From: a bacterium
Lineage (GTDB): Bacteria; Patescibacteriota; Patescibacteriia; JBAXGH01
Assembly: GCA_037139515.1 (NCBI GenBank)
Contig: JBAXGH010000002.1
Location: forward strand, 17,727 to 81,726
Length of the DNA stretch: 64,000 bases
Direction: 5' to 3'
The stretch's first letter is position 1; every line of letters begins with the position of its first letter. This document shows, in pieces, positions 1 through 64,000 of this stretch. The notes beneath the pieces are model-generated. The model ran no database searches. It was not told where the DNA came from and saw only the letters and a program-made list of their open reading frames with translations. The translations under genes were made by a program, and so were the position numbers.

Positions 1-1197
1 TCCCCCGCCAATCATAAAGGCATAGCCAAACATGGCAAGGTTCGGCTTGCGGACCGACTGGCGGGCTTTGACTTTCTCGACGTTATAACACAAGTCAAAA
101 GCTTCCTTGCTATACGTAGGACGCCTCATCTTCCAATATTCACGAAGCATCTTATCTTGCCAGTCGAAGACTTCGGGTATAACCGAGTAAAGCTCAGCTA
201 CCGTCAGAGCAGCATATTCATGCTCTTTAAAATACAGATCAGTGGTCTGCAAACCTGTCGATGTGTTCTTGTCATGCTGGCGATAGAAATTGGTTGCCCG
301 CACAGAATACGCAATCGCCCCGCCCCTCATAATATTGAGATAAAAAACCAAGTCACCACAAAACCTTAGCGACAACCACTTCTCGTCGCTCAAAAGCTTC
401 ATCGACCCAGGATTTCTAAATATCACGCTGCTCACGTTTGGAATAATATTTCTTTTACTCATCGCCGAATTAACAATCTGATGAGCAGATTCAATGAAAT
501 CAGATTTCCATTTATCAGGATCAATGTCTCGTAAATATGTTTCAATATCCCAAAAAGGCTCGCCATTCTTCACAAAAACCGTGCGACAATATGCGAGCAT
601 AATCGCTTCATTTGCAAAAAAAGGTACGAGTGAAGAGATTAAATTGGACGAGCAATAATCATCACTCTCAGCAATCCAAATCAATTCCCCTTTTGCCTCC
701 TCAATTCCTCGCTTCCATTGTCTGAATACGGAACCAGAATTTACTTCGTTAAAAATGCATCTTGTCTTTTCTTTATATTTCTCCGCATATTCTGACAATA
801 TCTTTCTGCTACCATCAGATGAGCAGTCATCCATCAAGATTACTTCATAATTTTCATAATCTTGCGAATATATTGAGTCTAGTCTCTGTTCTAAATATTT
901 TTCATGATTGAAATTCGGAACGATTATTGTAATCTTTGGCCTAAAATCACTCGCTGATTCTGATGATCTAAAAAGATTCAGATTTTTGTTAGAAACATCG
1001 CCCGCGCCTGGTGTGATTTTCCTATACATCGCATCAATGCCAGCAACTAGAAACTTAAAGGTTTTATTTACTGCGACAAATAGACCGTCTTTATTTACAA
1101 CACGCAAGAAAGACTTAACTAGAAACACGCCCGAGTTAATCTTATAAAGAATCTTCTTCTCAAGTAACCTCAGCCGATTTACTATTGTTGATTTCAT
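1..1197 (-). CDS. Family 2 glycosyltransferase (start codon at 1197; C-terminus runs off the window start)
   Basis: The reverse-complement frame starting at ATG 1197 is open through position 1. Translation is MKSTIVNRLRLL...IIVPNFNHEKYLEQRLDSIYSQDYENYEVILMDDCSSDGS...WIAESDDY, carrying the GT2 DxD and ExD motifs. The ORF track lacks it because there is no stop codon in the window. Confidence 0.75.
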   Translation of the reverse strand, partial: MKSTIVNRLRLLEKKILYKINSGVFLVKSFLRVVNKDGLFVAVNKTFKFLVAGIDAMYRKITPGAGDVSNKNLNLFRSSESASDFRPKITIIVPNFNHEKYLEQRLDSIYSQDYENYEVILMDDCSSDGSRKILSEYAEKYKEKTRCIFNEVNSGSVFRQWKRGIEEAKGELIWIAESDDYCSSNLISSLVPFFANEAIMLAYCRTVFVKNGEPFWDIETYLRDIDPDKWKSDFIESAHQIVNSAMSKRNIIPNVSSVIFRNPGSMKLLSDEKWLSLRFCGDLVFYLNIMRGGAIAYSVRATNFYRQHDKNTSTGLQTTDLYFKEHEYAALTVAELYSVIPEVFDWQDKMLREYWKMRRPTYSKEAFDLCYNVEKVKARQSVRKPNLAMFGYAFMIGGG

Positions 1198-1253
1198 AAA
1201 GCAAAAACCACCCACGAATACTCAACGAGTATAGCTCATTACTAGGGAAACGA

Positions 1254-2681
1254 TTAGCGAATCATTCGGTAAAGACGCTTCGCGATGGACCTCCGAATAG
1301 TGCCCACCGGCATAATTACATCCGCAATTTTTCTTGCAAACAATCCCGTCAGAATCCTTCCAGAAGTTAATCGCCCTTTAAGCTCTCTCAATTCGCTCTC
1401 AATTCTGCGATTTTCGACTTCGAGAATAAAGGTCTCCCTCTCCCTCCTTTCTTTTTCTGAACGCACTTGGTTTTCGAGCTCACTTTTATCTGCCGTCAGA
1501 GTCACCACTTTAGCGCCTGAAAGACCAACGCAATCTAACAGCACCTTCTCATTAATATCTCGATGCTGAATAAACGCACGAAATACTTCGCGCTTCTCCT
1601 TCGGGACCATCTCAGAATACCTGCTCGCAAACTGGTGCGCATCCAAAGCTCGCTTAGTAGCATCCAAACATCCAAAGCCATGCTTTTTATCCGGCTCAAG
1701 ATATGTGCCCTCAGCCCACTCATTCCAAGCATTCACAAAAACCAGTTGCTTCTCATCGCTAAAATTCTGAGCGGTGTGCCAAACTGCATTTCCAAGCCAG
1801 CTTTCATAGAGGCCTAACGAGAAATCCGAAAAGATAGTTGCATTATTTCCTTTGCGCGCTGTATTGTCCCAATTCAACATAACCGTCTTATGGAGCGGAA
1901 AATCTAGCCTTTGAGATGATTTTTCGACCCTAGCAATATCCTGATAGCTACAAATGTTTCCGTTGAAATCATGGTTATGTTTCTTGGCCATGTTCGTATT
2001 TACCACATCCGCCGAAGTGCCAAACGGTGGAAATTCAACACATGCATCAAAGCCATGTGCATCAGGCGCAGAAGTATCGCCAAAAACCTGACACTTACAT
2101 AGATACAAATCCTCAAAACCCGCCTCTTGTGCGATTTTTCGCCAAAGTCTAGTTGTTTGTAGGATATCCGGAAAAAGCAATGCCCTATATATAATCAAGA
2201 CCGGCTTGTTACCAACCTTTATGTATCGCGGATCCTTGAAAATCGGCAGCAGATCTCGTATGAACTTTTCATCATTTTCTCTCGAATGTTTCTGTTCCAT
2301 CAATATTTCTTGCTCCTTACCATCCCAGCGCCGAGTCCAATTTTCATTCGCATAGCAAAGGCAGAAAGGCAAATCAACCTTTGGATTCTCCAACATCTGG
2401 GTGAGGGGCCGATCCAATAACTTTTTGCCGTCGAACCAATAATAGTAATAACAAAAACCATGAATGCCAAACTTTTTTGCCATTTCAGCCTGCTCGATCT
2501 GAACCTCCGGAACACGGAGATCGTAAAAACCAAGATCCGCTGGCAAACGCGGTTGATCATGACCTGGAAAAAGTGGTTTCGCTCGAGTCACGTTTCGCCA
2601 CTCAGTAAAACCCTTTCCCCACCACTCATCATTTTCCGGTATCGGGTGAAACTGAGGAAGATAAAAGGCGATAACTTTCAT
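1254..2681 (-). CDS. WbsX-like glycosyltransferase (Glyco_tran_WbsX / GH99-like) with a C-terminal coiled coil
   Basis: N-terminus MKVIAFYLPQFHPIPENDEWWGKGFTEWRNV is the WbsX family signature. The C-terminus is a charged heptad-like coil. Confidence 0.8.
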   Translation of the reverse strand: MKVIAFYLPQFHPIPENDEWWGKGFTEWRNVTRAKPLFPGHDQPRLPADLGFYDLRVPEVQIEQAEMAKKFGIHGFCYYYYWFDGKKLLDRPLTQMLENPKVDLPFCLCYANENWTRRWDGKEQEILMEQKHSRENDEKFIRDLLPIFKDPRYIKVGNKPVLIIYRALLFPDILQTTRLWRKIAQEAGFEDLYLCKCQVFGDTSAPDAHGFDACVEFPPFGTSADVVNTNMAKKHNHDFNGNICSYQDIARVEKSSQRLDFPLHKTVMLNWDNTARKGNNATIFSDFSLGLYESWLGNAVWHTAQNFSDEKQLVFVNAWNEWAEGTYLEPDKKHGFGCLDATKRALDAHQFASRYSEMVPKEKREVFRAFIQHRDINEKVLLDCVGLSGAKVVTLTADKSELENQVRSEKERRERETFILEVENRRIESELRELKGRLTSGRILTGLFARKIADVIMPVGTIRRSIAKRLYRMIR

Positions 2682-2706
2682 AAATCTGAAACTCTTTAGC
2701 TGAGTA

Positions 2707-3564
2707 TTACACCGGCTTCAATACAACGATAGTCTGAAAGATGTCACCCTCATCTAGATAAGATTCCACAACCCCCCACTCTACCCAGTTAAGTTTTATG
2801 AACTCTAGAGACATCGATGCATCCCCATACGGAACATCTCCGTCGATGTTTGGCCTATTGTGCGGCGCATAGGCAAAACCCAGACTCTCATGACTACTCT
2901 TCATGACTCCAACATCACATCTGTTGTTTGAAAATTCCAAATGTCTGTCCCAATACTCTTTCGGCCTGATAGTCACAAACAATAGGCCATCTTTAGAAAT
3001 ATTTTGTCGGAGGACTTTAAGTATGGACTGACCGCATTTCTGCGACAAGTGAGTAAATAAGGAAAAAGCATAAATCAAATCGAACTTTACCGAAAAAGGT
3101 AAACTCTTTGGATATTCATCAACAAGCGCTGTTTTTTCAAGTAGCTTGCATTCGTTACAGATATTTATGGATTCCTGCCAAGCATCAACTCCATATAAGT
3201 TTCCGACAGGAACAAATTTATACATTAAGCGGGAAATTCTCCCCCAGCCGATACCATAATCCAGAACCTTGGATTCAGCCAGAGCTCTGCGCGAGTGTTT
3301 CTGATACTTCTCAACCATTGACCGAACAAAGATACAGCTTTGGGCTAGTAGAATATTGCCAAAACTTCCGGTCCACTGCGTTTGAATTTCATTCGATGGC
3401 ATTGCAGGAAAAAACTGCTTCATCCTTGGGTATTGATCAGGAATCATCAAAAGCAACTCGCCAAAGTCAGCAATATCGATTTCGTTAAAAAGCTCCGGAA
3501 TATTATTTGATGCGGCCGGTAGAATAGAATCCTCGATACACTGCAGCGTGGTTGCTGAAATCAT
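2707..3564 (-). CDS. Class I SAM-dependent methyltransferase
   Basis: VLDYGIGWGRISRLM (motif I-like) and Methyltransf_11/23-like spacing. Confidence 0.6.
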   Translation of the reverse strand: MISATTLQCIEDSILPAASNNIPELFNEIDIADFGELLLMIPDQYPRMKQFFPAMPSNEIQTQWTGSFGNILLAQSCIFVRSMVEKYQKHSRRALAESKVLDYGIGWGRISRLMYKFVPVGNLYGVDAWQESINICNECKLLEKTALVDEYPKSLPFSVKFDLIYAFSLFTHLSQKCGQSILKVLRQNISKDGLLFVTIRPKEYWDRHLEFSNNRCDVGVMKSSHESLGFAYAPHNRPNIDGDVPYGDASMSLEFIKLNWVEWGVVESYLDEGDIFQTIVVLKPV

Positions 3565-3565
3565 A

Positions 3566-5548
3566 TTAATCTTTATGAACAGATTCGATTATTGACTTTG
3601 TCTCTTCTAATACTGAGCATCGTAATAGCATCTCTTTAAGAGATTCTCTGTATGCATTCGTTAGTACATTCAAATCAGCTCCATTCGTAAAACGTTGGTT
3701 ATAGCTATTCTTGTGAATGCGCCAATGCGTCATTTTCTTATCCGCCAGACAGAATTCACCGCGTCGTGCAACTTGCGACCAAATCCACCAGTCAGTCCAT
3801 GCATCAAAGTCTCTGGGACAGAACTCGACCCCACTTAGCGCGCCCGTTCTAACCATGACACTCGAAAATGTTGGAATTGCATTTTCTTTAACAAACAACT
3901 CAATGGCATTGAAGGGCTGTGGATAATTACGAAACTTACGTACACAATTTTCCACATAACCTTGTTTATCAGGAACGTTTTCAGAGTCACCGAATGCCTC
4001 AATATCATTGAATACCAGAACAGCCTCTGGGAATTTCTTAAAAGCCGAGATTTTTTCTGAAAGCATCGAATAGCTCCACTTGTCATCATATTCCAAAAAA
4101 GCTACATATTCACCTTTTACTTCATTTATGGCGCTGGCCAGCGTAGCTGATAGGCCTCTATTAACGTGACCTGGATGGGTACGCAGTTTCACCCTTTCAT
4201 CGTTCAGATACCCAGAAATGACCTTTTCAGAGTTGTCGATCGACCCATCATCAAAGACAATCAATTCCCAATTCGTGTAATTTTGTGCCTTTACTGAGTC
4301 AATCGCTTCTTGTAAATACTTTTCACCATTGTAGTTAGCCATGATTATAGAAACTAATGGTGGTATTGGTGCGCATTGTGCTTGGGATGCTTTCTTCTCA
4401 ACGACAGACCGAATCAGCTTTATTATTTGCGGACAAACTACATTAGGAGCGTAGTGCCTTTCAACTTTTTCGCGACCGGCCAGACCCATGGCACGGGCCC
4501 TACCCTTGTGCTGCATCAAGAACAGAGCCTTACTTGCCATACTAGCTGCATCGCCATACGGCACCACAAAACCGACATCATCCGTCACAAACTCAGGCAT
4601 GCCACCCGCACCCTCAAAACAAATAATAGGCAAACCGCATCGAGCAGCTTCTAAACAGACCAGTGGAAATGGGTCCTCTCTGGACGGCAGCAAGAACAAA
4701 TCACCAGCAGCAAAGTACTCGCTCGGATTCTGCTTTTCTCCTAAAAACGTTACGCGATATTCTAGCTCTTTCTCTCTAGCCACCGATTCGATGTCCGCAT
4801 ATTCATTCTTTAAAATAGATCCAAGCCAGAAGAAATGAAAGTTTTTTACATGCATTTTACTCAATAGTTCTGCCGTCTCCACGAATATATCAGGACCCTT
4901 CCGCCAATCAACGGTTCCGCATCCAAAAACTAGAAAGTCATCCTCCGGCAGGCACAGCTTCTTCCTTAGTTCCGATGAAGGATCGCTATTTCTGACTTTT
5001 CTCTCACCAATAAACTCAGGAATCACAGCAATATTCTCTTCCTTTATTCCATGATTCTTCATCAGGTTTTGCTTTACTGGTCCTGAAACTACAATGTAGC
5101 AATCCATATTCAGCACTAACTCCCTCATCGCTTCTTTGCCGGCGAATTTTATGATGCTCTGTTCTAATTCATGAACACAACAAATCTTTGGCACATTTAA
5201 ATACTTGAAATACTCCAAATATTTACCGGCGACAACGGTATTAAAATACACCACGCCGACATTATCTCCACAGAACTCTTTTATCCCATTACGAGCATCG
5301 TGACTACTCTCAATAACATATACATCTGAAACCTCTTTGTATTCCCCAAGTAACACCCCACCATGACCAAGAACAACTTTGAAACGTATCGCGGTATTTA
5401 TCTTTATCCATTTTAATAAATCCAATAACACAATTTGCGCGCCAGCCCTGGCTGCGTCATGACCGAAAAAAATTATCGTAGAAGCTATTTTGCATCCGTC
5501 ATTTCCCCTTGCTATTGATGCTAATATTCTTTGAATAAATTGCATCAT
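3566..5548 (-). CDS. Bifunctional glycosyltransferase, GT4 (N-terminal) fused to GT2 (C-terminal)
   Basis: N-terminal half ends with the GT4 C-terminal motif GDLFLLPSREDPFPLVCLEAARCGLPIIC. C-terminal half begins with the GT2 N-terminal motif VSIIMANYNGEKYLQEAIDSVKAQNY..LIVFDDGSIDNS. Confidence 0.8.
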   Translation of the reverse strand: MMQFIQRILASIARGNDGCKIASTIIFFGHDAARAGAQIVLLDLLKWIKINTAIRFKVVLGHGGVLLGEYKEVSDVYVIESSHDARNGIKEFCGDNVGVVYFNTVVAGKYLEYFKYLNVPKICCVHELEQSIIKFAGKEAMRELVLNMDCYIVVSGPVKQNLMKNHGIKEENIAVIPEFIGERKVRNSDPSSELRKKLCLPEDDFLVFGCGTVDWRKGPDIFVETAELLSKMHVKNFHFFWLGSILKNEYADIESVAREKELEYRVTFLGEKQNPSEYFAAGDLFLLPSREDPFPLVCLEAARCGLPIICFEGAGGMPEFVTDDVGFVVPYGDAASMASKALFLMQHKGRARAMGLAGREKVERHYAPNVVCPQIIKLIRSVVEKKASQAQCAPIPPLVSIIMANYNGEKYLQEAIDSVKAQNYTNWELIVFDDGSIDNSEKVISGYLNDERVKLRTHPGHVNRGLSATLASAINEVKGEYVAFLEYDDKWSYSMLSEKISAFKKFPEAVLVFNDIEAFGDSENVPDKQGYVENCVRKFRNYPQPFNAIELFVKENAIPTFSSVMVRTGALSGVEFCPRDFDAWTDWWIWSQVARRGEFCLADKKMTHWRIHKNSYNQRFTNGADLNVLTNAYRESLKEMLLRCSVLEETKSIIESVHKD

Positions 5549-6447
5549 AAACCAATTAGCTTCTTAATTTTCACAACGATCTTGCGTCGTTTTGAATCCA
5601 CAGGAAACATGCGGTCAGCAAGCGTCAATAGGCTCTCCTCGAACTTATTTCGTAATGAAATAGGTTTCCCCGTCGTGTTTTTTGTGTTCGCCGAGTTTAT
5701 GCGCTCGGCACCTTTCTTAATAACATATAAATCCTGATGTTCCCACCACTCAGCCTCTTTAAAAAGAATTATTTCCGCACCAAGTTTATAACATTCGTTA
5801 AATACAAATTTCGGTAAAGTTATCGTGAGTCCATAGTCGTTCACATCGAGGTCATTCTGTTCACTACTTGGCTTAAACCAATAACCATCTCCATCTAAAA
5901 CCGATTCAGGAAAATGCTTTTTCAAACTCTGATTTCCATGCGCGGTAAATATAAGATATCCATCTTTTTTTAACCCACCCAATAAGGCGACAAGCCATCT
6001 CGACCATGTTTCTTTTGGCATATGGGAAAAGAACGAAAGCGTAAATATTACATCAAATGGTTTATTTACGCGAAAATCCTCAGGGCGTGTTTCAGAAAGA
6101 ATTACCGGCAACTTCATCGTGCTATTTATAAAATCGATAGTCCCCTTATGTATATCGCACGATGTCACGGAAATTTCAGGAATAGCATTCTTTAAATGCC
6201 TTGTCACGCATCCATACCCAGAAGCGAACTCCAACAGCTCTGTTGTCGGTTTCAACATTCCATAGTCCTGAAGGATACTCCGCAATTTTTCAGCTGACTT
6301 CTTTCCATCTTCGAAGTAATAACGCACCGCATGTTCATAATTAGCTATTGCGCCAATCACGAATTTAAATATCAAATCTTCCGGATGAATTTGCGGAACT
6401 ACGCCAACCCGCTTCGCTGCTTCGATAATAATCTGATTCGTGTTCAT
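5545..6447 (-). CDS. Class I SAM-dependent methyltransferase
   Basis: LEFASGYGCVTRHL (Gly-rich motif I), DVIFTLSFFSHM and IFTAHG motifs. ATGA overlap with the upstream gene. Confidence 0.65.
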   Translation of the reverse strand: MNTNQIIIEAAKRVGVVPQIHPEDLIFKFVIGAIANYEHAVRYYFEDGKKSAEKLRSILQDYGMLKPTTELLEFASGYGCVTRHLKNAIPEISVTSCDIHKGTIDFINSTMKLPVILSETRPEDFRVNKPFDVIFTLSFFSHMPKETWSRWLVALLGGLKKDGYLIFTAHGNQSLKKHFPESVLDGDGYWFKPSSEQNDLDVNDYGLTITLPKFVFNECYKLGAEIILFKEAEWWEHQDLYVIKKGAERINSANTKNTTGKPISLRNKFEESLLTLADRMFPVDSKRRKIVVKIKKLIGL

Positions 6448-6467
6448 ATTAGAATGCGCTCGGCTTA

Positions 6468-9284
6468 TTAATAGCTAATCATAAAAGTCTTTTTTCCAAT
6501 TCTACCGATTATCTTGATGTCCTTAATATCTATTTCTTTTTTTAAAGACAACACAAAATCAAAGCCGTTATTTTCTACGTTGTTTACTGAGAAATGCCTC
6601 GAAACATCGTCCCTGCTGACATTAGGCACATGCGAGTAAATCACATCATCGTTCAACAAAATATAAATATTATCAATAGCCCTACTATGTTCGAGGTTCG
6701 TCGCCCAACCAGATATCTTCAAACATCCTCCATCGATACTCACGCGCTCAACATTATAACTCGCCTCATCAACAACAAACACTCCCTTCAACGAAGAGCT
6801 GCCGCCTCCGCCATTTGATAACTCAATGAGATTATCCTCGCTGCGCACGCTGGATGTTCGATCAACTGCTCCAATCGAGGCAAGCAAACACCGTTTGTTT
6901 TCCGGAATAGCCATGCGCGACTTCCTAATGCGTTCGCGACTGAAAGACAGCTGACAGTCATTCATATCGACTTGCTTCATCCTATCATCCAACAGCACTA
7001 GATTAAAGCCGACCGCATCGCGCGTACCTTTAAAGTAATTATCGACATCGATGCGAGGAAGCAGCGTAGCAGAAACATCTCCAAAATTACCGCAACTAAA
7101 AATGACTCGATTGACTTTTGTGGACCCCTTGGGGACCGCTATCCATCCATTAATACTAACAAATACACCTAATTTTTCGCGCACACTCTCAATATTATAT
7201 AAGGCATCAGAAGCCGGAGTCTTCACCGAAGTAGATTCTCGGAAAAGAACCGTACCGCCGACACCAGATAAAGGACTTCCAATAACCGTCTTCAATTCAC
7301 ACATTGGTTTACCTTTACTATCCAGCTCATATGCCGAGACTATGTTTTTGCCATTCTGAAAAAATCTCTCGGGACTCATCGCTTGTAAATTCTGAGTTCT
7401 ATCTTTTTCAAATACTGCAGCAGATGAAGTAATAACTCCGTTCAGGCTAATCACAAGATTACTATTTGTTCTAGCAGTTAATGAACCAGTGACTAGAACC
7501 GGCAGAAACTGCGACAAAGTATTTACATTCTCAAAAAGAGAGCTATTTCCGAGCAAAAAGCTGCCTCCACACATCGGTAGGTCGTAATCAACCCTTTGTC
7601 CGACTAATTCATGCTGTTTTCTGAGCTCCGGAAAAGCGTCTTCGCCATATGTAAACAGCTCTAATTTCTTATCTAGAGCAGCAAAATTCATGGCTTCTTT
7701 CTGAAGTTTCTCATCGGCCGGAAAAGCATGGAGACGCTCGCATGACTCAAACAGCGAGCAGCTACTCATGTCATACGGCTTCTGTGCAGATAACAATTCT
7801 ACTATTGTCGGCACGATATCGAGGCTGGAAACAAACCGGTCATCTATATTTCCTTCTGCTTGATTTGGCTCTTTAACAAGTAAGGGAATCGGTAAAATCT
7901 CTGGAGCAGTCATGCTAGTTATGTTGCGTCGCGGTTCACCAGCCAAAAAAGAAACGCCGTGATCGGCTGTGATGATTATTAAGGATTTTTCATAAATCTT
8001 CTCATACTTGAGCTTTTGGATAAACTCGCCTAAGAGCTTGTCCGCAAACTGCGCCTGAAGAAGATACCGCTGATATCCCTGACTGACCAATTTCTCATTA
8101 TTTGCCCACCTGCCACTACTCATGTCAACGCCGTCAGGCAACAAAGTGTCAAAATTATAAATCTCACCGTTGGGAAGAAACCTATACGGCACGTGAGGCA
8201 GGAAGAAATGACCGAAATAAAAAGTATCTTTCCTACCATCGATTGAAGCTACGAAATTGCGAAAACGCACATCTTCACCATCACCATAATTTCTTGTATC
8301 AATAGCGCTCCGACGAAATTCTCCAAAACCACTCCAGCCACCATCAATATTAATCGCTCTATCTGCAAACAAGCCCGGAAGAACGGTGTTGAAATAGATT
8401 ACACCTGTATCGATCAGCTTCTCGCGCTTACTTAATCCGGCTGTCAGCGTACTGCTGCACTGATCCTGAGGACAGAGCGACGTGGCCCTTTCAAACCCCT
8501 TAACCTCATATTGACCCTTGAAAAATGTAAACAGATTATCAGGATAATTTTCGAGCACTGGAAGCTCAAATGGCGGAACTAACGACTTAGGCCTTATTCC
8601 AGTCAATATCGCCGGCACCGCAACTTCCGTGGTGCTGGCAATCGAAGTCGCCTTTCGAAACCAAATCGAATCATCCGCGAGCTTCGCAAAATTCGGATAT
8701 ATTTTTCTGTCGATATTTTTATCCTTATCAAGCAATGCAATCGTATTCATCTCATCAAAAACAATCAAAAACACCGGAAAGTCCTTGTCGATTTTAGCAC
8801 CGCTACTGCCAATCTCCACATGAGTAAGCAACATTTTAACCGGACTAAAGAACAAAAAGATAATCGGAAAAACCAAAATCGCGATCGATGAAATGGCGAC
8901 AATTCTTGAAATCGCATTTTTGCGCGTCAAATATCCAGCTACAAGACCGGCTAAAATTATCACCGCAAGTTCAGTCCGCGGAACCATCGCGAATCTCTTC
9001 AGCATCGGCGAAAATATCACCGAAAAAAGCGCCGCGGAAAACAAATAATGTGCGTATTTCCCAACCCAACCAAATAAAGCAAAAAACAATTCGATGATAA
9101 CCGCGACGAGCGCCGGCACAAAACCGATAATCAAAGCAAACCAAACAATACTCCAATCGCGCATTCCATGAGCCACGAAAAACGTACCGTTCTGCCCAAG
9201 AAGATTCAGAAGCGGCCCCGAGACGGCAAAACTCGCGAGCGCCGCCGATTGAAGTAAATATCGCTTATTCGGCTGAAACCTCAT
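6468..9284 (-). CDS. LtaS/MdoB-like membrane protein: N-terminal multi-TM domain, sulfatase (alkaline-phosphatase superfamily) domain, ~330 aa C-terminal extension
   Basis: N-terminus contains about 5 hydrophobic helices. The LIIITADHGVSF motif is typical of the sulfatase/LtaS/phosphoglycerol-transferase family. The long C-terminal Ser/Gly/Asn-rich region (GGGGSSSLKG...) is not explained. Confidence 0.65.
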   Translation of the reverse strand: MRFQPNKRYLLQSAALASFAVSGPLLNLLGQNGTFFVAHGMRDWSIVWFALIIGFVPALVAVIIELFFALFGWVGKYAHYLFSAALFSVIFSPMLKRFAMVPRTELAVIILAGLVAGYLTRKNAISRIVAISSIAILVFPIIFLFFSPVKMLLTHVEIGSSGAKIDKDFPVFLIVFDEMNTIALLDKDKNIDRKIYPNFAKLADDSIWFRKATSIASTTEVAVPAILTGIRPKSLVPPFELPVLENYPDNLFTFFKGQYEVKGFERATSLCPQDQCSSTLTAGLSKREKLIDTGVIYFNTVLPGLFADRAINIDGGWSGFGEFRRSAIDTRNYGDGEDVRFRNFVASIDGRKDTFYFGHFFLPHVPYRFLPNGEIYNFDTLLPDGVDMSSGRWANNEKLVSQGYQRYLLQAQFADKLLGEFIQKLKYEKIYEKSLIIITADHGVSFLAGEPRRNITSMTAPEILPIPLLVKEPNQAEGNIDDRFVSSLDIVPTIVELLSAQKPYDMSSCSLFESCERLHAFPADEKLQKEAMNFAALDKKLELFTYGEDAFPELRKQHELVGQRVDYDLPMCGGSFLLGNSSLFENVNTLSQFLPVLVTGSLTARTNSNLVISLNGVITSSAAVFEKDRTQNLQAMSPERFFQNGKNIVSAYELDSKGKPMCELKTVIGSPLSGVGGTVLFRESTSVKTPASDALYNIESVREKLGVFVSINGWIAVPKGSTKVNRVIFSCGNFGDVSATLLPRIDVDNYFKGTRDAVGFNLVLLDDRMKQVDMNDCQLSFSRERIRKSRMAIPENKRCLLASIGAVDRTSSVRSEDNLIELSNGGGGSSSLKGVFVVDEASYNVERVSIDGGCLKISGWATNLEHSRAIDNIYILLNDDVIYSHVPNVSRDDVSRHFSVNNVENNGFDFVLSLKKEIDIKDIKIIGRIGKKTFMISY

Positions 9285-10641
9285 ATTTCTTTCGCATCAA
9301 GTATATCCAGCGCAGAGAATTCTTCACCGCGACACGTTTTTCGATCGTAAAATACTCGCAAAACTCAGCTTCGAAAGCATTTTGATTATAATCCGTCGGA
9401 ATAATTCTAGTCCGCCCTAAAATCTGCACTTTCGAATCCTCGGCCGGAATAAACTCTATCACCAAGTTCGAAGTGAGACGACTAAAGTATTCCGCCATCA
9501 TGCGAAACGGAATATTATTTGAAATTCGCAAGTGATGAACGAGCGCCAAGGCCAGTACCAAATCCACCGGGCCGCGTTCGAAAAGCGACATTCGCTCTTC
9601 ATTCGCCCAGCCAATCGAAGGCGATGGATTGGTTAAATCCAAAACCAGCGGCAGCAACGATTTCTCTCCCAAAGCCCTTGCTTTCAAATAAGCTTTTTCA
9701 ATCGCAGCGCTATCGATATCAAAAGCCACAGTATCAATTCCCTTTCGCGATGCCAGCTCACTGAACTCCCCGGTATTCGCACCCAAATCCCAAACTGAAT
9801 GCGGCTTTAACTCGCTAATCATCAGCTCAACGGCCTCAAGTTTAGAATTCATCGCCACGGAATCATAATTCGTGTCAGAGTAATATTCCCCCCATTCTGT
9901 CCCCTTCGGCGCCCAGGTGAGCCCCTGAATGCCCATTTTCAGGCTTTCAACCACGGACAGAATCCGATCCTTACTCATACGAATATCATCATGTTTTGGC
10001 GCGCTGCTAGAATGTTTATTCTGAAACCAAGCGTGCAGATGGATATTCGCAAGCAGAGAGAGATTAAAATACGAGCTAAACGGCAATATGCGACTCGTAA
10101 GCGGCAAGGGCACGCCGTCCAAGAATACTTTCAGCAATTGATTGAGACGCGCGTCGGTTTTGCTCATCAAAGCAAGTGGCGCCAAAAAATGCTCACAAAA
10201 CTGGCGATAAGCGATCCACGGCTTGCCTTCTTCGTATATTTCAAATGATAAAGTATCAATCAAAATCGGTTTGCCGTTTTGAAATTGGATATTATATGCG
10301 CTGGCATCTTTAAGCGTCATGCCACAATTCAAGGCGAACTTCTGAATTTCGAGCGTCAAAAGCGCAGCATCTTTTAGCTGGCTAAAGCACCATTCGTACG
10401 GATACGAGATAAAATCAATCTTTTTTGGCTTGATGAGTTTATAAACATTCGCAGGAGCCACCTCTTCTTCATGAGAAATCAAAAAGCCGTTATCGGTAAG
10501 TTTTTTCAGCAAACCGGATGAAACCAATTTCTCGTAATGAAGTTTGTATGTAAACGAAATTTGGCGCCTCAAAACACCATCTTCGGTGAAAACGAAACCC
10601 GCCGGATCGCGAAACGAAGCTTTATTTAATTTCGGGTCCAT
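9265..10641 (-). CDS. Two-domain protein with a C-terminal class I SAM methyltransferase domain
   Basis: SVWDLGANTGEFSELASRKGIDTVAFDIDSAAIEKA (motif I) and LVLALALVHHL motifs. The N-terminal ~200 aa match nothing I recognise. Confidence 0.55.
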   Translation of the reverse strand: MDPKLNKASFRDPAGFVFTEDGVLRRQISFTYKLHYEKLVSSGLLKKLTDNGFLISHEEEVAPANVYKLIKPKKIDFISYPYEWCFSQLKDAALLTLEIQKFALNCGMTLKDASAYNIQFQNGKPILIDTLSFEIYEEGKPWIAYRQFCEHFLAPLALMSKTDARLNQLLKVFLDGVPLPLTSRILPFSSYFNLSLLANIHLHAWFQNKHSSSAPKHDDIRMSKDRILSVVESLKMGIQGLTWAPKGTEWGEYYSDTNYDSVAMNSKLEAVELMISELKPHSVWDLGANTGEFSELASRKGIDTVAFDIDSAAIEKAYLKARALGEKSLLPLVLDLTNPSPSIGWANEERMSLFERGPVDLVLALALVHHLRISNNIPFRMMAEYFSRLTSNLVIEFIPAEDSKVQILGRTRIIPTDYNQNAFEAEFCEYFTIEKRVAVKNSLRWIYLMRKKYEVSAE

Positions 10642-10846
10642 TCGAATCTTTTTTATCCTTTCTAAACTTCTTCACGATTCCGATAACACCATTTTTAATC
10701 TGACCGAAAAACCCGAGAGCAATCGCAAGCGACGCGACAACCGCCTGAATCACAAAACTTCCGGAGCCTGGGTCGATATAGGCCTGCGCCATGTTTGGAC
10801 GCACCAGAACCACTAACACAATTGCCAAAAATATCCTTAACTTCAT
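10622..10846 (-). CDS. Small secreted/membrane protein (74 aa)
   Basis: MKLRIFLAIVLVVLVRPNMAQA is signal-peptide-like. A second hydrophobic segment follows. It overlaps both neighbouring genes by 20 nt. Confidence 0.35.
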   Translation of the reverse strand: MKLRIFLAIVLVVLVRPNMAQAYIDPGSGSFVIQAVVASLAIALGFFGQIKNGVIGIVKKFRKDKKDSNGPEIK

Positions 10847-10853
10847 AAAGTGT

Positions 10854-11648
10854 TTATTTCTTTGTGCTAATCAAGACATCTAAATACTCACCGTCTAATC
10901 CGCGACTTTGATCTTTGACGCTTCTAATGACTGTAAACATCCCCGTGGCTTCAAAGATGATTACCGGCAAATCAGCTCCGTAATGATATGTTACAAGCGA
11001 ACCTTTCGAATCAATCGGATTGCCATGATACGAAGGCTCGCTAAGATGAACAATCTTGCCATTTTCCATCTTAGCTCGCTGAATAGATTTGAGCCACCCC
11101 TTTTCCATTGGTGCGGTAAAAATATGCATGCCGCCAGGCTTCAAGACGCGATGTATTTCTTTGAAAGCTTTGCGAATGTCAAAAATATGCTCGAAAACGT
11201 CTTGAGTTATTATCAAATCAAAAGTCTCATCGCCGAATGTCAGATTCTCTAAGTCTTCCGAACGATATCCATCTTTATATTCACCAAATTTTACATCATC
11301 ATAAAACTGCGAGCGAACATAGCCCGGGCAGCCCATCAAAACCGATTCAGTAGCGCCCCAGGCCGAAGGCTCGAGAATCTTCTTTTCCTTCCAATCAGGC
11401 ATCATTTCGCGAATCGTCGCCATCACCAGCCTTTGTCGCGGAATACTGCGACACTTATTGCAAAAATACTGGTCCCGAAGCCAGGGACCTTCTTCAACAA
11501 AATTCACTTCAACTTCACAAATCGGACAATAACTGCGTCGCAAACCAAAACTCCTTAGAACATTTTTAACCGCTAAACGTCGCGACGAACCGAGCGGCAA
11601 CGCGAAGTCAACAAGTTTACGGATCTTCGCTCTCGCTTTTGCTAACAT
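10854..11648 (-). CDS. Class I SAM methyltransferase with an N-terminal Cys4 zinc ribbon
   Basis: CPICEVEVNF...CNKCRS zinc ribbon. Downstream DLIITQDVFEHIFDIRKAFKEIHRVLKPGGMHIFTAP motif (Methyltransf_11). Confidence 0.7.
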   Translation of the reverse strand: MLAKARAKIRKLVDFALPLGSSRRLAVKNVLRSFGLRRSYCPICEVEVNFVEEGPWLRDQYFCNKCRSIPRQRLVMATIREMMPDWKEKKILEPSAWGATESVLMGCPGYVRSQFYDDVKFGEYKDGYRSEDLENLTFGDETFDLIITQDVFEHIFDIRKAFKEIHRVLKPGGMHIFTAPMEKGWLKSIQRAKMENGKIVHLSEPSYHGNPIDSKGSLVTYHYGADLPVIIFEATGMFTVIRSVKDQSRGLDGEYLDVLISTKK

Positions 11649-11725
11649 AATAATTATTTTCGCAGCTAATCATCCCATGCGGAGGACATATCTTCAATAG
11701 TTATTATCCACCCCTGCCAAGCATT

Positions 11726-13759
11726 TCATAACCCCGCGTTTGGAAATATATTTTTGAGTACATTCAAATACTCTTCAAAATACTGGCTTATTCGCACGCC
11801 ACCACGAACTTCGACCAGCTTGCGCCCAAACGCAATATCATAATATATCTGATATCCGGCAGATTCTGCATTTCGCAAATCAGATTCGGCTAAATCAAAT
11901 CTTCTGACTGCTAAATCCATAATCCCCCGCCTGAAATATATCAAACCAAGCGAGTTTTTGTCCGCGGTCATGAGTGCTCGGTTAAATTCCGCCGAGGCTT
12001 CTTCGTATCGCTTTTCTGCAGTTAGACTTTCCGCGAGTTCAAGCCTTAATTCCGGGCGTTTTAATGCTAATAAAATCCCTCGCGCCGCAATAGTTTCTGA
12101 TTTAGCGAGTCTTTCCGGCTCATAACCAGAAGCCATGCGATTCGCATAAGCCGCAAATAGTTGATATCGATAGTTCCCCGGATGCTCTTCCGCCGCTTTT
12201 TCTATCTCGCGAGTCGCGAAAAGTATCAATTCCCGACGCTCCGCTGGCACCCCAAGGCTTCTATCAAATACATATGCGATAACTTCGCTCATATTCACTC
12301 GGAGCGCCGTATTCGCAAAAGAATCGGTTCGCAAAGAGTTTTTAAATAATCTCGTCGACTCTTTCGGATCAATTAAAAGCAACGAATATGCTTTTCGATG
12401 CTCATATGTCTGCATCATCGGCAGAATATTAATAAAATATATCGCAGAAACCAGCGCAATTATAATAATACACAGAATTGGATAAGAAAAACTACGATTA
12501 TTTAAACCCTCGCGATTCTGAACATCGTCGCCTGCTTGAACCGCTAAAAAAGCCAAAACAGCATAAAAAATCATGGCGCCCGAAGCGATTTCAAATAGAA
12601 ATAACCCTTGAATCAAATATGCTAAAAATATACATAAAATCACCAAAGCGGTTTTCTTTTTTTCAAGAATTTGCGTTTTGTATATTTTCACCAAACTGGT
12701 GATGATCACAAAAAGCAGCGCAAGATAAGCGAGCAAGGAAAACGCGCCGCCGGCGACTAATATATCAAGAAAAATATTATGCGAATCGGTGTACCAAAAA
12801 TCATTGACGGACTTTTCTCCCGGCGCACAAAGCCTGTTAAAAACCGCATCAAAGTTGCCGATTCCATAACCGCTAATCGGTTTTGATTTAATGCCATCAA
12901 GAGCGATTTTCCAAACCGTAATTCGATCCTCGGCAAAGCCACTACCGGCAATTCTTGAAAACAACAAAGTTTTTGATGCCAAAGCAATAAATGCCAGCGA
13001 AATAATCGCAATCGCAAAACAGCAAATTGCCATCTTCTTTCGGCCAAACCCGCTGATTATCGGATACGCAATCACAAGAACTAGCGCCGAGATAATCAAA
13101 GCGACCAGCGGACCGCGACTGCCGGTCAAAATCAGAGCTGCTAGATTTGCGATAACCGTCAAAGCGCACAGAATTCGTAATCGCAAATCGGTCTCTTTCA
13201 CATAAACCAGAATCACGATAAAGATGTGCAATAGCGCATATAATCCAAGATAGGTCGGGTTTGTAAGTGTTGAAAAAATGCGCCCGTCGATCGTTAAAGA
13301 ATAGGCCGCTTGAAAATAGCCATAGGACGCCGCGCCAATTGAAACCACGCCTGACGTTATGAATAACCAGCGCCAAGAAACCCAGGTTTTGAAAACCGAA
13401 AATAGCACCATGAACCAAAGCCAATAGTGGACCAAATTTACGAGCCCCATCATCCGCGTCGGAAGCGACCAGAGTGATTGCTTAACATCAACGCTGAATA
13501 TCTGGGCGAGAGTTAGCGCTCCGGCAAAAATCACGAGCGCCACGAAGATTTTGTTTTTGAAATCAGGTCGATAATTCTTATCGAAAATCATGAGCAAAAG
13601 CCACGCCGCCACCATAATTTCAACCAAAATCTGAAAAAGCGAACTTTGCACGAAAATATTTGAATAAAAAGTATTGCCGGTGTTGATAATCGGCACTAAA
13701 AAAGCCAGCACGGCACAAACCCTGATCACCCAAAGCAAAATCTTACTTGAAGTTTCCAT
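11726..13759 (-). CDS. O-antigen ligase/polymerase-like (Wzy_C) polytopic membrane protein with a C-terminal TPR domain; candidate O-oligosaccharyltransferase
   Basis: At least 10 predicted TM helices. Central LTGSRGPLVALIISALVL Wzy_C-type motif. C-terminal ~220 aa are helical TPR-like (YEEASAEFNRAL..., FRRGIMDLAVRRFDLAESDL). Confidence 0.7.
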   Translation of the reverse strand: METSSKILLWVIRVCAVLAFLVPIINTGNTFYSNIFVQSSLFQILVEIMVAAWLLLMIFDKNYRPDFKNKIFVALVIFAGALTLAQIFSVDVKQSLWSLPTRMMGLVNLVHYWLWFMVLFSVFKTWVSWRWLFITSGVVSIGAASYGYFQAAYSLTIDGRIFSTLTNPTYLGLYALLHIFIVILVYVKETDLRLRILCALTVIANLAALILTGSRGPLVALIISALVLVIAYPIISGFGRKKMAICCFAIAIISLAFIALASKTLLFSRIAGSGFAEDRITVWKIALDGIKSKPISGYGIGNFDAVFNRLCAPGEKSVNDFWYTDSHNIFLDILVAGGAFSLLAYLALLFVIITSLVKIYKTQILEKKKTALVILCIFLAYLIQGLFLFEIASGAMIFYAVLAFLAVQAGDDVQNREGLNNRSFSYPILCIIIIALVSAIYFINILPMMQTYEHRKAYSLLLIDPKESTRLFKNSLRTDSFANTALRVNMSEVIAYVFDRSLGVPAERRELILFATREIEKAAEEHPGNYRYQLFAAYANRMASGYEPERLAKSETIAARGILLALKRPELRLELAESLTAEKRYEEASAEFNRALMTADKNSLGLIYFRRGIMDLAVRRFDLAESDLRNAESAGYQIYYDIAFGRKLVEVRGGVRISQYFEEYLNVLKNIFPNAGL

Positions 13760-13784
13760 AGCTCATCCCCAACTATAACTCAAA

Positions 13785-13819
13785 AGAAAAACAAAAACAC
13801 GGATTATGATTCCGTGTTT
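13785..13819 (-). terminator. Rho-independent terminator after the giant gene
   Basis: Hairpin CACGGA-ttatgat-TCCGTG flanked by A and T runs, directly 3' of the stop codon at 13820. Confidence 0.55.
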
Positions 13820-16800
13820 TTATGGTGTTGGCGTAGATTCTGCTGGTTCTGGAGCTGAACTTGGATCAGCGGGCGGAGCAGGTACTTCTTCCAACGTCGG
13901 AGCTGGCTCAAGAGGAGCTGGTTCAATCACAGGAGTAATAACCGGCTCAACCGCAGGCGCCGCCGGGGCCACTACAGGTTCGATAACCGGCTCGACGACC
14001 ACCGGAGTCGGCTCAACAACCGGAGGAGGCACAACTACTGCCGGATCGCTCACGATTACCTCTGCCGGTGCCGTAGGCGTGGTGGTTTCCGCTGGCACCG
14101 TAGAAACCGTAGACTCAGCCGGTGCTGTCAAAGTTGTCGTATTATTCTGAACCGGTTCCGAGGCGATAACCGGTGCCGGGTCCGCGACAATCGGCCGCTC
14201 ATCAACTAAGTCAACTATCCAATAACTCAGTTTAACCCCGGTCAATGTCGGCGAAGCGAGCTTTACCGAGAAAGACCCCTCATGCTTATCCTGAACCCAC
14301 GAAACCGAGCCTGGATTCCCCTGCCACGAAAGGAAAATCTCGCTATTTTCATGCGCCGAAGGGTTTGTGATCACAACCGTATCCACGCCAATCGGGAAAA
14401 TAACCGAGTCCAGCGTAGCTGCTTCCTGCGTCTTCGTAATGATGAGTCCACCGGTTTTCGTTGTCTTTACAGCCAGAGCTCCGGCTTCATCAATCGACCA
14501 GTTCTGACCGCGAATCGCCTTGATATTCGTAATCGAGAAGCCGCGGAAATCGATATCTTGATAAATTTGAAGGCCCTGATTCTGTGGCGCCGCAACTTCG
14601 GTCGCGATATTGATCGGCACCGCGTTTTCAGTTTTCACATAAACGATTACCAAGCCTTCAACAGAAGTCGCCGAAAGCGCATAACCGATGGTTTTTGTGG
14701 CTGAAGAAGTCGCTTTAGTGGCAAAGCCCGGGCGCGTCGGAGAAACCGTAAGCGCATCGCCAATCGCAATCGGACCGTTTTCAACCGTCACCTTGGTTGG
14801 TACGCGACCGGCAAGCGCTACCGGAACCTTCTTTTCAGTCTTATCCCACTCACCCGCAAGGAAACCTGGGCGAGTTGAAATGATACCCAAAAGTAGGTTT
14901 TGTTCGCTGGAAGTCGCTCGTTTTACGTGTTCGTTATAGAGCGGATCGATAGCGACGACTTCACCGGCACCCAAAGTTTCATCTTTCGTCGGGAAAAGCT
15001 CAGCAAAATCATATGAACCTGTCGCCCACCCGGCGGCATTCGTGCGCATATAGTCACTCGGCGAAGCATCTGAATCGTAGTATATGTACTTCGAATTCTG
15101 CGTCGAACCCTTATCTGATAAGTATAACTTTCCGGCGATTGAAACATCACCAGACTGGTTCACCGAGAAGACTTCCGCGCCGGCAGTATTCGCGATTGCG
15201 AGTTTCGAAGTCGAAGCGTTGGTTGTAACATTCGAAATCTTGAAAGACGTAGCGAGCGCCGCCGAACCGTCCCAACCGGAACCGGCAAAGTTGATATATT
15301 CAGAGTCATACCCCGGAACCAAAGCCGTAGCTGTATTTTTTGCCCGAGTCGTAACCGAATCGCCAAGATAAGTCAGAACTCCGTCGGACGTAAGCGTCGC
15401 GCCGATAAAGTATTCAGCCTTCGCAAAAACCATTATCGTACCAGCACCAGGACCGGCAAAAGCGCTTAGGGCGCGGCCGATAATCATGCCTGGCTTTGTT
15501 GATTTCATACCAACGCCAGCCGCTGAAGAAGATGTAATCGCATCGCCCACCGCAATCGGACCATTTTCATCGTTAACCTTAACGATAACGCGTCCGACAA
15601 GAGCGATCGGCATCGGGTTATCAGCCGTATCAATATTGTAACCAATCGAGTTAAAATCACCGGCTTTGGTTGGATCAGAAACTATACCGAAAAGCTTTGA
15701 CTCGTAAGTCGAAGAGCTTTTTACGAGCTGTTTGATGGTGTCGCCGTCAATCGTCGTAACATCATCTGCACCAATCGAAACGATATCGCCGCTCGCAATG
15801 CCAGCCGCGACCGGATATTGCTCGGCATAATCGGCAGCCGGAGTGCTGCTACAGTCACGAAGCTCATAAACTGAGGTCGCTGTCGGCGAAGTGGTGTTGC
15901 CGAGCGACGAACAGACCGCCGTAGTACTTGCGGTGCTTCCGAGCGCCACCGAAACCGTTCCAGCATTGCCGTTGATATTCAAACGCGTCGTACCGCCGGT
16001 ACCGCTAGTTTTAAATGTGATATCGCCAATTGCGCCATCTGATCCACCAAAACCTCCACCGGTACCTTTCACACCACCGGCAATAGTAACCGTTCCACCG
16101 TTTCCACCGTTCCCACCCGTACCACCAGTTATGCCGGTTGCATTGCCACCATTTCCACCGACAATCTGAATCATGCTTCCGGCACCGCCGTTAGCTCCGT
16201 TATTGCTGGTCGTCGTAGCACCACCAGCACCACCAGAAGCACCATTAATTTGGATTACGCTACCATTGCCACCCGCGCCCGGAGTCCCTCCGCCTCCTGG
16301 CTGAGTCATATCACCGCCCTTGCCACCAGCGGCTGCAGTAATCACGAAGGCGGATCCGTTTCCACCAGCATAACCAGGTATCAAGGTCGCCCCCGAATTC
16401 GCGCCGTCACCTCCGGCTCCAAGTGTAACCGTGAAAGCACCGCCATTTGTTCCGACGGAACCAGACCCAGCATAACCATTACCAGCCTTCAAAGTTACGG
16501 CATCGCCGTTATATGAAGATGATGTGCTGTTACCACCCTTAATCGTCAAAAGTCCATTACCGCCATTAATGTTGCCGATCGTATGGTTCGACATCTGAAG
16601 AAGATTCAAATCATCCAAAATCGTCGCGGTTACCGTAAGTTCATCAGCCGTAGCGTTACCTATAACCGTATTCCCGTTTGCATTCAAGCTGCCGGCAACA
16701 ACCGTGTTGCCCGCCGATGTAACGGTGAAGTTTGATGTCGCCCCGGTACCGACCGAGAAAAGCTGGGAAGGTGCGGTGGTGCCAATGCCAACATTGCCGC

Positions 16801-19800
16801 TCGGTAATATCGTCATTTTTATATCCGAATCAACATAATTGCCAGCACCAGAACTATTGACCGAGAAGTTCAAATCCCCGGTTCCTAACTGATCAAGGGT
16901 AATAGCGGCATTTCGAGTACCTATTTCGAGCCCAAAACCCGGAATAGCACCCGCAGGCGTGCCGACATTCAATACGCCCATTCCTAATTTCTTGTATTTT
17001 GTAGACGAAAGAACGTACTCAGCGACTGTCCCGTGAACCATGCCTGAACCATTCACAGCAAGTCTGCTTCCAACCACGGGAGACGAAGAGGATCCGACGC
17101 TGACGGTGCCATCATCGCGAACAAAGAAAAGCGAAGTATCAGCTGAGTCGGTCACATTAAGAGCAGATGTAGCGCTCGTAGTACTGGAACTCTTTACAAC
17201 AAGCTTTGATCCCGGTGAAGCAACGCCTCCGATAGAAACACGGCCGGTGCCGTCTGTGATCAAAAGCTGATTGACGCCGGAGTTAAAGAAGGAAAAATCA
17301 GCATTACTGCCGTTACGACCAGTGCCCACCAACCACTCATCTGAACCAGCGGTCGCGAATCTTATAGCAGCATCGTCGCTCACAGCACCGCGATCAAGTC
17401 GCATCGAAACAAAGTCCGGGGAATCAATAATGACGGCTGGGTCACCAGTCAAAGCTCCAGGAACAACCACGAGCTTAGCGCTCGGACTCGAAGTGCCGAT
17501 GCCGACATTGCCAGATTCAACCACCAAAGCCGCCGAATTCGTAATTGTCGCGTTTGTGCCGGCAACCGGAGCTCCGCTAATCGAAAGCGTGGCGGCATTT
17601 GTGATTGTTGAAGCGCCCACGAAGGCGTAAGTCGGAGCCTGAATCCGCATGGCACGCTGATTTGTGATTGCACCAGTTGCAAATTGAACTGTTCGTGCCA
17701 GGTTAAAATTGATATCAGTAGCTTCGGCGCTTGCAGTCAGGGCCGTATCAGCCGCACCCGTGACCGTAAGAATGCTCGGCGACAAACCGGTTCTGGCCGG
17801 AGGCGCCACAATCAAAGCACCGTCTGTTTTCAACGTCGAAACAGCAGAACGATAAAGATTCGTATCGGCAGATGCACCGAAAAATATACCTCCTTCGGCG
17901 CTCGTGATGTCATCACGAGATGAGACCCAAACAGTCTTAGCTCCAGTACCCTGCGCGGACTCAATAGCTATCCCCACGTTGGAAGACTGACCAATAGTCT
18001 GTTGTCTAATATAGACACCCGTCGCATTCGAAATATACCCCCCGCCCGATGCCGTCATTTCACCAGCCTCGACACCGATCATATCGCTAGGTCCAGCACC
18101 ACCTATAACATATGGCGTCGCCCGCACACCGACAACCGACCCACCAGAGCCGCTTGTTCGATATGGTCTAGCATCCATACCAATCATCGACATAACCGGC
18201 TGACCAACACCACCGCCGCCGGAGGATATATTAGAATCAATACCGCTAAAAGTATTTCCGTTGGCGCTCGAGTAAGACAGCGATGAATTCAACATCAAAG
18301 AAGCATAATCCCCATTTCCGAAACTCACATCAGAGGAAATGCTCATGATATTCTTAGAAGCAGACACCGGCTCACTTGTTCCAACCCTCAACGTCCCGTC
18401 ACCATGCACCACGAGATGAGCCGTAGCATCAACATCAGCAATATTCATGATCGGCCGTCTAACCGTGAACATGGCACCTGGGAAAAGTGGTGTATATGGC
18501 CCTTCGAAATATCCACCCACAACTGCTAAGGTATCTGTAACCACCCGCACGACGGTTTCGCTAGGCGCTAAAAAGCTTACAATAGTCATGACGTCACCAG
18601 GCCTAATCTCAGTCAAGAAAGCAGTTCCGCTTCCAGTAACCACATTATACGGATGTCGAACATTAATAGTTTGTGTCGACCCATCTCCAAGAGCGATGTC
18701 CGTCGCAAGCATCGTGTCTCCATAGATAGCTGTCACAACCGCATAGGTCGCAGGTGCCGAAGAGAACGAAATCTCATCTCCGACAACCAAAGAAGTAGAG
18801 AACGTCGTACTGGATCCAAAAATAAAGGTAGTCGCATTCGCATCTGTTGTGCCTCCAATATCAGATATAGACGCCCCTGTTTCAATCGTCCCGTTTCCGC
18901 CGGTTGCGACCGATCCCTTAACCGCCAAATTGGCAGTTGGAGTGGTGGTTCCAATACCGACATTTCCAGCCGCAGAATCCGCGATAAGCGCATAAGATGT
19001 ACCCGAAGTCACTGTCCCGCCGGTGATTTTGATACCGGTGGAAGTAAGTACTCCACCAGCTTGTGTGATATCCGGCATGGTCAAATCAAGCCCAGTCCAT
19101 GTTGGAGTACCCGATACACTCGCTACCGCCCCTGGAGACTCAATCGAGATTCCCTTGATTGCTTCTGTGCCAGTAGCCGTTGTTGCCCCTGGAAGTGTCA
19201 AAACCATTCCAGAAACACTTTGAGTGACGTTCGTGACACCGGTTTTTAAATCAAGCGCCGAACCAACCAGAGATCCGCTCAGAGTTGTCGCAGTGCCATA
19301 AGCGATATTCTGAATTGTGCCGGAGGTATTTTTGGAATTTAGATAAAGCAAGTTCGCCGAAGAAACGTTCGTACCGGTAAGGGTAAGCGCCACAGCATCA
19401 GACGAAGGCGTGGTTGAAATTAAGCCGGCCGAAGTCACCTGAAAAAGATCGCCGTCGCCCACCGTGAGCATCGCTGCCGGAGTAGTATCTCCAATACCGA
19501 CATTGGTCGATACGACTGCGCCATTAAAGCCATTAACGCTGCCAAGTACCATGCAGTTACCGCATCCAACTTGGGCTTGGTACCCAATTGCCGAAGCATT
19601 CATGAGGCCAGAAGAAGCCACATCAGCCCCGACACCTACAAAAGTATTGCGAGAACCAGTTGTGTTAGTAAGACCGGTGCTATAACCCACGCCGGTATTA
19701 TTGTCGCCAGTTGTATTGACAAGAGAATACGAACCTAACCCAGAATTAAACTCCCCGCTAGTGTTAGATTGCAATGCGTAACTTCCAATACCTGTGTTTC

Positions 19801-22800
19801 CACCACCGGCGTCATTAACGAGTAATGCGTTATAGCCAAATGCCGCATTATCTATTCCTACATCAAGGGCGTTCAAAGCATAGGCTCCGGTCGCCGTGTT
19901 TCTGTCTCCAGATGTAAGCGCGAGCATAGCATTGCCGCCAAGTGAAGCATTATTTGAACCAGATGTCAGTAAGGCGAAGGCTGAATTTCCGACCGCAATA
20001 TTATCGGTACCCGAAGCTGTAAAGTTGCCTGCTCCCGACCCGAGGAAGATGTTAGCACCATAGTCATGCAGGAATCGCGAGCCGCCAACAGTCACCACGC
20101 CAACGCTACTCGAAGTGGTCGTTGCCAAAGCTAAATTACCATCAAGACGAGCATCACCATCAACTTCTAAGCCGCCACCAATAGCTAACAAATTAGTTGC
20201 GCGTGTTGAACCAATCGTCGGACTGCCGATTCTAACTACCCCGTTTACCCCGGTTCCGCTTCCATTACCGCCAAGCAAAACAATGTCGCCACCATTAGAA
20301 GTCGCCGAGATGCCAAGGCCACCGGTAACCTCCACATTGCCAGCATTACCCGAATCACTACCCGAAGTTCCACCGTTCAAGACCAGATTGCCTCCGGCGC
20401 TATTTCCGTTCCCATTTCCAGGCCTAACGGTCAGTTGATTTCCAGCAACATCCGGATTGGCGGTAGTGATCCCTATTGTACGATCGGCACCATTTCTAAA
20501 ATACATGTCCGAACCGTATATCAAACTGCTTGCGTTAATCGTTACCTGATCAAGAGCTGAACCGATGTTGATAAAATCAGTGGCAGCATTGTTAGTACCG
20601 ATATTTATCGTGTTTCCAGCATTTCCATTGCCGATTCCAATCGTCTTAACGGCAGAGCCCGAGCCAATATTAATAGCCTCAGCGCTCCCATCATTACCAA
20701 TTTCTATATTTCCCGTGGTAGCACTATTCAACGTTAAAGTAGTATTTGTGCCGCCAGAAGAAAGTGTGACAGCCCCGGTACCAGAATACGACTGCGAGGC
20801 GCCAACAGAGACGCCCACCGTACCAGAAAGTAGCCCAGCTGAAGTGATGGTCCCTGAACCGGTTGAGGAGATATTCCCAGTTGTAGTAATCGCGCCAGCG
20901 GAAGTGAGCGAACCGGAAACGATATCGATAGCAGAACCGATACCAGCATTACTAATCTGCAGCGCATGAGCTGAAGATTCGTTGTTGCTCAATGCTATCT
21001 GAACCAATGTTCCGGTAGACAGATTTGCATGCGAGCTATCTTCCTGCACCGATAATACTGGCTCCGAACGTGCACCCCCTAAAACCGTCGCGAGTATTTC
21101 GAGTGTTTTATCATGAGCTCCATCAAAAGAATCTGATACATCCGAACGCAGGAATGACGCCGAATCAAGATCGTCAAAGGTATCGACGTTCAAGTTTGAA
21201 ACTTTGGTTGTGGATGCAACTACAAACGGAGCTGAACCGGTTGCGAGAGTCGATGTTAGTTGACCCGACATGCCGAGCGTCGTGATGCCGGAAAGGGCAC
21301 CGCCGGAAGAAACGTCCAATCCAGACGAATCAAGCTGGAAAGAGTCATCGTTTGCATTTCCGATTCGAATAACCTTAGTACCAATGTTCGCGCCGATATC
21401 AATAGCCTGTGCTCCAGTACCTCCGAGCGTAATCGAACCAGACGATGTTCCGGTCGCGATATTCACACCGAAGTCCGAGCTTGCGTTCAAATTAACCGTG
21501 GCACCGGTCACGTTGAGACCGAGATTTCCGGTGAGCAGTCCGGCTGATGTAATCGTACCAGAACCGGTTGAAGAAATATTGTTCGAAGTCGTAATCACGC
21601 CAGCGGAAGTGAGCGAACCAGAGATAATATTAAGAGCTGAACCGGAACCAGATTGAGTGATCTGAAGAGCGTGAGCGGATGAAGCCGTATCAAGCTGAAT
21701 AATCTCGGCTAAGACTCCGGTATTATTATTCGCTGCGTCATTAGCTTGCGAAACCGAAAGTACAGCGGCGGTTCGATTCCCTGCCGTGAGCGTTGAAAGC
21801 AGTGACAAAGTTTTGCTGTTAAGCCCATCAAAAGAATCCGAAGCATCAGAACGCAGGAATGACGCCGAATCAAGATCGTCAAATGTATCGACGTTCAGAT
21901 TTGAAACTTTGGTCGTTGACGCAACCACGAATGGCGCTGAACCGGTTGCGAGAGTCGAAGTGAGTTGACCCGACATGCCGAGTGTTGTGATGCCAGAGAG
22001 GGCGCCAGCGGAGGTAACATCCAGGCCTGATGAGTTGATAGCAAAGAAATCATCATTTGCATTGCCGATAGTGATGATTTTCGATGCCACGCCGGTACCA
22101 ATATCAATCGTCTGACCCATTGATCCACCGAGTGTAATCGTACCAGTCGATGTTCCGCCGGCAAGACTGACTCCGAAGTCAGAGCTGTCGTTTAAGCTCA
22201 CTGCGGCACCAGTCACAGTGAGACCGAGGTTTCCGGTTAAAAGCTGCGAAGACGTAAGCGCTCCATTCACCGTAGTCGTAATGCCGGAACGCGAAACCGA
22301 AACCGAAGTTGCGGCCACAGTTCCAAGGTTAAGCGCGCCAACCGAGTCGAGCGCCATAGTTCCGGAAGTCAAAGTCTGAATCGTAAGATTACCGCCGGCA
22401 TTGTTCCAAGAAGAAATTCCATTGGAAGCAATCGCCAAAGTCGATGAATTGATAGCCGTCGGATCGTTAACTCCGTTACCAATCGTGATAGTTTTAGCCG
22501 CAACTCCGGTCCCAATATCAATCGCCTGAGTGCCGGTACCGCCAAGCGTGATTGTGCCGGTTGAAGTTCCGGTCGCGATGTTCACACCAAAATCCGAGCT
22601 CGCATTCAAACTGACCACGGCGCCGGTCACGGTTAGGCCGAGGTTTCCGGAGAGCAGCCCAGCTGATGTAATCGTGCCAGCGCCGGTTGTCGAGATATTA
22701 TTAGTTGTGGTGATAGCACCGGCGGAAGTGAGCGAACCCGAGATAATATCAAGCGCTGAGCCAGATCCAGCTTGTGTGATTTGAAGAGCGTGAGCTGACG

Positions 22801-24046
22801 AGCCAGTATCGGACTGAACAATCTGCGCCAAAACTTCGGTATTATTATTCGACCCATCATTGGCCTGAGTAACAGAAAGCACGGGTGTTAAACGATTCCC
22901 TGCCGTAAGCGACGAAATTATTGATAAAGTTTGATTATGAACGCCATCAAACGAGTCAGAAACGTCCGAACGCAGGAATGCGGTCGAATCAAGGCTGTCG
23001 AGCGAATCCACGTTCAGATTTGAAACCTTGGTTGTTGAGGCGACGACGAATGGCGCCGAACCGGTCGCCTGAGTAGAAGTAAGTTGACCCGACATGCCGA
23101 GCGTCGTGATGCCGGAGAGCGCACCGGTGTTTGAAACGTCAAGGCCTGATGAGTTAATCGAGAAAGTATCGTCGTTGGCATTGCCGATCGTGATGGTTTT
23201 AGCCGCAATTCCCGTGCCGACATCAATCGTTTGCGCGCCGGTGCCACCAAGAGAAATCGTGCCGGTTGATGTTCCGGTACCAATATTAATCGCGAAATCA
23301 GAGTCATTATTTAAACTCACAATTGCCCCGGAAACCGTGAGACCCAGGCTTCCGGTCAAAAGACCGGCTGAGCTGACAGTTCCCGTGCCGGTTGCAGAAA
23401 TATTTCCGGTGGTTGTGATATTACCCGTCAAAGTCAAAACTCCGGCATTTGTAACCGGCACAAAATCCCCCGCTCCACCCGCTTGAGAAGTATTAAAACC
23501 ATCTAAAAGCGAAGCATTTCCGGCCTGAAGCGCAGTCGCCGAAGAAGCCATTTTTCGTCGCGGAGAAAGCGTTTCGCCGTTGACTGTGATTTCGAGCCAA
23601 CGCGAACTTGCGGTATTGAAAAGCGAATCTGGAAGCGCGTTCTGCGGAGCCGCGCCAAGTAGCACGTTGAATAATCCATCGGTCACAGAAACCGAAATAG
23701 CTGTACTTGGAAGATTGCCCGGGCAATCTACGGCTTGCGAAAAAGTCGTATCAACACCATCACCCGCATCATCACCGGCGCTCCACAAGCAGTTGCCGGC
23801 TGCTACCGCATCAAAAATAGCAAACTTTACATTTTGAGATCCATCAGCAACGGTAACTTTTTGCGCATCAGTCAAACGACCCTGATAAGAAAGAATTTGT
23901 GGGGTATCTAAAGTAGCGTGAGTTGCAGCCGGTAAAAATACCGCAAGCGAGGTAAATACAAGCACACCAGCCGCAACAGCTCTTGCGCCGGGATGCAATA
24001 ATAAAGATGAAATTGTATTTCTACCTCCGAGCATGGATATAGGCAC
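13820..24046 (-). CDS. Giant surface protein B (3408 aa): signal anchor, shared N-terminal module, 4 tandem ~235 aa repeats, Gly-rich beta-solenoid-like region, shared C-terminal ~650 aa module, Pro/Thr-rich tail
   Basis: Single open frame of 10.2 kb. N-terminal hydrophobic segment. LGLTVTGAxVSLN...GSAPFVVASTTKVSNLNVD is repeated 4 times. The N-terminus (LDTPQILSYQGRLTDAQKVTV...) and C-terminal ~650 aa are paralogous to the gene at 24147-31562. The C-terminus is PAPVIxEPV low complexity. Confidence 0.85.
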   Translation of the reverse strand: MPISMLGGRNTISSLLLHPGARAVAAGVLVFTSLAVFLPAATHATLDTPQILSYQGRLTDAQKVTVADGSQNVKFAIFDAVAAGNCLWSAGDDAGDGVDTTFSQAVDCPGNLPSTAISVSVTDGLFNVLLGAAPQNALPDSLFNTASSRWLEITVNGETLSPRRKMASSATALQAGNASLLDGFNTSQAGGAGDFVPVTNAGVLTLTGNITTTGNISATGTGTVSSAGLLTGSLGLTVSGAIVSLNNDSDFAINIGTGTSTGTISLGGTGAQTIDVGTGIAAKTITIGNANDDTFSINSSGLDVSNTGALSGITTLGMSGQLTSTQATGSAPFVVASTTKVSNLNVDSLDSLDSTAFLRSDVSDSFDGVHNQTLSIISSLTAGNRLTPVLSVTQANDGSNNNTEVLAQIVQSDTGSSAHALQITQAGSGSALDIISGSLTSAGAITTTNNISTTGAGTITSAGLLSGNLGLTVTGAVVSLNASSDFGVNIATGTSTGTITLGGTGTQAIDIGTGVAAKTITIGNGVNDPTAINSSTLAIASNGISSWNNAGGNLTIQTLTSGTMALDSVGALNLGTVAATSVSVSRSGITTTVNGALTSSQLLTGNLGLTVTGAAVSLNDSSDFGVSLAGGTSTGTITLGGSMGQTIDIGTGVASKIITIGNANDDFFAINSSGLDVTSAGALSGITTLGMSGQLTSTLATGSAPFVVASTTKVSNLNVDTFDDLDSASFLRSDASDSFDGLNSKTLSLLSTLTAGNRTAAVLSVSQANDAANNNTGVLAEIIQLDTASSAHALQITQSGSGSALNIISGSLTSAGVITTSNNISSTGSGTITSAGLLTGNLGLNVTGATVNLNASSDFGVNIATGTSSGSITLGGTGAQAIDIGANIGTKVIRIGNANDDSFQLDSSGLDVSSGGALSGITTLGMSGQLTSTLATGSAPFVVASTTKVSNLNVDTFDDLDSASFLRSDVSDSFDGAHDKTLEILATVLGGARSEPVLSVQEDSSHANLSTGTLVQIALSNNESSAHALQISNAGIGSAIDIVSGSLTSAGAITTTGNISSTGSGTITSAGLLSGTVGVSVGASQSYSGTGAVTLSSGGTNTTLTLNSATTGNIEIGNDGSAEAINIGSGSAVKTIGIGNGNAGNTINIGTNNAATDFINIGSALDQVTINASSLIYGSDMYFRNGADRTIGITTANPDVAGNQLTVRPGNGNGNSAGGNLVLNGGTSGSDSGNAGNVEVTGGLGISATSNGGDIVLLGGNGSGTGVNGVVRIGSPTIGSTRATNLLAIGGGLEVDGDARLDGNLALATTTSSSVGVVTVGGSRFLHDYGANIFLGSGAGNFTASGTDNIAVGNSAFALLTSGSNNASLGGNAMLALTSGDRNTATGAYALNALDVGIDNAAFGYNALLVNDAGGGNTGIGSYALQSNTSGEFNSGLGSYSLVNTTGDNNTGVGYSTGLTNTTGSRNTFVGVGADVASSGLMNASAIGYQAQVGCGNCMVLGSVNGFNGAVVSTNVGIGDTTPAAMLTVGDGDLFQVTSAGLISTTPSSDAVALTLTGTNVSSANLLYLNSKNTSGTIQNIAYGTATTLSGSLVGSALDLKTGVTNVTQSVSGMVLTLPGATTATGTEAIKGISIESPGAVASVSGTPTWTGLDLTMPDITQAGGVLTSTGIKITGGTVTSGTSYALIADSAAGNVGIGTTTPTANLAVKGSVATGGNGTIETGASISDIGGTTDANATTFIFGSSTTFSTSLVVGDEISFSSAPATYAVVTAIYGDTMLATDIALGDGSTQTINVRHPYNVVTGSGTAFLTEIRPGDVMTIVSFLAPSETVVRVVTDTLAVVGGYFEGPYTPLFPGAMFTVRRPIMNIADVDATAHLVVHGDGTLRVGTSEPVSASKNIMSISSDVSFGNGDYASLMLNSSLSYSSANGNTFSGIDSNISSGGGGVGQPVMSMIGMDARPYRTSGSGGSVVGVRATPYVIGGAGPSDMIGVEAGEMTASGGGYISNATGVYIRQQTIGQSSNVGIAIESAQGTGAKTVWVSSRDDITSAEGGIFFGASADTNLYRSAVSTLKTDGALIVAPPARTGLSPSILTVTGAADTALTASAEATDINFNLARTVQFATGAITNQRAMRIQAPTYAFVGASTITNAATLSISGAPVAGTNATITNSAALVVESGNVGIGTSSPSAKLVVVPGALTGDPAVIIDSPDFVSMRLDRGAVSDDAAIRFATAGSDEWLVGTGRNGSNADFSFFNSGVNQLLITDGTGRVSIGGVASPGSKLVVKSSSTTSATSALNVTDSADTSLFFVRDDGTVSVGSSSSPVVGSRLAVNGSGMVHGTVAEYVLSSTKYKKLGMGVLNVGTPAGAIPGFGLEIGTRNAAITLDQLGTGDLNFSVNSSGAGNYVDSDIKMTILPSGNVGIGTTAPSQLFSVGTGATSNFTVTSAGNTVVAGSLNANGNTVIGNATADELTVTATILDDLNLLQMSNHTIGNINGGNGLLTIKGGNSTSSSYNGDAVTLKAGNGYAGSGSVGTNGGAFTVTLGAGGDGANSGATLIPGYAGGNGSAFVITAAAGGKGGDMTQPGGGGTPGAGGNGSVIQINGASGGAGGATTTSNNGANGGAGSMIQIVGGNGGNATGITGGTGGNGGNGGTVTIAGGVKGTGGGFGGSDGAIGDITFKTSGTGGTTRLNINGNAGTVSVALGSTASTTAVCSSLGNTTSPTATSVYELRDCSSTPAADYAEQYPVAAGIASGDIVSIGADDVTTIDGDTIKQLVKSSSTYESKLFGIVSDPTKAGDFNSIGYNIDTADNPMPIALVGRVIVKVNDENGPIAVGDAITSSSAAGVGMKSTKPGMIIGRALSAFAGPGAGTIMVFAKAEYFIGATLTSDGVLTYLGDSVTTRAKNTATALVPGYDSEYINFAGSGWDGSAALATSFKISNVTTNASTSKLAIANTAGAEVFSVNQSGDVSIAGKLYLSDKGSTQNSKYIYYDSDASPSDYMRTNAAGWATGSYDFAELFPTKDETLGAGEVVAIDPLYNEHVKRATSSEQNLLLGIISTRPGFLAGEWDKTEKKVPVALAGRVPTKVTVENGPIAIGDALTVSPTRPGFATKATSSATKTIGYALSATSVEGLVIVYVKTENAVPINIATEVAAPQNQGLQIYQDIDFRGFSITNIKAIRGQNWSIDEAGALAVKTTKTGGLIITKTQEAATLDSVIFPIGVDTVVITNPSAHENSEIFLSWQGNPGSVSWVQDKHEGSFSVKLASPTLTGVKLSYWIVDLVDERPIVADPAPVIASEPVQNNTTTLTAPAESTVSTVPAETTTPTAPAEVIVSDPAVVVPPPVVEPTPVVVEPVIEPVVAPAAPAVEPVITPVIEPAPLEPAPTLEEVPAPPADPSSAPEPAESTPTP
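20820..23365 (-). repeat. Four tandem in-frame coding repeats (~700 bp unit) inside giant gene B
   Basis: Protein repeats start near aa 229, 464, 602 and 837. Near-identical plus-strand shadow ORFs recur at 20565, 21270, 22530 and 23094. Confidence 0.7.
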
Positions 24047-24146
24047 TCTGCGCCATTAGGAATTATATCACATACCGCCCTCTGCTTTATTGTTAATAAA
24101 AAATCAAAACGCCGCTTTGTGCGACGCTTTGATTCGTCTAAATTAA

Positions 24147-27100
24147 TTAAGTTGTTGGGGTACCGGAAAGATCAGCAACCGGAGCCACTAACCCACCATC
24201 GGTAGCTGGCACGGGTTCGACGGCTGGGGCTGGATCGCTGATTGGAGCTGGGGCTGGTTCTGGCGCAGGATCAGCTACCGGATCTGGTGCTGGTACCGGA
24301 TTAGGCACAGGATCGGTTACCGGAACTGGATCCGGTACCGCTGCTGGAGCTACTGGTTCGATCACCGCGGCTGGTTCTGTAGGCGTTGTTGTGGTAGCTG
24401 GCGCGGTTGGGACGGTTGATTCAGCGGGTACGGTTGGGGTCGTAGTTGGAGCTACCGGACCATTCGCAACCGGGTTTTGCGCGGTCACCGGACGAGTATC
24501 GTTCACATTAATAATCCAATACTCGAAACGAAGTTGCATCACAGCTGGACTGCTCAACCTGATTTCGAAGGACCCTTCAGCCTGATTATTAACCCAATAT
24601 CTAGCACCCGGGTCGCCACGGAAAGTTAAGAAGATGCGTGAATTTTCGTGGACAGATGCGTTTGTAATAACAACCATGTCTGAGTTCGCCGGGAAGTAGG
24701 CGGTGTCGATAGTCGCTTTCTCTTCGTTCACCTGAACTATATATTCATTGGACGAAACCGACTTAACCACGAGTGCGCCGTTTTCATCAATAGACCAGTT
24801 CTGACCGCGGATTGCTTTGATATTCGTAATCGAGAAGCCCCTGAAATCAACATCTTGGTAGATCTGGAAATTCTGAGTTTGTTGCGAGGTTGATTCGGTG
24901 GCTAAGTTAGTTGGGACGGCGTTTTCGGTTTTGACGTAGACGATGATGGAGGCATCAACCAGGGTGGCTTCGAGCGCATAGCCAATATTTTTTCTGGTCG
25001 AGGCTGTGGCTTTGGTGGCAAAGCCTGGGCGGGTCGGAGAAACCGTGAGGGCATCACCGACTGCGATTGGACCATTCTCAACCGTCACTTTAGTTGGAAC
25101 ACGACCAGCGAGAGCGACCGGGACCTTCTTTGAAGCCTTATCCCACTCACCCGCTAGGAAGCCAGGGCGAGTTGAGATGATACCGAGAAGGAGGTTAGGC
25201 GCCGAAGAGTCGGCTCGCTTCACGTGTTCTGGGTATAACGGATCGATTGCGACGACTTCACCGGCTCCGAGGGTTTCATCTTTGGTTGGGAAGAGTTCAG
25301 CAAAATCATAGGAACCGGTCGCCCAGCCGGCGGCATTGGTTCGCATGTAATCTGACGGCGACATGTCGGAGTCGTAGTAAATATACTTCGAAGTTTGTGC
25401 GACGCCTTTGTCGGATGGGAAGAGCTTGCCGGTAATCACGACATCACCGGATTGATTGACGCTAAAGACTTCAGCTCCAGCCGTGTTCGCAATCGCTAAT
25501 CTAGATGTTGCGGAATTGGTGGTGATATTCGAAAGCTTGAAATTCGTGGCTTGTGCAGCCGCACCATCCCAGCCGGAGCCGGTGAACGAGATCGCTTGGG
25601 AGTCATAACCTTCAACAAGCGCGGTTGCGGTGTTCTTGGCTTTTACGATTACGGAATCATTCAAATACGTAAGCGTGCCGTCGGTTGTGAGGGTGGCTCC
25701 GAGATAGTATTCAGTCTTAACAAAGACCATGACTGTGCCGGCGCCTGGACCCGCAAAGGCGGAAAGTGCGCGGCCAACAATCATGCCCGACTTTGTGGAT
25801 TTCATGCCTTCGCCGGCGGTTGAACTTGAAGTAATCGGGTCACCGACTGCGATCGAACCATTTTCGTCATTAACTTTAACTTTTACGCGACCAACGAGCG
25901 CGACTGGGAGCGGATTATCGGCCGGATTGATGTTGTAGCCGATAGAGTTAAAATCACCAGCCGTGGCAGGATCGGAAATGACGCCAATAAGTTTGGCTTC
26001 GTATGGAGCTGAAGATTTGATGAGCTCCTTAATTGTGTCACCTTGAGTCGTGGTGACGTCGGTTGTGCCAATCATGACTATGTCCCCCATCGCAGCACCG
26101 ACTTCGACCGGATACTGTTCGGCGTAGTCAGCCATTGGACCACCATTACAATCTTTGATTTCATCAATACCGGCTCCATTGGTATCGTGACAAAGTGCGT
26201 ACGGTCCAGTAATGCCAGTCGCAACAATCAAACTGACTGTGACGCGGCTATTGATGGCGACGGCCGGTTGGTTCATGCCAGCATAGCCTATGGTAATCGC
26301 TTTTGTATGAGAAGTTCCAATATTCACATCTCCATCATTTGCTGAAACGCCTGAACCGCCTAAGACGCTAATATTTCCTCCGGTTTCACCTGGAGATCCT
26401 CCGTTGCCGCCACGAAGCGTAACAGCTCCGCCGGTCGCACCGGTTCCACCATAAAGATTAACCGCTCCGCCGGAGCCATCGTTCGAGGCGCCACCAGCCA
26501 GGTTCAAAGCGCCTGCTGTGCCGAAGGCATTCGTTGTATTTCCGGAAGTAATCGTGAGATCTCTTCCATCAGTGGCAGTTGCACTCTCTATTGAAATATT
26601 GTGATTCGCGTTCTTGCCAAAAACTATTTCTCCCGCAGCATCAACTGAGAGCAGCCTGGCAGCAAAACTGTTCTGAAGCTCCATTAAATTTCCAGTTTGC
26701 GAAGCAGCACCGGTAAGCACAATACCCTTGTTTGCGGCGACCGAAACTTCAATGTCGAGCTCACCATCAGGTGTGCTGTCGGCTGGATAACCAATACTCA
26801 TGCCTCCGCCAGAAGCCTGGTTTTTTATCTTGAGACGACGCTGTTTCCCTAGTTCATCGATGTAATAATAATCATCAGTAGAGTCGTAGGCCATGACCCA
26901 GTCATTCGAATCAGTAGAATTGTGGAGGCGGACGTTGCCATCCTGAACAGTGAGCTTATCTCCCATAGGAGCCGTACCGATGCCTACGCGACCGGTCTGA
27001 TCGATCGTAAATTGGGAGTTAGCTGCTCCACCATAAATACTTACCGGACCAGTTACGTTCATACCGCGTCCAACCTGCATACCACCACGAATATCTAAAT

Positions 27101-30100
27101 CATTACCAACCTGAACGTTAGAACGCGTAGTGAGAGTTCCAGTTTCTATGCCACCCGCTTCGAGTTGTTGGATATAGGCACCACCCATATCAAAAACTTG
27201 GAGCGTAGCCGAGCTATAGTTAATTACGTAAGCATAGCGACCTTGGACATAGACGCTGTATGGATTAGTACCTGTGGTGACAGAGCCAACACTCGTTGGG
27301 CTACCCGGAGTTGAAACATCGAAGACTTGAAGTGAATTAGGAGAGACCCAATTGGTTAGATAGACATAGCGACCTTGGACAAATATTCCGGTAGAAACTG
27401 CTGCGGTGGCGATTGAACCGGCTGAAGATGGGCTTGCGGGATTTGAAATATCGAATATACGGAGCGTGGCGTCGGTAAAATCAGTTTCGTAGGCATATCG
27501 ACCCTGAACATAAAGGCCATATGGATTGATTCCTGAAGCAACTGAGTTGATGAACGTTGGGCTCGCAGGGTTCGAGACATCGTATATTTTTAAACTGCCA
27601 CTCATCGCCACATAAGCATAGCGACCTTGGACAGATACAACTCTAGGGAGAGATCCAGTTGCGACCGAGCCTACAACTACCGGACTCACAGGATTTGAGA
27701 CATCGAAGACCTGGAGAGTTCCGGCATCGCTATTAACTACGTAAGCATAACGGCCCTGAACATAAACGCTTTCCGGCGAGCTACCGGTTGCGACCGAGCT
27801 AATGGCTGACGGACTAGCTGGATTTGAAACATCAAAAATTTGAAGAGTCGCCGCGGTATTACTGACCACGTAAGCATAGAGACCCTGAACGTAAACACTG
27901 GACGGATTATTGTTGGCTGAAACCGAACCGATAGCCGCCGGACTCGCCGAATTGGACACGTCAAAAATTCGGAGGGTGTCAGAAGCCCCGGCGACGACCA
28001 CATAAGCATAGCGTCCCTGAACGTATACTCCGGTTGGGGTGGTGCCGGTGCTAATAGAGCCGGCGGCAGCGGACGGTACTTTGCCGGCTGCATGAAGTTG
28101 AGAAATTGGAGTTGCCGTGCCGATGCCGACATCGCCATTGCCAAGCACGGTTACGAAAGTTCCGCCAGAATCACCAATTTGAAGTACCTCATCGGTGGCG
28201 CCTAGATTGGTGGCAGTCGTGAAATTGAAGGCTGAACTGGTGGTGTTGCCGGATGGGAAATCTGAAGTTAGATTGATTTGACCGCCGGTCGCGGAGCCGT
28301 TTCTGGTTGTCGTAAGATTCAAAGCTCCGGCGCCGGTTGTGCCGATGAATTTTAATTCCGCCAGAACATCATTGGTTCCCCCACCTATCGCGGTGGTCGT
28401 GGAATACATCTTCAAACTTGCCGGACCGAGGTATAATTCGCGCCAACGTTTGGCCGCCGAACCCAAATCATAGGCTATATCAGTCGCCGGCGTTAAATCA
28501 CCAGTAAAAGAAACTGCGTCTGAGAAAACGAAACTCGCACCGGCTCCGGTGGCGTCAAAGGTAGTGGCACCGTTCGAGGCGGCACCCATCGTGGTGTAAT
28601 TTGAACCATCATATGCCATCCGTAACTGCGGCGAAGATGTGCTTAAGACCTCAAGTCGGCTATTTGGCGAGCTAGTCCCGATGCCAACATTCCCCGTCGA
28701 ATCAATGCGAACCTTTTCAGAGAGCGCGGCACCGGCGGCGCGAGTGATGAAGCGGAAAGAGCTATCCTCGCTTCCTTCGGTGGCGTCATCCAAAACCACA
28801 TTAAACTGCGCCACAGCGTTATTATTTCCATTTGCGTTTTCAATATAATAATCCGTTCCAAATCCGAGTCCATTTCCACCCACGGTAGCTGAATTCGTAA
28901 TCTCAAATCTTTGAGCTGCGCTAACTGCGTCGCTTGAGGCTGTAGCCGCTATCGTGAAAAGATGCGATGGAGCCGTGGTGCCGATGCCAATATTGCCATC
29001 CTTATCGATACTCATCTTTACTCCCGCGGTGGTTCCGTTCGCGGTCACAAAATCCATGCGCGCAGGAACATCAGCGCCAACAGCACCGGTCTGAACAACC
29101 TGAATCAAGCCTCCATTCAAGAATCCGGAGCCATCATTTCCCTGGAATCTGAATTGACCCAAGATATTGCCGTCCACCGTGGCGACATTGGTCGCTGAAG
29201 CGGAGTTAGATTTTTGCAAGTCGATACTTGAATAAAGAGATGCATTATCGTAAGTCGTGATGGCGGTGGTACCGTTTTCGGCGATTGTTTGGACTTGGAG
29301 TTTTGATGAAGGAGTCGTGGTGCCGATGCCGATGTTGCCGCTTACTATCAGACCATTAGCCGGAGCGGCGCTTGTGGCGGCGTAACTTCCGATTGCTACC
29401 CCTCCGTTTACATCGAGCCTGGACAATGGGGCGCCTGTGCCGATGCCGACGTTGCCGTTTTCAAGAATGCGCATTTTTTCAGATCCGGCGGTATTGAAAA
29501 TAACATCATCAGCGCCGGCGGTAGTGGTCGCGCTCAAAGTTAGCGCGCCAGTCGATTGCAGAGTGAAAGCACCATTCGCGACTGTCGACGATTCACCATA
29601 AGTAGTAGCTGCAAGAATGCCACCAGTTCCAGAGGTGAAGGAATTCGCGTAGACACTATCTTGGGCGGCAAAATCACCGTTCACGAAAGCATCATTGCCA
29701 TCCGGCACAAAACTCGCGTGGACACCAACGGGAACAGTGGTAACACCACCGGTCCAGAAATTTCCGGTTGAATCAAAGCGGCCACGCTCGACATTGTTGG
29801 TTTCAAAAGTCAGAGCAAAAGCATCATTTGTGCCAAGAATTGCATCGGCCGGGCCAAAGCTGTTTCCGCCCTGGATGAAAGCAAAACCCGAAACATCGCT
29901 CGACTGAATCGCGTTTGAGACAAAGTTAGTACCATCGCCACGGAGAAAATTGCCGGCAGTTGCGGCGTTCGCAATTCTAAAACCAGTCGCGGAATTAATA
30001 ATGCCGTTTACATCAAGCAAAGTTCCGGCCCCCGGCGCCGCGGTGCCGATACCAACTTGGCCAGTGGTTGTAATGCGCATCTTTTCGCTTTGACTCGCGG

Positions 30101-31562
30101 TTTTGAAAATGATTGCATCGGTAGTGCCGACTCCGGAGGTTGATTCAAGTGTGAGGATGGAAGCGGCCGCAGCTCCACCGATAAGAAGTGGCGTGGTGAC
30201 AGAGGTTCCGATTGTTGGCGCGTCTGAAAATGATGGGACGCCGGCATTGGCAATCAAAATCGAATTCGCTCCACCTTGAGCTGTAACCTGAATGGCTGAA
30301 GTAGTGTTGCCATAAAGTATGCCGTTTGGCGTAAAAGTCGTGGCTCCGGTACCACCATTCCCTACCGGTAGAGTGCCGGAAACTTCGGTAGCGAGTGCAA
30401 CAGCTCCGAAGCTTGGAACGGCGCCGCCATGAAGAATCTGAGACGAAGTGCCGGCGGTGGCTTGGGAGAGAGCGCCAGAACCATTGGTGAAGAGCGGGCC
30501 ACCATTTGATGAAAATCCACTGAAAGTGATAGTGCCGGAACTCGTGATGCCGGCGGCGGCTGCAATTATACCCGCAGAGCTGACTTGAAATTGACTAGTC
30601 GCGCCGACAGAGAAAAGGCTGGTGGGAGTCGTGGTGCCGATACCGACATTTCCGGTAGCTAAAATCCTGAGGCGTTCAATATTTTTGGTTTCGAGCGCGA
30701 GCGCATTTGCATCATTCGTGCCAAGAGTTGCGAGGGCGGCAAAAGAGTTGCCACTTTGAACAAAAGTGTTTGGATTACTCATGGAGACAAAGGCCGCTCC
30801 ATCATAAGCATAAAGTGTATTGCCGGTTGAATCCCAGACGACATCGCCCTCTTCCGTTCCGACGACAGCCGAAGGAGCTCCAGCATTGGTTGGGACTCTT
30901 AGACCCTGACTCGCTGAGTGCACTGGAGCTAGAATGCGACCACCGACGGCAAGATTTCTGGTGAGAGTCAAATGGCCACCAGAGTCGGTAACCGGCACGA
31001 AAGCCGCGGAGCCGCCGGACTGCGAAGTATCAAAACCATCTAAGAGAGAGGCATTTCCGGCTTGAAGGGCGGTGGCGCTTGAGCCGATGCGACGGCGCGG
31101 AGAAAGAGTTTCGCCATCAATTCTAACTTCCAACCAACGCCCTTCGGTGGTATTGAAAAGTGAATCCGGAAGCGCAATCTGTCCACTACCAGTATCGCCA
31201 AGAAGGATGTTGAAAAGCCCGTCAGCTACAGTAACGGAAACCGTGCCTGGAGAAGCACAGGTTCCGACAGCAGTCCATTTACAATTCGCAACCAAAACCG
31301 CGACTGGATCATTATAAATTATAAAACTTATCGATCTCACACCATCAGGAACCGTCACTTTTTGAGCATCAGTTAAGCGCCCTTGATAAGACAGAATCTG
31401 AGGCGTGTCGAGAGTGGCTTTAGAAACACTTGGCAATAAAACAGCGAGAGAAACAAAAACAAGCACGCCGATAGCAAGCATTCTTGCTCCGGGATGCAAT
31501 AACAAACCAAAAACTCTGGATTTTAGATTGCCTTCAAGCATGGACAAGGCAGACCTCACCAT
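24147..31562 (-). CDS. Giant surface protein A (2471 aa): signal anchor, shared N-terminal module, LVIVD-repeat beta-propeller region, shared C-terminal ~650 aa module, Pro-rich tail
   Basis: 7.4 kb open frame. About 7 repeats of VYVQGRYAYVV..ATLQIFDVSNPASP (LVIVD-type). The C-terminal region (PMADYAEQYPV...GSYDFAELFPTKDETLGAGEVVAIDP...) is ~75 % identical to giant B. Ends in a PVPxP tail. Confidence 0.85.
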   Translation of the reverse strand: MVRSALSMLEGNLKSRVFGLLLHPGARMLAIGVLVFVSLAVLLPSVSKATLDTPQILSYQGRLTDAQKVTVPDGVRSISFIIYNDPVAVLVANCKWTAVGTCASPGTVSVTVADGLFNILLGDTGSGQIALPDSLFNTTEGRWLEVRIDGETLSPRRRIGSSATALQAGNASLLDGFDTSQSGGSAAFVPVTDSGGHLTLTRNLAVGGRILAPVHSASQGLRVPTNAGAPSAVVGTEEGDVVWDSTGNTLYAYDGAAFVSMSNPNTFVQSGNSFAALATLGTNDANALALETKNIERLRILATGNVGIGTTTPTSLFSVGATSQFQVSSAGIIAAAAGITSSGTITFSGFSSNGGPLFTNGSGALSQATAGTSSQILHGGAVPSFGAVALATEVSGTLPVGNGGTGATTFTPNGILYGNTTSAIQVTAQGGANSILIANAGVPSFSDAPTIGTSVTTPLLIGGAAAASILTLESTSGVGTTDAIIFKTASQSEKMRITTTGQVGIGTAAPGAGTLLDVNGIINSATGFRIANAATAGNFLRGDGTNFVSNAIQSSDVSGFAFIQGGNSFGPADAILGTNDAFALTFETNNVERGRFDSTGNFWTGGVTTVPVGVHASFVPDGNDAFVNGDFAAQDSVYANSFTSGTGGILAATTYGESSTVANGAFTLQSTGALTLSATTTAGADDVIFNTAGSEKMRILENGNVGIGTGAPLSRLDVNGGVAIGSYAATSAAPANGLIVSGNIGIGTTTPSSKLQVQTIAENGTTAITTYDNASLYSSIDLQKSNSASATNVATVDGNILGQFRFQGNDGSGFLNGGLIQVVQTGAVGADVPARMDFVTANGTTAGVKMSIDKDGNIGIGTTAPSHLFTIAATASSDAVSAAQRFEITNSATVGGNGLGFGTDYYIENANGNNNAVAQFNVVLDDATEGSEDSSFRFITRAAGAALSEKVRIDSTGNVGIGTSSPNSRLEVLSTSSPQLRMAYDGSNYTTMGAASNGATTFDATGAGASFVFSDAVSFTGDLTPATDIAYDLGSAAKRWRELYLGPASLKMYSTTTAIGGGTNDVLAELKFIGTTGAGALNLTTTRNGSATGGQINLTSDFPSGNTTSSAFNFTTATNLGATDEVLQIGDSGGTFVTVLGNGDVGIGTATPISQLHAAGKVPSAAAGSISTGTTPTGVYVQGRYAYVVVAGASDTLRIFDVSNSASPAAIGSVSANNNPSSVYVQGLYAYVVSNTAATLQIFDVSNPASPSAISSVATGSSPESVYVQGRYAYVVNSDAGTLQVFDVSNPVSPVVVGSVATGSLPRVVSVQGRYAYVAMSGSLKIYDVSNPASPTFINSVASGINPYGLYVQGRYAYETDFTDATLRIFDISNPASPSSAGSIATAAVSTGIFVQGRYVYLTNWVSPNSLQVFDVSTPGSPTSVGSVTTGTNPYSVYVQGRYAYVINYSSATLQVFDMGGAYIQQLEAGGIETGTLTTRSNVQVGNDLDIRGGMQVGRGMNVTGPVSIYGGAANSQFTIDQTGRVGIGTAPMGDKLTVQDGNVRLHNSTDSNDWVMAYDSTDDYYYIDELGKQRRLKIKNQASGGGMSIGYPADSTPDGELDIEVSVAANKGIVLTGAASQTGNLMELQNSFAARLLSVDAAGEIVFGKNANHNISIESATATDGRDLTITSGNTTNAFGTAGALNLAGGASNDGSGGAVNLYGGTGATGGAVTLRGGNGGSPGETGGNISVLGGSGVSANDGDVNIGTSHTKAITIGYAGMNQPAVAINSRVTVSLIVATGITGPYALCHDTNGAGIDEIKDCNGGPMADYAEQYPVEVGAAMGDIVMIGTTDVTTTQGDTIKELIKSSAPYEAKLIGVISDPATAGDFNSIGYNINPADNPLPVALVGRVKVKVNDENGSIAVGDPITSSSTAGEGMKSTKSGMIVGRALSAFAGPGAGTVMVFVKTEYYLGATLTTDGTLTYLNDSVIVKAKNTATALVEGYDSQAISFTGSGWDGAAAQATNFKLSNITTNSATSRLAIANTAGAEVFSVNQSGDVVITGKLFPSDKGVAQTSKYIYYDSDMSPSDYMRTNAAGWATGSYDFAELFPTKDETLGAGEVVAIDPLYPEHVKRADSSAPNLLLGIISTRPGFLAGEWDKASKKVPVALAGRVPTKVTVENGPIAVGDALTVSPTRPGFATKATASTRKNIGYALEATLVDASIIVYVKTENAVPTNLATESTSQQTQNFQIYQDVDFRGFSITNIKAIRGQNWSIDENGALVVKSVSSNEYIVQVNEEKATIDTAYFPANSDMVVITNASVHENSRIFLTFRGDPGARYWVNNQAEGSFEIRLSSPAVMQLRFEYWIINVNDTRPVTAQNPVANGPVAPTTTPTVPAESTVPTAPATTTTPTEPAAVIEPVAPAAVPDPVPVTDPVPNPVPAPDPVADPAPEPAPAPISDPAPAVEPVPATDGGLVAPVADLSGTPTT
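27150..28070 (-). repeat. LVIVD-type repeat array (coding) in giant gene A
   Basis: YAYVV...L(Q/R)(I/V)FDVSNP(A/V)SP recurs about every 40 aa, 7 times. Confidence 0.65.
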
Positions 31563-31602
31563 TCGTAATTATACCATGAGGCTTTAATGCTGAGCTGCGA
31601 AT

Positions 31603-31646
31603 AAAAAAAGACGATGGGAACAAAGTTTACCCACCGTCTTTTTTTC
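31603..31646 (-). terminator. Rho-independent (bidirectional) terminator after the SPFH gene
   Basis: AAAAAAAGACGATGGG-loop-CCCACCGTCTTTTTTT immediately 3' of the stop codon at 31647. Confidence 0.6.
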
Positions 31647-32423
31647 TTATTTTAGGTTCAAGAAAGGCACCGTTCCGCTCAACATATATTGCGGCAGAAT
31701 CCCGTTCCATTTTTCAACCGCGCGCAACTGTACCAAATCTCGGTTTCGAGAAAGCGCGTCGGCCTGAATGCGGATGCTTTCTGCCGAAGCCTTGGCGGTT
31801 TCGATTTGCTGCTGAGCTTCGATCGAAATACGGGTCAAGTCATTCTTTGCTTTCAAAGCCTGCTGTTCGGCGACCTGCTTAGCTTCGACTGCTTCTTCAA
31901 ACTGATCCGAGAAAGAGAAATCCGTGACTGAGAATTCGTCCACGACCACATAGCGCGGCGAGAGTCTCTCGACCAAAGCTCCCTTAATCATATCTTTCAC
32001 CTCACCGCGGCGACTAATCAACTCTTCGGCGGTAAAATTAGCCATCGTCTGCTTCACCGCTTCTTCAATCGACGGAGTGATGATGCGACTCTCGTAGTCC
32101 AAGCCAATTTCCTTATAAAGCATACCGACTTGCTTCGGATCAAGGTGGAAGTTCAGAGCGATTTTAGTATCAACCGGCTGAATATCCTTCGAATACGCAA
32201 TTGTCGGATGCTCGACCTTCTGGGTCTGAACATCGATCGCGATTACGCTCTGTGCAATCGGCGTGCGCCAATGAATGCCGGGCTCCAAAACCGTGCCATC
32301 AAAAGCGCTCCAATTCAGAACCACGCCACGCTCACCGGCACCAACAATGACAAAAGGGGCTAAGGAAATCAAAACAATCAGCCCAACGATGCCAAGAACT
32401 GTAAAAACAATGATTTTCTTCAT
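31647..32423 (-). CDS. SPFH/band-7 (prohibitin/HflC-like) membrane protein
   Basis: N-terminal TM helix, then GERGVVLNWSAFDGTVLEPGIHWRTPIAQSVIAIDVQTQ typical of band-7 domains. C-terminal coiled coil. Confidence 0.8.
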   Translation of the reverse strand: MKKIIVFTVLGIVGLIVLISLAPFVIVGAGERGVVLNWSAFDGTVLEPGIHWRTPIAQSVIAIDVQTQKVEHPTIAYSKDIQPVDTKIALNFHLDPKQVGMLYKEIGLDYESRIITPSIEEAVKQTMANFTAEELISRRGEVKDMIKGALVERLSPRYVVVDEFSVTDFSFSDQFEEAVEAKQVAEQQALKAKNDLTRISIEAQQQIETAKASAESIRIQADALSRNRDLVQLRAVEKWNGILPQYMLSGTVPFLNLK

Positions 32424-32504
32424 ATGTCAGGCATCTTACTTGGACCGGGTAAAAAATCAAGAAATCAAAACGCAGCAACACAGAAAAGTACTACAGGATA
32501 AATA

Positions 32505-32530
32505 CGAAAAAACCGGCTTTTACAAGCCGG
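32505..32530 (-). terminator. Terminator overlapping the parB 3' end
   Basis: ACCGGCTT-ttac-AAGCCGGT hairpin followed by a T run on the minus strand. Confidence 0.45.
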
Positions 32531-33437
32531 TCATCTTCTTTTTCATCTCCATCAAATCAGTGCGCGAGAAATAATCGATAACGATTTTGCCGCGGCCATT
32601 TTTTTCCGTAATTTTTACCTTCGTACCAAGCGCCTGACGCAACTCGTTCTCATAAGCCATCAGATTCGGATCACGTCGCGAAGTCGAAATTCGAGTTTCA
32701 ATCGTAGCGTCTTCTGCCTGACGCGAAGTCATCCCCTCGTTCATGATTTTGTGAAATAGCGCGAGCTGTTCGGATTCTGATTTAAGCGCGAGGATTGCGC
32801 GCGCCTGACCAGCCGCGATTCTCTTTTCACGAAGCGCGGTTTGAATTTCGGTCGGTAATTGCAACAAGCGCACCGCGTTCGCAACCGCCGGACGCGATTT
32901 TCCGACTCGCTTACTCACCTCTTCTTGAGTTAGCGCGAATTCTTCCATTAATAATTGATAAGCCAAAGCTTCTTCAATCGGATTCAAATCCGAACGTTGC
33001 AGATTTTCAATCAAAGCAAGTTCAAGCTTAGTCCTATCATCAACCCACTCGCGAATCACGACCGGAATTTTAGTGAGTCCGGCGAGTTTTGAAGCGCGCA
33101 AACGGCGTTCGCCAGCGATCAGTTCGTATCGATTCCCCTGCTTCGTGACAACGAGCGGCTGCATGACACCGTGGATTTTGATTGAATCAACCAGTTCCTG
33201 AAGATCCTCGGGATTAAAAACGGTACGCGGCTGGAAGGGATTCGGATCAATCGCGTTGATATCAACTTCAAGCATGCCGGTTTTTGAGCTTTCTGGAACC
33301 TCAAAAGTTTTCGACATCATTTCGTTTGATGCCGAACCGGTACTCGAACTCGAACCCGCACCCACGCCCATCGCGGAAAGCGGGAGCATTGGTTTCTTTG
33401 GAATGAGCGAACCTAAGCCGCGACCTAAACCTGACAT
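32520..33437 (-). CDS. parB: Chromosome partitioning protein ParB/Spo0J
   Basis: MSGLGRGLGSLIP N-terminus, LIAGERRLRASKLAGL box, HTH. Confidence 0.9.
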   Translation of the reverse strand: MSGLGRGLGSLIPKKPMLPLSAMGVGAGSSSSTGSASNEMMSKTFEVPESSKTGMLEVDINAIDPNPFQPRTVFNPEDLQELVDSIKIHGVMQPLVVTKQGNRYELIAGERRLRASKLAGLTKIPVVIREWVDDRTKLELALIENLQRSDLNPIEEALAYQLLMEEFALTQEEVSKRVGKSRPAVANAVRLLQLPTEIQTALREKRIAAGQARAILALKSESEQLALFHKIMNEGMTSRQAEDATIETRISTSRRDPNLMAYENELRQALGTKVKITEKNGRGKIVIDYFSRTDLMEMKKKMTGL

Positions 33438-33448
33438 AAGTATATTGG

Positions 33449-34216
33449 TTACGAGCCTGCTCTTTTAATGACTTCCTGCGCTAAAAGTTGATAGGCCGCT
33501 GCGCCACGCGACATCGGATCGTAGCCGATAATCGTTTTTCCGTGTGACGGCGCTTCAGCTAATCGCACCGAGCGCGGAATCACGGTATCAAAAATCTTTT
33601 CCGGGAAATACTTTTGCAACTCGGAAACAACGTCGGAAGAAAGTTTGGTGCGATGATCAAACATCGTCACAACCGCGCCCATAATCCCGAGTTCCGGTTT
33701 CAAATGTTCGCGCACGAGTTCAACCGTCTCCATTAAATGCGTCAAACCCTCAAGAGCATAATACTCCGCCTGCACCGGAATCAAAAGCGTGTCTGCCGCG
33801 ACTAGCCCGTTTACCGTAAGCAAACCAAGTGATGGCGGTGAATCGATGATAATAAAATCATACTCGCTTCGAAGCTCAGAAAGCGCGTCATTCAAGCGAT
33901 ATTCGCGGCGTTCGAGCGAAACCAACTCGACGTTCGCACCCGAAAGCGCTGAAGTCGCCGGAGCCACAAATAAACCTTCGTGCTCAGTGCCCTGAAGAGC
34001 CTCGCGAATCTGTTTTTCACCAATCAAGACTTCGTAGATTCCGTGCGACAACTCGCGATGATCGACGCCGACACCGCTCGTGGCATTGGCTTGCGGATCT
34101 AAATCGATAAGAAGTACGCGCTTTCCGGCGCCAGCCAAAGCTGCGCCCAAATTCACAACCGTGGTCGTTTTCCCGACACCACCTTTCTGGTTCACGACTC
34201 CAATCACTGTGGCCAT
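33449..34216 (-). CDS. parA: Chromosome partitioning ATPase ParA/Soj
   Basis: VIGVVNQKGGVGKTTTVVNLGAALA deviant Walker A. Confidence 0.9.
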   Translation of the reverse strand: MATVIGVVNQKGGVGKTTTVVNLGAALAGAGKRVLLIDLDPQANATSGVGVDHRELSHGIYEVLIGEKQIREALQGTEHEGLFVAPATSALSGANVELVSLERREYRLNDALSELRSEYDFIIIDSPPSLGLLTVNGLVAADTLLIPVQAEYYALEGLTHLMETVELVREHLKPELGIMGAVVTMFDHRTKLSSDVVSELQKYFPEKIFDTVIPRSVRLAEAPSHGKTIIGYDPMSRGAAAYQLLAQEVIKRAGS

Positions 34217-34225
34217 AAAAATATA

Positions 34226-34292
34226 GAGATTAGAGGTTAGAGCTTAGGGCTTAGAGATATCACTAATCTCTAAACTCTAAGCTCTAAGCCCT
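34226..34292. repeat. Palindromic TTAGAGCTTAGAG-family repeat, copy 1 of 3
   Basis: AGAGATTAGAGGTTAGAGCTTAGGG...CCCTAAGCTCTAA forms a hairpin. Its 25-nt core is identical to the copy at 41971-42005. Confidence 0.6.
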
Positions 34293-34373
34293 TGCGATTC
34301 AGTAGTATACAAAAAAATTTCGATTCAAACAATCGTCGGCCGGAATGTTTCCCCTTCCTTCGCCTCGTGCCCC

Positions 34374-34479
34374 TGGTGACTGTCCCCTTGGTGACAGTCA
34401 CCTACTGTGGATATCATTTTTGACTTCGCTTATTCTGCACGATTAATTAAGAGTGACTGTCCCTTTAGTGACAGTCACC
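34374..34479. promoter_or_regulatory. Two direct copies of a palindrome GTGACTGTC-N8-GACAGTCAC in the parA upstream region (candidate operator or centromere-like sites)
   Basis: GGTGACTGTCCCCTTGGTGACAGTCACC at 34374-34401 and AGTGACTGTCCCTTTAGTGACAGTCACC at 34452-34479. Near-identical flanks. Confidence 0.4.
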
Positions 34480-34531
34480 CCCTGTGTATAACAAAGTTAG
34501 TACCCTCACAATCGTCGCTCATAAAAAAATC

Positions 34532-34939
34532 TTAACACGGCTTGAATCCTTGTTTTTTGAGTTCATTAATCGGCGAGAAACACGGTTGCGGCATCTCGTG
34601 CCACAGAACCCATTGCCAGCCACCACATTTTTCCGGCTCGCAGATCCGAGGTTCGCCGCTCTCCCATTCGCAAATAATAAATATTGTATTGTAATGTTTG
34701 CCTTCATCGCGAAATAAGTCATTGGTAACTCCGGCAAAGCGCAGATTTCTGACTTCAACCCCTGCTTCTTCCATGGTTTCGCGCGCTGCACATTCTGCCC
34801 ACGATTCCCACATTTCCAAATGCCCTCCCGGAAAACTCCAAGTCCCATCACCGTGAGCATTCAATCGCTTCCCCATCAAGATTTTCCCATCGCGAACGAC
34901 GATAGCCGCAACCCCGATTTTTGGCCTTTGAATTTCCAT
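34532..34939 (-). CDS. NUDIX hydrolase
   Basis: Nudix box GGHLEMWESWAECAARETMEEAGV. Confidence 0.8.
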   Translation of the reverse strand: MEIQRPKIGVAAIVVRDGKILMGKRLNAHGDGTWSFPGGHLEMWESWAECAARETMEEAGVEVRNLRFAGVTNDLFRDEGKHYNTIFIICEWESGEPRICEPEKCGGWQWVLWHEMPQPCFSPINELKKQGFKPC

Positions 34940-35082
34940 ATGCGAAGATGATAGCGCAGAGTTTAACAGCAGTCACCCCACCATGTTGTCATCCTCGACG
35001 GCCGAGGGATCTTTAACCCCCCGATACGGTTGACATCTCCGTGATTAAATGCCAACATTCATGCGACCAAAAGGAGGTCAAG

Positions 35083-35472
35083 ATGGACCCGAATTTCAAG
35101 CCACACGAAGGCGAGCTGCTCGCCGCATTCCGGGACTGCTGGAAGATTGAACGCGTCACGAGCGAGTCGTTCGTTTCAACCGAAACCCTGAAGCCGACCG
35201 ACTACGAAACCCTCGGCTACACCGCTGAACAAGAAACGGCGCAGCAATTCAAGAAGCGCGCTGGTGACAAACTCGGCCAATTCCGAGTCATGGCATGCAA
35301 GGGAATCGTCGCGGACGGGCGCATCTTCACCTTCGAAGAAGTCGTGCCTCTCACGCCCGACAAGGCCGACGAAGCGCTCGCCAAAGCTGCACTCGTCGGG
35401 CTCACGCCGTCGCAACTTACCTACGTCCACAAGGAGATGCTCCTGATTGCGAAGGAAAACCAGTCCGAGTAA
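35083..35472 (+). CDS. Hypothetical protein (129 aa), GC-rich orphan
   Basis: ATG at 35083 preceded by AAGGAGG. Strong terminator follows. Local GC is about 58-60 % against about 45-50 % in the neighbouring genes. I recognise no family. Confidence 0.5.
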   Translation: MDPNFKPHEGELLAAFRDCWKIERVTSESFVSTETLKPTDYETLGYTAEQETAQQFKKRAGDKLGQFRVMACKGIVADGRIFTFEEVVPLTPDKADEALAKAALVGLTPSQLTYVHKEMLLIAKENQSE

Positions 35473-35490
35473 CAACCAGTTCATCGAAGT

Positions 35491-35519
35491 CGCGCCGCCC
35501 GAAAGGTCCGGCGTTTTTT
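35491..35519 (+). terminator. Rho-independent terminator
   Basis: CGCCGCCCGAAAGGTCCGGCG followed by TTTTTT. Confidence 0.55.
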
Positions 35520-35589
35520 AAACGAAAAAATCACCCACTGTTTGCACTATTGATTGGAAGCAGCCACAAATATACTATGAACGCAAAAT

Positions 35590-36111
35590 ATGAAACATTT
35601 AACAATAGCCGTCGGCACAACTTCCGCTCAAAAAATTAGTTATCTCAAAGAAGCTTTAGATGAAATAGGAATTGAAGCCTCACTAAAGCCTATCGAAGTA
35701 AAAAGTGGTGTCTCTGAACAGCCAATAACATCCGACGAAACCCAAGAAGGCTCAATCAATAGAGCAGAGAATGCTCTCAAAGAAACTCTCGATGCTGATT
35801 TTTCCCTGGGCATTGAAGTTGGTTATCACAAAGGCGCCAAAGACAAATTCGAGATGTTCTGTTGGGCGACGATTCTTGACCGCAACGGACACCGGACATC
35901 TGGACAGTCTCATCGATTCTTGCTGCCAGAATATCATCAAGACATACTCGGAAGCGGCAAATATCTTGGCGAGCATCTGAACGACTACGCTAGTAAAGCT
36001 AATGACGCGGCAGGAGTATATATCGAAAATATGATCCGACATCGCAAACCGTTCATCGTGAGCGCAATAAAAGACGTCCTTATCCGATATCTGAGAAAAG
36101 AAGACTATTGA
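35590..36111 (+). CDS. Non-canonical purine NTP phosphatase, YjjX/DUF84 (inosine/xanthosine triphosphatase)-like
   Basis: MKHLTIAVGTTSAQKISYL...KPIEVKSGVSEQPITSDETQEGSINRAENA matches the YjjX N-terminal signature (V.SGV.EQP...ET..GA.NRA.NA). Confidence 0.6.
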   Translation: MKHLTIAVGTTSAQKISYLKEALDEIGIEASLKPIEVKSGVSEQPITSDETQEGSINRAENALKETLDADFSLGIEVGYHKGAKDKFEMFCWATILDRNGHRTSGQSHRFLLPEYHQDILGSGKYLGEHLNDYASKANDAAGVYIENMIRHRKPFIVSAIKDVLIRYLRKEDY

Positions 36112-36114
36112 TAA

Positions 36115-36148
36115 GAAAAAATCACCCGCACCGGGTGATCTTTTCTTT
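36115..36148 (+). terminator. Rho-independent terminator
   Basis: ATCACCCG-cac-CGGGTGAT hairpin followed by CTTTTCTTT. Confidence 0.55.
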
Positions 36149-36347
36149 GCCGCTCTGTGAGATGTCGAAGCTAAATTTTGATAAACAGTGGAAATCAAAA
36201 TTTAGCTCGCGACAAACCTCCCGGTTTTTCGCGTACTTTTCCCTCCGTTGCCGTGGGGAAACAAATGTTTCCCCTAACCCCTCCTAGTTCGACTCTCACA
36301 AATCTAGTAGCAAATAAAAATCCCGAGACGAGCTCGGGGTTTTTATT

Positions 36348-36427
36348 TGCCGCTGGTGAGAGTCGAACTCACATGGTTTCCCGCGCGATTTTGAGTCGCG
36401 TGCGTATACCAATTCCGCCACAGCGGC
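36348..36427 (-). tRNA. tRNA-Leu (anticodon CAA)
   Basis: Reverse complement GCCGCTG..GCGGAATTGGTATACGC..CGCGA-CTCAAAA-TCGCG..(11-nt variable arm)..GTGAG-TTCGACT-CTCAC-CAGCGGC-A folds as a cloverleaf. A terminator hairpin CCCGAG-acgag-CTCGGG with T run lies 3' of it at 36321-36346. Confidence 0.7.
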
Positions 36428-36431
36428 CTTC

Positions 36432-36505
36432 TAGCGGGGGCCGGATTTGAACCGGCGACCTAGGGCTTATGAGTCCCTCGCTCTTACCAACTGAGCTACC
36501 CCGCC
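36432..36505 (-). tRNA. tRNA-Met (anticodon CAT; elongator type, could be Ile2)
   Basis: Reverse complement GGCGGGGTAGCTCAGTTGGTAAGAGCGAGGGACTCATAAGCCCTAGGTCGCCGGTTCAAATCCGGCCCCCGCTA. G1:U72 pair. Anticodon loop CTCATAA. Confidence 0.7.
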
Positions 36506-36766
36506 ATATAGTTGAGTGAAGCAAAATGCTCAAATCGCGAAGCGATTAACTCATCGTGCTCAAGCGGAATCGAAAGTTTACTTTCGAGGCCGATTGAGCC
36601 GATGAGTCAAGGCGAGCATTTTGTGCATTTTATTTCCGAACGGTTGGCGGGGCACGCAGTACCCCGCGTATCACCCCGCTCTGCATATGGCGGACAGAAT
36701 GATATCAAAACCCCGTCATCTCGGCAAGCTCGCAATTCCCGCACAAATGAGCTACAATAGCGGCTT

Positions 36767-37162
36767 ATGACCAGAGTTTTCAAACTATTATTCAAGATTT
36801 TTTGGCTCCCGGCGCTCGTTTTAGCCCTCCAATTGTGTCGCCAGAAATTCCTTTACGGGCATGACGACATCGACCCGATTGCGCATTTTTTTGGCGGTCT
36901 TGCCATCGCCCATAGCGCCTTTATAGTTGTAAAAGCTATCTACGGAAAGCTCAAAATCCCGACTCTATTCATGGCCACGTTCCTGATAATGTCAGGAGTC
37001 TATATCGGAGTTTTCTGGGAATGGTACGAATATATCCGATTTCACAATGATCCGACGATGGTGAATTGGCCCTGGTGGCCAGATACGCTCTATGATTTAT
37101 TCATGGACATGATAGGCGCCGGATCCTATGCTCTCACAGCCGCAATCAGAAAAAGAATTTAA
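36767..37162 (+). CDS. Hypothetical membrane protein (131 aa)
   Basis: Four hydrophobic helices (LPALVLALQL, FFGGLAIAHSAFIVV, LFMATFLIMSGVYIGVF, IGAGSYALTAAI). Confidence 0.45.
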   Translation: MTRVFKLLFKIFWLPALVLALQLCRQKFLYGHDDIDPIAHFFGGLAIAHSAFIVVKAIYGKLKIPTLFMATFLIMSGVYIGVFWEWYEYIRFHNDPTMVNWPWWPDTLYDLFMDMIGAGSYALTAAIRKRI

Positions 37163-37203
37163 TTTCCCTTGACATATCAATCAATCAGGCGTAGCCTTGT
37201 GCT

Positions 37204-37280
37204 CGCGGGGTAGAGCAGCCTGGCAGCTCGTCGGGCCCATAACCCGGAGGTCGTTGGTTCAAATCCAACCCCCGCAACCA
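37204..37280 (+). tRNA. Initiator tRNA-fMet (anticodon CAT), CCA encoded
   Basis: CGCGGGGTAGAGCAGCCTGGCAGCTCGTCGGGCCCATAACCCGGAGGTCGTTGGTTCAAATCCAACCCCCGCAACCA. C1:A72 mismatch and three G:C pairs closing the anticodon stem mark it as an initiator. Position 33 is C rather than the usual U. A terminator-like hairpin CGTGG-ataaa-CCACG with T run follows at 37288-37313. Confidence 0.8.
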
Positions 37281-37315
37281 AAAACACTCGTGGATAAACC
37301 ACGGGTATTTTTGTA

Positions 37316-37343
37316 TTAAAAAACCGCCAGAAGCCCGGCGGGT
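37316..37343 (-). terminator. Terminator of paralog 1
   Basis: CCGCC-agaagccc-GGCGG followed by a T run on the minus strand. The same motif recurs after paralog 2. Confidence 0.45.
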
Positions 37344-37360
37344 AACTCGGAACCGAATCG

Positions 37361-38008
37361 CTATTTTTTCACCTTGAGCAGGATTTTCTCTTCTGGTCCA
37401 AGCACGAGCTCGGTGTCGCCAGGCTCTTCGAATCCGAAGTCGAAAGATGTCACGATTTGCGAGGGCATTCTTTTCCGCGTGATGACGGCGTAGAATCTCT
37501 CAAGGATCGACTTGTCGAAATCCGGCAAACCAGCCGCATGACGTTTCTGCTGATCAACGTGGGTATAAAACGCCTCAGGAAAGAATCTGAGATTCCTTCT
37601 ATCTATCGGCGCAATAACCCGAACATCGCCCTCTTCAATCGGCAGGAAATAACCGAAAAAGAAATCTAGAACTCCGAAACGAACAAACTCACTCTCGTTT
37701 TCGGAAACCTTTTTGATGAGCTCCCGAAGACTGCCGCCATTCGAAAAACCAAGCTCCGTCATGCTCGCGACCGCGAATTTGAAGCTCAAACCGCTGTAGT
37801 TGCGGATTTTTTCATTGCCCGCCTTTATCAGCTTGCTAAACGACACCTTCCGATTACAGAGTCTCGGCTTGGAAAGGTTTCCCCAATGGAGACGGTGCTC
37901 AAGACACCCGCAACTCAAGGGCAGCGCAAGGAGAGATAGCTGCAAATCTCCAAACATGGCTGTCTCTGTCTCACTCTCTTCATCAACCCGGGTCTCTTTC
38001 AGTAACAT
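37361..38008 (-). CDS. Hypothetical protein, tandem paralog 1 (215 aa)
   Basis: RBS AAAGGAG before ATG. C-terminal 120 aa are ~80 % identical to the next gene (GLPDFDKSILERFYAVITRKRMPS...LGPEEKILLKVKK). I recognise no family. Confidence 0.6.
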   Translation of the reverse strand: MLLKETRVDEESETETAMFGDLQLSLLALPLSCGCLEHRLHWGNLSKPRLCNRKVSFSKLIKAGNEKIRNYSGLSFKFAVASMTELGFSNGGSLRELIKKVSENESEFVRFGVLDFFFGYFLPIEEGDVRVIAPIDRRNLRFFPEAFYTHVDQQKRHAAGLPDFDKSILERFYAVITRKRMPSQIVTSFDFGFEEPGDTELVLGPEEKILLKVKK

Positions 38009-38162
38009 GAGGACTCCTTTTTGGCTGTTGGTCGTCCAAAGCTTGGCACCATAGAGCTATTCTGTCAAGCCGGAGACATCGGCTCTTATGCGTAGCAATT
38101 GCGTTGTGAAATAGGCTGGTTTGAACATGAAAGGATTCGGGGAACCACAGGAAATTTTACAT

Positions 38163-38192
38163 AAAAAAAAATCCGCCAGAAGCCCGGCGGGC
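38163..38192 (-). terminator. Terminator of paralog 2 (duplicate of the 37316-37343 motif)
   Basis: AAAAAATCCGCCAGAAGCCCGGCGG. Confidence 0.45.
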
Positions 38193-38209
38193 AACTCAGA
38201 ACCGAACCC

Positions 38210-38845
38210 CTACTTCTTCACCTTGAGCAGAATCTTCTCCTCTGGACCAAGCCTGAGCTCAGCATCGCCAGGCTCTTCTAACCTGATGTGAAAATGCGTT
38301 ACGATCCGCGACGGCATTCTTTTCCGCGTGATGACGGCGTAGAACCTTTCGAGAATGGACTTGTCGAAGTCCGGAAGCCCTGATTCTCGACGCTTTCTCT
38401 GATCTTCGACCGTGTAAAACGAATCCGGCGAGTATCTCAGACTGTCTCGAGTTATCGGCATGACAACCTGATCACCATCCTCCTCAATCGGAAAGACGTG
38501 ACCGAAGAACGAATCCGCTGACCCGAAAAGAGCGAACTCGCCTCCTCCCTCAGAAACCTTCCCGACCAGCTCCCGAAGACTTCCACCACTCGGAAAACCA
38601 AGCTCGGCCATGCTCACGACGGCGCACCTGACGCTATATCTGTCGAGCGTATTTTCTTTCACCCTCATGAGCTGGCTGAAAGAAATACTTTGCCCGCAAA
38701 GTCTTGGCGTAGGTGGCGTTATTCTGAGAAAATACTCAAGATCTTCACAGCCCATGGGTTTTGGAAAACAAGCCATAGGCACGATTCCGTAGGCAACCGC
38801 TTTACGAGCATTTTTCGCATCAACGAAGATTTCTTTCCGCAGCAT
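38210..38845 (-). CDS. Hypothetical protein, tandem paralog 2 (start set to the MLRKEI ATG with AAGGAGAG RBS; the ORF track allows 38911)
   Basis: Paralogous to 37361-38008. The proposed start has the same RBS context as paralog 1. Confidence 0.55.
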   Translation of the reverse strand: MLRKEIFVDAKNARKAVAYGIVPMACFPKPMGCEDLEYFLRITPPTPRLCGQSISFSQLMRVKENTLDRYSVRCAVVSMAELGFPSGGSLRELVGKVSEGGGEFALFGSADSFFGHVFPIEEDGDQVVMPITRDSLRYSPDSFYTVEDQRKRRESGLPDFDKSILERFYAVITRKRMPSRIVTHFHIRLEEPGDAELRLGPEEKILLKVKK

Positions 38846-38990
38846 GGACTCTCCTTTTTGGCTGTTCGGCATTGAAACCTTGGCACTACACAGCCATTTC
38901 GTCAAGTCCACAGCCTTGACTTCGGCCTTATTTCATGATAGCTTGCTGAGCATCCAAGTTAGGCCAAAAAACTAACCCCAGGAGGCACTT

Positions 38991-39203
38991 TTGGACTCAA
39001 ACGAACACGACGAAAACCTGGAAAACAAGTTGGAGTTCTTGTACGCCTGTCTGCACAAGAACTTCGCCCTCGGAGACAAGGTTCTCCCGAAGCTTCAAGG
39101 GACACTCACGGACCTCACGACCGTGAATCACAACTACAACCTCTACAAGTTGGACCCGACTTCGGAATACCTGACAATCATGCGTGATACGCTCATGAAG
39201 TAG
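38991..39203 (+). CDS. Small hypothetical protein (70 aa), TTG start
   Basis: AGGAGG 9 nt upstream of TTG. Elevated GC. No recognisable family. Confidence 0.35.
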   Translation: MDSNEHDENLENKLEFLYACLHKNFALGDKVLPKLQGTLTDLTTVNHNYNLYKLDPTSEYLTIMRDTLMK

Positions 39204-39271
39204 CCGTCGCGCCTCAAACAAAACGCTAGCCCGAGAAATCCGGACTGGCGCATTTTATTTAGTGATAATTA

Positions 39272-40453
39272 TTACCCCATCATCGCGCGGTGCAAGGCTG
39301 CGAGCGTCGCTTTAGCTGTTTTTTCCCAAGTGAATTCCGCCGCCCGTTTCTTCCCTACTTCTCCGAAGTGTTTTCGCGAAGTTTCATCGCGAAGCAGACG
39401 CGCCATACCAAGATACATCTCGTTCGTGAATTCCGGATCGACAAGAAGCCCCGCGTTCCCGACAAGCTCCGGAATCGCACCGCGGTTTGCGGCAAGCACC
39501 GGTGTCCCGACGCTCATCGCTTCCAAAACAGGTAAACCAAAATCCTCGAATAAAACCGGATACGCAAAAATCTCGGCGCGTTCAAGCAAATCCCACTTTT
39601 CTTCGGCGCTCACGTATCCCAAATAGCGAATCGCGCGCCGGCCGAGAATCCCCTGAAGTTCGTCGTTAAAGATTTCCATTTCTTCGAAAACAAAATCACT
39701 TCCCGCGCCCTTAGCGCCAGCAATCGCAAGTGACAAATCTGTCGAATCATTCGCATGTTCCCGACACTCGCGCACAAAAGCCGACATCAACCCGTGAAGA
39801 TTTTTGCGCGGTTCAATCGTGCCCAGGAAGAAAACAAATCTCTCCGGCAAACCAAATTTGATGCGCGAGTCATATGTACGGTTTTCAACATTCGGCGTCT
39901 CCTCGACCGTTCCGTCCGACAAAGTAAAGTGAAATTGCGGAGTCACGCCACACGGGATCACTTCGATTTTTTCCGGTTTGATTTTTAAAGCTTTCACCGC
40001 TTCGTGTTTTGCATATTCCGAAAACACAATCACCCGCGATGCTTTTGAAGCTGCGAAACCTTCTGGACTATGCGGCAATAAACCGTAGACTTCGTGTAAA
40101 ACCACAACCTTTTTGCCCATAAAACCTCCAGCAGCCGCTTCACCCGAAGGCTCAAGCAGAACATCCAGCCGCTCTTTCGCGTAGAGCGCCGGCAGAAAAA
40201 CTCCGGTATAAAAATCCGGCAAGTGCTTGCGATATTCGTGAAACGGAAAATGCTTGATCGTGACATTCGGCGCCGCACCCAAAAACTCTCGCACAGCAGC
40301 GAGCGAAACATTGGTATCAAAAAACAAAACGTAGCGATTCGCGGGATCGTTTTTAACGAGAGCCTCAACCAAACAATAAGTGTAATGCCCCACCCCGGCC
40401 GATTCACCAAAACCGGGATTCAAAATAGTCCGGCAATCAATACCGATTTTCAT
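39272..40453 (-). CDS. Family 4 (GT1-fold) glycosyltransferase
   Basis: EDFGLPVLEAMSVGTPVLAANRGAIPELVGNAGLLVDP C-terminal GT4 motif. Confidence 0.8.
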   Translation of the reverse strand: MKIGIDCRTILNPGFGESAGVGHYTYCLVEALVKNDPANRYVLFFDTNVSLAAVREFLGAAPNVTIKHFPFHEYRKHLPDFYTGVFLPALYAKERLDVLLEPSGEAAAGGFMGKKVVVLHEVYGLLPHSPEGFAASKASRVIVFSEYAKHEAVKALKIKPEKIEVIPCGVTPQFHFTLSDGTVEETPNVENRTYDSRIKFGLPERFVFFLGTIEPRKNLHGLMSAFVRECREHANDSTDLSLAIAGAKGAGSDFVFEEMEIFNDELQGILGRRAIRYLGYVSAEEKWDLLERAEIFAYPVLFEDFGLPVLEAMSVGTPVLAANRGAIPELVGNAGLLVDPEFTNEMYLGMARLLRDETSRKHFGEVGKKRAAEFTWEKTAKATLAALHRAMMG

Positions 40454-40516
40454 ATGCAGGTATTGTACCAGCTCCTAAACCAAAACTGGATCCCTCGGCT
40501 TCGAGATGACAACAAG

Positions 40517-41002
40517 TTAAAAAATCCTGATAAGCCCGAGGGTTGCAAAAGTCACAATCAGACCGGCGCCGACAATGCCGAGTATCATCGAAATAATGGT
40601 GATTCTTTTCGGCAAACCCATGACATGAGCGGCGGCAGCGCCAGTCCAGGCGCCGGTTAAAGGCAATGGAATTGCGATAAAAATAGCCAAACCAATTGCG
40701 CCATACTTCGCATGCGTACCAGCAAAAGACTTTCTGGCCCGCGCCAAATATCTTTGCACGATTAAGTTGCACGATGGCAATCTTTTAACGCAGAACGATT
40801 CGATCGGCTGAAGAGAATATAAAAACAAAATCGAAAGCGCAGCGTTCCCGATGATTGCCCAAAGAAACGCCGAAACCGCGCTCAGGTGCAAAACCTGCAT
40901 GCCGAATGGAATGCCAGCGCGCAACTCAACTACCGGAAGTCCGCTTAAAACCGCGGTCACAAGCTCCGGCGGAAAAAAATTCATTATGTCTGTGAGATTC
41001 AT
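40517..41002 (-). CDS. Small polytopic membrane protein (putative small multidrug export, PF06695-like)
   Basis: 161 aa with 4 TM helices. ELRAGIPFG motif. Family assignment from memory only. Confidence 0.4.
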   Translation of the reverse strand: MNLTDIMNFFPPELVTAVLSGLPVVELRAGIPFGMQVLHLSAVSAFLWAIIGNAALSILFLYSLQPIESFCVKRLPSCNLIVQRYLARARKSFAGTHAKYGAIGLAIFIAIPLPLTGAWTGAAAAHVMGLPKRITIISMILGIVGAGLIVTFATLGLIRIF

Positions 41003-41961
41003 AATTCCCAGGTAAAAGCATCAAAAGTCCAAACCGCGAGGGATTTTACTTCTTGAAACCTAAGCTCGTGAGCCGTCGCTCCAAGCACGATAATATCAAT
41101 CGTGTGTCCGCCGTACTTCACCGCCTGTGCCAGACAATATCCAGCCTCGTCTATAAAACCGGTTTTTCCACCGATGATTCCGTATGGCTTGCGATCCAAA
41201 AAAGTTCCGAGAAGCTCATTCGTCACGTCGACTTTATATTTTTTTCCGGCTTTTGAAACTATGCTGATGCTCGGCGAAGTGGTGGCGCGGCGAATATCAG
41301 CATATTGCATAGCCGCCCGCAGCATTTTTTCAACTCCGAGCGCGGTCGACTGATTTAGAGCGTTCAGCCCCGTCGGTTCCACAAAATTCGCGTCAATCCC
41401 CAGCTCTTCCGCCTTAGCATTCATGCGCGCCACAAAATATTCACGCGTTAAACCACTGGTTCGCACAAGCGCCGCAACCACATTGTTTGATGAAGCGCCG
41501 AGCGCCACCTGAAACAATTCACCGCGGGTAAAAACATCTCCAGGTTCAAAATGATACTTGCCGACCGACTGGCGGTCATCTTCGGACATCTCAATTTCCG
41601 TCTTCGGATTGAGCTTTAAATCCTCATAGACAAGCGCCGTCATGAGTTTTGTGAGACTCGCGAGCGTGCGCTTTTCACCGATATTCTTTGAAAATAATAC
41701 TCGACCGGTATCAGCATCGACCACAATTGCGGAAGGCGCCGTAAGCTCAATCCCCAAACGACGCGGATCTTTTTTATGCGGCAAAACACTGTCAGCCATC
41801 GGAAAACTGTTTCTAAAAGCAGCTTTAAAAATCGAAGTTTGCGGGGTATCCACGACAAAATCGACACGCGCGAGTTCCGCCTGGGCATCATAAACCTGCG
41901 CGCCCTGAGCAATCAGGACGAAAAGCGCTGCGATTGCGATGTGGCGCAGATGATGACGCAT
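40999..41961 (-). CDS. D-alanyl-D-alanine carboxypeptidase (peptidase S11, PBP5/DacA-like)
   Basis: SLTK (SxxK), SSNN (SxN) and GGKTGF (KTG) motifs in the correct order. Signal peptide. Confidence 0.8.
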   Translation of the reverse strand: MRHHLRHIAIAALFVLIAQGAQVYDAQAELARVDFVVDTPQTSIFKAAFRNSFPMADSVLPHKKDPRRLGIELTAPSAIVVDADTGRVLFSKNIGEKRTLASLTKLMTALVYEDLKLNPKTEIEMSEDDRQSVGKYHFEPGDVFTRGELFQVALGASSNNVVAALVRTSGLTREYFVARMNAKAEELGIDANFVEPTGLNALNQSTALGVEKMLRAAMQYADIRRATTSPSISIVSKAGKKYKVDVTNELLGTFLDRKPYGIIGGKTGFIDEAGYCLAQAVKYGGHTIDIIVLGATAHELRFQEVKSLAVWTFDAFTWEL

Positions 41962-41965
41962 GGGG

Positions 41966-42010
41966 TGGGGGTTAGAGCTTAGAGATTAGAGGTTAGAGCT
42001 TAGGGAAACA
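41966..42010. repeat. TTAGAGCTTAGAG-family repeat, copy 2 (overlaps the scpB 3' end)
   Basis: GTTAGAGCTTAGAGATTAGAGGTTAGAGCTTAGGGAAACATTTTT. The reverse complement of the copy at 56745-56783 carries the same AAAATGTTTCCCTAAGCTCTAA module. Confidence 0.6.
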
Positions 42011-42594
42011 TTTTTCGGGCCTTCATTTTCGGGTACGGCTTTCAGTTCGCTCAGCGCTCTTTCCAAATCCGGATGATGACGCAGCGTTTCGTATTCCGGC
42101 AAAGTCGCGACCCCGGTCACGCCCAAGTGCCCAAGGAATGCATGCGTCACCTGATAGGTCAGTTCCCCGTTCGCATTTTGAATCTCTTCAATCAGCCCAC
42201 GTACAAGCAGGTTTCGAATGATGAGCGCGCAGTTCACGCCGCGGATTTGTTCCATTTCCGGCTTCGTGACCGGACCTCGATAGCTTATGACGGCAAGTGT
42301 TTCGAGCGCCGGTCGCGTGAGTTCCCCGTGTTCATCGGCGCGCAAAAACTTTTTTACCACTTCCGCTGATTCCGGCGCCGTACCGAGCGACAGCTTATCA
42401 GCGTGCAAAATCAATCTTAAACCGGAATTTTCTTGATTATATTTCTTTTCGATTTCGATAATCGCTGCGTTCACCGCGTCTATTTCAGCACCCAAAATTC
42501 TCACTAACTCAAAAGGCGAAACCGGTTTAACGGCGACAAATAAGATCGATTCGATTTGAGATGAGAGAGACATACCCGGTTCGTCATCCTGCAT
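41986..42594 (-). CDS. scpB: Segregation and condensation protein B
   Basis: Tandem winged-helix ScpB pattern (ILFVAVKPVSPFEL...PLETLAVISYRGPVTKPEMEQIRGVN). Confidence 0.8.
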   Translation of the reverse strand: MQDDEPGMSLSSQIESILFVAVKPVSPFELVRILGAEIDAVNAAIIEIEKKYNQENSGLRLILHADKLSLGTAPESAEVVKKFLRADEHGELTRPALETLAVISYRGPVTKPEMEQIRGVNCALIIRNLLVRGLIEEIQNANGELTYQVTHAFLGHLGVTGVATLPEYETLRHHPDLERALSELKAVPENEGPKNVSLSSNL

Positions 42595-42664
42595 TCAGTG
42601 TTGTCATCCCGAAGCCGAGGGATCTTGGCGTTCTTGATGTTTCGCTGTGCTCAACATGACAACT

Positions 42665-43426
42665 TTAGTGTTCTGACTTTTTTATTAAGATATCACAAAA
42701 CGCCGCTTCCTGCTCGACATGCACGACCCGTTGTTTAACAAGTTCAAGAAGTGCCAAAAAGCTCACTACGACGTCGCCCTTCGATTCCGCATCACTCAGA
42801 TACTCATGAAAAGCCATGGTGGTGCGCTCATGAATCATGCGTTCGAGTTGTTCCATTTTTTCGGCGAGCGAAACCACCCGACGCACCCGAGTTTCTTCAA
42901 GATTCGCAAATGGTTTCAAGCGCGCTACGACGGCCGCGAAAGCTTCGCGCAAAGTCGCTGCCGTTGAGTTATTCGACGGCGCGAATTTCGGACCTTCGTC
43001 GAGCACAAAAGTTTTCTCACGCGCAAAAAGTCTGCCATCTTTCTTCCACATCTGCTCAAGCTTTTTCGAAGCCGCCAGAAAATCACGATAAATCTTGAGT
43101 TGGGTTTCCAAGTCGAAACCGGATTCAGCTTCCAACTCCGGATCCGGCAATAACAATGATGACTTTAAATACAATAAACGCGTGGCGACAACCAAAAAAT
43201 CAGCCATCTCATGAGGCATTTTCTCCTCAATAGAATTCAGATGCGCTAAATACTCTTCGGTCACTTTTGCAAGCGAGACTTTGGTAATATCAAGCTTCTC
43301 CTTGTCGATTAATTCAAGGAGAAGTTCGAGCGGACCCGAAAAATGTTCGTGCGTGAATTGATATGGCACAAAAACTGACGACATCGTGTAACTTGTATCC
43401 TGTATCGATGACAGTTGACGATACAT
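42665..43426 (-). CDS. scpA: Segregation and condensation protein A
   Basis: FSGPLELLLELIDKEKLDITKVSLAKVTEEYL kleisin N-terminal motif. Confidence 0.8.
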   Translation of the reverse strand: MYRQLSSIQDTSYTMSSVFVPYQFTHEHFSGPLELLLELIDKEKLDITKVSLAKVTEEYLAHLNSIEEKMPHEMADFLVVATRLLYLKSSLLLPDPELEAESGFDLETQLKIYRDFLAASKKLEQMWKKDGRLFAREKTFVLDEGPKFAPSNNSTAATLREAFAAVVARLKPFANLEETRVRRVVSLAEKMEQLERMIHERTTMAFHEYLSDAESKGDVVVSFLALLELVKQRVVHVEQEAAFCDILIKKSEH

Positions 43427-43444
43427 GATGCACGATACACGAAG

Positions 43445-44893
43445 TTATTTTTTCTCCTGAGCGCGAACCGCGGCCTGAGAAAGTCTGATATGAACCTCAT
43501 CGAGCGCCTTGTCTGGCATCGGAGCTGGAGCATTCATCATCAAATCCTTAGCATCGCCGGTTTTTGGGAACGGAATTACTTCGCGAATATTTTCTTCATT
43601 CGCGAGAATCATAATCATTCGGTCAATGCCGGACGCGATTCCGCCGTGTGGCGGCGCTCCAAATTCAAAGGCCTCAAGCATATGTCCGAACCGTTCACGA
43701 ATTGTAGTTTCATCGAGTCCGAGAATCTGAAAAACCTTATTCTGCAATTCGCGTTTGTGAATGCGCATCGATCCACCAAAAACCTCATTCCCGTTCAAAA
43801 CCAAATCATAAGCATTAGCGCGAGCCCTCAGAGGCTCGGTCTCGAGAAGATGAGCATCTTCCGGAAGCGGCGAAGTGAACGGATGATGAACCGCCTGAAT
43901 AGAACCATCATCGGCTTTTTCAAACATCGGAAAATCAACCACCCATTCAAAAGCGAGCAAGTTTTTATCAGCTTTATCTGCGCGGAAATCAGGCTTATCA
44001 TTGCCGTATTTTTCCATCGCATCTTTATACGTGATGCGTGGGAATGGCGCCGACTGGATTTTCTTTTCCGGTGCCACAGTTTTAACAAGCTCAAGCACCA
44101 TTTCCTCGACGAGCTTCAAGATATCCTCTTGCGAAGCAAAAGAAAGCTCCATATCGAGCTGGGTGAATTCCGGCTGACGGTCGCCGCGCTGATCTTCGTC
44201 ACGAAAACAACGCGCCACTTGAAAATATCGCTCGACACCTGCCACCATCAATAGCTGCTTGAATTGCTGCGGCGATTGCGGCAACACATACATCGAACCG
44301 GGATGGATACGCGACGGCACCAAAAACTCGCGCGAACCTTCCGGCGTGCCTTTTGTAAGATACGGAGTCTCGATTTCGATGAAATCTTTTTTATGCAAAT
44401 AATCGCGAAAGAAAGTTTCGACTTTATCACGAAGCTTCAAATTTTTAAGCATTCTTTCGCTTCGCAAATCCAAATAGCGATATTTCAAACGCAATTCTTC
44501 GCCGACAAGCTTGGTATCTTTGTCGACTTCAAAAGCCGGGGTCTTCGACTCGTTCAAAACTTCAAGTTCGAGTGCGAGCATTTCAACCGTGCCGGTAACC
44601 ATATCCGGATTCACCTGCTTTGCCGGACGAGCATTGATTTTGCCTTTGATGGCCACGCAAAATTCGGAACGCAAAACGTTCGCAGAAGCTAGCAGTTCTT
44701 TATTATCGGGCGCAAAAACAACCTGAATCAAACCTGAGCGATCGCGTAAATCGATAAAAATCAACTTACCCATGTCGCGACGGCGATTGACCCAGCCCTT
44801 CAGCAACACTTCTTCGCCAACTTTTCCAACCGTTTCCGAGACAAAAATACGTTCCATATCATGATGGTTATATGCTCGAAAGTCTATCAACAA
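43445..44893 (-). CDS. aspS: Aspartyl-tRNA synthetase, short (GAD-less, archaeal/non-discriminating-type) form
   Basis: OB-fold N-terminus. Motif 2 FRDEDQRGDRQPEFTQLDME. Motif 3 GGIASGIDR. 482 aa. Confidence 0.85.
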   Translation of the reverse strand: MLIDFRAYNHHDMERIFVSETVGKVGEEVLLKGWVNRRRDMGKLIFIDLRDRSGLIQVVFAPDNKELLASANVLRSEFCVAIKGKINARPAKQVNPDMVTGTVEMLALELEVLNESKTPAFEVDKDTKLVGEELRLKYRYLDLRSERMLKNLKLRDKVETFFRDYLHKKDFIEIETPYLTKGTPEGSREFLVPSRIHPGSMYVLPQSPQQFKQLLMVAGVERYFQVARCFRDEDQRGDRQPEFTQLDMELSFASQEDILKLVEEMVLELVKTVAPEKKIQSAPFPRITYKDAMEKYGNDKPDFRADKADKNLLAFEWVVDFPMFEKADDGSIQAVHHPFTSPLPEDAHLLETEPLRARANAYDLVLNGNEVFGGSMRIHKRELQNKVFQILGLDETTIRERFGHMLEAFEFGAPPHGGIASGIDRMIMILANEENIREVIPFPKTGDAKDLMMNAPAPMPDKALDEVHIRLSQAAVRAQEKK

Positions 44894-44905
44894 AAAATCA
44901 AAAAA

Positions 44906-45961
44906 TCAAGAAATCAAAGCTTCCCACGGGAAACCTTCGCGACCGAAATGCCCATATGCTGAGGTTTTTTGATAGATTGGGCGGCGCAAATCAAGCCGCT
45001 CGATAATCGCCCGCGGCTTGAAGTCGAATTCACTCAAATATCGCGATAAATCTTCGCCATTTTCGTTAATCGCCGTAACCATCACCGGTTCCGCGCGACC
45101 GATTGCGTAGCCGACCGAAACCAGACATCGTTTTGCGAGTCCGCGCGCCACCAAGTTTTTTGCGACAAATCGGCACATGTAAGCGGCCGAGCGGTCAACT
45201 TTTGTCGGATCTTTGCCGGAGAAAGCTCCGCCACCATGAGGTGCTAATCCGCCATAAGTGTCAACCATGATTTTGCGTCCGGTTAAACCGGTATCGGCCT
45301 CAAAGCCGCCAAGCACAAACAAACCCGTCGGATTCACTAAGATTTCGACACCGCTCAAATCACCGACCACGGGCGCAATTAGCTTTTCGATAAGCGTGCG
45401 CTTGATTTCTTCCTGCGAAACCGCGGCATCATGCTGAGTACTCACGAGAACGCTCGTCACGCGATCGCCGTCAATCACCACCTGAGTTTTTCCATCTGGC
45501 TTGAGCCACCCAAGTTCGCCAGATTTTCGCAATCGCTCCAATCCGGCCGCTAGTTTCTGCACCAAAACCACCCCGCACGGCAAAAACTCCGGCGTTTCAT
45601 CACAGGCATATCCGTACATAATCCCCTGGTCGCCGGCGCCACCAGTATCGACGCCCTGCGCGATATCCGGCGACTGCTCGACGACACGCGTGATGATTTC
45701 AAGCGGCTCAAGATAACCAATCTCGTCGTAAACCGAGCGCGCGATTTTTTCATAATCCGGCTTCGCGAGTGTCGTAACTTCCCCGCCGACAATGAGTAAC
45801 CCGTGGCAACCAAAACTCTCGATTGCGACACGACTCTTCGGATCCTCACGCAAACAAGCATCCAAAACCGCATCGGAAATTTGATCGCAAACTTTATCAG
45901 GATGACCGGACGTAACACTTTCGACGGTATAAATGCGCGGCGAGTACATAAGCCAAAACAA
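44906..45961 (-). CDS. metK: S-adenosylmethionine synthetase
   Basis: ESVTSGHPDKVCDQISDAVLD and GGGAFSGKDPTKVDRSAAY motifs. Confidence 0.9.
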   Translation of the reverse strand: MFWLMYSPRIYTVESVTSGHPDKVCDQISDAVLDACLREDPKSRVAIESFGCHGLLIVGGEVTTLAKPDYEKIARSVYDEIGYLEPLEIITRVVEQSPDIAQGVDTGGAGDQGIMYGYACDETPEFLPCGVVLVQKLAAGLERLRKSGELGWLKPDGKTQVVIDGDRVTSVLVSTQHDAAVSQEEIKRTLIEKLIAPVVGDLSGVEILVNPTGLFVLGGFEADTGLTGRKIMVDTYGGLAPHGGGAFSGKDPTKVDRSAAYMCRFVAKNLVARGLAKRCLVSVGYAIGRAEPVMVTAINENGEDLSRYLSEFDFKPRAIIERLDLRRPIYQKTSAYGHFGREGFPWEALIS

Positions 45962-46028
45962 AAAAATTCTTCCGCAGAGAAAGAATGGTTAATAATTATC
46001 TTTCCTCTCGCGAGGTGAGAATTAGCAC

Positions 46029-46203
46029 ATTACGCGAGTAAGTCTGTTGCCATTTAAGCTTCTTGACCAAAATGATAGATTTCGAGCAAAGTCGACGGCT
46101 ATAAATATTTTTGTTTAGCCCGAGCTAAGCCAAAATATTTTTGCCTAGAGTTTGCCGAAAGATATCGCTTTGGTCTGGAGATTAAATGGCAACAGACTTA
46201 ACG
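46029..46203 (-). promoter_or_regulatory. metK 5' leader enclosed by a 20-bp perfect inverted repeat (candidate structured RNA or riboswitch-like element)
   Basis: GTAAGTCTGTTGCCATTTAAG at 46029-46049. Its reverse complement CTTAAATGGCAACAGACTTAC is at 46183-46203. Internal hairpins GCTTAGC-tcgg-GCTAA and AAAATATTTT in between. Confidence 0.3.
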
Positions 46204-46276
46204 AACCGCGTACGCTGCCAGCAGGTCATAGGGCTCAATCCCTCGCTGCTTCTTGATATATTCAGTTGTCCGAACA

Positions 46277-47005
46277 CTATATCACAGGCTTGCTTCCCTC
46301 TTCAAATTCCGCGCCGTTTCCGGGAATATATTTCGGATGATAGATAAACACATCAAACCAAGCACGATAAAGCGCCGCTATTTCACGCACATACCGCATG
46401 AAATCGCCTTGATAGTCGCGCAGCGAAGCCGAAACGCCGACCGAATCGATGCCTGATTTTTCGCATAACCAAAGCGAACGATAAAGATGATAAGTCTGCG
46501 TCACAATGATAGCCTCATCGACTTTCCAAACCCGCTTCAAACGCAGACAGCTGTCATAAGTGCGGCGCCCGGCATAGTCGCGCAGAATCGCCGACTCCGG
46601 CACGCCGTTTGCGACAAGATATTTCGCCATCGCGACCGGTTCATTATAATCAACCGTACTATTATCGCCGGACACGATAATCTTTTTGATTTTATTATCT
46701 TTGTACAGTTTTACGGCTACATCCAAACGATCAGCGAGCATATCCGAAGGTTCGCCGCTCCGGTTGAGTCCAGCACCAAGTACGAGCGCATATTCGCGAG
46801 CCGAAACCGCACTTTTATCAACTATCCTGTCACGCGAAAAAATCACGATAAAAATCGGTGTAATCAGAAAAGCAACGAATAAACCGGCCGCGACGATTGC
46901 TAAGGCTATAATTTTATTGCTGATTTTTTCAAACATATAAAAATCATGACATAAAAAGACCGGTCTTTCAACCGGTTTCGCGAACCTTACGCATGATGAG
47001 TTCAT
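46277..47005 (-). CDS. SanA/YdcF-like DUF218 membrane protein
   Basis: N-terminal TM. LVLGAGLNRSGEPSDMLADRLDVAVKLY...IIVSGDN DUF218 pattern. Confidence 0.65.
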   Translation of the reverse strand: MNSSCVRFAKPVERPVFLCHDFYMFEKISNKIIALAIVAAGLFVAFLITPIFIVIFSRDRIVDKSAVSAREYALVLGAGLNRSGEPSDMLADRLDVAVKLYKDNKIKKIIVSGDNSTVDYNEPVAMAKYLVANGVPESAILRDYAGRRTYDSCLRLKRVWKVDEAIIVTQTYHLYRSLWLCEKSGIDSVGVSASLRDYQGDFMRYVREIAALYRAWFDVFIYHPKYIPGNGAEFEEGSKPVI

Positions 47006-47483
47006 CCGGACAGAATGACCGCTTCATGACGCGGACGCGCTTGAACCCGCACTTCTCGTAGCAGCGAATCGCCCGAGTATTCAGCGTAAAAACGCCAAGC
47101 TCGAGCTCGAACTCGTCTGGGAACATGCGGAAAAACCAATCGCAGGCCTTCAGGGTAGCGATCGTGCCGACGCCACGTCCCCAGAAATCCTTGTCGTGAA
47201 TCGCGATGTATATTTCGTAACGCCTGTGATGCGGCTTCAACTGGACGACGATGTGCCCAGCGATTTCCCCATCAACCAGAATCACAAAATCATGCATCTT
47301 CGGATTCGTGAGATGCTCCTCGAGCTTCGCAAAAACCTCCTGACTTGTGAGCTGAAATTGCCGCTCGGTTGTGAGCCTCATGATTTCCGGATCATTCCAG
47401 GCCGGAATGAACGCAGAGAAGTCCGCGCGCCGAAGCTTCCGAAGCCTCACTCGGCTCGGTTTTACTCTCTCACCTTTTTCCAT
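46968..47483 (-). CDS. GNAT family N-acetyltransferase
   Basis: HDKDFWGRGVGTIATLKACDWFF acetyl-CoA binding motif. Confidence 0.7.
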   Translation of the reverse strand: MEKGERVKPSRVRLRKLRRADFSAFIPAWNDPEIMRLTTERQFQLTSQEVFAKLEEHLTNPKMHDFVILVDGEIAGHIVVQLKPHHRRYEIYIAIHDKDFWGRGVGTIATLKACDWFFRMFPDEFELELGVFTLNTRAIRCYEKCGFKRVRVMKRSFCPDELIMRKVRETG

Positions 47484-47497
47484 ATCTCCTCCGTGGG

Positions 47498-48097
47498 TTA
47501 AAGTACTTCGTGGGAATCGCCGAGGGCGAATACCGCCTGACCGTCAGCGATTGCGATAACAGGATAATCTACCTGTTGCGAGAATTCATCAACCTCGGCC
47601 GCAAGACTTGGCTTGAAATGCGGAAAAACCGCGATGTTGGTGAAACCAAAACCGGTTAAATCTTCAAGCGCGATTTCGTTTTCGTCGCCTTCGGAACCAA
47701 AGCCGGCGAGTTCAATCGACCCGCTCGCGAGAATACTGCCGGCGCTCACGCCGATATACAAAGCTCCAGCTTTCACACGAGCCTGGATTTTTTCAACCCA
47801 ACCATGTTCGCGGAGCGCCGCGAGAATCGAAAAAGTATTTCCGCCGCAAACGAAAATCAGGCCGGCATCATCGAGCGCCGCGGCGCCGTTACCATTCGAG
47901 AGATTCACAATTGCAGTGTTGGTGATCCCCGCTTCCGCTAGCTGGTCTTCAATCAAAGCAAGCCAAGGGATTGACTCCGGCGTCACTCCGGAAGTAACAA
48001 TCGCCGCCCGACAGGTCTTCGGATCCGCGATAGATTTTTTGACCGCAGCAATAAGCGCTGGTTTATCGAGTCCCGATGATGTGAGAAGAAGTTTCAT
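47498..48097 (-). CDS. Peptidase S51 family (dipeptidase E-like)
   Basis: GLIFVCGGNTFSILAALREHGW...LYIGVSAGSILA (catalytic Ser in GxSAG). Confidence 0.7.
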   Translation of the reverse strand: MKLLLTSSGLDKPALIAAVKKSIADPKTCRAAIVTSGVTPESIPWLALIEDQLAEAGITNTAIVNLSNGNGAAALDDAGLIFVCGGNTFSILAALREHGWVEKIQARVKAGALYIGVSAGSILASGSIELAGFGSEGDENEIALEDLTGFGFTNIAVFPHFKPSLAAEVDEFSQQVDYPVIAIADGQAVFALGDSHEVL

Positions 48098-48100
48098 AGT

Positions 48101-49477
48101 TTACGGCTCGATACGATTCATAAGTCGCGGGAACGGAATCGTTTCGCGGACATGATGAGTGCCGGTAATCCAGGCGACCGTGCGTTCCAGGCCCAAACCG
48201 AAGCCCGAGTGCGGCACTGAACCATAGCGGCGCAAATCCAAATACCATTTGAAAGCCGAGAGTGGCAAACCGTGACCTTTGATGCGCTCTTCAAGAAGCG
48301 CTAAATCATCGATGCGCTGCGAGCCACCGGCGATTTCACCATACCCTTCCGGCGCCAGCATATCCGAATTCAAACAGAATCCAGGATCGTTCGCGTCCGG
48401 CTTCATGTAAAAAGCTTTGACTTCAATCGGATAGTGATGCACGAAAATCGGACGGTCGTACAAATTCGTGAGAATCGTTTCATCATCGGCACCAAAATCG
48501 TCGCCCATTTTCATGTCGCTTCCAAGCTCGCGAACTTTTGCAACGGCATCGCGATAATGAACCCGCGGGAAATTTCCTTCCACGGTTTTTTCGAGCTTCG
48601 TGATATCGCGACCGAGTAATTTTAAATCCTCAAGCGAAGCGCCGAGAACATGCTTCACGACCGAAACCATCATATCTTCCTGAAGCTGCATGTCGCCGCT
48701 CAAATCCATGTAGCTAGCTTCAGCTTCAAGCATCCAAAACTCGGTTAAGTGGCGACGAGTTTTTGATTTTTCAGAGCGGAAAGTCGGACCAAAACAATAA
48801 GTTTTGCCGAGAGCCGCCGAAGTTGCTTCCTGATAAAGCTGGCCGGACTGCGAAAGATAAGCTTTGGTATCAAAATAAGTCACTTCGAAAAGCTCGCTGG
48901 TGCCTTCGCAAGCGTTCGGCGTGAAAATCGGCGAATCCTGCAAAATAAACTGGCGCTCATAGAAAAACTTACGCAAAGCAAATTCGATTTCGTTACGAAC
49001 ACGCATCATCGCCGCTTGAGTTTCACTTCGAAGCCAAAGATGGCGCATATCGTGCAAAAACTCCGGACCATGTTCTTTTTTGCCAATCGGATATTCTTCC
49101 GACTTCGACACAAGCGTGATATTTTTTCCCATGACTTCAAAACCCGACGGCGCACGAGGCTCAGCTTTAACCGCGCCTTCAACAATCACCGAAGATTCGA
49201 TGGTGGTATTCTGAATTGCTTCCCAGGTTTTTTCATCGACTTCGGCCTTGGAATAGACAGCCTGAACGCGACCGGAACCGTCGCGAAATTGCACAAAAGC
49301 AATCTTGCCGGACGAGCGGATATTATAAGCCCAGCCCTTCAAAGTAACGGTTTCGCCGACATGTTTTGATAGGTCTTTTACTGATATTTCCATATAGTTT
49401 GAGTTGACAAGAACTCTATCAAATATGACTAAAACAAAAAAGACCCCCATCACGAGGGTCAGAGAATCCCGAGACAC
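48101..49477 (-). CDS. asnS: Asparaginyl-tRNA synthetase
   Basis: Class IIb aaRS. Motif 2 FRSEKSKTRRHLTEFWMLEAE. Motif 3 GFGLGLERTVAWITG. Confidence 0.85.
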   Translation of the reverse strand: MSRDSLTLVMGVFFVLVIFDRVLVNSNYMEISVKDLSKHVGETVTLKGWAYNIRSSGKIAFVQFRDGSGRVQAVYSKAEVDEKTWEAIQNTTIESSVIVEGAVKAEPRAPSGFEVMGKNITLVSKSEEYPIGKKEHGPEFLHDMRHLWLRSETQAAMMRVRNEIEFALRKFFYERQFILQDSPIFTPNACEGTSELFEVTYFDTKAYLSQSGQLYQEATSAALGKTYCFGPTFRSEKSKTRRHLTEFWMLEAEASYMDLSGDMQLQEDMMVSVVKHVLGASLEDLKLLGRDITKLEKTVEGNFPRVHYRDAVAKVRELGSDMKMGDDFGADDETILTNLYDRPIFVHHYPIEVKAFYMKPDANDPGFCLNSDMLAPEGYGEIAGGSQRIDDLALLEERIKGHGLPLSAFKWYLDLRRYGSVPHSGFGLGLERTVAWITGTHHVRETIPFPRLMNRIEP

Positions 49478-50010
49478 ATCGCTTTCCCGATCGCGAAGAC
49501 CGTCTTGCCGTCGTCGATCAGACCGTTCCCGATCATTTCTTTGACTGCGAAGATCGGCAACACCAAGTTTTCAATCATGCCTTCGTCGTGCGGATCAAGC
49601 GTCGGATTCGCGACCGAAGAAAGCCTCCGAGCCACGAATATCTCGCAGAAAAGATCGGAGCGACCATTGCTCGCATACACCCGTCCGAGTTCTTGCCAAT
49701 CTTCCGCCCGTAGCCTCGTCTCCTCCTCCAGTTCGCGCTTCGCAGCGGCGAGCGAATCCTGCCCGTCAGTACCACCCATCGGCAGCTCAATCGTGAACTT
49801 GTTAATTGAGTAGCGATGCTGTTTCACGAGGCACAGGCAGCCATCATCAGTGATAGGGATGATGACGACAGCGTGACTCGAAGACCGCACGATCGAGTAA
49901 ACGCCGTCTTTCCCCGCCGGAGTCATGACCTTGTCGGTCGTGACCTGAAAATATCCGCCAAAATCATGAGTACTGACACGCGAGACCTTAGTCCATGGTT
50001 TAATTCCCAA
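49459..50010 (-). CDS. NUDIX hydrolase (ADP-ribose pyrophosphatase-like); start set at TTG 50010 with GGGAGG RBS (ORF track ATG is at 50097)
   Basis: Nudix box GGTDGQDSLAAAKRELEEETRLRAED. Confidence 0.7.
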   Translation of the reverse strand: MGIKPWTKVSRVSTHDFGGYFQVTTDKVMTPAGKDGVYSIVRSSSHAVVIIPITDDGCLCLVKQHRYSINKFTIELPMGGTDGQDSLAAAKRELEEETRLRAEDWQELGRVYASNGRSDLFCEIFVARRLSSVANPTLDPHDEGMIENLVLPIFAVKEMIGNGLIDDGKTVFAIGKAMCLGIL

Positions 50011-50156
50011 AGAACACCTCCCTGTGGTTGACCCGCAAAACCTTAGCCGAAAATGCTCGGATAAGCAAATATTAAATGAACACCAATTCTGAACCACGCA
50101 GACCTTGACAAGCTAGGTAAAACATGCTAATTTAGCCAAATCCACGAGGAGGAAAG

Positions 50157-50609
50157 ATGATCACGAAAACAAACTTCATTTTCGGAGTTTACGAGCGCCG
50201 ACTTCCAAGTCACGAATTGCCAGAAGAGGTAAAAAAAGAAATCGATCGCCTCGCGTCAACACCACTGATTTGGCCAAAAACAGAGCACATTGGCCCATGC
50301 GGCTGGAAAAAAGACCTGAAGAGCGAATGCCACTATCCACCATGCGATGACGACCGACTAGAGATTCTGCAAAAGACCCATCACTTTCCACACAAAAATC
50401 ATCTCGGCGGAAAAGTTCCGTTTGTCTATCGAATTCAGGACGAAATCACGCGAGATCGAAAAACCGGAGAGATCCTTGAAAGAAGTATCGGCAATGTAAC
50501 GGTGAATTATGCTCCGCATAGCGATACAATGTGCCCAATCTGTGGAGCGGATTACGGAATTGAGAGCGAAAACAAATGGGGATCTTGTTGGCGCTGTTAC
50601 GCAAACTGA
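50157..50609 (+). CDS. Hypothetical Cys-rich protein (150 aa)
   Basis: GAGGAGG RBS. C-terminal MCPICGADY...WGSCWRCYAN zinc-ribbon-like motif. Confidence 0.5.
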   Translation: MITKTNFIFGVYERRLPSHELPEEVKKEIDRLASTPLIWPKTEHIGPCGWKKDLKSECHYPPCDDDRLEILQKTHHFPHKNHLGGKVPFVYRIQDEITRDRKTGEILERSIGNVTVNYAPHSDTMCPICGADYGIESENKWGSCWRCYAN

Positions 50610-50738
50610 AGAGTGTTATATCCGCGAGTCCTAACGGCCTCGCTTTTTAAATTATAATCATCCGTATTCACTTGGTTAACTTTTTTTCACGGATGATATA
50701 ATCAAGCTCAAGCACACTAATAAACTTCAATCCCAAAT

Positions 50739-51779
50739 ATGTCAGTGACTGAACATAGCCATACAGAAATAAATCAAGGCGCTTTAATGGAATCATCAAA
50801 TCTCGAAAAAGAATACTTTGAAAAATCCCGTGAAACTCTTCGCTATGGGATCATGGAATTATCAAGAACTCTAGACGAAATCCTCAACCGAGACCACGAG
50901 CTACCAACCGCGATCATTTTTCCAGAAACAACTTCACGCCCACTTAGGTATGCAATTGAACCAATCATCGAGCACGTCTACCGAAAAGCGGGCCAAGCAA
51001 AGCCAAAGGAATATTTCTTCAAAACTTTCTCCGCGCATCACGAAGATGATGATTTTCGTGAACTTGCAAAAACCACCTCAGCAGAATTCTCTAAATACGA
51101 AGCCGAGCGCAACAAGTTAGAGGCTATTAGAAAACAAGAGCTCAAGCGCGTGAGCTCGTTGAACCTAGACAAAAATGCAAGCAAACGCCACAGCGACAAT
51201 CTTCAGGATCTTCAAGAAAGCATAAATGTTTTGACGACCAAAATCGGTAAAATGCGAAACGAATGGAGTGAGTTAGAAAAAATTGGCGCTACAGGCAAGA
51301 TACATAACGAACGCATGAAGGAAATACTACAGCGCACCAAGACAGGTTCGCTACTTATTGTTGACGACGTTTTTATCAGAGGAAGAACGTTTAATACTAT
51401 TCGATCTAGCTTAATCGATAATGCCGCGGAAAAACGAGCAAATTATTTTGCCTTTCTTGGCACCGCACATACTTTTGACGAATCATATTTATCGCCAGAT
51501 CAGCTTTCGATAGGAGTTTTACTTGGCGAACCAAAGCACCACATGGATCGAGTCGGCAAAAAGATTCCCTGGAAAGATTATTCGGAAGCATGGTTAATGA
51601 TGCAGAACCTAGGTTTTCCATTTCGTTATAACAAAGAAGCCTCAACCGGCGTCATTAAGAATCAAGCTTCAACCTCGCGATATGTTGAAATTTCCAAGGA
51701 AGCTGATCCAAAAAAAATGCGTGAAGTACGCGAACAATACCGAAAATTAGGCGAAACGGCAGCCGCGAAACTCAAATAA
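50739..51779 (+). CDS. Hypothetical protein with coiled-coil N-terminal half and PRTase-like motif
   Basis: LLIVDDVFIRGRTFNTIRS resembles the phosphoribosyltransferase PRPP-binding loop. -10-like TGATATAAT sits upstream. Confidence 0.45.
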   Translation: MSVTEHSHTEINQGALMESSNLEKEYFEKSRETLRYGIMELSRTLDEILNRDHELPTAIIFPETTSRPLRYAIEPIIEHVYRKAGQAKPKEYFFKTFSAHHEDDDFRELAKTTSAEFSKYEAERNKLEAIRKQELKRVSSLNLDKNASKRHSDNLQDLQESINVLTTKIGKMRNEWSELEKIGATGKIHNERMKEILQRTKTGSLLIVDDVFIRGRTFNTIRSSLIDNAAEKRANYFAFLGTAHTFDESYLSPDQLSIGVLLGEPKHHMDRVGKKIPWKDYSEAWLMMQNLGFPFRYNKEASTGVIKNQASTSRYVEISKEADPKKMREVREQYRKLGETAAAKLK

Positions 51780-52479
51780 AAATACTCGGGTAGGCAATCT
51801 CCAATCGAAATTGAAAATGCTCCGCAAGTGCATGAGAAAACTCCGCGAGTTCGCGCCCATTCCAGTTTCCTGTATACGGTTTGCCTAAAAATCCGCGCAA
51901 CGAATCGCTCGCCGACGTGCCGCGGCTCTTAGCACAGGTTTCGCAGAAAAAAGTTCCGGCCATCGGTACAAATCTCGCCGTACCGGTGAAATTTTTGTGA
52001 CAGGCACTGCATTTTTCAAGTGAGCCGTTATAGCCAAGCTCACCGAGCAGTGACCAATAAAAATGAATCTCGCGCGCAAACAAAGCCGTCGTCGTATCTG
52101 ATTGATGCGCCGCAATATCAAATAATAATTTCTTGAGCATTTCAAAAATCTCGCCCTCACCTTCTTCCTCGCGCATAATCCGGGCGATGGTTTTTCGCGC
52201 CGCATCCGCAAGCAGTCGCGCTTCAAGAGTCGCGATCCGCAAAGGTTCGACCATCTCGGCCGAAGCCAAAATATAACCGGCGCGCCCGCGAACCAGCATG
52301 ATATCGACGACGCCGAACCCCTCAACGTGAGGTCGAACTTTAGCCTTAGGCTTAGATGCCCCGCGAGCCCGAGCGCGTATCAGGCCATGTTCCAAAGTAA
52401 GCAAAGTATACAAACGATCGTGCTCCTCATAAGGAACACGATCAAGGACAATGGCAGTAACGCGTTCTGTCTGCGCCAT
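51772..52479 (-). CDS. recO: DNA repair protein RecO
   Basis: N-terminal OB fold (TERVTAIVLDRVPYEEHDRLYTLLT). C-terminal Cys4 zinc finger (CSACHKNF...CETC). Confidence 0.75.
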   Translation of the reverse strand: MAQTERVTAIVLDRVPYEEHDRLYTLLTLEHGLIRARARGASKPKAKVRPHVEGFGVVDIMLVRGRAGYILASAEMVEPLRIATLEARLLADAARKTIARIMREEEGEGEIFEMLKKLLFDIAAHQSDTTTALFAREIHFYWSLLGELGYNGSLEKCSACHKNFTGTARFVPMAGTFFCETCAKSRGTSASDSLRGFLGKPYTGNWNGRELAEFSHALAEHFQFRLEIAYPSIFI

Positions 52480-52622
52480 GTGTGTGTTTTTTCTTTTTCC
52501 CTCTCAACCGGAAGCGCCGAAAAAGTAGTACAGCTTCTGAATGAATCACTTGCCGCCGGGCTATGCGCCCCCCTCTAGCCCGCCGGCAAGTGATTCTTCG
52601 AAGCTGTGCTATGTGCCCATCC

Positions 52623-53045
52623 CTATGCTTCCGCCTCTTCCCCTTCTTCATTATCGAATTCGCCATCGCCAGATGAAAAATATTCATCGAGTATCATAGC
52701 TGCCGCAACCGCATCAGTGTCCCCGCCGGAAATGCGCGTCACACCCGCCGCCGCCTTGGTTGTAAGATATTCATCAACCGTTGCGACCGGAACTTCAACC
52801 CGCGATTTCAAATCTTTTACGAATTCTTCCACCTTCTTGGACTGCATGGTTTCCTCGCCGTTCTCGTTCAGTGGCAAACCGACGATTACCTTCGTGATAT
52901 CTTCCATCTCAATCAAATCCAGCAACTCGCCGATCAAATCTTCGCCCGTCGAAGTGAGCGTATCCATCGGAGTTGCGATTTTCGTAACCGTGTCGCCGAG
53001 CGCTAGACCAGTACGTTTCCCGCCGTAATCAATTCCAAGAATCAT
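52623..53045 (-). CDS. ruvX: Holliday junction resolvase-like YqgF/RuvX
   Basis: MILGIDYGGKRTGLALGD N-terminus. Confidence 0.85.
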   Translation of the reverse strand: MILGIDYGGKRTGLALGDTVTKIATPMDTLTSTGEDLIGELLDLIEMEDITKVIVGLPLNENGEETMQSKKVEEFVKDLKSRVEVPVATVDEYLTTKAAAGVTRISGGDTDAVAAAMILDEYFSSGDGEFDNEEGEEAEA

Positions 53046-53157
53046 ATGAAAGAAAGAAATTTAGAGCTTCGCGGGAGCTACAAAAAACGTCCCCCTGAAA
53101 CAGTTCGAAAGATAGCAGATTATTAGAAACAAGCAAGCCTGTGGATAGGTCTATACC

Positions 53158-53934
53158 TTATACCACAAAAGGTGTCAAAAGTTCGTATCCGTCGTCCGTG
53201 ACTACGATTGTAACCTCAAAATGCGCAGAAGGCGTGCCGTCGCGAGATACCACCGTCCAGCCATCGTCCAAATGATCGACGCGCGAATCACCGCCCATGA
53301 TAATCATGGGCTCGATGGCAATTGTCATGCCAGTTTCAAGCTTTCCCTTCGCACCCGGTTCATCATAATTCGGAATACTCGGGGCCTCGTGCAAATCATT
53401 TCCAACGCCGTGCCCGACATAATCGCGCACGATTCCGTAACCGAACGGTTTTAGATTTTCCTGAATAGCTTTGCCGATGGCGCGCACCGAAGCTCCGTTT
53501 TTGATTTGAGCTAAACCGACGCGCAGAGCTTCGTAGGTTCGCGACATCAAAAGCTGTTTTTCGCGCGAAACTTTTCCGCATGGAACCGTGACCGCCATGT
53601 CAGTCGCCATGCCTTCAAACCAGGCACCGATATCAAGCCCGACGATATCGCCTTCCTCAAGCACAATTTCGCGATTCCCGGGACCATGAATTACTTCTTC
53701 GTTCACCGAAACACAAACCGTCGACGGAAAACCGGCTTGATGCGCCACTTGGGTATAGTTCAAAAACGAAGGCATAGCGCCGAGCGAGCGCATCTTGGCT
53801 TCCGCTGCCGCATCAACCTCCTTAAGCGTCGCCCCGGGCTTCACAGCGCGAACAGCGGCACGCAAAGACTCGGCGAGGATGGCCCCACCGTGCTTCATGG
53901 CTGTGATTTCTTTCGTGGTTTTGATTTTCCCCAT
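53158..53934 (-). CDS. map: Methionine aminopeptidase type I
   Basis: DYVGHGVGNDLHEAPSIPNY and metal ligands. Confidence 0.9.
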   Translation of the reverse strand: MGKIKTTKEITAMKHGGAILAESLRAAVRAVKPGATLKEVDAAAEAKMRSLGAMPSFLNYTQVAHQAGFPSTVCVSVNEEVIHGPGNREIVLEEGDIVGLDIGAWFEGMATDMAVTVPCGKVSREKQLLMSRTYEALRVGLAQIKNGASVRAIGKAIQENLKPFGYGIVRDYVGHGVGNDLHEAPSIPNYDEPGAKGKLETGMTIAIEPMIIMGGDSRVDHLDDGWTVVSRDGTPSAHFEVTIVVTDDGYELLTPFVV

Positions 53935-53963
53935 AATGTTTTCCTGCGGCCTACGGCCTTTTT

Positions 53964-54644
53964 CTATTCCCGAGCCTTCTCGATTCCGCAGCTCCGTTTA
54001 AGTTCAAGCACGATTGCTTCGTGCACCTCAACGATAGGCTGCTCGCCGTTTACACGAGCCACAATACCCTGTTTCTGGTAATAGTCAATAATCGGTTCAG
54101 TCTCTTTGTGATAGGTCTGTAAACGATCGCGAATCGCATCCGGTTCGTCATCTTTTCGCTTCGTTAAAGCAGCGCCGTCTTTATCACAAATTCCCGCCGT
54201 AGCCGGAGGCAGTGAAACCTCGTTATAATTTTTTCCGCACTTCGAACAAACCAAGCGACGCGAAAGTCGGTTCACCGATTCGATGTCGGAAATATCAATC
54301 GCAACGAGAGCATCAACATGCGCGATTTCATCAAGCGCTTCGGCCTGAATCAGATCGCGCGGATAGCCATCTAAAATAATACCGTCGGCGTGCTCCGGTT
54401 GCTTCAACTGCGCGGCGATAATTGCATTTGTAATATCCTGATTAACTAGCTTCCCGGAATCAACATCAGCGGCAATCTTTTTGCCGAGCTCAGTTCCGGC
54501 TTTGATTTCCGCACGCAAAAGCGAGCCGATGGAAACGCTCGGAATTCCGAAGTGATCGGTCAGATACTCGGCCTGAGTTCCCTTTCCGGCGCCCTGGGGA
54601 CCAAGCAGAACCATGATGATTTGTTTCATACTTATTTTAGACAA
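53964..54644 (-). CDS. adk: Adenylate kinase with zinc-binding LID
   Basis: LLGPQGAGKGTQA P-loop. LID CSKCGKNYN...C.D. The true start is probably the internal MKQIIM. Confidence 0.85.
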   Translation of the reverse strand: MSKISMKQIIMVLLGPQGAGKGTQAEYLTDHFGIPSVSIGSLLRAEIKAGTELGKKIAADVDSGKLVNQDITNAIIAAQLKQPEHADGIILDGYPRDLIQAEALDEIAHVDALVAIDISDIESVNRLSRRLVCSKCGKNYNEVSLPPATAGICDKDGAALTKRKDDEPDAIRDRLQTYHKETEPIIDYYQKQGIVARVNGEQPIVEVHEAIVLELKRSCGIEKARE

Positions 54645-54675
54645 AATAAAAAAGTGACCTGTACTTGTATCACAT

Positions 54676-55497
54676 CTAGAACAATACCGCGAGCACCGTG
54701 CAGACAGTAATCCCCAGCATCAAAAATGGCAGCGCCGGAAGAGGATGTTGCTTTTTTCCGGATAAAAACGTCGCAACCAGCACCAGAAAACCGGCCAGAG
54801 TTCCAACTATCACCGCGGCCGCCAAATTGGTGGTCGGCGCTGTTGCAACCAGAATCGCCGGCAACGCGATATCTCCACCACCCAGAAAAACAGCCGAGGA
54901 GCCGGGTTCGAATCTGGCTACATGCTCGAAGTTCGCCGTGAGCCTATGCGGCATTACAAATACCACCGGCAAGTGCTTGCTAATAACAGTCTTAGCCATC
55001 GCGACCATGTGATGTGTGATATTAACCGCCACAATATCGTAAACCGCAAGAATCGCGAGCAGTCCAAAAGCCACCGGGAAAGAAATCATCGATCCGAATT
55101 GCGCGGCGACCCCGGCGAGCGCGAGCGCCAAAACCAAGTTTTGAGAAAAAACCCGTGGCGAGAAAAATAGCAGACTGGCGGCGAGCGGAATCATCATGAA
55201 AGCCGCCGGCAATGGCCAAATCATCGAAAACAGCGAGAAGGTTCCGTAAATCAAAGCAAAATAAACCAACCCCGAGTACACCCGAATGAAAGCCTTCACT
55301 TTTGCGAGCAATAACACGAACAGCGTAGCAAGCGCGAAAGCCGAAAGCGCCACAAGTCCAGCATAAGCCTCGCGACCGTCAGCCACCGGAATCAAATGCC
55401 CGCGAGTCGCGAAAACGAAAAGCGCCGTGGTCAAAAACCACCCGGCAGTTTGAGTATAAAACGAGACACCGATAGAAACAGCCTCCTCCCGAGTCAT
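54676..55497 (-). CDS. Presenilin/signal-peptide-peptidase-like GxGD intramembrane aspartyl protease (A22-like)
   Basis: Polytopic protein with LAVYDIVAV (YD), FLGGGDIALP (GxGD) and HPLPALPF (PAL) in the canonical order and spacing. Confidence 0.5.
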   Translation of the reverse strand: MTREEAVSIGVSFYTQTAGWFLTTALFVFATRGHLIPVADGREAYAGLVALSAFALATLFVLLLAKVKAFIRVYSGLVYFALIYGTFSLFSMIWPLPAAFMMIPLAASLLFFSPRVFSQNLVLALALAGVAAQFGSMISFPVAFGLLAILAVYDIVAVNITHHMVAMAKTVISKHLPVVFVMPHRLTANFEHVARFEPGSSAVFLGGGDIALPAILVATAPTTNLAAAVIVGTLAGFLVLVATFLSGKKQHPLPALPFLMLGITVCTVLAVLF

Positions 55498-55504
55498 GAC
55501 ACCA

Positions 55505-55921
55505 TTATATCAAACCACGGAAACGCCGACGCTCTATCTTCAAAATCCGCTCGTGGAACTCATCAAATTTTTTATAAACTTGGTCAGTAATCATCTCAGA
55601 GGCTCGATATCGTTCATCAATCACATCAAATCGATGTTCGAACTCATCGAATCTTTGATCAATATCACGAAACCGCTCGTCGTTTTGGTCGAAGCGCCGG
55701 TCATGCTCCGCGAGCTTTGCGTGAACTTTCACAAACTCACCATCGTGCTCCTCCAGTTTCTTGAATATCAAAGCATGCTCCACGTCGTTTTTATCAAAAC
55801 GCTCGTGCATGTGCGAGAAGCCCTGTTCCATCAGACTTGCCAAATCATCAACCTTGCTACCAAGATTGTTTAAATTATAAGCCAAGCCTTCGATCTTAAC
55901 CGCCACGTCTTCAATTTTCAT
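55505..55921 (-). CDS. Coiled-coil protein with RFD/ERFD repeats (hypothetical)
   Basis: AAGGAGGG RBS before MKIEDV. Repeats HERFDKND, DRRFDQNDERFRDIDQRFDEFEHRFDVIDERYR. Confidence 0.45.
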   Translation of the reverse strand: MKIEDVAVKIEGLAYNLNNLGSKVDDLASLMEQGFSHMHERFDKNDVEHALIFKKLEEHDGEFVKVHAKLAEHDRRFDQNDERFRDIDQRFDEFEHRFDVIDERYRASEMITDQVYKKFDEFHERILKIERRRFRGLI

Positions 55922-56068
55922 TTTTCCCTCCTTCATATTTATGATTATGGGAATATATTTTTCCCTCGGTCAAGAGTCACATTTGCGAGCGTTTTCAAAA
56001 TCGTGTGGATAAAAAATGACGCGATGCTGACTTGCAACACCACGCCGCCTAAACACCATCATTACTCG

Positions 56069-56575
56069 CTACGGAGACTTCACTGGAGCTGATTTCGAGT
56101 CGTACGCAATGATTCTCAGAGTCATGCCGAGCGTGAGCCCCATTCCAGCCAGAACATTCCTGATTTCTCGAAGTTTCTTACGGCCAAGGTTTTTGGTTTT
56201 AAGGACTTCAGTCTCAGTCATCACCACGAGTTGATGAACCACTTTGATGTCTCTGTACTCAAGAGCGTTTGTAATGCCAATCGAGAGCTCAGTATCCTTA
56301 ATGCTCCTAAAGAGCAGATCACCCAATTGAACTCCTGGTTTGACGCAGAAAATTTCGGCCAATGGCCCCTCGCCCTCAGGAAACTCGAACTGAACGTTGG
56401 GAAGCTCGGTGGACGAACCAAGCCGGTTCTCCATGAACAACTGGTTCGCGCGAATCAACTGCTTCACCATCCAGATTTCACGCTCGCTCCGGCTCACATG
56501 CATCAGGTTTGTGGCCTGAAGCAAAGCGAGTTCCGCGAACATCGATGTGACTTCTTTGCTGAGATTCACCGCCAT
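56069..56575 (-). CDS. Free-standing protein with an RNA polymerase alpha-subunit C-terminal domain (alpha-CTD, HhH)-like domain
   Basis: C-terminal 60 aa TELSIGITNALE...TETEVLKTKNLGRKKLREIRNVLAGMGLTLGM align with bacterial RpoA alpha-CTD (ELTVRSANCLK...[32 protein letters not shown]). The N-terminal 100 aa are unrelated to alpha-NTD. Start chosen at MAVNL with GAGGAGAGGG RBS. Confidence 0.6.
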   Translation of the reverse strand: MAVNLSKEVTSMFAELALLQATNLMHVSRSEREIWMVKQLIRANQLFMENRLGSSTELPNVQFEFPEGEGPLAEIFCVKPGVQLGDLLFRSIKDTELSIGITNALEYRDIKVVHQLVVMTETEVLKTKNLGRKKLREIRNVLAGMGLTLGMTLRIIAYDSKSAPVKSP

Positions 56576-56744
56576 AGCCCTCTCCTCTCTTCGTATAAAC
56601 ACTCACATGTTTCGGCGACCTGCACGCCGATCGTATCCGCCCACCCGGGGCGAAACTTCCGCTAATATCAACATGTTTAACGACGCTTGTCAACTGCACG
56701 CCTATAACAAAACCGCCCGAAAGGCGGCTTTGTGTTTTGTTCGA

Positions 56745-56783
56745 AAATGTTTCCCTAAGCTCTAATCTCTAAGCTCTAGACCT
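56745..56783. repeat. TTAGAGCTTAGAG-family repeat, copy 3 (abuts and overlaps the secY stop)
   Basis: AAAATGTTTCCCTAAGCTCTAATCTCTAAGCTCTAGACC. Confidence 0.6.
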
Positions 56784-58068
56784 TAGAGTATGAATCGTAT
56801 TCCGCGGTCTTGAGCTGAGACTCAACCTGTTTCACCGTTTCGATAATCACCGAGACGACGATAAGGAAGCTCGTACCACCAACCGCGATTTGCGTTGAGT
56901 TGGAATATTGCTGCAAGACGTGAGGCAAGACAGCGATAACGGCGAGGAACAAGCCGCCAGCGAGCAAGATTCGGCTCGTCACCTGCGAGATGTATTCCGC
57001 GGTCGGTTTACCCGGGCGAATGCCAGGAATAAACGCTGACTGCTTCTGCAGATTCTCGGCGATTTTTTCCGGCTGGAAAACAATCGAGGTGTAGAAGAAC
57101 GTGAAGAAGAAAACCAGCAAGAAGTACGCGACCGAATAGAAGATCTGGTTATTGAAGATGCTTACAACCCAGTGCGCGATATCCGAAAGCCAAATCGAGC
57201 GCACATTAAAGAAGAAGCGCGCAATCATCGGCGGGAAAAGCATGACCGAAATCGCAAAGATGATCGGGATGACCCCGGCCATGTTCACACGAAGCGGAAG
57301 ATGGTTCGAGAATCCCGGAACGCTTGAATACTGCGTCGCCTGGCGGGCATGCGCGATCGGAATATTGCGCTGAGCTTCGTTAATCATGACAACTCCGACG
57401 ACCATGAGAAGCGCGATCGCGACGAAAAGAATCGCCGTGAAGAGCTGCGAGCGGTCAAAGGTCACGAGGAACTGCGTGAGCGAAACCGGCATGCTCGCAA
57501 TGATACCAGCGAAGATAATAAGCGACATTCCGTTACCAATCTTCTTCTCCGAAATCAGTTCACCGAGCCACATCAGGAATACCGTTCCGGCCGTCATCGT
57601 GGTCATCGCGAGCACCATTTCTAGTGGTGTGCTCAAGACCTCTCCGCGAGCCGCAAGCGGCCCAGAAGACTTGAGAAGTGCAATCAAACCATAGGACTGC
57701 AGAAGCGAAAGCGGAATCGTGAGCCAACGCGTCCAACGGTTGATTTTCTGCTTGCCGAATTCCCCTTCCTTCTGAAGCTCATCAAGCGCCGGGAAAATCA
57801 TGCCCAAGAGCTGGAAGATAATCGAAGCTGTGATGTACGGAGCAACGCCAAGCGCGACCACGGAAAATTGCGCAATCGTGCCACCGCTGAAGATATTCAA
57901 AAGACCAAGAACCTGGTTCTGTTCAAAAAACTGACGCAAAACCGTGGCGTCAACTCCAGGAATCGGAATATGCGCGATTACCCGGAAGAACGCGAGCACT
58001 CCGACGACAAACAAAACACTCTTCCGCAGTTCCGGAATATTCCAGATTCGCTTAAGGGTATCAATCAT
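56776..58068 (-). CDS. secY: Preprotein translocase subunit SecY
   Basis: 10-TM SecY pattern. GGTSFLIVVSVIIETVKQ C-terminus. Confidence 0.9.
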   Translation of the reverse strand: MIDTLKRIWNIPELRKSVLFVVGVLAFFRVIAHIPIPGVDATVLRQFFEQNQVLGLLNIFSGGTIAQFSVVALGVAPYITASIIFQLLGMIFPALDELQKEGEFGKQKINRWTRWLTIPLSLLQSYGLIALLKSSGPLAARGEVLSTPLEMVLAMTTMTAGTVFLMWLGELISEKKIGNGMSLIIFAGIIASMPVSLTQFLVTFDRSQLFTAILFVAIALLMVVGVVMINEAQRNIPIAHARQATQYSSVPGFSNHLPLRVNMAGVIPIIFAISVMLFPPMIARFFFNVRSIWLSDIAHWVVSIFNNQIFYSVAYFLLVFFFTFFYTSIVFQPEKIAENLQKQSAFIPGIRPGKPTAEYISQVTSRILLAGGLFLAVIAVLPHVLQQYSNSTQIAVGGTSFLIVVSVIIETVKQVESQLKTAEYDSYSKV

Positions 58069-58096
58069 ACGGAATTTAGCTTTAGCAAATAGCTAA

Positions 58097-58281
58097 GAAC
58101 CTGTTTAGAATCTCATGCTTAGGCGAAAGACTCAAATTTCGAGGCGGAAATCGCTCAGCCTGAGGAGGAATATCTAGATATGCTGACGATGGATGGGCGA
58201 TTTGCGACCGAAATTTGAGTCTTTCGACAAGCAAACAGCTCATTTGAGCATATCGTGCTGTGGTGAGATTCTGAACAGGTT
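58097..58281. repeat. ~185 bp nested palindromic (MITE-like) element filling the rplO-secY spacer
   Basis: Outer arms AGAACCTGTTTAGAATCTCA and TGAGATTCTGAACAGGTTCT (19/20). Inner arms GAAAGACTCAAATTTCG and CGAAATTTGAGTCTTTC (17/17) separated by 66 nt. Confidence 0.55.
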
Positions 58282-58289
58282 CTGACAGC

Positions 58290-58760
58290 CTATTTGTGCT
58301 TGTGAACCTTTTTCGGTTTGATAGCAGCAACCGAACCGCCGGCTTTTTCAATCAAAGCCTTGGCGCTCGGAGAGCATTTGATATCAAAGACGTGAAGCGG
58401 CACATTAATCGAACCGGTCGAGACGATTTTTGCGGTTCGCTGCGACTTGTTCAAGAATTTCTTCTCGTGCAGAGCTTCAAGGTTTACCTTGCATTCCTTC
58501 GGGAAAGCTTCCACGAGTGCGGTCAAGGTAATTGTAACATCTTTCGTGTACTGGCTCGTGAAACCACGCGCCTTTGGCATCGAAAGCATGAGAGCACGCA
58601 TACCTTTCAACCGAAGACCGGACACACCCGAACGGGCGGCCTGACCTTTGGTACCACGACCGGAGGTTTTACCCATACCGGAACCGTGACCACGACCGAT
58701 GATGAACGGGCGCTTCGCAGAACCCTTCGCCGGTTTTAGATTGTTGAGTGAGAGTGCCAT
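58290..58760 (-). CDS. rplO: 50S ribosomal protein L15
   Basis: GRGHGSGMGKTSGRGTKGQ. Confidence 0.9.
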   Translation of the reverse strand: MALSLNNLKPAKGSAKRPFIIGRGHGSGMGKTSGRGTKGQAARSGVSGLRLKGMRALMLSMPKARGFTSQYTKDVTITLTALVEAFPKECKVNLEALHEKKFLNKSQRTAKIVSTGSINVPLHVFDIKCSPSAKALIEKAGGSVAAIKPKKVHKHK

Positions 58761-58764
58761 AAGT

Positions 58765-59349
58765 TTATACGGTTACCGGCAATTTCTTGGCTTCCAATTC
58801 CTTTGCCTTTTTGTGATCGACGCGCTCCTGAGCCTTCTTGGAATATCGTTCAAGATATTTGATGGCGAGGAAAGCGGCGCGAACGTTGTTGATTTTGTTG
58901 CTGGCGCCAAGCATCTTTCCGGTGACGTTCGGGACTCCTGCGAGTTCCAAGACGACACGGAGCGGACCGCCGGCTTTGATACCGTTACCGCGGGAAGCTG
59001 GCTTAAGCATCAAGACCGCTGAACCAAACTTCATGGTGACTTCGTGAGGAATCGTTTCATCAACGATCGGCACCTGAATCACGTTCTTTTTGGCCTTCGT
59101 GAAAGCCTTCTGAATCGCGAGCTGGACGTCCAGGCCCTTCGCGACGGCGTAACCGACGCGACCCTTGCGGTCTCCAATCACAAGACAGGTGCGGAAGCGC
59201 ATACGCTTACCACCGGCTGTGACACGGGTAACGCGGGCGAGTTCCAAAATCTTTTGGTCAAACTCTTCCTTCGGACGCTCATCGCGTCCACCTTCGCGGC
59301 GTCCACCGCCACCTTTTCCACCACGGCTGTTGTTTTGAGAAAATGCCAT
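58765..59349 (-). CDS. rpsE: 30S ribosomal protein S5 (N-terminal Gly/Arg extension)
   Basis: VTRVTAGGKRMRFRTCLVIGDRKGRVGYAVAKG. Confidence 0.9.
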   Translation of the reverse strand: MAFSQNNSRGGKGGGGRREGGRDERPKEEFDQKILELARVTRVTAGGKRMRFRTCLVIGDRKGRVGYAVAKGLDVQLAIQKAFTKAKKNVIQVPIVDETIPHEVTMKFGSAVLMLKPASRGNGIKAGGPLRVVLELAGVPNVTGKMLGASNKINNVRAAFLAIKYLERYSKKAQERVDHKKAKELEAKKLPVTV

Positions 59350-59353
59350 AGGT

Positions 59354-59710
59354 TTAGAATTCTAGTCCGTTTTCACGCGCACCCTCGGCGAGTGCTTTGA
59401 CACGTCCGTGATAGGCACGACCTCCGCGGTCAAAAACGACCTTGGTGATACCGGCGGCCTTTGCAACCTTCGCGAGTTCGACTCCAACTTCCTTTGCGAC
59501 GCCAACCTTTCCGCCTTCCTTCGTCTTCTTGACCTTGAGGTCCGAAGCTGCGGCCAAAGTCTTACCAGAATCATCATCGATGAGCTGGGCGTAGACGTGC
59601 AAAAGAGTTCGACGCACCGAAAGACGCGGGCGAGCACTCGTACCAAAAACGCGAGCACGAATGCGTGCCTTTCGACGAGCCATGATGCGTTGTTTATTTT
59701 TTGGTGTCAT
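59354..59710 (-). CDS. rplR: 50S ribosomal protein L18
   Basis: [28 protein letters not shown]. Confidence 0.9.
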
Positions 59711-59715
59711 ATGGT

Positions 59716-60276
59716 TTAGGAGGCGGCCTTCGTGGCGGCTTTACCGGCCTTTCGGCGAACTTGTTCATCGATGTATCGGATACCTGTGCCCTTATAAGGT
59801 TCCGAAACCTTGAAACGTCGGATGCGGGCGGCGGTCTCTCCAACGAGCTGTTTGCCGATGCCCACGATTGTGATGATGTTCTTATCAACTGTGATCGTAA
59901 CGCCATCCGGAATCTCGAAGTTGATATCGTGTGAGAAACCGATTTCGAGTTTCAGGATTTTGCCCGTGACATTGACTTTGAAACCAATGCCGTTCACTTC
60001 GAGCTGTTCCTTATACCCTTCCGTCACACCCTTTACCATGTTCGTCGCGAGCGCCCGGGAAAGTCCCCAGAGCGAGCGGTCGTCACGGTTTTCTTCATCT
60101 TTGACGGTGAAGTTAATCACCTTTCCGCTTTCCGAAGTCTCAATCTTGCACATAACGTGAGGATGGATCTTCTCGGAGAGAGTTCCCTTCGGACCTTTGA
60201 CAGTGAGCGTAGGACTCGTGAAAGTCACCTCGACGCCGGCCGGAACCACTACTGGTTTTTTTCCAATACGCGACAT
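59716..60276 (-). CDS. rplF: 50S ribosomal protein L6
   Basis: [18 protein letters not shown]. Confidence 0.9.
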
Positions 60277-60286
60277 AGAGTTTTAG

Positions 60287-60679
60287 TTAGAAGATTTCAC
60301 AAATTACCTCACCGCCAAGGCGACGCTTGCGCGCTTCCTTGTTGGTCATAACGCCGCTAGGGGTCGAAATCACGGCAACGCCGAGACCGGAAAGCACGCG
60401 AGGAAGCTCATCGGCTTTCACGTACATACGATGACCCGGAGTTGAAACTCGCTTGATGTTTCTAATCTTAGGACCGTCAGATTCGTATTTGATGCCAATC
60501 GAAAGCTTCAAGAATTTGCCATCTTCAAGCTTTTTGACTTCACCGACGAAGCCTTCACCTCCGAGTACTTTTGCGACTGCGAATTTGAGATTCGAGTATG
60601 GCAAAACCACTTCGGCGTGACCTGCAGCCGAGGCATTACGAATCCGTGTGAGCATGTCTGAAATTGGATCGGTAATCAT
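60287..60679 (-). CDS. rpsH: 30S ribosomal protein S8
   Basis: MITDPISDMLTRIRNA. Confidence 0.9.
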   Translation of the reverse strand: MITDPISDMLTRIRNASAAGHAEVVLPYSNLKFAVAKVLGGEGFVGEVKKLEDGKFLKLSIGIKYESDGPKIRNIKRVSTPGHRMYVKADELPRVLSGLGVAVISTPSGVMTNKEARKRRLGGEVICEIF

Positions 60680-60685
60680 AATGGT

Positions 60686-60871
60686 TTACCAGCTTGATTT
60701 TGTAATACCCGGAATCTCACCGCGGTTGGCGAGTTCTCGGAAACAAATGCGACAGAGGTCGAAGTCCCGCATGAAACCTCGAGTACGACCACAGCGCCAA
60801 CAGATGCGTGTGATGCGAGTCGAGAACTTAGGCTTTTTGTGCGCTTTCGCGACGCGTGCTTTAGTAGACAT
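60686..60871 (-). CDS. rpsZ: 30S ribosomal protein S14 type Z (zinc-binding)
   Basis: 61 aa. CWRCGRTRGFMRDFDLCRIC. Confidence 0.9.
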   Translation of the reverse strand: MSTKARVAKAHKKPKFSTRITRICWRCGRTRGFMRDFDLCRICFRELANRGEIPGITKSSW

Positions 60872-60876
60872 AGCGG

Positions 60877-61413
60877 TTATTTCTTAAACGGGAATCCGAG
60901 AGCTTTAAAGAGTGCTAATCCGCGCTCTTTAGACTCCGCATTCGTCGCCATCGTTACTTCGAGACCGTGGAGGTTTTCGATTTCATCCGAACCAACCTCC
61001 GGGAAAGCGAGCATTTCTTTGAACCCGATCGACATATTTCCGCGATCATCAACCGACTTCAATGAAAGACCTTGGAAATCTCGGACACGCGGCAAGGTGA
61101 TGTTCACGAGCTTTTCGAGGAAAGCTTCCATGCGACGACCTCGGAGCGTAACCATCATACCGACCACCATGCCTTCGCGAATCTTGAAGTTTGAGATAGA
61201 AGCTTTCGACTTCGTTTTGACCGGCTTCTGACCCGTGATACGTGTGAGCGTGGATTCGACCGCGTCTGTGAACTTGGCGTCCTTCAAACCGCGGGAGAGA
61301 CCGGCGTTCAGCGTCACTTTGAGAATCTTCGGGAGCGCGTTGACATTCTTAAGCTTGAGCTCAGTCATGAGCTCAGCGTTGGCCTTCTTTAATTGTTCTC
61401 GGAACATCGTCAT
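60877..61413 (-). CDS. rplE: 50S ribosomal protein L5
   Basis: Conserved L5 core. Position between S14 and L24. Confidence 0.9.
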   Translation of the reverse strand: MTMFREQLKKANAELMTELKLKNVNALPKILKVTLNAGLSRGLKDAKFTDAVESTLTRITGQKPVKTKSKASISNFKIREGMVVGMMVTLRGRRMEAFLEKLVNITLPRVRDFQGLSLKSVDDRGNMSIGFKEMLAFPEVGSDEIENLHGLEVTMATNAESKERGLALFKALGFPFKK

Positions 61414-61419
61414 AAGCGT

Positions 61420-61731
61420 TTATTCGATGGTTTCGGAACACTGTTTACAAACTCGGGTGCGTTTTCCGTTCTCAAGCGTCTTATGCCCGACTCGGGTCCC
61501 CTTTTTGCACTTCGGACATTCGAGGATCACGTTCGAAACGTGGATTGGACCGAAGAATTCAATCTTCTGACCCTGCTGATCCTTCGAACGAGCCTTCAAA
61601 AACTTTTGCATCTTATTGACTCCCTCGACCACGACGCGGTCTTCCGCGCGAAGTACCTGGATGACCTTTCCAATTTTGTTTCGATCACGGCCGGCAAGCA
61701 CCTTAACCATGTCATTTGTTTTGATTTTCAT
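61420..61731 (-). CDS. rplX: 50S ribosomal protein L24 with C-terminal Cys4 zinc-ribbon
   Basis: KOW motif VKVLAGRDRNKIGKV. C-terminus CPKCKKG...RVCKQC. Confidence 0.85.
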   Translation of the reverse strand: MKIKTNDMVKVLAGRDRNKIGKVIQVLRAEDRVVVEGVNKMQKFLKARSKDQQGQKIEFFGPIHVSNVILECPKCKKGTRVGHKTLENGKRTRVCKQCSETIE

Positions 61732-61743
61732 AGTTTTGGTGTT

Positions 61744-62115
61744 TTAGATAACTTCCGGTGCGAGCGAGATAATCTTCTGGAAACCGCGGGTGCGGAGTTC
61801 GCGGGCAATCGGGCCAAAGACGCGGGTTCCACGCGGATCCTTCGTCTTCTTATCGATGACGACGGCGGCGTTTTCATCAAATCTGATGTAGCTGCCATCC
61901 GGGCGTCGCACTTCCTTGCGGGTGCGCACGAGAACTGCGTGGACCACGTCAGACTTTTTGACGGTCTGGTGCGGAGCTGCTTCTTTTACGACAGCCGTCA
62001 CGACATCGCCGATACACGCATATCGTTTGCCGCCACCGCCGTGTACGCGAACAACCTGAAGCTTTTTAGCTCCCGAGTTATCGGCGACTTTTAGCATTGC
62101 ACGATGTTGAACCAT
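61744..62115 (-). CDS. rplN: 50S ribosomal protein L14 (start trimmed to [18 protein letters not shown])
   Basis: [22 protein letters not shown]. The ORF track extends 24 codons upstream, overlapping rpsQ. Confidence 0.85.
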
Positions 62116-62122
62116 ATGAGTG

Positions 62123-62464
62123 TTATTTAACGGCCTTCTCGACCTTAGCATTTCCCTTAGAGGAAACGACTTCGGTAAGAACAGCATCTTCCGCGAGAGC
62201 GACGTGCTTCGGAGCGACTTTTAGAATCTCCGAGAGCTTGCATCGCTTGTCTTTTGAAATCGGGCTGCATTCTTCAAAACGGACCAAATCTCCGATGTGA
62301 GCTTCACCCTTCTCGTCGTGTACCTTGTACTTCTTCGAGATGGCGAAACGCTTTCCGTAACGCTCGTGCATCTTGGTGCGGTCTACGCGAACCACTATCG
62401 TCTTCGACATCTTGTCGCTTGTGACGATTCCTTCAAATGTTCTTTTGTTGATTGAGGTTTCCAT
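62123..62464 (-). CDS. rpsQ: 30S ribosomal protein S17 (with ~25 aa C-terminal extension)
   Basis: [20 protein letters not shown]...[30 protein letters not shown]. Confidence 0.85.
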
Positions 62465-62470
62465 AGTGGT

Positions 62471-62680
62471 TTATTTTTTGACTGGCGTTGCGGCACGCTT
62501 CTTATCATTCTTCAAGGTAAGAATGCGCGCAATCGTACGCTTGGCTTTCTTAGCCGCACTCGTATCTTTGGTTCGACCAAAAATACGGCTGAAAGATCCG
62601 GTTGCGACCTCGGCCTCGAGCTCGCGAAGCATAGTCTCGAGTTCGGCATCGGTTTTGAGTTTTATTTCTTTCATCTTCAT
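62471..62680 (-). CDS. rpmC: 50S ribosomal protein L29
   Basis: MKMKEIKLKTDAELETMLRELEAE. Confidence 0.85.
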   Translation of the reverse strand: MKMKEIKLKTDAELETMLRELEAEVATGSFSRIFGRTKDTSAAKKAKRTIARILTLKNDKKRAATPVKK

Positions 62681-63096
62681 ACGGCGTGTCGTTCAACTGT
62701 TTTTGTTTGAGCACCGATTTTGTGGGAAGCGAGGCGCAGGGCTTCCATCGCGTCAACCTTCGGGATGCCTCCGATTTCGAAGAGCACGGTTCCCGGGCGG
62801 ACGACGGCAACGAAGTGATCAGGAGCACCTTTACCTCCACCCATCGGAACTTCCGAACCCTTGATGGTGACGGCACGATCCGGGAAGACGCGAATCCAGA
62901 TTTTGCCTCCGCGCTTTACAAAACGGGTCATGGCGCGACGGGCGGCTTCAAGCTGGCGAGACGTAATCCAGGCTTCCGACATCGCTTTCAAACCGTATTC
63001 ACCGAAAGCGAGCGAAATTTTTTGCGAAGCAATACGTAAGCCGCGAGCGCGTCCCTTGTGTTGTTTGCGATGTTTTACCTTCTTTGGCATGAACAT
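62677..63096 (-). CDS. rplP: 50S ribosomal protein L16
   Basis: MPKKVKHRKQHKGRARG. Confidence 0.9.
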   Translation of the reverse strand: MFMPKKVKHRKQHKGRARGLRIASQKISLAFGEYGLKAMSEAWITSRQLEAARRAMTRFVKRGGKIWIRVFPDRAVTIKGSEVPMGGGKGAPDHFVAVVRPGTVLFEIGGIPKVDAMEALRLASHKIGAQTKTVERHAV

Positions 63097-63107
63097 ATGT
63101 TTGTTGG

Positions 63108-63195
63108 GGTAGACCGTAGGTTATAGGCCGTAGGCCGTAGTTTAGTCATTCAAGACATTACTACGCCCTATGGCCTACGCCCTACGGCCTCACCT
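63108..63195. repeat. Imperfect ~30-bp-arm hairpin built from tandem CCGTAGG units in the rpsC-rplP spacer
   Basis: AGACCGTAGGTTATAGGCCGTAGGCCGTAG...CTACGCCCTATGGCCTACGCCCTACGGCCT. About 24 of 30 positions are complementary. Confidence 0.5.
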
Positions 63196-63900
63196 TTACG
63201 CTTTCGCGGGCGCCGCGACTTCCGCGCGCACCGGTTTCGTCTCCGTCGAATGGCCTTCGGCTTTACCAAAGACTTCACCGCGATAGATCCAGACTTTGAC
63301 ACCTATCGTGCCCATCATGGTCTGTGCGAAGTCCTGACAGTAGTCGATATCGGCACGGAGGTTGTGAAGAGGAATTTTTCCGGAAACGAGCTGTTCGCGA
63401 CGTGCGATTTCAGCACCGTTCAAACGTCCGGAAACGCGCACTTTGACGCCGAGAGCACCGGCCTTGAAAGCGCGTTCAATGGCGCCCTTCATGGAACGAC
63501 GATACGGCATGCGCTTTTCGATGTCAGCGATGATCTGCTGAGCAACGACCGGGGCGGAAAGTGCCGGTTTCGAGATTTCCTCGACGGAAATCGAGAGCTG
63601 GACACGGCGTCCACGGAAGAACTTGTTCATGATCTTTTTCTTCAAGTCTTCAGCACCGACGCCTGAGCGACCGATGACGAGACCCGGCTTAGCCGTGCGG
63701 ATAATCACGTTGATTCCCTTGGCTTTGCGTTCGATCATGACTTCCGAAACCTGAGCCTCGCGCAAATCCTTCAAAAGAAAAGCGCGCACCGTAACATCTT
63801 GCTCGAGGTTCTTCTTGAAATCGCGACCAGCGAACCACTTAGAGCTCCAGGTCGTTGTGACGCCCAGTCGGAAAGCTTTTGGATGTACCTTATTTCCCAT
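63196..63900 (-). CDS. rpsC: 30S ribosomal protein S3
   Basis: MGNKVHPKAFRLGVTTTWSSKWFA. KH domain. Confidence 0.9.
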   Translation of the reverse strand: MGNKVHPKAFRLGVTTTWSSKWFAGRDFKKNLEQDVTVRAFLLKDLREAQVSEVMIERKAKGINVIIRTAKPGLVIGRSGVGAEDLKKKIMNKFFRGRRVQLSISVEEISKPALSAPVVAQQIIADIEKRMPYRRSMKGAIERAFKAGALGVKVRVSGRLNGAEIARREQLVSGKIPLHNLRADIDYCQDFAQTMMGTIGVKVWIYRGEVFGKAEGHSTETKPVRAEVAAPAKA

Positions 63901-63907
63901 AGGAGTT

Positions 63908-64000
63908 ATTTAGTGGTTTTCTTCGCGGCCGGTTTTTTGGCGATTTTAGTCTCTTGCTTTCTTGCTTCTTCGCCTTCTTGTTTTGCTTCCGATCCCTTGA
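63908..64000 (-). CDS. rplV: 50S ribosomal protein L22, C-terminal fragment (gene continues beyond the window end)
   Basis: Lys/Ala-rich C-terminal tail ...KQEGEEARKQETKIAKKPAAKKTTK ending at TAA. Position upstream of rpsC. Confidence 0.6.

What the first reader, a model, noticed from the sequence alone, without database searches (positions are those of the whole stretch)
1..31562. Candidate surface-protein O-glycosylation system: giant S/T-rich proteins, Wzy_C-TPR ligase and methylated-glycan genes
Two giant Ser/Thr/Gly-rich secreted proteins lie directly upstream of, and co-oriented with, a Wzy_C (O-antigen-ligase fold) membrane protein that has a periplasmic TPR tail. Behind that is a 13-kb glycan operon with GT2, WbsX-like, GT4-GT2 fusion and GT4-type transferases, an LtaS/sulfatase-family membrane transferase and four separate SAM methyltransferases. 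In several bacteria Wzy_C-fold proteins (PglL/PilO type) act as protein O-oligosaccharyltransferases. The layout suggests the giant proteins are decorated with a heavily methylated glycan. No nucleotide-sugar synthesis genes or flippase are visible here, so the pathway is incomplete within the window.
Basis: partly seen in the sequence, partly recalled or inferred. Interest (0 to 1): 0.75.

Follow-up and report, generated by a model that had tools for sequence, protein, structure and literature searches.

The report
Glycan ligase beside giant surface fibres
In an uncultured ultra-small (Patescibacteria/CPR) bacterium, two giant phage-fibre-like surface proteins lie next to a catalytically intact WaaL/PglL-type glycan-transferring membrane enzyme and a methyltransferase-rich sugar-assembly locus; protein glycosylation is a plausible reading of this layout but has not been shown.

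Summary
On the minus strand lie two paralogous giant secreted fibre proteins (2471 and 3408 aa), a 677-aa Wzy_C membrane protein with a C-terminal TPR domain, and a glycan locus with GT2/GT4 fusions, WbsX, an LtaS-like enzyme and 3-4 methyltransferases. This locus runs at least 7.6 kb past the window start.

Linkage to the giants is mixed. In 80 related genomes the catalytic ("C-type") family sits beside Wzx, phosphoglycosyltransferase and NDP-sugar genes and murB-secA, never beside giants. Terminator-like hairpins follow each giant gene.

The fibre family does have a conserved partner. In 38 of 61 metagenomic loci the next gene is a Wzy_C-like TPR protein, but that "F-type" has lost every catalytic residue (0/48 intact). 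The window is the only sampled case with a catalytic enzyme in that slot.

Best reading: en-bloc transfer of a methylated, lipid-linked glycan to an extracytoplasmic acceptor, most likely protein, with the fibres as candidate substrates. A TacL-like lipid ligase or a polymerase remains possible. Verdict: partly supported.

The parts
24147..31562 (-). Giant fibre protein A (2471 aa). It has a signal-like N-terminus, repeated 'GNVGIGTxxP' fibre motifs, a six-bladed LVIVD propeller, a conserved ~550-aa C-terminal module and a Pro/Thr/Ala-rich tail.
   Evidence: ORF and translation. LVIVD 1.2e-32. Composition. The C-terminal module is 67% identical to that of giant B.
24101..24135 (-). Terminator-like hairpin (15-pair stem plus T-run) immediately after the giant A stop codon.
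13820..24046 (-). Giant fibre protein B (3408 aa), a paralogue of A. It shares the N-terminal ~210 aa (58% identity) and the C-terminal ~650 aa (67%), with a different S/T/G-rich repeat middle and a Pro-rich acidic tail.
13791..13823 (-). Terminator-like hairpin (AAAAACACGGA-loop-TCCGTGTTTTT plus T-run) that overlaps the giant B stop codon, 30 nt upstream of the Wzy_C start.
11726..13759 (-). Wzy_C/WaaL-fold glycan transferase with 13 TM helices and a C-terminal TPR domain (residues ~465-671) that is inferred to lie outside the cytoplasm. It is of the catalytic 'C-type', with R102, H111, R160, N167, R215, R279, H327 and D332 present.
10854..11648 (-). SAM-dependent methyltransferase (264 aa).
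   Evidence: Methyltransf_11, 8.5e-14
9265..10641 (-). 458-aa protein with a weak C-terminal class-I methyltransferase signature, below Pfam cutoffs.
6468..9284 (-). LtaS/EptA-like membrane alkaline-phosphatase-superfamily transferase (938 aa). It has N-terminal hydrophobic segments, a sulfatase domain and a ~430-aa C-terminal extension of unknown function.
   Evidence: Sulfatase 1.6e-17. Weak LtaS, YejM and arylsulfatase NCBIfam hits. Sequence.
5545..6447 (-). SAM-dependent methyltransferase (300 aa).
   Evidence: Methyltransf_12, 32.3 bits
3566..5548 (-). GT4-GT2 fusion glycosyltransferase (660 aa).
   Evidence: Glycos_transf_1 1.5e-26 and Glycos_transf_2 5.8e-24
2707..3564 (-). SAM-dependent methyltransferase (285 aa).
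   Evidence: Methyltransf_25, 33.6 bits
1254..2681 (-). WbsX-family glycosyltransferase (475 aa) with a C-terminal coiled-coil-like tail.
   Evidence: PF14307, 3.9e-136
1..1197 (-). N-terminal GT2 part of a 748-754-aa GT2-GT4 fusion that is cut by the window start. The locus continues on Logan contig L002.
   Evidence: Frame translation. L002 gene table and ORFs.

Best explanation
The region is a surface-glycoconjugate module of a Patescibacterium placed directly downstream of two giant, phage-fibre-like surface proteins.

Proposed mechanism:
1. The downstream locus builds a methyl-decorated oligo- or polysaccharide on a polyprenyl carrier. It has at least six glycosyltransferase domains, five to six methyltransferases, an LtaS-like phospho-transferase and, just outside the window, a polyprenyl-phosphate hexose synthase next to a 561-aa polytopic membrane protein.
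2. The glycan is flipped by a transporter encoded elsewhere.
3. The 677-aa WaaL/PglL-fold enzyme transfers it en bloc from the lipid carrier to a hydroxyl on an extracytoplasmic acceptor.

I consider the acceptor most likely to be protein Ser/Thr, that is, a PglL/WsfB-like O-oligosaccharyltransferase of the kind found in Bacillales S-layer glycosylation clusters. The reasons are that the phylum lacks LPS, that the enzyme carries a TPR protein-interaction domain which I infer to be external, and that a degenerate paralogue of this enzyme is the conserved operon partner of exactly this fibre family. The adjacent fibres, especially their Pro/Thr/Ala-rich C-terminal tails, are candidate substrates but not necessarily the only ones.

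Shown: gene content, WaaL fold, conserved catalytic residues, taxonomic placement, and the neighbourhood statistics for both subfamilies.

Inferred: the lipid-linked donor, the outside location of the TPR domain, the acceptor class, and the fibres as substrates.
For: Enzyme:
- Pfam Wzy_C at 3.8e-17.
- The family profile hits only WaaL 7tpg (5.4e-13) and a 610-aa 'Oligosaccharyltransferase', 9rmk (9.7e-12), in the PDB. The 9rmk match covers more of the membrane domain, profile positions 124-444 against 201-372.
- R215, R279 and H327 are invariant in 23, 15 and 77 family members. They align to R191, R265 and H313 of 7tpg. The equivalent triad, WaaL R215/R288/H338 and PglL R224/R298/H349, is functionally important (PMC3643930).

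Host: Wzy_C relatives, fibre relatives and MetK relatives are all Patescibacteria.

Ligase rather than polymerase: in relatives the gene is flanked by Wzx (13 of 74 immediate neighbours), initiating Bac_transf (7), NDP-sugar enzymes and, in some loci, Wzm/Wzt ABC exporters. ABC-exported glycans need no Wzy polymerase.

Protein acceptor:
- PglL and WsfB carry C-terminal TPR motifs (PMC2943079).
- Bacillales slg clusters also contain methyltransferase, TagD/TagF-like and AsnB-like genes, as the relatives' clusters do.
- The fibre family's conserved next gene is a Wzy_C-like TPR paralogue in 38 of 61 loci, and within six genes in 49 of 61, often with gaps of -32 to +15 nt.
- pglL genes are commonly adjacent to and co-oriented with their targets.
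Against: - No glycoprotein evidence exists.
- The catalytic subfamily is a near-core gene next to murB-secA. SecA lies within 10 kb in 40 of the 80 loci; 49 of the 80 have at least 5 kb of sequence downstream. It has no ORF over 1238 aa and no fibre module within 10 kb in 80 loci.
- The fibres' usual partner has lost all catalytic residues (0 of 48 intact). The conserved link may therefore be docking or assembly rather than glycosylation.
- Terminator-like hairpins separate giant A, giant B and the enzyme gene.
- The Pfam PglL_A model (PF15864) was not hit at E<=0.01.
- S/T-richness runs through the whole length of both beta-rich fibre proteins, and Pro-rich tails occur in fibres with non-catalytic partners.
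- An LtaS-like gene in this locus, and TagF-like or cytidylyltransferase genes in relatives, fit a teichoic-acid-like polymer equally well.
- No flippase or initiating transferase has been seen for this locus.
Confidence: 0.42

Rival explanations
1. TacL-like lipid ligase. The enzyme transfers a Und-PP-linked, teichoic-acid-like or methylated polymer onto a membrane glycolipid, giving a lipoglycan or type-IV-like LTA. The giants are unrelated neighbours.
For: - S. pneumoniae TacL is a Wzy_C-domain protein of a monoderm that ligates teichoic acid chains to a glycolipid (PMC5727136).
- The C-type family is near-universal in the phylum (at least 590 hits) and syntenic with murB-secA, Wzx and cytidylyltransferase or TagF-like genes.
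- An LtaS-like gene lies in this locus.
- No C-type locus contains fibres.
- Terminators lie between the giants and the enzyme gene.
Against: - TacL is 397 aa and has no TPR domain. Every C-type member carries a ~250-300-aa TPR domain.
- TagD/TagF-like genes also occur in the protein-glycosylating slg cluster of P. alvei, so they do not discriminate.
- The paralogue's tight linkage to protein fibres points to protein partners.
Confidence: 0.25
2. Wzy-type polymerase. The protein polymerises Und-PP-linked repeat units of a secondary cell-wall polysaccharide, which another enzyme (for example an LCP enzyme) then attaches.
For: - Pfam Wzy_C also covers some polymerases.
- There is a weak NCBIfam hit to 'oligosaccharide repeat unit polymerase' (18 bits).
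- A Wzx flippase is the most common immediate neighbour in relatives.
- SEDS polymerases are the next structural neighbours.
Against: - The NCBIfam polymerase hit is far below its cutoff of 40 bits.
- The WaaL/PglL Arg/Arg/His set is invariant.
- Some relatives sit beside Wzm/Wzt ABC exporters, and that pathway needs no Wzy.
- No Wzz-like co-polymerase was seen.
Confidence: 0.1
3. The enzyme acts as a dock or assembly factor for the fibres, like its degenerate F-type paralogue. Its TPR domain and outer loops would bind and anchor the fibres. The glycan locus beside it would be a separate function, or the juxtaposition would be a rearrangement that replaced an F-type gene.
For: - The F-type is the next gene after the fibre in 38 of 61 loci and lacks catalytic residues.
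- The window contains no F-type gene. The C-type gene occupies that slot.
- The window's enzyme is an outlier within the C-type: 386 bits against at least 610 for other members. It has also lost residues that are conserved in both subfamilies (K38, D324, R325).
Against: - It scores 386 bits against the C-type HMM and 48 bits against the F-type HMM, and it keeps every catalytic residue.
- It heads a tightly packed glycan gene array.
- The other cassette genes that normally accompany F-type loci are absent from the window.
Confidence: 0.13

Closest known systems
PglL (Neisseria) and related general O-oligosaccharyltransferases
   Same: - Same Wzy_C/WaaL superfamily, and the conserved Arg/Arg/His triad is present.
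- PglL is reported to have a C-terminal TPR motif.
- pglL genes are often adjacent to and co-oriented with the target gene.
- The PDB OTase 9rmk matches the family profile over most of the membrane domain.
   Different: - There is no hit to the PglL_A Pfam model at E<=0.01.
- The window protein alone finds no PDB sequence hit; only the family profile does.
- The host is a presumed monoderm CPR bacterium, and the putative targets are giant fibres rather than pilins.
- No activity has been shown.
S-layer glycosylation (slg) clusters of Paenibacillus alvei (WsfB) and Geobacillus stearothermophilus (WsaB, WsaE)
   Same: - The host is a monoderm.
- A Wzy_C O-OTase (WsfB, with TPR) is encoded with glycosyltransferases, a methyltransferase activity, TagD/TagF-like genes and an AsnB-like gene, next to the gene for the surface-protein target.
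- Relatives of the window enzyme have the same accessory gene types.
   Different: - The target there is an S-layer protein and glycosylation has been shown experimentally.
- Here the neighbours are fibre proteins, and far more methyltransferases are present.
- No rml genes, initiating transferase or exporter are in view.
WaaL O-antigen ligase (Cupriavidus metallidurans, PDB 7tpg/7tpj)
   Different: - WaaL has 12 TM helices and no TPR domain, and it acts on lipid A-core.
- The window protein has a 13th TM helix plus a ~210-aa TPR domain.
- It comes from a phylum known to lack LPS. That rests on established knowledge and was not tested on this genome.
TacL lipoteichoic acid ligase (Streptococcus pneumoniae)
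   Same: A Wzy_C-domain enzyme of a monoderm that works with a Wzx-type flippase pathway.
   Different: TacL is 397 aa, has no TPR domain and uses a glycolipid acceptor.
Fibre-associated 'F-type' Wzy_C-like TPR proteins of Patescibacteria
   Same: - Same overall architecture of a polytopic membrane domain followed by TPR. hhalign probability against the family profile is 99.7% over 695 columns.
- Same genomic slot, immediately after a fibre gene carrying the same C-terminal module.
   Different: - The F-type lacks R102, H111, R215, R279, H327 and D332 (0 of 48 intact), whereas the window protein keeps them all.
- The window protein scores 48 bits on the F-type HMM against 386 bits on the C-type HMM.
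- F-type loci lack adjacent homologues of the window's glycan genes.

Membership tests
Wzy_C / WaaL-PglL superfamily (PF04932) | Significant match to the Wzy_C model | tested here: met
   62.9 bits against a cutoff of 31.7, E 3.8e-17, residues 201-346
Wzy_C / WaaL-PglL superfamily (PF04932) | WaaL-type polytopic fold | tested here: met
Wzy_C / WaaL-PglL superfamily (PF04932) | Conserved Arg/Arg/His (E. coli WaaL R215/R288/H338; PglL R224/R298/H349) | tested here: met
   R215, R279 and H327 are invariant in the family alignments and in 77 of 77 C-type members. They align to R191, R265 and H313 of 7tpg. Reference residues come from PMC3643930.
PglL-type protein O-oligosaccharyltransferase | PglL_A / PglL_B motifs flanking Wzy_C (Pfam PF15864) | tested here: not met
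   No PF15864 hit at E<=0.01 in the Pfam scan. That model was built from proteobacterial PglLs.
PglL-type protein O-oligosaccharyltransferase | C-terminal TPR motif (reported for PglL and WsfB) | tested here: met
   Helical-repeat domain at 465-671 in the model. The family profile matches TPR proteins strongly.
PglL-type protein O-oligosaccharyltransferase | Gene adjacent to and co-oriented with the target-protein gene | tested here: inconclusive
   The gene is adjacent to and co-oriented with two secreted giants, but it is separated from them by a terminator-like hairpin. The adjacency is not conserved in 80 C-type loci.
PglL-type protein O-oligosaccharyltransferase | Demonstrated transfer of Und-PP-glycan to Ser/Thr of a protein | not testable with these tools
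   Needs glycoproteomics or a heterologous glycosylation assay.
WaaL lipid A-core O-antigen ligase | Lipid A-core acceptor and LPS pathway in the organism, with the gene in a waa or O-antigen locus | tested here: inconclusive
   No lpx, waa or kdo genes occur in the 64-kb window or the 7.6-kb extension. The host is placed in Patescibacteria, which lack LPS according to established knowledge. The rest of the genome was not available.
TacL-type LTA ligase | ~400-aa Wzy_C protein without extra domains that ligates teichoic acid to a glycolipid | tested here: not met
   The protein is 677 aa, with a 13th TM helix and a TPR domain. TacL is 397 aa. The acceptor chemistry cannot be tested.
Wzy O-antigen/repeat-unit polymerase | Match to polymerase models, with dependence on Wzx and Wzz | tested here: not met
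   NCBIfam glyco_rpt_poly scores 18 bits against a cutoff of 40. There is no Wzz. Some relatives lie next to Wzm/Wzt exporters.
Fibre-associated F-type Wzy_C-like TPR proteins | Loss of the catalytic residues, with a high score on the F-type HMM | tested here: not met
   The window protein keeps all catalytic residues. It scores 47.7 bits on the F-type HMM against 385.8 bits on the C-type HMM.
Patescibacterial phage-fibre-like surface fibres (the giants) | Shared C-terminal module with tandem ~150-aa beta domains | tested here: met
   A and B share the module at 67% identity. There are 100 protein and 203 metagenomic relatives. Foldseek gives weak matches to phage decoration proteins and to phi29 gp12, and weaker ones to the Bdellovibrio fibre Bd2439, best E 9e-4.

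The most novel reading that the evidence does not exclude
Patescibacterial host-attachment fibres may have co-evolved with WaaL/PglL-fold TPR membrane proteins. On this reading the ancestral enzyme O-glycosylated the fibres. In most lineages a duplicate lost catalysis and became a dedicated membrane dock or assembly factor, encoded right after the fibre gene. This window would then preserve, or have re-created, the enzyme-substrate pairing: a catalytically intact, unusually divergent ligase that decorates two giant fibres with a heavily methylated glycan. That would make it the first defined protein-glycosylation system of the CPR, together with a pseudo-enzyme offshoot.
Probability: 0.22. Interest if true: 0.75.

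Novelty: new variant of a known kind. Interest (0 to 1): 0.55.

Why it matters
The envelope glycoconjugates of CPR/Patescibacteria are essentially uncharacterised. My literature searches found nothing that links the phylum to O-antigen-ligase-type enzymes.

A WaaL/PglL-fold enzyme with a TPR domain is present in at least 590 species-level Patescibacteria genomes and sits next to murB-secA. That suggests a core surface glycoconjugate pathway in organisms that have no LPS.

Its catalytically dead paralogue is the conserved operon partner of a family of phage-fibre-like surface proteins. These fibres are candidate host-attachment organelles of these epibionts.

If the enzyme glycosylates proteins, several things follow. 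The window would give a concrete enzyme/substrate pair to test heterologously. It could yield new O-OTase specificities for glycoengineering. It would also give a handle on how CPR cells present, or mask, their giant adhesins.

Tried and rejected
1. A PDB sequence search with the full-length family profile was swamped by TPR proteins. I repeated it with the membrane domain only.
2. The window protein alone finds no PDB sequence hit.
3. The search for related loci with the 15-sequence alignment failed for lack of a conserved stretch. A 6-sequence alignment worked.
4. I first read the GC step at ~14 kb as an island boundary that put the Wzy_C gene with the glycan locus and apart from the giants. 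I rejected this as a strong argument. GC3 is 0.40-0.44 for most glycan genes (one at 0.50), 0.44 for Wzy_C, 0.46-0.47 for the giants and 0.48-0.56 for most housekeeping genes checked. The step therefore comes mostly from the giants' amino-acid composition, with GC2 at 0.52-0.55.
5. I looked in the window for the other genes of the metagenomic fibre cassette and for an F-type gene. Neither is present.
7. Literature searches for CPR or Patescibacteria together with O-antigen ligase or glycosylation gave nothing relevant. The WaaL structure paper was not held.
8. The fibre C-terminal module model is only moderately confident (pLDDT 68). Its fold matches are weak (best E 9e-4), so the phage-decoration-like fold is a lead only.
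9. The 561-aa polytopic protein next to the polyprenyl-phosphate hexose synthase has no Pfam or NCBIfam hit. It lies outside the window, so it could not be submitted for structure prediction. Its GT-C identity remains a guess.

Full report
**Observation.** All features in the finding lie on the minus strand, so transcription runs from high to low coordinates.

In order, the genes are:
- ParA (33449-34216), ParB (32520-33437) and a Band7/SPFH protein (31647-32423)
- giant A (24147-31562, 2471 aa)
- giant B (13820-24046, 3408 aa)
- a 677-aa Wzy_C protein (11726-13759)
- a methyltransferase (10854-11648)
- a 458-aa protein with a sub-threshold methyltransferase signature (9265-10641)
- a 938-aa LtaS/sulfatase-family membrane protein (6468-9284)
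- a methyltransferase (5545-6447)
- a GT4-GT2 fusion (3566-5548)
- a methyltransferase (2707-3564)
- a WbsX glycosyltransferase (1254-2681)
- a GT2 domain cut by the window start (1-~1197)

A Logan contig of the same organism (L002) shows that the last gene is a 748-754-aa GT2-GT4 fusion. The locus then continues with a weak GT2 (302 aa), a 561-aa polytopic membrane protein with no family hit, and a 390-aa GT2 with C-terminal TM helices. That GT2 is most similar to AglJ, dolichyl-phosphate hexose synthases and PpgS. Two more methyltransferases follow, one of the TylF type on the opposite strand.

No flippase, initiating phosphoglycosyltransferase or NDP-sugar genes are visible. The rest of the window (34-64 kb) holds core chromosomal genes: tRNAs, ScpAB, two class-II aminoacyl-tRNA synthetases, MetK, RecO, Map, Adk, SecY and ribosomal proteins.

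**Organism.** Every relative of the Wzy_C protein lies in Patescibacteria/CPR. This holds for the 28 hits in the protein collection, where named, and for at least 590 hits in species-representative genomes (Nomura-, Zambryski-, Kaiser-, Giovannoni-, Campbell- and Magasanikbacteria, and MAGs labelled Saccharibacteria). The named relatives of the fibre module are chiefly Uhrbacteria and other Patescibacteria. The named relatives of the window's MetK are all CPR groups at 70-75% identity. That CPR bacteria are monoderm and lack LPS is established knowledge. I could not check it on this genome beyond the ~72 kb in hand.

**The enzyme.**
- A 23-member family alignment has R102, G105, R215, R279, G297, G299, H327, G338 and F389 invariant.
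- A profile of the membrane domain hits only two PDB sequences. One is WaaL from Cupriavidus metallidurans (7tpg, 5.4e-13). The other is a 610-aa 'Oligosaccharyltransferase' (9rmk, 9.7e-12), whose match spans more of the domain.
- In the WaaL alignment, R215, R279 and H327 pair with R191, R265 and H313. The equivalent residues are functionally important in E. coli WaaL (R215/R288/H338) and conserved in PglL (R224/R298/H349) (PMC3643930).
- The AF2 model has pLDDT 84 and pTM 0.85, with 13 TM helices followed by a helical-repeat domain at 465-671.
- With an N-in topology, a 13th helix places the TPR domain outside the cytoplasm. This is an inference from the WaaL topology and from the positive charges in loop 60-69.
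- Fold and sequence establish a WaaL/PglL-type transferase. They cannot tell what the acceptor is.

**Neighbourhood of the catalytic family.** I took the best 80 genomic loci (1.26 Mb) and called ORFs.
- The family is 720-760 aa long in nearly all of them.
- At E<=1e-5, the immediate upstream neighbour matches, most often, a Wzx flippase (13 of 74), a Bac_transf initiating transferase (7), a GDP-mannose-dehydratase/epimerase-type enzyme (6), a cytidylyltransferase (5), a GT4 (4), a methyltransferase (4) or an ABC exporter (3 + 3).
- SecA lies within 10 kb in 40 of the 80 loci, MurB in 29 and Wzx in 21; 49 of the 80 loci have at least 5 kb of sequence downstream of the gene.
- No locus holds another ORF longer than 1238 aa, and none holds the fibre C-terminal module.
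- The catalytic 'C-type' enzyme is thus a near-core envelope gene tied to the assembly of lipid-linked glycans, not to giant proteins.
- Its occurrence beside Wzm/Wzt exporters argues for a ligase or OTase rather than a Wzy polymerase.

**The giants.**
- A and B are paralogues with the same ends: the N-terminal ~210 aa at 58% identity and the C-terminal ~650 aa at 67%. Their middles are unrelated.
- S+T is 20-24% and Gly 12-14% along the whole length, with few charged residues. The last ~100 residues are ~29% Pro and acidic.
- The shared C-terminal module contains two copies of a ~150-aa beta domain. A moderate-confidence model (pLDDT 68) gives weak Foldseek matches to phage capsid decoration proteins and to phi29 gp12 (best E 9e-4), and still weaker ones to a Bdellovibrio fibre.
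- Relatives carry Peptidase_S74 or G2 chaperone domains.
- The giants are therefore phage-fibre-like surface fibres. Their S/T-richness is spread along the whole fibre rather than confined to one segment, so it does not by itself point to glycosylation.

**The unexpected link.** I traced the fibre module into public data.
- In three of three contigs, an ~800-aa membrane plus TPR protein was encoded downstream of the fibre gene on the same strand. It was the next gene in two of them and five ORFs away in the third.
- Profile comparison shows that these belong to the same superfamily as the window enzyme. hhalign probability is 99.7% over 695 columns for one and 98.8% for another.
- A metagenome scan returned 80 fibre loci, 75 of them distinct.
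- Of 61 loci with at least 2.6 kb downstream, 38 have such a protein as the very next gene and 49 have one within six genes. Intergenic gaps are often -32 to +15 nt.
- These 'F-type' proteins have lost the catalytic set: R102 to E, H111 to A or S, R215 to W, R279 to T, F or A, H327 to S, F, N or A, and D332 to T. None of 48 keeps R215, R279 and H327 together.
- Their loci carry no detectable homologues of the window's glycan genes.
- Instead they carry a cassette: two ~300-aa proteins of unknown function, a CarboxypepD_reg/SdrD_B Ig-like protein of about 680-1360 aa, the fibre, and the F-type protein.

**Where the window fits.**
- The window protein is C-type. It scores 385.8 bits on the C-type HMM against 47.7 bits on the F-type HMM, and all catalytic residues are present.
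- It is also an outlier within the C-type. Other members score at least 610 bits. It lacks K38, D324 and R325, which both subfamilies conserve, and its best relative is only 31-33% identical.
- It is the only Wzy-like ORF in the window, and the other cassette genes are absent.
- Among 80 C-type loci and 80 fibre loci sampled, the window is the only case in which a catalytic enzyme occupies the slot after the fibres.
- Strong terminator-like hairpins follow giant A (15-pair stem) and giant B (13-pair stem plus T-run, 30 nt before the enzyme's start codon). Co-transcription is therefore doubtful.
- The GC step at 14 kb is mostly an effect of amino-acid composition. GC3 is 0.44 for the enzyme, 0.40-0.44 for most glycan genes (one at 0.50), 0.46-0.47 for the giants, and 0.48-0.56 for most housekeeping genes checked.

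**Interpretation.**
- Well supported (about 0.75): the enzyme transfers a pre-assembled, lipid-linked glycan made by the downstream methyltransferase-rich locus to an extracytoplasmic acceptor.
- The acceptor class is inferred. I favour protein for three reasons. The TPR domain is shared with PglL and WsfB and is absent from WaaL and TacL. The gene types in relatives' clusters resemble those of Bacillales S-layer glycosylation clusters. A pseudo-enzyme paralogue is bound to protein fibres, and such paralogues often keep the partner of their catalytic ancestor.
- That the two adjacent giants are substrates is plausible, on the precedent of pglL adjacency and their Pro/Thr/Ala-rich tails. It is unproven and not conserved elsewhere.
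- A TacL-like lipid ligase is the main rival. A polymerase role and a pure docking role are less likely.

**Novelty and verdict.** NCBI already annotates the enzyme as an 'O-antigen ligase family protein', so the gene family itself is known. Three things appear to be new:
- a TPR-bearing WaaL/PglL-fold enzyme as a near-core gene of a phylum known to lack LPS;
- a catalytically dead paralogue as the conserved partner of a phage-fibre-like protein family;
- this window's exceptional pairing of the catalytic form with giant fibres and a heavily methylating glycan locus.

Noticed in passing
L092-L171 (metagenome loci), e.g. L140:3765-14306 and L150:3546-14421: A conserved Patescibacterial 'fibre cassette' recurs in these loci. 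It consists of two ~300-aa proteins with no family hit, a CarboxypepD_reg/SdrD_B Ig-like protein of about 680-1360 aa, a fibre with the same C-terminal module as the window's giants, and a ~780-aa Wzy_C-like TPR membrane protein that lacks all WaaL/PglL catalytic residues. A ~359-aa protein often follows.
   Followed up: partly
window 24513-26165 and 14186-15865 (-): The C-terminal module of both giants holds two copies of a ~150-aa beta domain (motif D[YF]AE..P...GD.V...VALAGRVP.KV..ENG.IA.GD). It gives weak fold matches to phage capsid decoration or cement proteins and to phi29 gp12, and weaker ones to a Bdellovibrio Bd2439 fibre.
   Followed up: partly
window 13820-24046 (-), protein residues ~200-1100: Giant B contains about three copies of a long (~300-400 aa) repeat, with the segment '...LDVS..GALSGITTLGMSGQLTST.ATGSAPFVVASTTKVSNLNVD...' recurring. 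This is visible in the translation; I did not analyse it further.
   Followed up: no
L002:5665-8494 (just beyond the window start): A polyprenyl-phosphate hexose synthase (AglJ/Dol-P-hexose-synthase-like GT2 with TM helices) overlaps the end of a 561-aa polytopic membrane protein that has no family hit. The pair could be a GtrB plus GT-C-type extracytoplasmic glycosylation pair, and so a second possible route to protein or glycan decoration.
   Followed up: partly
window 44906-45961 (-): SAM synthetase (MetK) is encoded about 13 kb upstream of the giants, in the same orientation as the methyltransferase-rich locus. This is probably coincidental housekeeping placement.
   Followed up: no
window 50157-51779 (+): Two plus-strand ORFs (150 and 346 aa) in a low-GC patch (GC 0.42-0.43) have no Pfam hit. 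They interrupt an otherwise minus-strand housekeeping block.
   Followed up: no
window 31647-34216 (-): ParA, ParB and a Band7/SPFH protein lie immediately upstream of the giants. Cumulative GC skew is monotonic across the window, so no replication origin switch is visible here.
   Followed up: no
window 36348-36505 (-) and 37204-37277 (+): Two tandem tRNA genes lie on the minus strand and one divergent tRNA gene on the plus strand, between the ParAB block and the housekeeping genes.
   Followed up: no
L053 and L085 (C-type loci): Some Patescibacteria carry two tandem Wzy_C-TPR genes, so duplication of the catalytic form occurs. This bears on the origin of the F-type and of the divergent window copy.
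   Followed up: no
L003 and L005/L006, ~8-10 kb downstream of the C-type gene: In Nomurabacteria and Zambryskibacteria contigs, giant surface proteins (1995 aa NosD/beta-helix; 1654 aa Peptidase_S74) lie after secA-obg-gatB, about 8-10 kb from the C-type enzyme. This is a loose regional co-location of a different giant-protein family.
   Followed up: no

What the first reader, a model, noticed from the sequence alone, without database searches (positions are those of the whole stretch)
13820..31562. Tandem giant paralogs built by module shuffling (shared ends, different cores)
The 3408-aa and 2471-aa proteins share an N-terminal ~190 aa module (LDTPQILSYQGRLTDAQKVTV...GETLSPRR...ALQAGNASLLDGF). 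They also share a C-terminal ~650 aa module at about 75 % identity. The centres are unrelated: LVIVD beta-propeller repeats in one, and four ~235 aa tandem repeats plus Gly-rich solenoid-like tracts in the other. Both end in Pro-rich PVxP tails that could span the cell wall. Together they occupy 28 % of the window, which for a small genome implies a major envelope or host-attachment role.
Basis: seen in the sequence. Interest (0 to 1): 0.65.

Follow-up and report, generated by a model that had tools for sequence, protein, structure and literature searches.

The report
Giant phage-fibre-like surface proteins, Uhrbacteria
Two neighbouring giant genes of an uncultured ultra-small bacterium encode secreted proteins that look like oversized phage tail fibres, with the same head and tail pieces but different middles, which makes them good candidates for how such bacteria recognise the cells they live on.

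Summary
ORF A (13820-24046, 3408 aa) and ORF B (24147-31562, 2471 aa) are intact. They share an N-terminal module (58% identity) and a C-terminal module (74% over 589 aa), and their centres are unrelated.

The shared ends are recognisable domains, not low complexity.
- **N-module:** a Sec signal peptide followed by a domain homologous to the N-terminal domain of Bdellovibrio "mosaic adhesive trimer" (MAT) fibres.
- **Fibre body:** B's fibre body aligns to MAT crystal structures. A carries a phage tail-spike-like segment.
- **C-module:** two tandem copies of the phi29 gp12-type (Peptidase G2) auto-chaperone barrel, each opening with a conserved D-x-A-E motif. An Ig-like domain and a Pro-rich tail follow.

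The same bookends flank cores of 177-2331 aa in 48 complete family members, almost all from Candidatus Uhrbacteria MAGs. Of the core pairs, 69% share no similarity.

A Wzy_C-type membrane protein lies just downstream in 66 of 80 related loci and also in this window. This suggests O-glycosylation of the fibre.

Best reading: secreted, probably trimeric, glycosylated surface fibres with swappable receptor-binding cores. Trimerisation, autocleavage, glycosylation and host binding are all inferred, not shown. This is a new variant of a known kind.

The parts
13820..24046 (-). ORF A, 3408 aa from the GTG start. NCBI and JGI call 3404 aa from the ATG at 24034. Accession MEI7741003.1, annotated 'hypothetical protein'.
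24147..31562 (-). ORF B, 2471 aa (MEI7741004.1). ENA calls 2444 aa from Met28.
23915..24046 (-). A signal peptide, aa 1-44 (...PAATHA|TLDTPQ).
   Evidence: Read from the sequence. The same AxA|..YQGR layout occurs in 46 relatives.
23447..23914 (-). A N-module, aa 45-200. MAT_N-like beta-sandwich plus helix, with a Cys pair at 86/108.
   Evidence: NCBIfam NF053851 E 3.2e-05 for A. 52 of 56 family members hit it, best 1.9e-12. Model pLDDT 77.
20621..23446 (-). A repeat region, aa 201-1142. Three full 235-aa units, one half unit and a partial unit.
19457..20059 (-). A aa 1330-1530, a phage tail-spike-like repeat segment.
   Evidence: PHROG 4636 'tail spike protein' E 6.6e-18. The same segment is shared with other giant fibre proteins.
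16607..19459 (-). A aa 1530-2480. Fibre body with three GNVGIGTxxP capping-loop-type motifs, at aa 1696, 2181 and 2419.
   Evidence: The motif type aligns to Bdellovibrio MAT structures in B.
15947..16579 (-). A aa 2490-2700, Gly-rich tract upstream of C1. Weakly shared with B (33% identity).
15377..15832 (-). A C1, aa 2739-2890. First G2-type auto-chaperone-like barrel, opening with A|DYAEQYP and preceded by a Cys pair at 2712/2732.
15011..15376 (-). A inter-barrel segment, aa 2891-3012 (beta-rich, 80% identical to B).
14612..15010 (-). A C2, aa 3013-3145. Second G2-type barrel, opening with Y|DFAELFP.
   Evidence: The family profile aligns DFAEmFpS to residue 1 of the cleaved phi29 gp12 chain 3GQH. 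Pfam PF11962 E 0.013. BFVD 'Preneck appendage protein' E 1.1e-8, TM 0.69.
14213..14518 (-). A aa 3177-3278, Ig-like beta-sandwich (pLDDT above 90).
13823..14194 (-). A Pro/Val/Ala/Thr/Glu-rich tail, aa 3285-3408 (26% Pro).
31416..31562 (-). B signal peptide, aa 1-49 (...PSVSKA|TLDTPQ).
30963..31415 (-). B N-module, aa 50-200 (MAT_N-like).
   Evidence: NF053851 E 0.0037
28083..30815 (-). B aa 250-1160. MAT-type fibre body with seven GxVGIGTxxP units.
   Evidence: Matches to PDB 8OML (E 3e-9), 8OND (6e-9), 8ON4, 8OL4 and 8OJN. PHROG tail-fibre families. Motifs.
27111..28076 (-). B aa 1163-1484, seven-bladed LVIVD beta-propeller.
   Evidence: Pfam PF08309 E 1.2e-32; seven YVQGRYAY motifs.
25674..26129 (-). 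B C1, aa 1812-1963 (A|DYAEQYP, Cys pair at 1791/1805).
24909..25307 (-). B C2, aa 2086-2218 (Y|DFAELFP).
24150..24815 (-). B Ig-like domain (about aa 2250-2352, boundaries taken from the alignment with A) and Pro-rich tail (aa 2357-2471, 28% Pro).
24101..24135 (-). Terminator-like hairpin (15-bp stem plus T-run) right after B's stop. A TGATATAAT extended -10-like element follows at about 24062-24070, so A and B look like separate transcription units.
   Evidence: consensus matches only
13791..13823 (-). Terminator-like hairpin (13-bp stem plus T-run) overlapping A's stop codon.
11726..13759 (-). Wzy_C (O-antigen-ligase family) polytopic membrane protein, 677 aa, 60 nt downstream of A. It is homologous to the gene found just downstream of the fibre gene in 66 of 80 related loci.
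   Evidence: Pfam Wzy_C E 3.8e-17; synteny; hmmsearch E 5.5e-12; hhalign 91.5%, E 8.5e-7, 515 columns.
1254..11648 (-). Lower-GC glycan-type gene cluster: WbsX glycosyltransferase, GT1+GT2 fusion, four or five methyltransferase-domain proteins and a sulfatase-family protein. A possible source of the glycan. The association is inferred.

Best explanation
A and B are two paralogous members of a family of Sec-secreted surface fibre proteins that is widespread in Candidatus Uhrbacteria (Patescibacteria/CPR). The family belongs to the same superfamily as Bdellovibrio MAT (mosaic adhesive trimer) fibres and phage tail fibres.

Proposed mechanism, step by step:
1. The signal peptide is removed.
2. 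The conserved ~150-aa N-domain docks the fibre at the producer's surface.
3. The long beta-rich body trimerises. It is driven from the C-terminal end by two tandem phi29 gp12-type (Peptidase G2) intramolecular-chaperone barrels.
4. These barrels probably self-cleave at their D-x-A-E boundaries (A2738|D2739 and Y3012|D3013 in A; A1811|D1812 and Y2085|D2086 in B).
5. The variable core acts as the ligand-binding, specificity-determining part. In B this is MAT-type prisms plus a 7-bladed LVIVD propeller. In A it is 235-aa repeats, a tail-spike-like segment and Gly-rich tracts.
6. The adjacent Wzy_C-type membrane protein probably O-glycosylates the fibre. A plausible site is the Ser/Thr/Pro/Ala-rich tail, and the neighbouring gene cluster may build the glycan.

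Shown: the domain homologies, the family architecture and the synteny.
Inferred: trimer state, surface display, autocleavage, glycosylation and binding to a host cell.
For: N-domain
- 52 of 56 family N-modules hit NCBIfam NF053851 Bdello_MAT_N (best E 1.9e-12; A 3.2e-05; B 0.0037).
- The layout of signal peptide followed directly by a beta-rich domain of about 130 aa matches the published MAT definition (PMC10769870).

Fibre body
- B aligns to MAT crystal structures 8OML and 8OND (E 3e-9 and 6e-9). The 'SEKMRI..GNVGIGT..P...L.V' units superpose on the MAT capping-loop units.
- There are PHROG tail-fibre and tail-spike hits in both proteins.

C-module
- D, A and E of the C2 motif are invariant in a 50-sequence alignment that was not selected by that motif.
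- The profile's best PDB hit is phi29 gp12 chain 3GQH, aligned from its first post-cleavage residue.
- 9 of 50 members hit Pfam Peptidase_G2 (best 2.9e-9).
- The AF2 model (pLDDT 83) matches viral 'Preneck appendage protein (barrel)' models at E 1e-8 and 6e-7, TM 0.63-0.69.
- In phage contigs the same domain is strictly C-terminal, with D-x-AE 119-126 aa from the stop and preceded by Ala in 61 of 66 cases. This is the arrangement expected of a cleaved chaperone, and C1 has that same A|D junction.

Architecture
- 46 of 46 complete C-module ORFs in other genomes also have the N-module, and cores are hypervariable.
- dN/dS of 0.05-0.15 on the shared modules indicates function.

Glycosylation
- Wzy_C synteny holds in 66 of 80 loci plus this window.
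- Wzy_C plus a C-terminal TPR is the make-up of the O-oligosaccharyltransferases PglL and WsfB, and such genes usually sit next to their target in the same orientation (PMC2943079; PMC3643930).
Against: - For A and B themselves, the Pfam G2 and NCBIfam MAT_N scores are below the curated cut-offs (15.4 vs 25 bits; 23.8 and 17.1 vs 60 bits).
- Foldseek against solved PDB structures did not return gp12. The best hits there were phage capsid cement and decoration barrels at E about 7e-3.
- Unlike every phage example, the barrels are duplicated and are followed by about 260 more residues. A tail that is universally retained is odd for a piece that gets discarded, so the barrels may be uncleaved structural or tip domains.
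- In MATs the variable part is the C-terminal tip. Here the C-terminus is the conserved part.
- The orientation on the cell is unknown. It is also only inferred for Bdellovibrio.
- A's core is almost entirely without detectable homologues.
- No structure of a trimer could be computed.
- The window's Wzy_C protein has no Pfam-detectable TPR, and Wzy_C proteins can also be glycan ligases or polymerases.
- The organism's lifestyle is unknown.
Confidence: 0.6

Rival explanations
1. The C-terminal module is not a cleaved chaperone. It is a permanent, conserved functional end: either the distal tip (C1 barrel plus inter-barrel segment) or the cell-proximal anchor. In the anchor case the Pro-rich tail would thread through the wall or S-layer, and the MAT_N domain would be distal.
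For: - The tandem barrels, a further domain and a low-complexity tail are retained in 79 of 82 family ORFs. The last D-x-AE lies 363-424 aa from the stop, against about 122 aa in phages.
- Purifying selection is strong on C1, mid and C2.
- The barrel fold also matches non-cleaving phage cement and decoration proteins.
- P22-type auto-chaperone fins stay in the mature protein (PMC4690869).
Against: - The Asp and Glu of the gp12-type boundary motif are kept in both copies almost without exception, which is hard to explain for a purely structural barrel.
- There is no LPXTG, transmembrane segment or known wall-binding domain at the C-terminus.
Confidence: 0.25
2. They are structural envelope proteins (an S-layer-like or sheath glycoprotein) rather than host-specific adhesins. 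The variable cores would then reflect antigenic or phage-escape diversification.
For: - The link with a Wzy_C gene and a methyltransferase-rich glycan cluster resembles S-layer glycosylation (slg) loci.
- The genes take up a very large share of the coding sequence (27.7% of the window).
- High Ser/Thr/Gly content.
Against: - No SLH or other S-layer domain was found.
- All detectable homology is to fibrous adhesins and phage receptor-binding proteins.
- Core lengths vary 13-fold between species, which does not suit a lattice-forming protein.
Confidence: 0.1
3. The genes are phage or prophage tail-fibre genes, or a recent phage insertion, and not cellular genes.
For: PHROG tail-fibre and tail-spike hits, and a gp12-type domain that is common in IMG/VR contigs.
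Against: - Both proteins and all 46 complete relatives have Sec signal peptides.
- The neighbours are ParA, ParB, an SPFH protein, Wzy_C and glycosyltransferases, and no phage gene was seen.
- In other Uhrbacteria the locus is syntenic with housekeeping genes (YchF, ribosomal protein S6).
- GC content matches the rest of the contig from 14 kb onward.
Confidence: 0.03
4. Assembly artefact: collapsed or chimeric repeats creating false giant ORFs.
For: The ORFs contain internal repeats and come from a metagenome assembly.
Against: - An independent JGI contig gives the same 3404-aa protein A with one substitution.
- Repeat copies are only 72-79% identical at the DNA level.
- Both reading frames are open.
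- Relatives of 1235-3278 aa occur in dozens of MAGs.
- B has no independent copy on record, so it is slightly less secure than A.
Confidence: 0.02

Closest known systems
Bdellovibrio bacteriovorus MAT (mosaic adhesive trimer) fibres, e.g. Bd2133, Bd1334, Bd3182 (Caulton et al. 2024, PMC10769870)
   Same: - A signal peptide followed directly by a conserved beta-rich N-domain.
- A fibre body made of repeated units with the V-G-x-G-x-x-x-P-x-x-x-L capping-loop motif, with direct sequence matches to 8OML, 8OND, 8ON4, 8OL4 and 8OJN.
- A mosaic, module-swapped architecture.
- Paralogues with similar ends and exchanged parts.
   Different: - Two to three times longer (2471 and 3408 aa against about 1000 aa).
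- The conserved part includes the C-terminus and the variable part is central. In MATs the C-terminal tip varies.
- The terminal chaperone is a tandem G2 (gp12) type, not S74.
- An Ig-like domain and a Pro-rich tail follow the chaperone.
- The host lineage is Patescibacteria, which is absent from the paper's list of MAT-bearing taxa.
- Scores to the Bdellovibrio-trained N-domain model are below its cut-off.
Bacillus phage phi29 gp12 pre-neck appendage (tail spike) auto-chaperone domain, MEROPS/Pfam Peptidase G2 (PDB 3GQH, 3SUC)
   Same: - The D-F-A-E-x-F boundary motif aligns to the first residue of the cleaved gp12 chain.
- It has a beta-barrel body.
- It sits at the C-terminal side of a beta-rich trimeric fibre or spike.
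- It is common as the terminal domain of phage fibre proteins.
   Different: - Present as two tandem copies about 277 aa apart.
- Not terminal: 363-424 aa remain after the last motif.
- It is in a Sec-secreted cellular protein.
- Cleavage is untested.
- The window proteins score below Pfam's threshold.
Phage fibres and spikes with S74 intramolecular chaperones (T5 pb1, K1F endosialidase) and S74-type MATs
   Same: The logic is the same: a conserved C-terminal folding module on a variable receptor-binding fibre. Some relatives of this family carry S74 domains instead of, or as well as, the G2 type.
   Different: A different chaperone fold and catalytic motif (Ser/Lys SDxxxK against D-x-A-E).
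PglL/PilO/WsfB-type O-oligosaccharyltransferases encoded next to their target protein
   Same: A Wzy_C polytopic membrane protein sits immediately downstream of a secreted surface protein, in the same orientation. In the relatives it carries a C-terminal TPR.
   Different: - The target would be a giant fibre, not a pilin or S-layer protein.
- No PglL-specific motifs were tested.
- No activity is known.
Tandem giant extracellular proteins of small genomes (Apilactobacillus kunkeei Giant1-5, PMC12863079, abstract only)
   Same: Consecutive genes for extracellular proteins of more than 3000 aa occupy a notable share of a small genome.
   Different: No homology was tested or implied, and the domain content is different.

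Membership tests
MAT (mosaic adhesive trimer) superfamily | N-terminal signal peptide | tested here: met
   A hydrophobic core and an AxA-type site lie directly before TLDTPQ in A (after aa 44) and B (after aa 49). The same layout occurs in 46 relatives. It was read from the sequence. No predictor was run.
MAT (mosaic adhesive trimer) superfamily | Conserved beta-rich ~130-aa domain immediately after the signal peptide | tested here: inconclusive
   Homology is supported at family level: NF053851 is hit by 52 of 56 N-modules, best E 1.9e-12, and the model is a beta-sandwich. A (23.8 bits) and B (17.1 bits) are far below the 60-bit curated cut-off, which is tuned to Bdellovibrio. A fold comparison with AFDB MAT models could not be run.
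MAT (mosaic adhesive trimer) superfamily | Fibre body of beta-helix or prism units with capping-loop motif | tested here: met
   B aa 600-1020 matches 8OML at E 3e-9 and 8OND at E 6e-9, with alignments centred on the motif. There are seven motifs in B and three in A.
MAT (mosaic adhesive trimer) superfamily | Intertwined homotrimer displayed on the cell surface | not testable with these tools
   Only monomer prediction is available, and there are no localisation data.
MAT (mosaic adhesive trimer) superfamily | Variable C-terminal tip (S74 chaperone or adhesive domain) | tested here: not met
   The C-terminal ~650 aa is the most conserved part of the family, and the variability is central.
Peptidase G2 / phi29 gp12 auto-chaperone (PF11962) | Sequence match to the family model | tested here: inconclusive
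   A's C2 scores E 0.013, 15.4 bits, against a cut-off of 25. 9 of 50 family members match at E<=0.01, best 2.9e-9. The family profile against 3GQH gives E 0.009.
Peptidase G2 / phi29 gp12 auto-chaperone (PF11962) | Asp...Glu boundary motif (D-F-A-E in gp12) at the start of the domain | tested here: met
   DYAE and DFAE occur in both proteins. D, A and E are invariant in A1 for C2. D-x-[A]-E is present in all but two C1 copies. Caveat: the genome and viral loci were retrieved with a pattern containing YDFAE, so only one search is unbiased.
Peptidase G2 / phi29 gp12 auto-chaperone (PF11962) | Barrel fold of the pre-neck appendage chaperone | tested here: met
Peptidase G2 / phi29 gp12 auto-chaperone (PF11962) | Terminal position (domain ends the protein) and release by autocleavage | tested here: not met
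   Position is not met. The copies are tandem and the last motif is 393 aa (median) from the stop, against 122 aa in 66 phage ORFs. Cleavage itself cannot be tested here.
LVIVD repeat beta-propeller (PF08309) | Multiple LVIVD repeats above threshold | tested here: met
   B aa 1163-1484: E 1.2e-32, 111 bits against a cut-off of 20.2. Seven YVQGRYAY blades. It is the only one of 48 family cores with this domain.
Sortase-anchored (LPXTG) wall proteins | C-terminal LPXTG, hydrophobic segment and charged tail | tested here: not met
   No LPx[TSA]G is present in either protein, and the tails end in Pro/Thr/Ser-rich sequence.
Trimeric autotransporter adhesins | C-terminal YadA-type membrane anchor and Hep_Hag/HIM head repeats | tested here: not met
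   No Pfam hit in A or B, even at E 0.5 on segments.
PglL/WsfB-type O-oligosaccharyltransferase (the neighbouring gene 11726-13759) | Wzy_C domain in a polytopic membrane protein | tested here: met
   PF04932 E 3.8e-17.
PglL/WsfB-type O-oligosaccharyltransferase (the neighbouring gene 11726-13759) | C-terminal TPR; adjacency to the target in the same orientation; PglL_A/B motifs; transferase activity | tested here: inconclusive
   - Adjacency is met: 66 of 80 loci plus this window.
- TPR is clear in the relatives, but in the window protein there are only weak traces (E 0.17-1).
- PglL-specific motifs and activity were not tested.

The most novel reading that the evidence does not exclude
Uhrbacteria, and possibly other Patescibacteria, have adapted the phage and predator receptor-binding-fibre toolkit into very long glycosylated surface fibres. 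A rough scaling from Bd2133 suggests lengths on the order of 100 nm.

The variable cores would set host range. In this organism there are two: a beta-propeller version and a repeat-rich version.

The duplicated gp12-type barrels would represent a new two-step or partly retained auto-chaperone system, with one barrel cleaved and one kept as a conserved distal or docking domain. This maturation would be coupled to an adjacent O-oligosaccharyltransferase.
Probability: 0.3. Interest if true: 0.75.

Novelty: new variant of a known kind. Interest (0 to 1): 0.58.

Why it matters
How ultra-small Patescibacteria find and hold on to their hosts is largely unknown. The reviews point mainly to type IV pili and to unnamed 'adhesins' (PMC11665869).

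This family gives a concrete, lineage-wide candidate with a clear structure:
- constant docking and folding modules;
- swappable cores;
- a linked putative glycosyltransferase.

That makes several things directly testable: autocleavage assays, binding of recombinant cores, and tracking of core variation against host range.

It also extends the MAT and phage-fibre superfamily to the CPR, and it shows a tandem, non-terminal use of the phi29 gp12-type auto-chaperone. I found no description of such an arrangement in the papers I could search.

Tried and rejected
Searches that found nothing or little
- Whole-protein Pfam, NCBIfam, PHROG and PDB searches found nothing for A. Splitting A into segments recovered only the tail-spike-like piece.
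- A's core searched against 5.8 billion proteins found itself plus short local matches (<=14% coverage) to other giant fibre proteins.
- Foldseek of the C-module against solved PDB chains gave only weak cement-protein and fibre hits.
- The N-module model had no significant BFVD match, and its profile had no PDB match.
- No LPXTG motif is present.

Tools or records that were unavailable
It was redone with A5.
- Exact-sequence contig look-ups for B (as 2471 aa) and for P0179 found nothing.
- The original gp12 paper (PMC2692858) is not held. What I state about its catalytic Asp/Glu is from memory.

A corrected error
- A first BLASTP-level synteny test suggested that the Wzy_C, SPFH and ParB neighbours were not conserved. 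For Wzy_C this was wrong, and profile methods overturned it.

Explanations rejected
- Recent gene conversion between A and B: DNA identity is about 73% and dS is saturated.
- Prophage origin and assembly artefact: see the rival explanations.

Literature
- Searches linking MAT fibres with Patescibacteria or Uhrbacteria returned nothing relevant.


Full report
**1. The observation**

The minus strand carries two uninterrupted ORFs: A (13820-24046, 3408 aa) and B (24147-31562, 2471 aa). They are separated by 100 nt. Together they cover 27.7% of the window.

BLASTP of A against B returns only two HSPs:
- The N-termini: A3-218 ~ B6-212, 58% identity, E 2e-64.
- The C-termini: A2606-3399 ~ B1681-2469, 62% identity over 811 columns.

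Across A2696-3284 the identity is 74%. In 50-column windows it reaches 92-94% and then falls to about 50% in the last globular domain. The centres share nothing detectable.

A contains three full 235-aa repeat units (217-450, 589-823, 824-1058), a half unit (451-563) and a further partial unit. B contains seven LVIVD blades at 1163-1484. Both proteins end in tails with 26-28% proline.

**2. It is not an artefact**

- The shared parts are only about 73% identical at the DNA level, with no long identical tracts.
- Synonymous sites are saturated, and dN/dS is 0.05-0.15 for the N-module, C1 and C2.
- The window comes from ENA contig ERZ27300037:k141_46655 (92 kb). The two proteins are MEI7741003.1 and MEI7741004.1, 'hypothetical protein' of an unclassified MAG.
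- A separate JGI contig encodes A at the same length with a single substitution. B has no independent copy on record.

**3. What the shared N-module is**

Both proteins start with a hydrophobic signal sequence ending in an AxA-type site (THA|TLDTPQ in A, SKA|TLDTPQ in B). The next ~150 residues give a weak hit to NCBIfam NF053851, the N-terminal domain of Bdellovibrio 'mosaic adhesive trimer' (MAT) fibre proteins.

At family level the link is firm. 52 of 56 N-modules from relatives hit that model, with a best E of 1.9e-12, although all score below its 60-bit cut-off.

The AF2 model (pLDDT 77) is a beta-sandwich followed by a helix. It has no significant viral match and no PDB sequence match. 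That fits the published remark that the MAT N-domain has no structural homologue.

The module belongs to a very large superfamily. A profile finds 99,536 cluster representatives at E<=1e-3 among 1.84 billion.

**4. What the bodies are**

B's region 250-1160 matches crystal structures of Bdellovibrio MAT fibres: 8OML at E 3e-9, 8OND/Bd2133 at 6e-9, and also 8ON4, 8OL4 and 8OJN. The alignments centre on the unit 'SEKMRI..GNVGIGT..P...L.V'. This is the MAT capping-loop element, whose published consensus is V-G-G/N-small-x-x-P-x-x-x-L. B has seven such units and A has three.

B also hits PHROG tail-fibre families. A's aa 1330-1530 hits a PHROG tail-spike family at E 6.6e-18. The rest of A's core is dark. 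No Pfam hit appears even at E 0.5. In a search of 5.8 billion proteins, no hit covers more than 14% of it, and the partial hits are themselves giant fibre proteins, many carrying S74 chaperone domains.

**5. What the shared C-module is**

It contains an internal duplication: A2762-2878 ~ A3029-3140 at 37% identity, and likewise in B. Each copy opens with D-[YF]-A-E: ADYAEQYP and YDFAELFP.

An alignment of 50 homologues was collected by word-index and HMMER, not by motif. In it the D, A and E of the second motif are invariant. The evidence that this is a gp12-type barrel is:
- The profile's best PDB match is the cleaved auto-chaperone domain of the phage phi29 pre-neck appendage protein gp12 (3GQH, E 0.009). 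DFAEmFpS is aligned to residue 1, DFAEYFES, which is the first residue after gp12's self-cleavage site.
- Nine of the 50 members reach Pfam Peptidase_G2 (best 2.9e-9), and seven reach Phage_cement_2.
- The AF2 model (pLDDT 83) matches BFVD entries named 'Preneck appendage protein' at E 1.1e-8 (TM 0.69, 31% identity) and '...barrel' at 5.8e-7. It also matches many phage fibre proteins.

In IMG/VR contigs the same domain occurs as a single, strictly terminal unit. There the D-x-A-E motif lies 119-126 aa from the stop and is preceded by Ala in 61 of 66 ORFs.

The family here differs in three ways:
- It has two copies, spaced a median of 277 aa apart, in 79 of 82 ORFs.
- The last motif is 363-424 aa from the stop.
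- An Ig-like sandwich and a low-complexity tail follow the second barrel.

C1 keeps the phage-like A|D junction. C2 has a family-specific GSY|DFAEMFPS. A Cys pair precedes C1 in 56 of 79 members. The literature states that gp12's C-terminal domain is cut off after folding and has a beta-stranded body.

**6. The family**

A scan of one genome per GTDB species with the C-module found 156 loci. The best 80 are almost all Candidatus Uhrbacteria or Patescibacteria MAGs, although many TPA records are labelled 'uncultured Gammaproteobacteria'.

- Every complete ORF with the C-module (46 of 46) also has the N-module directly after a signal peptide. This was not imposed by the search.
- Total lengths run from 1235 to 3278 aa and cores from 177 to 2323 aa. 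A has the longest core, at 2331 aa.
- Among 1128 core pairs, 777 show no significant similarity. A's and B's cores are at most 8% covered by any other core.
- Pfam sees almost nothing in the 48 cores. Only B has LVIVD.

'Same bookends, different cores' is therefore a property of the whole family.

Paralogues within a genome are each other's closest relatives:
- A-B: 62-66% for the C-module, 60% for the N-module.
- L028-L035: 62% and 58%.
- L023-L041: 64-66%.
- A tandem pair in L041: 70% for the N-module.
- Between genomes: 40-55%.

With dS saturated, this points to old lineage-specific duplications followed by core replacement. Slow concerted evolution cannot be excluded.

**7. Context**

Upstream of B lie ParA, ParB and an SPFH protein. 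Farther along are SecY, ribosomal proteins, aminoacyl-tRNA synthetases and tRNAs. This is chromosomal, not phage.

Strong terminator-like hairpins follow both B (24135-24101) and A (13823-13791). A TGATATAAT element precedes A. These are consensus matches only.

Sixty nucleotides downstream of A is a 677-aa Wzy_C (O-antigen-ligase family) membrane protein. After it comes a lower-GC cluster (0.41-0.45 against about 0.50) of glycosyltransferases, methyltransferases and a sulfatase-family protein.

A BLASTP check at first suggested this neighbour was not conserved. Clustering all flanking ORFs then showed that 66 of 80 related loci have a ~790-aa polytopic membrane protein with a C-terminal TPR downstream on the same strand, in 61 cases within 2 kb. 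Its profile matches the window's Wzy_C protein (hmmsearch E 5.5e-12; hhalign 91.5%, E 8.5e-7, 515 columns).

Wzy_C plus a C-terminal TPR is the make-up of the protein O-oligosaccharyltransferases PglL and WsfB. Such genes usually sit beside their target in the same orientation, and PglL also modifies flexible low-complexity regions.

Forty loci also have a ~1900-aa fn3/CarboxypepD_reg protein upstream. It has no counterpart in the window.

**8. Most likely mechanism**

Shown: the homologies, the architecture and the synteny described above.

Inferred:
- Sec export and signal-peptide removal.
- Docking at the cell surface through the MAT_N-like domain.
- C-to-N trimer folding nucleated by the gp12-type barrels.
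- Self-cleavage at one or both D-x-A-E junctions.
- Display of the variable core as the ligand-binding part.
- O-glycosylation by the adjacent Wzy_C enzyme.

The Bd2133 crystal fragment is about 150 Å for 370 residues. Scaling from it, the mature fibres would be roughly 110 nm (A) and 60-70 nm (B). This is a rough extrapolation.

The main doubt is whether the tandem barrels are cleaved at all. Their non-terminal position and the universally retained tail argue for at least partial retention.

**9. Comparison and novelty**

The proteins work like MAT fibres and phage receptor-binding fibres. They share two defining MAT parts, the N-domain and the capping-loop fibre units. They fail the 'variable C-terminal tip' feature, and they use a different, duplicated chaperone type.

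The MAT paper's survey of other taxa lists no Patescibacteria and no G2-type terminus. Searches of the held literature found no link between MAT fibres and CPR bacteria.

I therefore file this as a new variant of a known kind. It is of moderate to good interest, because it offers a concrete and testable candidate for host recognition in a lineage where that mechanism is largely unknown.

Noticed in passing
window 1-14000 versus 14001-64000: GC content steps from 0.41-0.45 to about 0.49-0.52 at the end of ORF A. The low-GC block is a run of glycan-type genes: WbsX GT, GT1+GT2 fusion, several methyltransferases, a 938-aa sulfatase-family protein and Wzy_C. It may be a horizontally exchanged or hypervariable glycan locus.
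   Followed up: partly
L001-L080 (e.g. L062:1658-7498): In 40 of 80 related Uhrbacteria loci the fibre gene is preceded on the same strand by another giant (~1900 aa) secreted protein with fn3, Pur_ac_phosph_N-like and CarboxypepD_reg domains. The window has no homologue, and B sits in that position instead.
   Followed up: partly
L046:6260-12028: Here the family gene is split by a single in-frame stop into an N-module ORF (6260-8104) and a C-module ORF (8108-12028). It could be a pseudogene, a sequencing error or a recoded stop.
   Followed up: no
L041:4352-13006; L028 and L035 (contig JACPHX010000016.1): Other Uhrbacteria also carry paralogue pairs. In L041 a second N-module ORF starts 4 nt after the first gene's stop. 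In JACPHX010000016 two family genes lie about 10 kb apart. Unlike A and B, their cores are about 50% alignable to each other.
   Followed up: partly
A aa 2712/2732 (about 15851-15913) and B aa 1791/1805 (about 26148-26192): A Cys pair lies just upstream of the first D-x-A-E motif. It is present in 56 of 79 family members. The N-module also has a conserved Cys pair. Both suggest extracellular disulfides near the putative cleavage site.
   Followed up: partly
record titles of L002, L009, L019, L022 and others: Many TPA_asm MAG records carrying this Uhrbacteria-type gene and its synteny are titled 'uncultured Gammaproteobacteria bacterium'. This is probably a labelling problem in those records.
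   Followed up: no
P0202-P0204, P0206: Some proteins of about 1300-1550 aa contain three separate copies of the MAT_N-like module. The module as a whole has about 100,000 cluster representatives in the 1.84-billion-protein library.
   Followed up: no
window 32511-32532: A perfect bidirectional terminator-like hairpin (GACCGGCTT...AAGCCGGTT) sits between the ParB and SPFH genes.
   Followed up: no
window 36348-37280; 43445-44893 and 48101-49477: There is a tRNA cluster with two tRNA-Met(CAT) genes and tRNA-Leu(CAA). There are also two paralogous class II (Asp/Lys/Asn-type) aminoacyl-tRNA synthetase genes 3 kb apart.
   Followed up: no
window 50739-51779 (+): A 346-aa ORF with no Pfam match lies on the opposite strand from almost all other genes, in a local low-GC patch (0.43).
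   Followed up: no

Follow-up and report, generated by a model that had tools for sequence, protein, structure and literature searches.

In the canonical continuation of the spc operon, of the Bacillus/Clostridia type, the L6-L18-S5-L15-secY block is followed by adk and map, and map in turn by infA-rpmJ-rpsM-rpsK-rpsD-rpoA. The locus described here, from an uncultured member of the Patescibacteria (CPR), lies in a stretch of 64,000 nucleotides, hereafter referred to as the window. It shares the L6-L18-S5-L15-secY ... adk-map backbone with the canonical type and differs from it in the genes present between secY and adk, in a terminator-like hairpin after secY and in the continuation beyond map, where ruvX and recO are found instead.

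One of the intervening genes codes for an intramembrane aspartyl protease of the presenilin/signal-peptide-peptidase family (A22; hereafter PSH). Presenilin homologues have been studied mostly in archaea and eukaryotes. The archaeal PSH MCMJR1 from Methanoculleus marisnigri (PDB 4HYC/4HYG; MEROPS A22) belongs to the same family as the window PSH by Pfam and profile comparison; both are multi-pass membrane proteins with the YD, GxGD and PAL motifs at equivalent positions, comprising 301 and 273 residues, respectively. The window protein differs from it in its bacterial (Patescibacteria) host and in the position of its gene between secY and adk, which is fixed in a few lineages. The family includes signal-peptide peptidases (PMC9263693, PMC8305020), and no substrate is known for the archaeal PSH/SPP (PMC9263693). 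A literature search provided no link of presenilin to the Candidate Phyla Radiation, all matches for Patescibacteria being unrelated papers on the gut microbiome or Alzheimer's disease.

Another intervening gene codes for a stand-alone alpha-CTD protein. The alpha-CTD of RpoA (PF03118; e.g. PDB 3N4M, 1LB2 and 3K4G) has the same fold and is likewise preceded by a flexible linker; the window protein, however, lacks the alpha-NTD, carries an orphan two-helix hairpin at its N-terminus and a Gly (Gly100) in place of Arg265, and is encoded by its own gene beside secY rather than in the alpha operon. Alpha-CTD proteins other than RpoA in metagenomes include tandem arrays, fusions to sigma-70 region 4 or to helicases, and small stand-alone forms (P0002 and NCBIfam PRK07758). 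Among these, P0002 (162 aa, C-terminal alpha-CTD) is like the window protein in size and layout, a resemblance of architecture only; the N-termini of the non-RpoA proteins are not alignable to that of the window protein, and those checked retain the Arg. Nothing relevant was found in the literature on stand-alone alpha-CTD paralogues.

Gene order at the secY-adk junction

The order of genes on the minus strand, based on the open reading frame (ORF) listing and Pfam, is L15, secY, the alpha-CTD gene, a coiled-coil ORF, PSH, adk, map, ruvX and recO. The last gene of the ribosomal-protein/spc block is secY (56776..58068; Pfam SecY, 3e-105), and adk (53964..54644, probable start ATG 54629; Pfam ADK, 3e-43, and ADK_lid) forms the downstream edge of the slot, followed by map (53158-53934; Peptidase_M24, 3e-44) and, as in related loci, by ruvX (52623-53045) and recO (51772-52479). 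Between the two edges lie the alpha-CTD gene (56069..56575, in the ORF 56069-56602), the coiled-coil ORF (55505..55921, in the ORF 55505-55936) and PSH (54676..55497), all on the minus strand. An earlier note on this DNA had reported three genes between secY and adk, which the ORF listing and Pfam confirm, and its labels for the products (an alpha-CTD-like HhH protein, a coiled-coil RFD-repeat protein and a GxGD protease) are all correct as judged by Pfam, motifs and periodicity. The three genes are, as had been supposed, additions to the canonical secY-adk-map order, adk being located about 100 bp after secY in the Lachnospiraceae control loci. Unlike the Lachnospiraceae loci, none of the Patescibacteria loci has an alpha-CTD match less than 6 kb downstream. 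No known ribosome or translocon factor was found among the three proteins.

The junction was surveyed in 44 related Patescibacteria loci carrying secY together with adk or map. The gap between secY and adk or map varies from 6 bp to 4664 bp with a median of 622 bp, being 160 bp or less in 16 loci, 160-500 bp in two and more than 500 bp in 26. The premise that adk normally follows secY directly does not hold for this clade, the gap exceeding 160 bp in 28 of the 44 loci. The proteins encoded in these gaps belong to many unrelated clusters, with contents such as ABC_tran with MacB/FtsX, DUF475/TerC, Na_Ca_ex, an IS200 Y1_Tnp, PDDEXK_3, Peptidase_C1 (papain-like), an AAA kinase-like protein and PSH. 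The secY-adk/map spacer in this Patescibacteria clade, where the textbook order is not fixed, is a recurrent site of gene gain, and the arrangement in the window is mostly ordinary.

Comparison with the related genomes, which the earlier note had called for, showed that the three-gene arrangement is not universal in the lineage. In the nearest relative, L083, secY (a fragment, 75% identical to the window secY) is followed by a 58-bp spacer with a terminator, PSH (67% identical) and adk (65% identical). The order in L081 is L15-secY-PSH-adk-map-ruvX-recO, with secY 66% and PSH 57% identical, a spacer of 225 bp and, here too, a terminator after secY; the secY identities to 80 GTDB species loci are at most 60%. 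No match to the alpha-CTD or the coiled-coil gene was found in L081 and L083, nor any remnant similarity in their spacers (tblastn, E<=0.01), and the two genes thus show a presence/absence polymorphism, with PSH present in both relatives.

Searches for signatures of mobility gave no support for an insertion as a unit. Local alignment of the flanks for direct repeats scored 14; the shuffles averaged 15.1, and 224 of 300 did as well. No meaningful inverted or direct repeat pairs flank 55505-56700. A target-site duplication, considered on the by-eye likeness of TTTTGTTATAGGCGTGC after the secY terminator to TTTGATATAATGGTGTC at the PSH -10 element and start, was rejected on the same score. No recombinase, transposase, integrase, phage or defence genes were identified at the insert using Pfam, NCBIfam, PHROGs and PADLOC. 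Composition and codon usage of the inserted genes are not atypical, GC3 (0.50-0.60) and CAI (0.72-0.76) lying in the range of the genome (window means 0.52+/-0.07 and 0.756+/-0.038, respectively). The proposal of a mobile or accessory three-gene cassette finds no support in these results, nor in the occurrence of PSH alone before adk in L083 and L081.

A TTAGAGCTTAGAG repeat at the secY stop had been taken for the upstream boundary of the insertion. The repeat itself is real and far above chance: a heptamer array TAGAGNT of about 3.4 copies, followed by the 16-mer CTTAGGGAAACATTTT, begins at the secY stop codon (56744..56778, minus strand; TRF 56755-56778, period 7, 3.4 copies), and TAGAGCTTAG has 6 occurrences in the window against 0.05 expected. 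It is, however, one copy of a heptamer array that is dispersed in the genome, and it does not bound the insert: the conserved secY terminator is situated further downstream, and the array recurs at two unrelated places in the window, namely at 41966-42014, together with the 16-mer, and at 34224-34293. A single TAGAGCT is found at the secY-stop position in L083.

Consensus scans and folding predict sites resembling terminators and promoters between secY and each of the units. The terminator-like hairpin after secY (56700..56735, minus strand; GCCGCC-TTTC-GGGCGG followed by TTTTGTTAT) was detected in a terminator scan, and RNAfold of 56690-56780 gives a 12-pair hairpin, the region folding with only a moderate advantage over shuffled sequences (z = -2.2). 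An identical stem sequence stands after secY in L083, and a crude scan detected terminator-like hairpins after secY in 39 of 63 related loci. A sigma-70-like promoter candidate for the alpha-CTD gene (56664..56693, minus strand; TTGACA, 18 nt, GATATT; 10/12 matches) is a consensus match only. This gene is flanked by two terminator-like hairpins, the second of which (56008..56046, minus strand) has a 12-pair stem followed by ATTTTTTAT (terminator scan and RNAfold of 55937-56070). A further sigma-70-like candidate (55944..55973, minus strand; TTGACC, 18 nt, CATAAT; 10/12 matches) precedes the coiled-coil gene. PSH carries a conserved extended -10-like element, TGATATAAT (55504..55512, minus strand), 6 nt before its ATG and without a Shine-Dalgarno sequence. 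Its aligned counterpart in L083 and L081 is TGCTATACT, which stands 6-7 nt ahead of the PSH ATG there. Over the three genomes the box lies 6-8 nt from the ATG, a spacing that points to an mRNA with no leader or a very short one. Similar boxes precede PSH in L014 (TATCCT) and L151 (TATTCT); in L083 the terminator abuts the -10-like box with nothing in between. A search of 52000-61000 against Rfam returned nothing except a sub-threshold miRNA match from a long hairpin. Given the terminator-like hairpin after secY, kept in L083, and the promoter-like sites that precede the alpha-CTD gene and the coiled-coil gene, it is probable that the three genes do not just ride on the spc operon, contrary to what had been suggested.

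The protease gene upstream of adk

The PSH protein matches PF06550 over residues 53-272 with 71.4 bits (cut-off 23.9; E = 1.2e-19), and its profile aligns with the solved archaeal PSH 4HYC_A (E = 1.1e-24), positions 19-270 on chain residues 17-289. The motifs Y153-D154, G206-G-G-D209 (GxGD) and P254-A-L (PAL) are all present; in an alignment of six sequences Y, D, G.GD, A and L are invariant, and L014 and L040 have an Ala in place of the P of PAL. Roughly counted from hydropathy, the protein has about 7 membrane segments, against about 9 TM helices in the family core. The protein scores 90.4 bits with NCBIfam NF041679, the archaeal PSH equivalog model, below its 125-bit cut-off, and on these sequence matches it is a member of the family and not an equivalog of the archaeal enzyme. 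It is only about 30% identical to most of its metagenomic relatives.

PSH orthologues are located immediately upstream of adk in L081, L082, L083, L087, L014, L040 and L151, and in L010 a PSH-like match follows secY before the contig ends; L014, L040 and L010 are Uhrbacteria-type loci. The junction-type arrangement accounts for only 2 of 80 metagenome PSH loci, the remaining 78 being elsewhere. The six full-length junction PSHs group together in a neighbour-joining tree. The bootstrap value for a single clade is only 46/100, and therefore ancestral residence of PSH at the junction is not claimed firmly, nor is its independent recruitment to the site firmly rejected. PSH would most likely cleave transmembrane remnants, e.g. 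signal peptides left after Sec export, a role suggested because of the function of the family and the persistent linkage to secY and map. The retention of a presenilin/SPP-type protease beside the translocon gene in several bacterial lineages is a hint of signal-peptide clearing by a bacterial enzyme.

The two small genes

The likeliest start of the alpha-CTD gene, ATG 56575, yields a protein of 168 aa, equal in length to the NCBI protein MEI7741035.1, with a two-helix hairpin (residues 5-52), a linker of about 30 residues and the alpha-CTD domain (residues ~85-150). RNA_pol_A_CTD (PF03118) matches residues 96-152 with 49.2 bits (cut-off 23.8; 4e-13), and PDB alpha-CTD chains match the protein at 2e-12. 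AlphaFold with a 36-sequence alignment gives pLDDT 95-97 over residues 90-150, and the model was taken from this run, the single-sequence prediction (pLDDT 39) being unusable; Foldseek superposes it on 3N4M_C with a target-normalised TM of 0.90, an rmsd of 0.8 A and 47% identity. On the strength of this model and the domain matches, an alpha-CTD domain with the double helix-hairpin-helix fold is assigned with confidence. All 3039 matches in an exhaustive search fall on the C-terminal domain, leaving residues 1-80 as an orphan region, and no relatives of the protein were found in viral contigs. It does not qualify as an RpoA, scoring 24-70 bits with the equivalog models against cut-offs of 228-523 and having no RNA_pol_L or RNA_pol_A_bac domain. 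The idea that it is the CTD of a split rpoA was considered: no rpoA was found in the 64-kb window, and Gly100 and the absence of the gene from the relatives argue against it.

Arg265 of E. coli makes the minor-groove contact in UP-element DNA binding. Its equivalent is at least 90% conserved in the 36-sequence alignment, only one of 64 small homologues lacks it, and the window protein has Gly100 at this place (LSIGITNAL vs LTVRSANCL). The second HhH (NLGRKKL vs NLGKKSL) and the matches to D259/E261 and T285/E286/E288, the residues of the well-established 261- and 287-determinants of E. coli, are kept. The protein is most likely a small accessory transcription factor or decoy acting via protein contacts or weak non-UP DNA binding, and it may pair with the coiled-coil protein. 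Gly100 could equally signal a decaying gene, the protein being a singleton. As an intact fold that lacks Arg265 and is not part of RpoA, the domain could help to show what the other alpha-CTD surfaces do by themselves.

The likeliest start of the coiled-coil ORF is ATG 55921, with AAGGAGG 5-6 nt before it as read from the sequence, giving a product of about 138 aa (143 aa if the start is 55936). RFD/RFR motifs occur at residues 76, 83, 90 and 97 with a 7-residue spacing, the hydrophobic periodicity peaks at 3.5 residues with clean heptads over about 100 residues, and the gene contains 21-nt DNA repeats. A crude hydropathy count revealed no TM segment or signal peptide. Pfam, NCBIfam, PHROGs and PADLOC gave no family and weak coiled-coil-type matches only, the PHROGs/PADLOC matches (best 2.7e-5, a phage family of unknown function) being treated as compositional. 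No homologues were found in a word-indexed protein search or in viral contigs, neither the 138- nor the 143-aa form was present in an exact-sequence look-up, and this ORF and the N-terminal region of the alpha-CTD protein are both without homologues in 1.8-5.8 billion proteins. Codon log-likelihood is gene-like for the alpha-CTD gene (sense 0.127 vs antisense -0.068) and gives no preference to the coiled-coil ORF (0.03) over its antisense ORF (0.07). Exactly one NCBI protein number falls between those of PSH (MEI7741033.1) and the alpha-CTD protein (MEI7741035.1), which is presumably that of the coiled-coil CDS. The stop codon of the ORF overlaps the PSH -10-like box, leaving a 7-bp gap to PSH.

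Origin and possible roles of the intervening genes

The DNA between secY and adk is probably a composite and not a cassette, consisting of a resident PSH and two genome-specific small genes in a variable slot. In this Patescibacteria group an intrinsic terminator immediately behind secY would close the ribosomal-protein/secY transcript, and a second unit, X-adk-map-ruvX-recO, would start beyond it; the spacer between the units would tolerate gene gain and loss, so that its content differs from lineage to lineage. In the lineage of the window, X would be the resident PSH, equipped with the full set of catalytic motifs and a conserved -10-like box of its own. Only in this genome would about 1.2 kb with the two small genes have been added, downstream of the secY terminator and ahead of the PSH promoter, the alpha-CTD gene being predicted to be monocistronic and the coiled-coil ORF to read into PSH. 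By a parsimony argument from the two relatives, we infer that the window lineage acquired the two genes, in preference to their loss from L083 and L081.

The entry of all three genes as one mobile or accessory unit, bounded on the left by the repeat at the secY stop, is very improbable. The genes are contiguous, on the same strand and all extra relative to the secY-adk-map order of the Lachnospiraceae loci, and an IS200-type transposase at the same junction in L021 indicates that mobile DNA lands here; nevertheless, a common entry is largely refuted by L081 and L083, which have PSH without the other two genes. The terminator-like and promoter-like signals separating the genes, the lack of flanking repeats and of a recombinase, the ordinary composition, and the position of the secY-stop repeat upstream of the conserved terminator together with its recurrence elsewhere also speak against it. 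The alpha-CTD and coiled-coil genes might instead be ancestral to the group formed by the window, L083 and L081 and have been deleted in the relatives, the window then representing the old state of a lineage-specific module. If L083 is sister to the window (secY 75% vs 66%), precise deletions would have had to occur twice independently, and the idea is difficult to reconcile with the spacers devoid of remnant similarity, with the lack of homologues of the coiled-coil ORF and the alpha-CTD N-terminus among the billions of proteins searched and with the L083 terminator abutting the PSH -10-like box. The small genomes of this group do readily lose genes, the 225-bp spacer of L081 offers room for a deletion scar and the window shows no scar of an insertion; on balance, such deletions appear unlikely.

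Composite origin, the preferred reading, leaves the roles of the small genes to be considered. It is unlikely that one or both are non-functional, the coiled-coil being a chance ORF and the alpha-CTD gene a decaying duplicate. The coiled-coil ORF has neither homologues nor a decisive codon score, and the alpha-CTD protein is a singleton with its critical Arg changed to Gly; against this, the alpha-CTD domain is intact, 47% identical to that of E. coli and modelled with high pLDDT, its codon score is gene-like, both genes have a good Shine-Dalgarno sequence and near-consensus -35 boxes, the heptads are clean, and an NCBI number seems to be reserved for the coiled-coil CDS. A functional Sec-linked module, with the alpha-CTD protein as regulator of the downstream operon and the other two proteins working at the translocon, is quite unlikely, given that the three genes co-occur in this one genome only, that the crude count gives the coiled-coil product neither a TM segment nor a signal peptide, that Arg265 is lost and that a transposase, a nuclease and clearly unrelated soluble proteins also occupy the slot in relatives. 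Adjacency to secY, the signal-peptide peptidases within the PSH family, other slot residents that are membrane proteins (TerC, Na/Ca exchanger, MacB-type permease) and the coiled-coil ORF reading directly into PSH would be in keeping with such a module. A broader scheme, with the post-secY spacer as a lineage-wide landing site, PSH as its long-term resident in some lineages and as a bacterial presenilin-type signal-peptide peptidase inherited with secY, adk and map, and the Arg-less alpha-CTD and coiled-coil proteins as a new two-protein RNA polymerase modulator (decoy), is offered as a speculation with little probability. The leads provided by PSH and the alpha-CTD protein are modest and, as they stand, leave the current understanding unchanged.

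Further small insertions specific to the window were observed in the same conserved backbone at 50157-51779 and 46968-48097, by comparison with L081 and L082.

Gene order and variability of the secY-adk junction

The region between secY and adk is a variable slot, probably between two transcription units, occupied in the window by a lineage-resident presenilin/SPP-type intramembrane aspartyl protease (hereafter referred to as PSH) and two genome-specific small genes; what is new amounts to new members of known domain families within a lineage-specific gene order. The ribosomal-protein block L6, L18, S5, L15 leads into secY (56776-58068, minus strand), and the ORF listing together with the Pfam matches bears out three ORFs, all on the minus strand, between secY and adk (53964-54644, minus strand). 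The first, listed at 56069-56602, matches the alpha-CTD family PF03118 (4e-13), and its likeliest start, ATG 56575, gives 168 aa, the length of the NCBI protein MEI7741035.1. The second, a coiled-coil ORF (55505-55936) with a probable start at 55921 behind AAGGAGG, belongs to no family and shows heptad periodicity with RFD/RFR motifs at seven-residue intervals. The third, PSH (54676-55497), matches the presenilin/SPP family PF06550 (1e-19) and carries the catalytic-type motifs YD153, GGGD206-209 and PAL254. The description of the three ORFs in the earlier note was correct. The genes map (53158-53934, minus strand), ruvX and recO follow adk.

The premise that secY is normally followed directly by adk fails for this lineage. 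Among the 44 related Patescibacteria loci carrying secY with adk or map, the distance from secY to adk/map varies between 6 and 4664 bp, with 16 loci at or below 160 bp, two at 160-500 bp and 26 above 500 bp. The junction ORFs of the related loci form many unrelated clusters, which include an ABC ATPase with a MacB/FtsX permease, DUF475/TerC, a Na/Ca exchanger, an IS200-type transposase, a PD-(D/E)XK protein, a papain-like protein of 1150 aa, a P-loop kinase-like protein and PSH-like proteins (loci L014, L040 and L010). Since both the gap distances and the gap contents vary across the 44 loci, secY is often without adk directly after it in the lineage. In the same scan, Lachnospiraceae loci kept secY, adk and map tightly packed in the canonical order, and rpoA lay about 4 kb downstream; in the Patescibacteria loci, ruvX and recO come after map.

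In many Falkowbacteria-like relatives, the occupant of the slot is a basic protein of low complexity, 150-245 aa long and without a Pfam match (L004:7654-8391, L007:4122-4709, L017:8482-9180, L022:7394-7900, L024:7354-7818, L005:7372-7947, L009:7510-8214 and others). The motifs EQIKRNLN and GFAG recur in it, and a conserved 98-aa protein sometimes comes before it. These proteins make up an undescribed family that occupies the secY-adk/map junction.

Histories of the three genes

With one genome per GTDB species, the top secY matches reach at most 60% identity and come from Patescibacteria (CPR) that carry labels such as Falkowbacteria, Uhrbacteria and Kerfeldbacteria. Nearer relatives were found solely as metagenome contigs, reached through PSH: L083 (secY 75% and PSH 67% identical to the window), L081 (66% and 57%), and L082 and L087, both of which break off inside PSH. 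The gene order in L081 is L15-secY-PSH-adk-map-ruvX-recO; in L083, a spacer of 58 bp separates secY from PSH, after which come adk and map. Neither L081 nor L083 has anything resembling the alpha-CTD gene or the coiled-coil gene. Alignment of the spacers revealed two conserved elements, namely a hairpin after secY (GCCGCC...GGGCGG, then Ts) and a TG-n-TATA-n-T box placed 6-8 nt before the PSH ATG without a Shine-Dalgarno sequence (TGATATAAT in the window, TGCTATACT in L083 and L081), with similar boxes before PSH in L014 and L151. The two elements abut in L083 and lie about 1.2 kb apart in the window, where the box shares nucleotides with the stop codon of the coiled-coil ORF. These alignments are most simply explained by PSH residing in the slot and by a gain of the two small genes, in the window's own lineage, between the secY terminator and the PSH promoter; their loss in both L083 and L081 would be a less parsimonious alternative. 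The synteny comparison fits the proposed insertion for the two small genes, which lack counterparts in L081 and L083, but not for PSH, which is present in both. An adk-linked position was found in only two of the 80 metagenomic PSH loci (L087 and L151). All six full-length junction PSHs cluster together in a neighbour-joining tree, and common descent of PSH at the junction is suggested, and no more than suggested, because the bootstrap value is 46/100.

The further proposal of a mobile cassette is unsupported as stated, since repeats in the flanks, a recombinase and an odd composition are all missing and PSH is resident in the relatives. The flanks carry no meaningful inverted or direct repeats, no recombinase gene is present at the insert, no phage or defence families were detected beyond weak coiled-coil noise, the viral contigs searched yielded no relatives, and the GC3 and CAI values of the slot genes are within the range of the window. 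The additions to the slot may instead represent ordinary gene flux, as argued by other small window-specific additions to the backbone relative to L081 and L082. These include genes for an S51 peptidase and a GNAT acetyltransferase (46968-48097) between the class II aminoacyl-tRNA synthetase and DUF218 genes, which are adjacent in L081 and L082. They also include two plus-strand orphan ORFs of 150 and 346 aa (50157-50609 and 50739-51779) between recO and a NUDIX gene, with no Pfam family, a lower GC (0.42-0.46) and no counterpart at the same place in L081 or L082; this pair is another genome-specific insertion in the same conserved backbone. For the coiled-coil ORF, there is evidence for and against its status as a real gene: a Shine-Dalgarno sequence, a promoter-like site, its orientation and clean heptads favour it, whereas the word-indexed search found no homologue and codon usage is uninformative.

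Transcription signals and repeats

Consensus scans of the minus strand predicted a terminator-like hairpin after secY (~56700-56735), a promoter-like TTGACA-18-GATATT before the alpha-CTD gene (56693-56664), a second terminator-like hairpin after that gene (56046-56018, then a T-run) and a promoter-like TTGACC-18-CATAAT before the coiled-coil ORF (55973-55944). A crude scan found terminator-like hairpins soon after secY in 39 of the 63 related loci, chiefly in the gapped ones. From these predicted signals, secY would close one transcription unit and the slot would open another, a break that would explain the tolerance of insertions. The spacer from the PSH stop to the adk ATG (54630-54675), read from the sequence, holds a weak hairpin (GTGAT, 10 nt, GTCAC, then TTTTTTATTTT) that the terminator scan did not report; the transcription of PSH and that of adk may be partly independent.

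The repeat at the secY stop, which the earlier note took as the upstream boundary of the insert, is a real period-7 array (TAGAGCT, TAGAGAT, TAGAGCT, TAG), its first TAG being the secY stop codon; it is not an insert marker, since such arrays are dispersed in the genome and this one lies upstream of the conserved secY terminator. TAGAGNT arrays occur at 56751-56778 (56744-56778 with the following 16-mer), at 41966-42007 (to 42014 with the 16-mer), overlapping the scpB stop codon, and at 34224-34293, as a perfect palindrome of two arrays just upstream of parA. The 16-mer CTTAGGGAAACATTTT comes after both the secY and scpB arrays, which provide the stop codons of these genes, and TAGAGCTTAG occurs six times in the window against 0.05 expected. 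The period of 7, with TAG read on one strand and TAA on its complement, means that a run of at least three copies puts a stop codon in each of the six frames. None of the 166 loci fetched from other genomes contains the array, L083 having a single TAGAGCT at the equivalent position, and the array is a genome-specific dispersed repeat.

The L15-secY spacer (58069-58289, 221 nt; 65 bp only in L081) forms one very long, nearly perfect hairpin on the transcript strand, with a folding energy of -83.4 kcal/mol against -45.8+/-4.5 for shuffled sequences (z = -8.4; 0/200 shuffles as good). It has no second copy in the window and no Rfam family match, and may represent either an inserted MITE-like palindrome or an element for intercistronic processing or stability. 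Repeated palindromic units (GGTGACTGTCCCC..GGTGACAGTCACC; 34370-34480, TRF period 15) in a ~300-bp region upstream of parA-parB could serve in partition or as operators. On the minus strand, 13820-24046 and 24147-31562 are taken up by two neighbouring giant ORFs (3408 and 2471 aa).

The PSH and alpha-CTD proteins

A six-sequence PSH profile matches the solved archaeal PSH 4HYC/4HYG at 1e-24 over ~250 residues. Within the three motifs, all six aligned sequences share the Y, D, G.GD, A and L, the P of PAL being Ala in L014 and L040. The window protein, NCBI accession MEI7741033.1 and already named "presenilin family intramembrane aspartyl protease" by NCBI, falls below the NCBIfam archaeal equivalog cut-off. 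A relative, P0008 (34% identical), has a clearly bacterial but unrelated neighbourhood. Presenilin/SPP-family proteins are candidate signal-peptide peptidases, with no established natural substrate in archaea (PMC9263693, PMC8305020). By association, PSH most likely clears signal peptides or TM stubs, a role favoured because of its persistent placement between secY and adk/map.

Searched exhaustively against 1.84 billion representatives, the alpha-CTD protein gave 3039 matches at E<=1e-3; practically all of them map to residues 83-155, and residues 1-80 are orphan in that search. AlphaFold (36-sequence alignment) predicts N-terminal helices at 5-27 and 31-52 (pLDDT 63-79), joined by a linker of low confidence to an alpha-CTD with pLDDT 95-97, which Foldseek superposes on the E. 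coli alpha-CTD (target-normalised TM 0.90, rmsd 0.8 A, 47% identity). Residues equivalent to E. coli D259, E261, T285, E286, E288, N294, G296 and K298 are kept, whereas the position of R265, which is important for UP-element binding in E. coli, is Gly100 in the window protein, Arg being at least 90% conserved among homologues. The protein probably works through contacts with other proteins or by binding DNA weakly; alternatively, the gene could be decaying.

Many non-RpoA architectures contain the alpha-CTD module, such as large metagenomic proteins with 3-11 tandem domains (P0009-P0016 and P0125) and fusions to sigma-70 region 4 (P0009, P0016, P0125) or a ResIII/helicase core (P0014). The module is widely reused beyond RpoA, and the window protein is one more non-RpoA paralogue of this kind. 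A 1.9-kb metagenome contig, L084, carries tandem stand-alone alpha-CTD genes (99-599 and 715-1203; 166 and 162 aa), one of which, P0002, was the sole other match of the alpha-CTD protein in the word-indexed homologue search.
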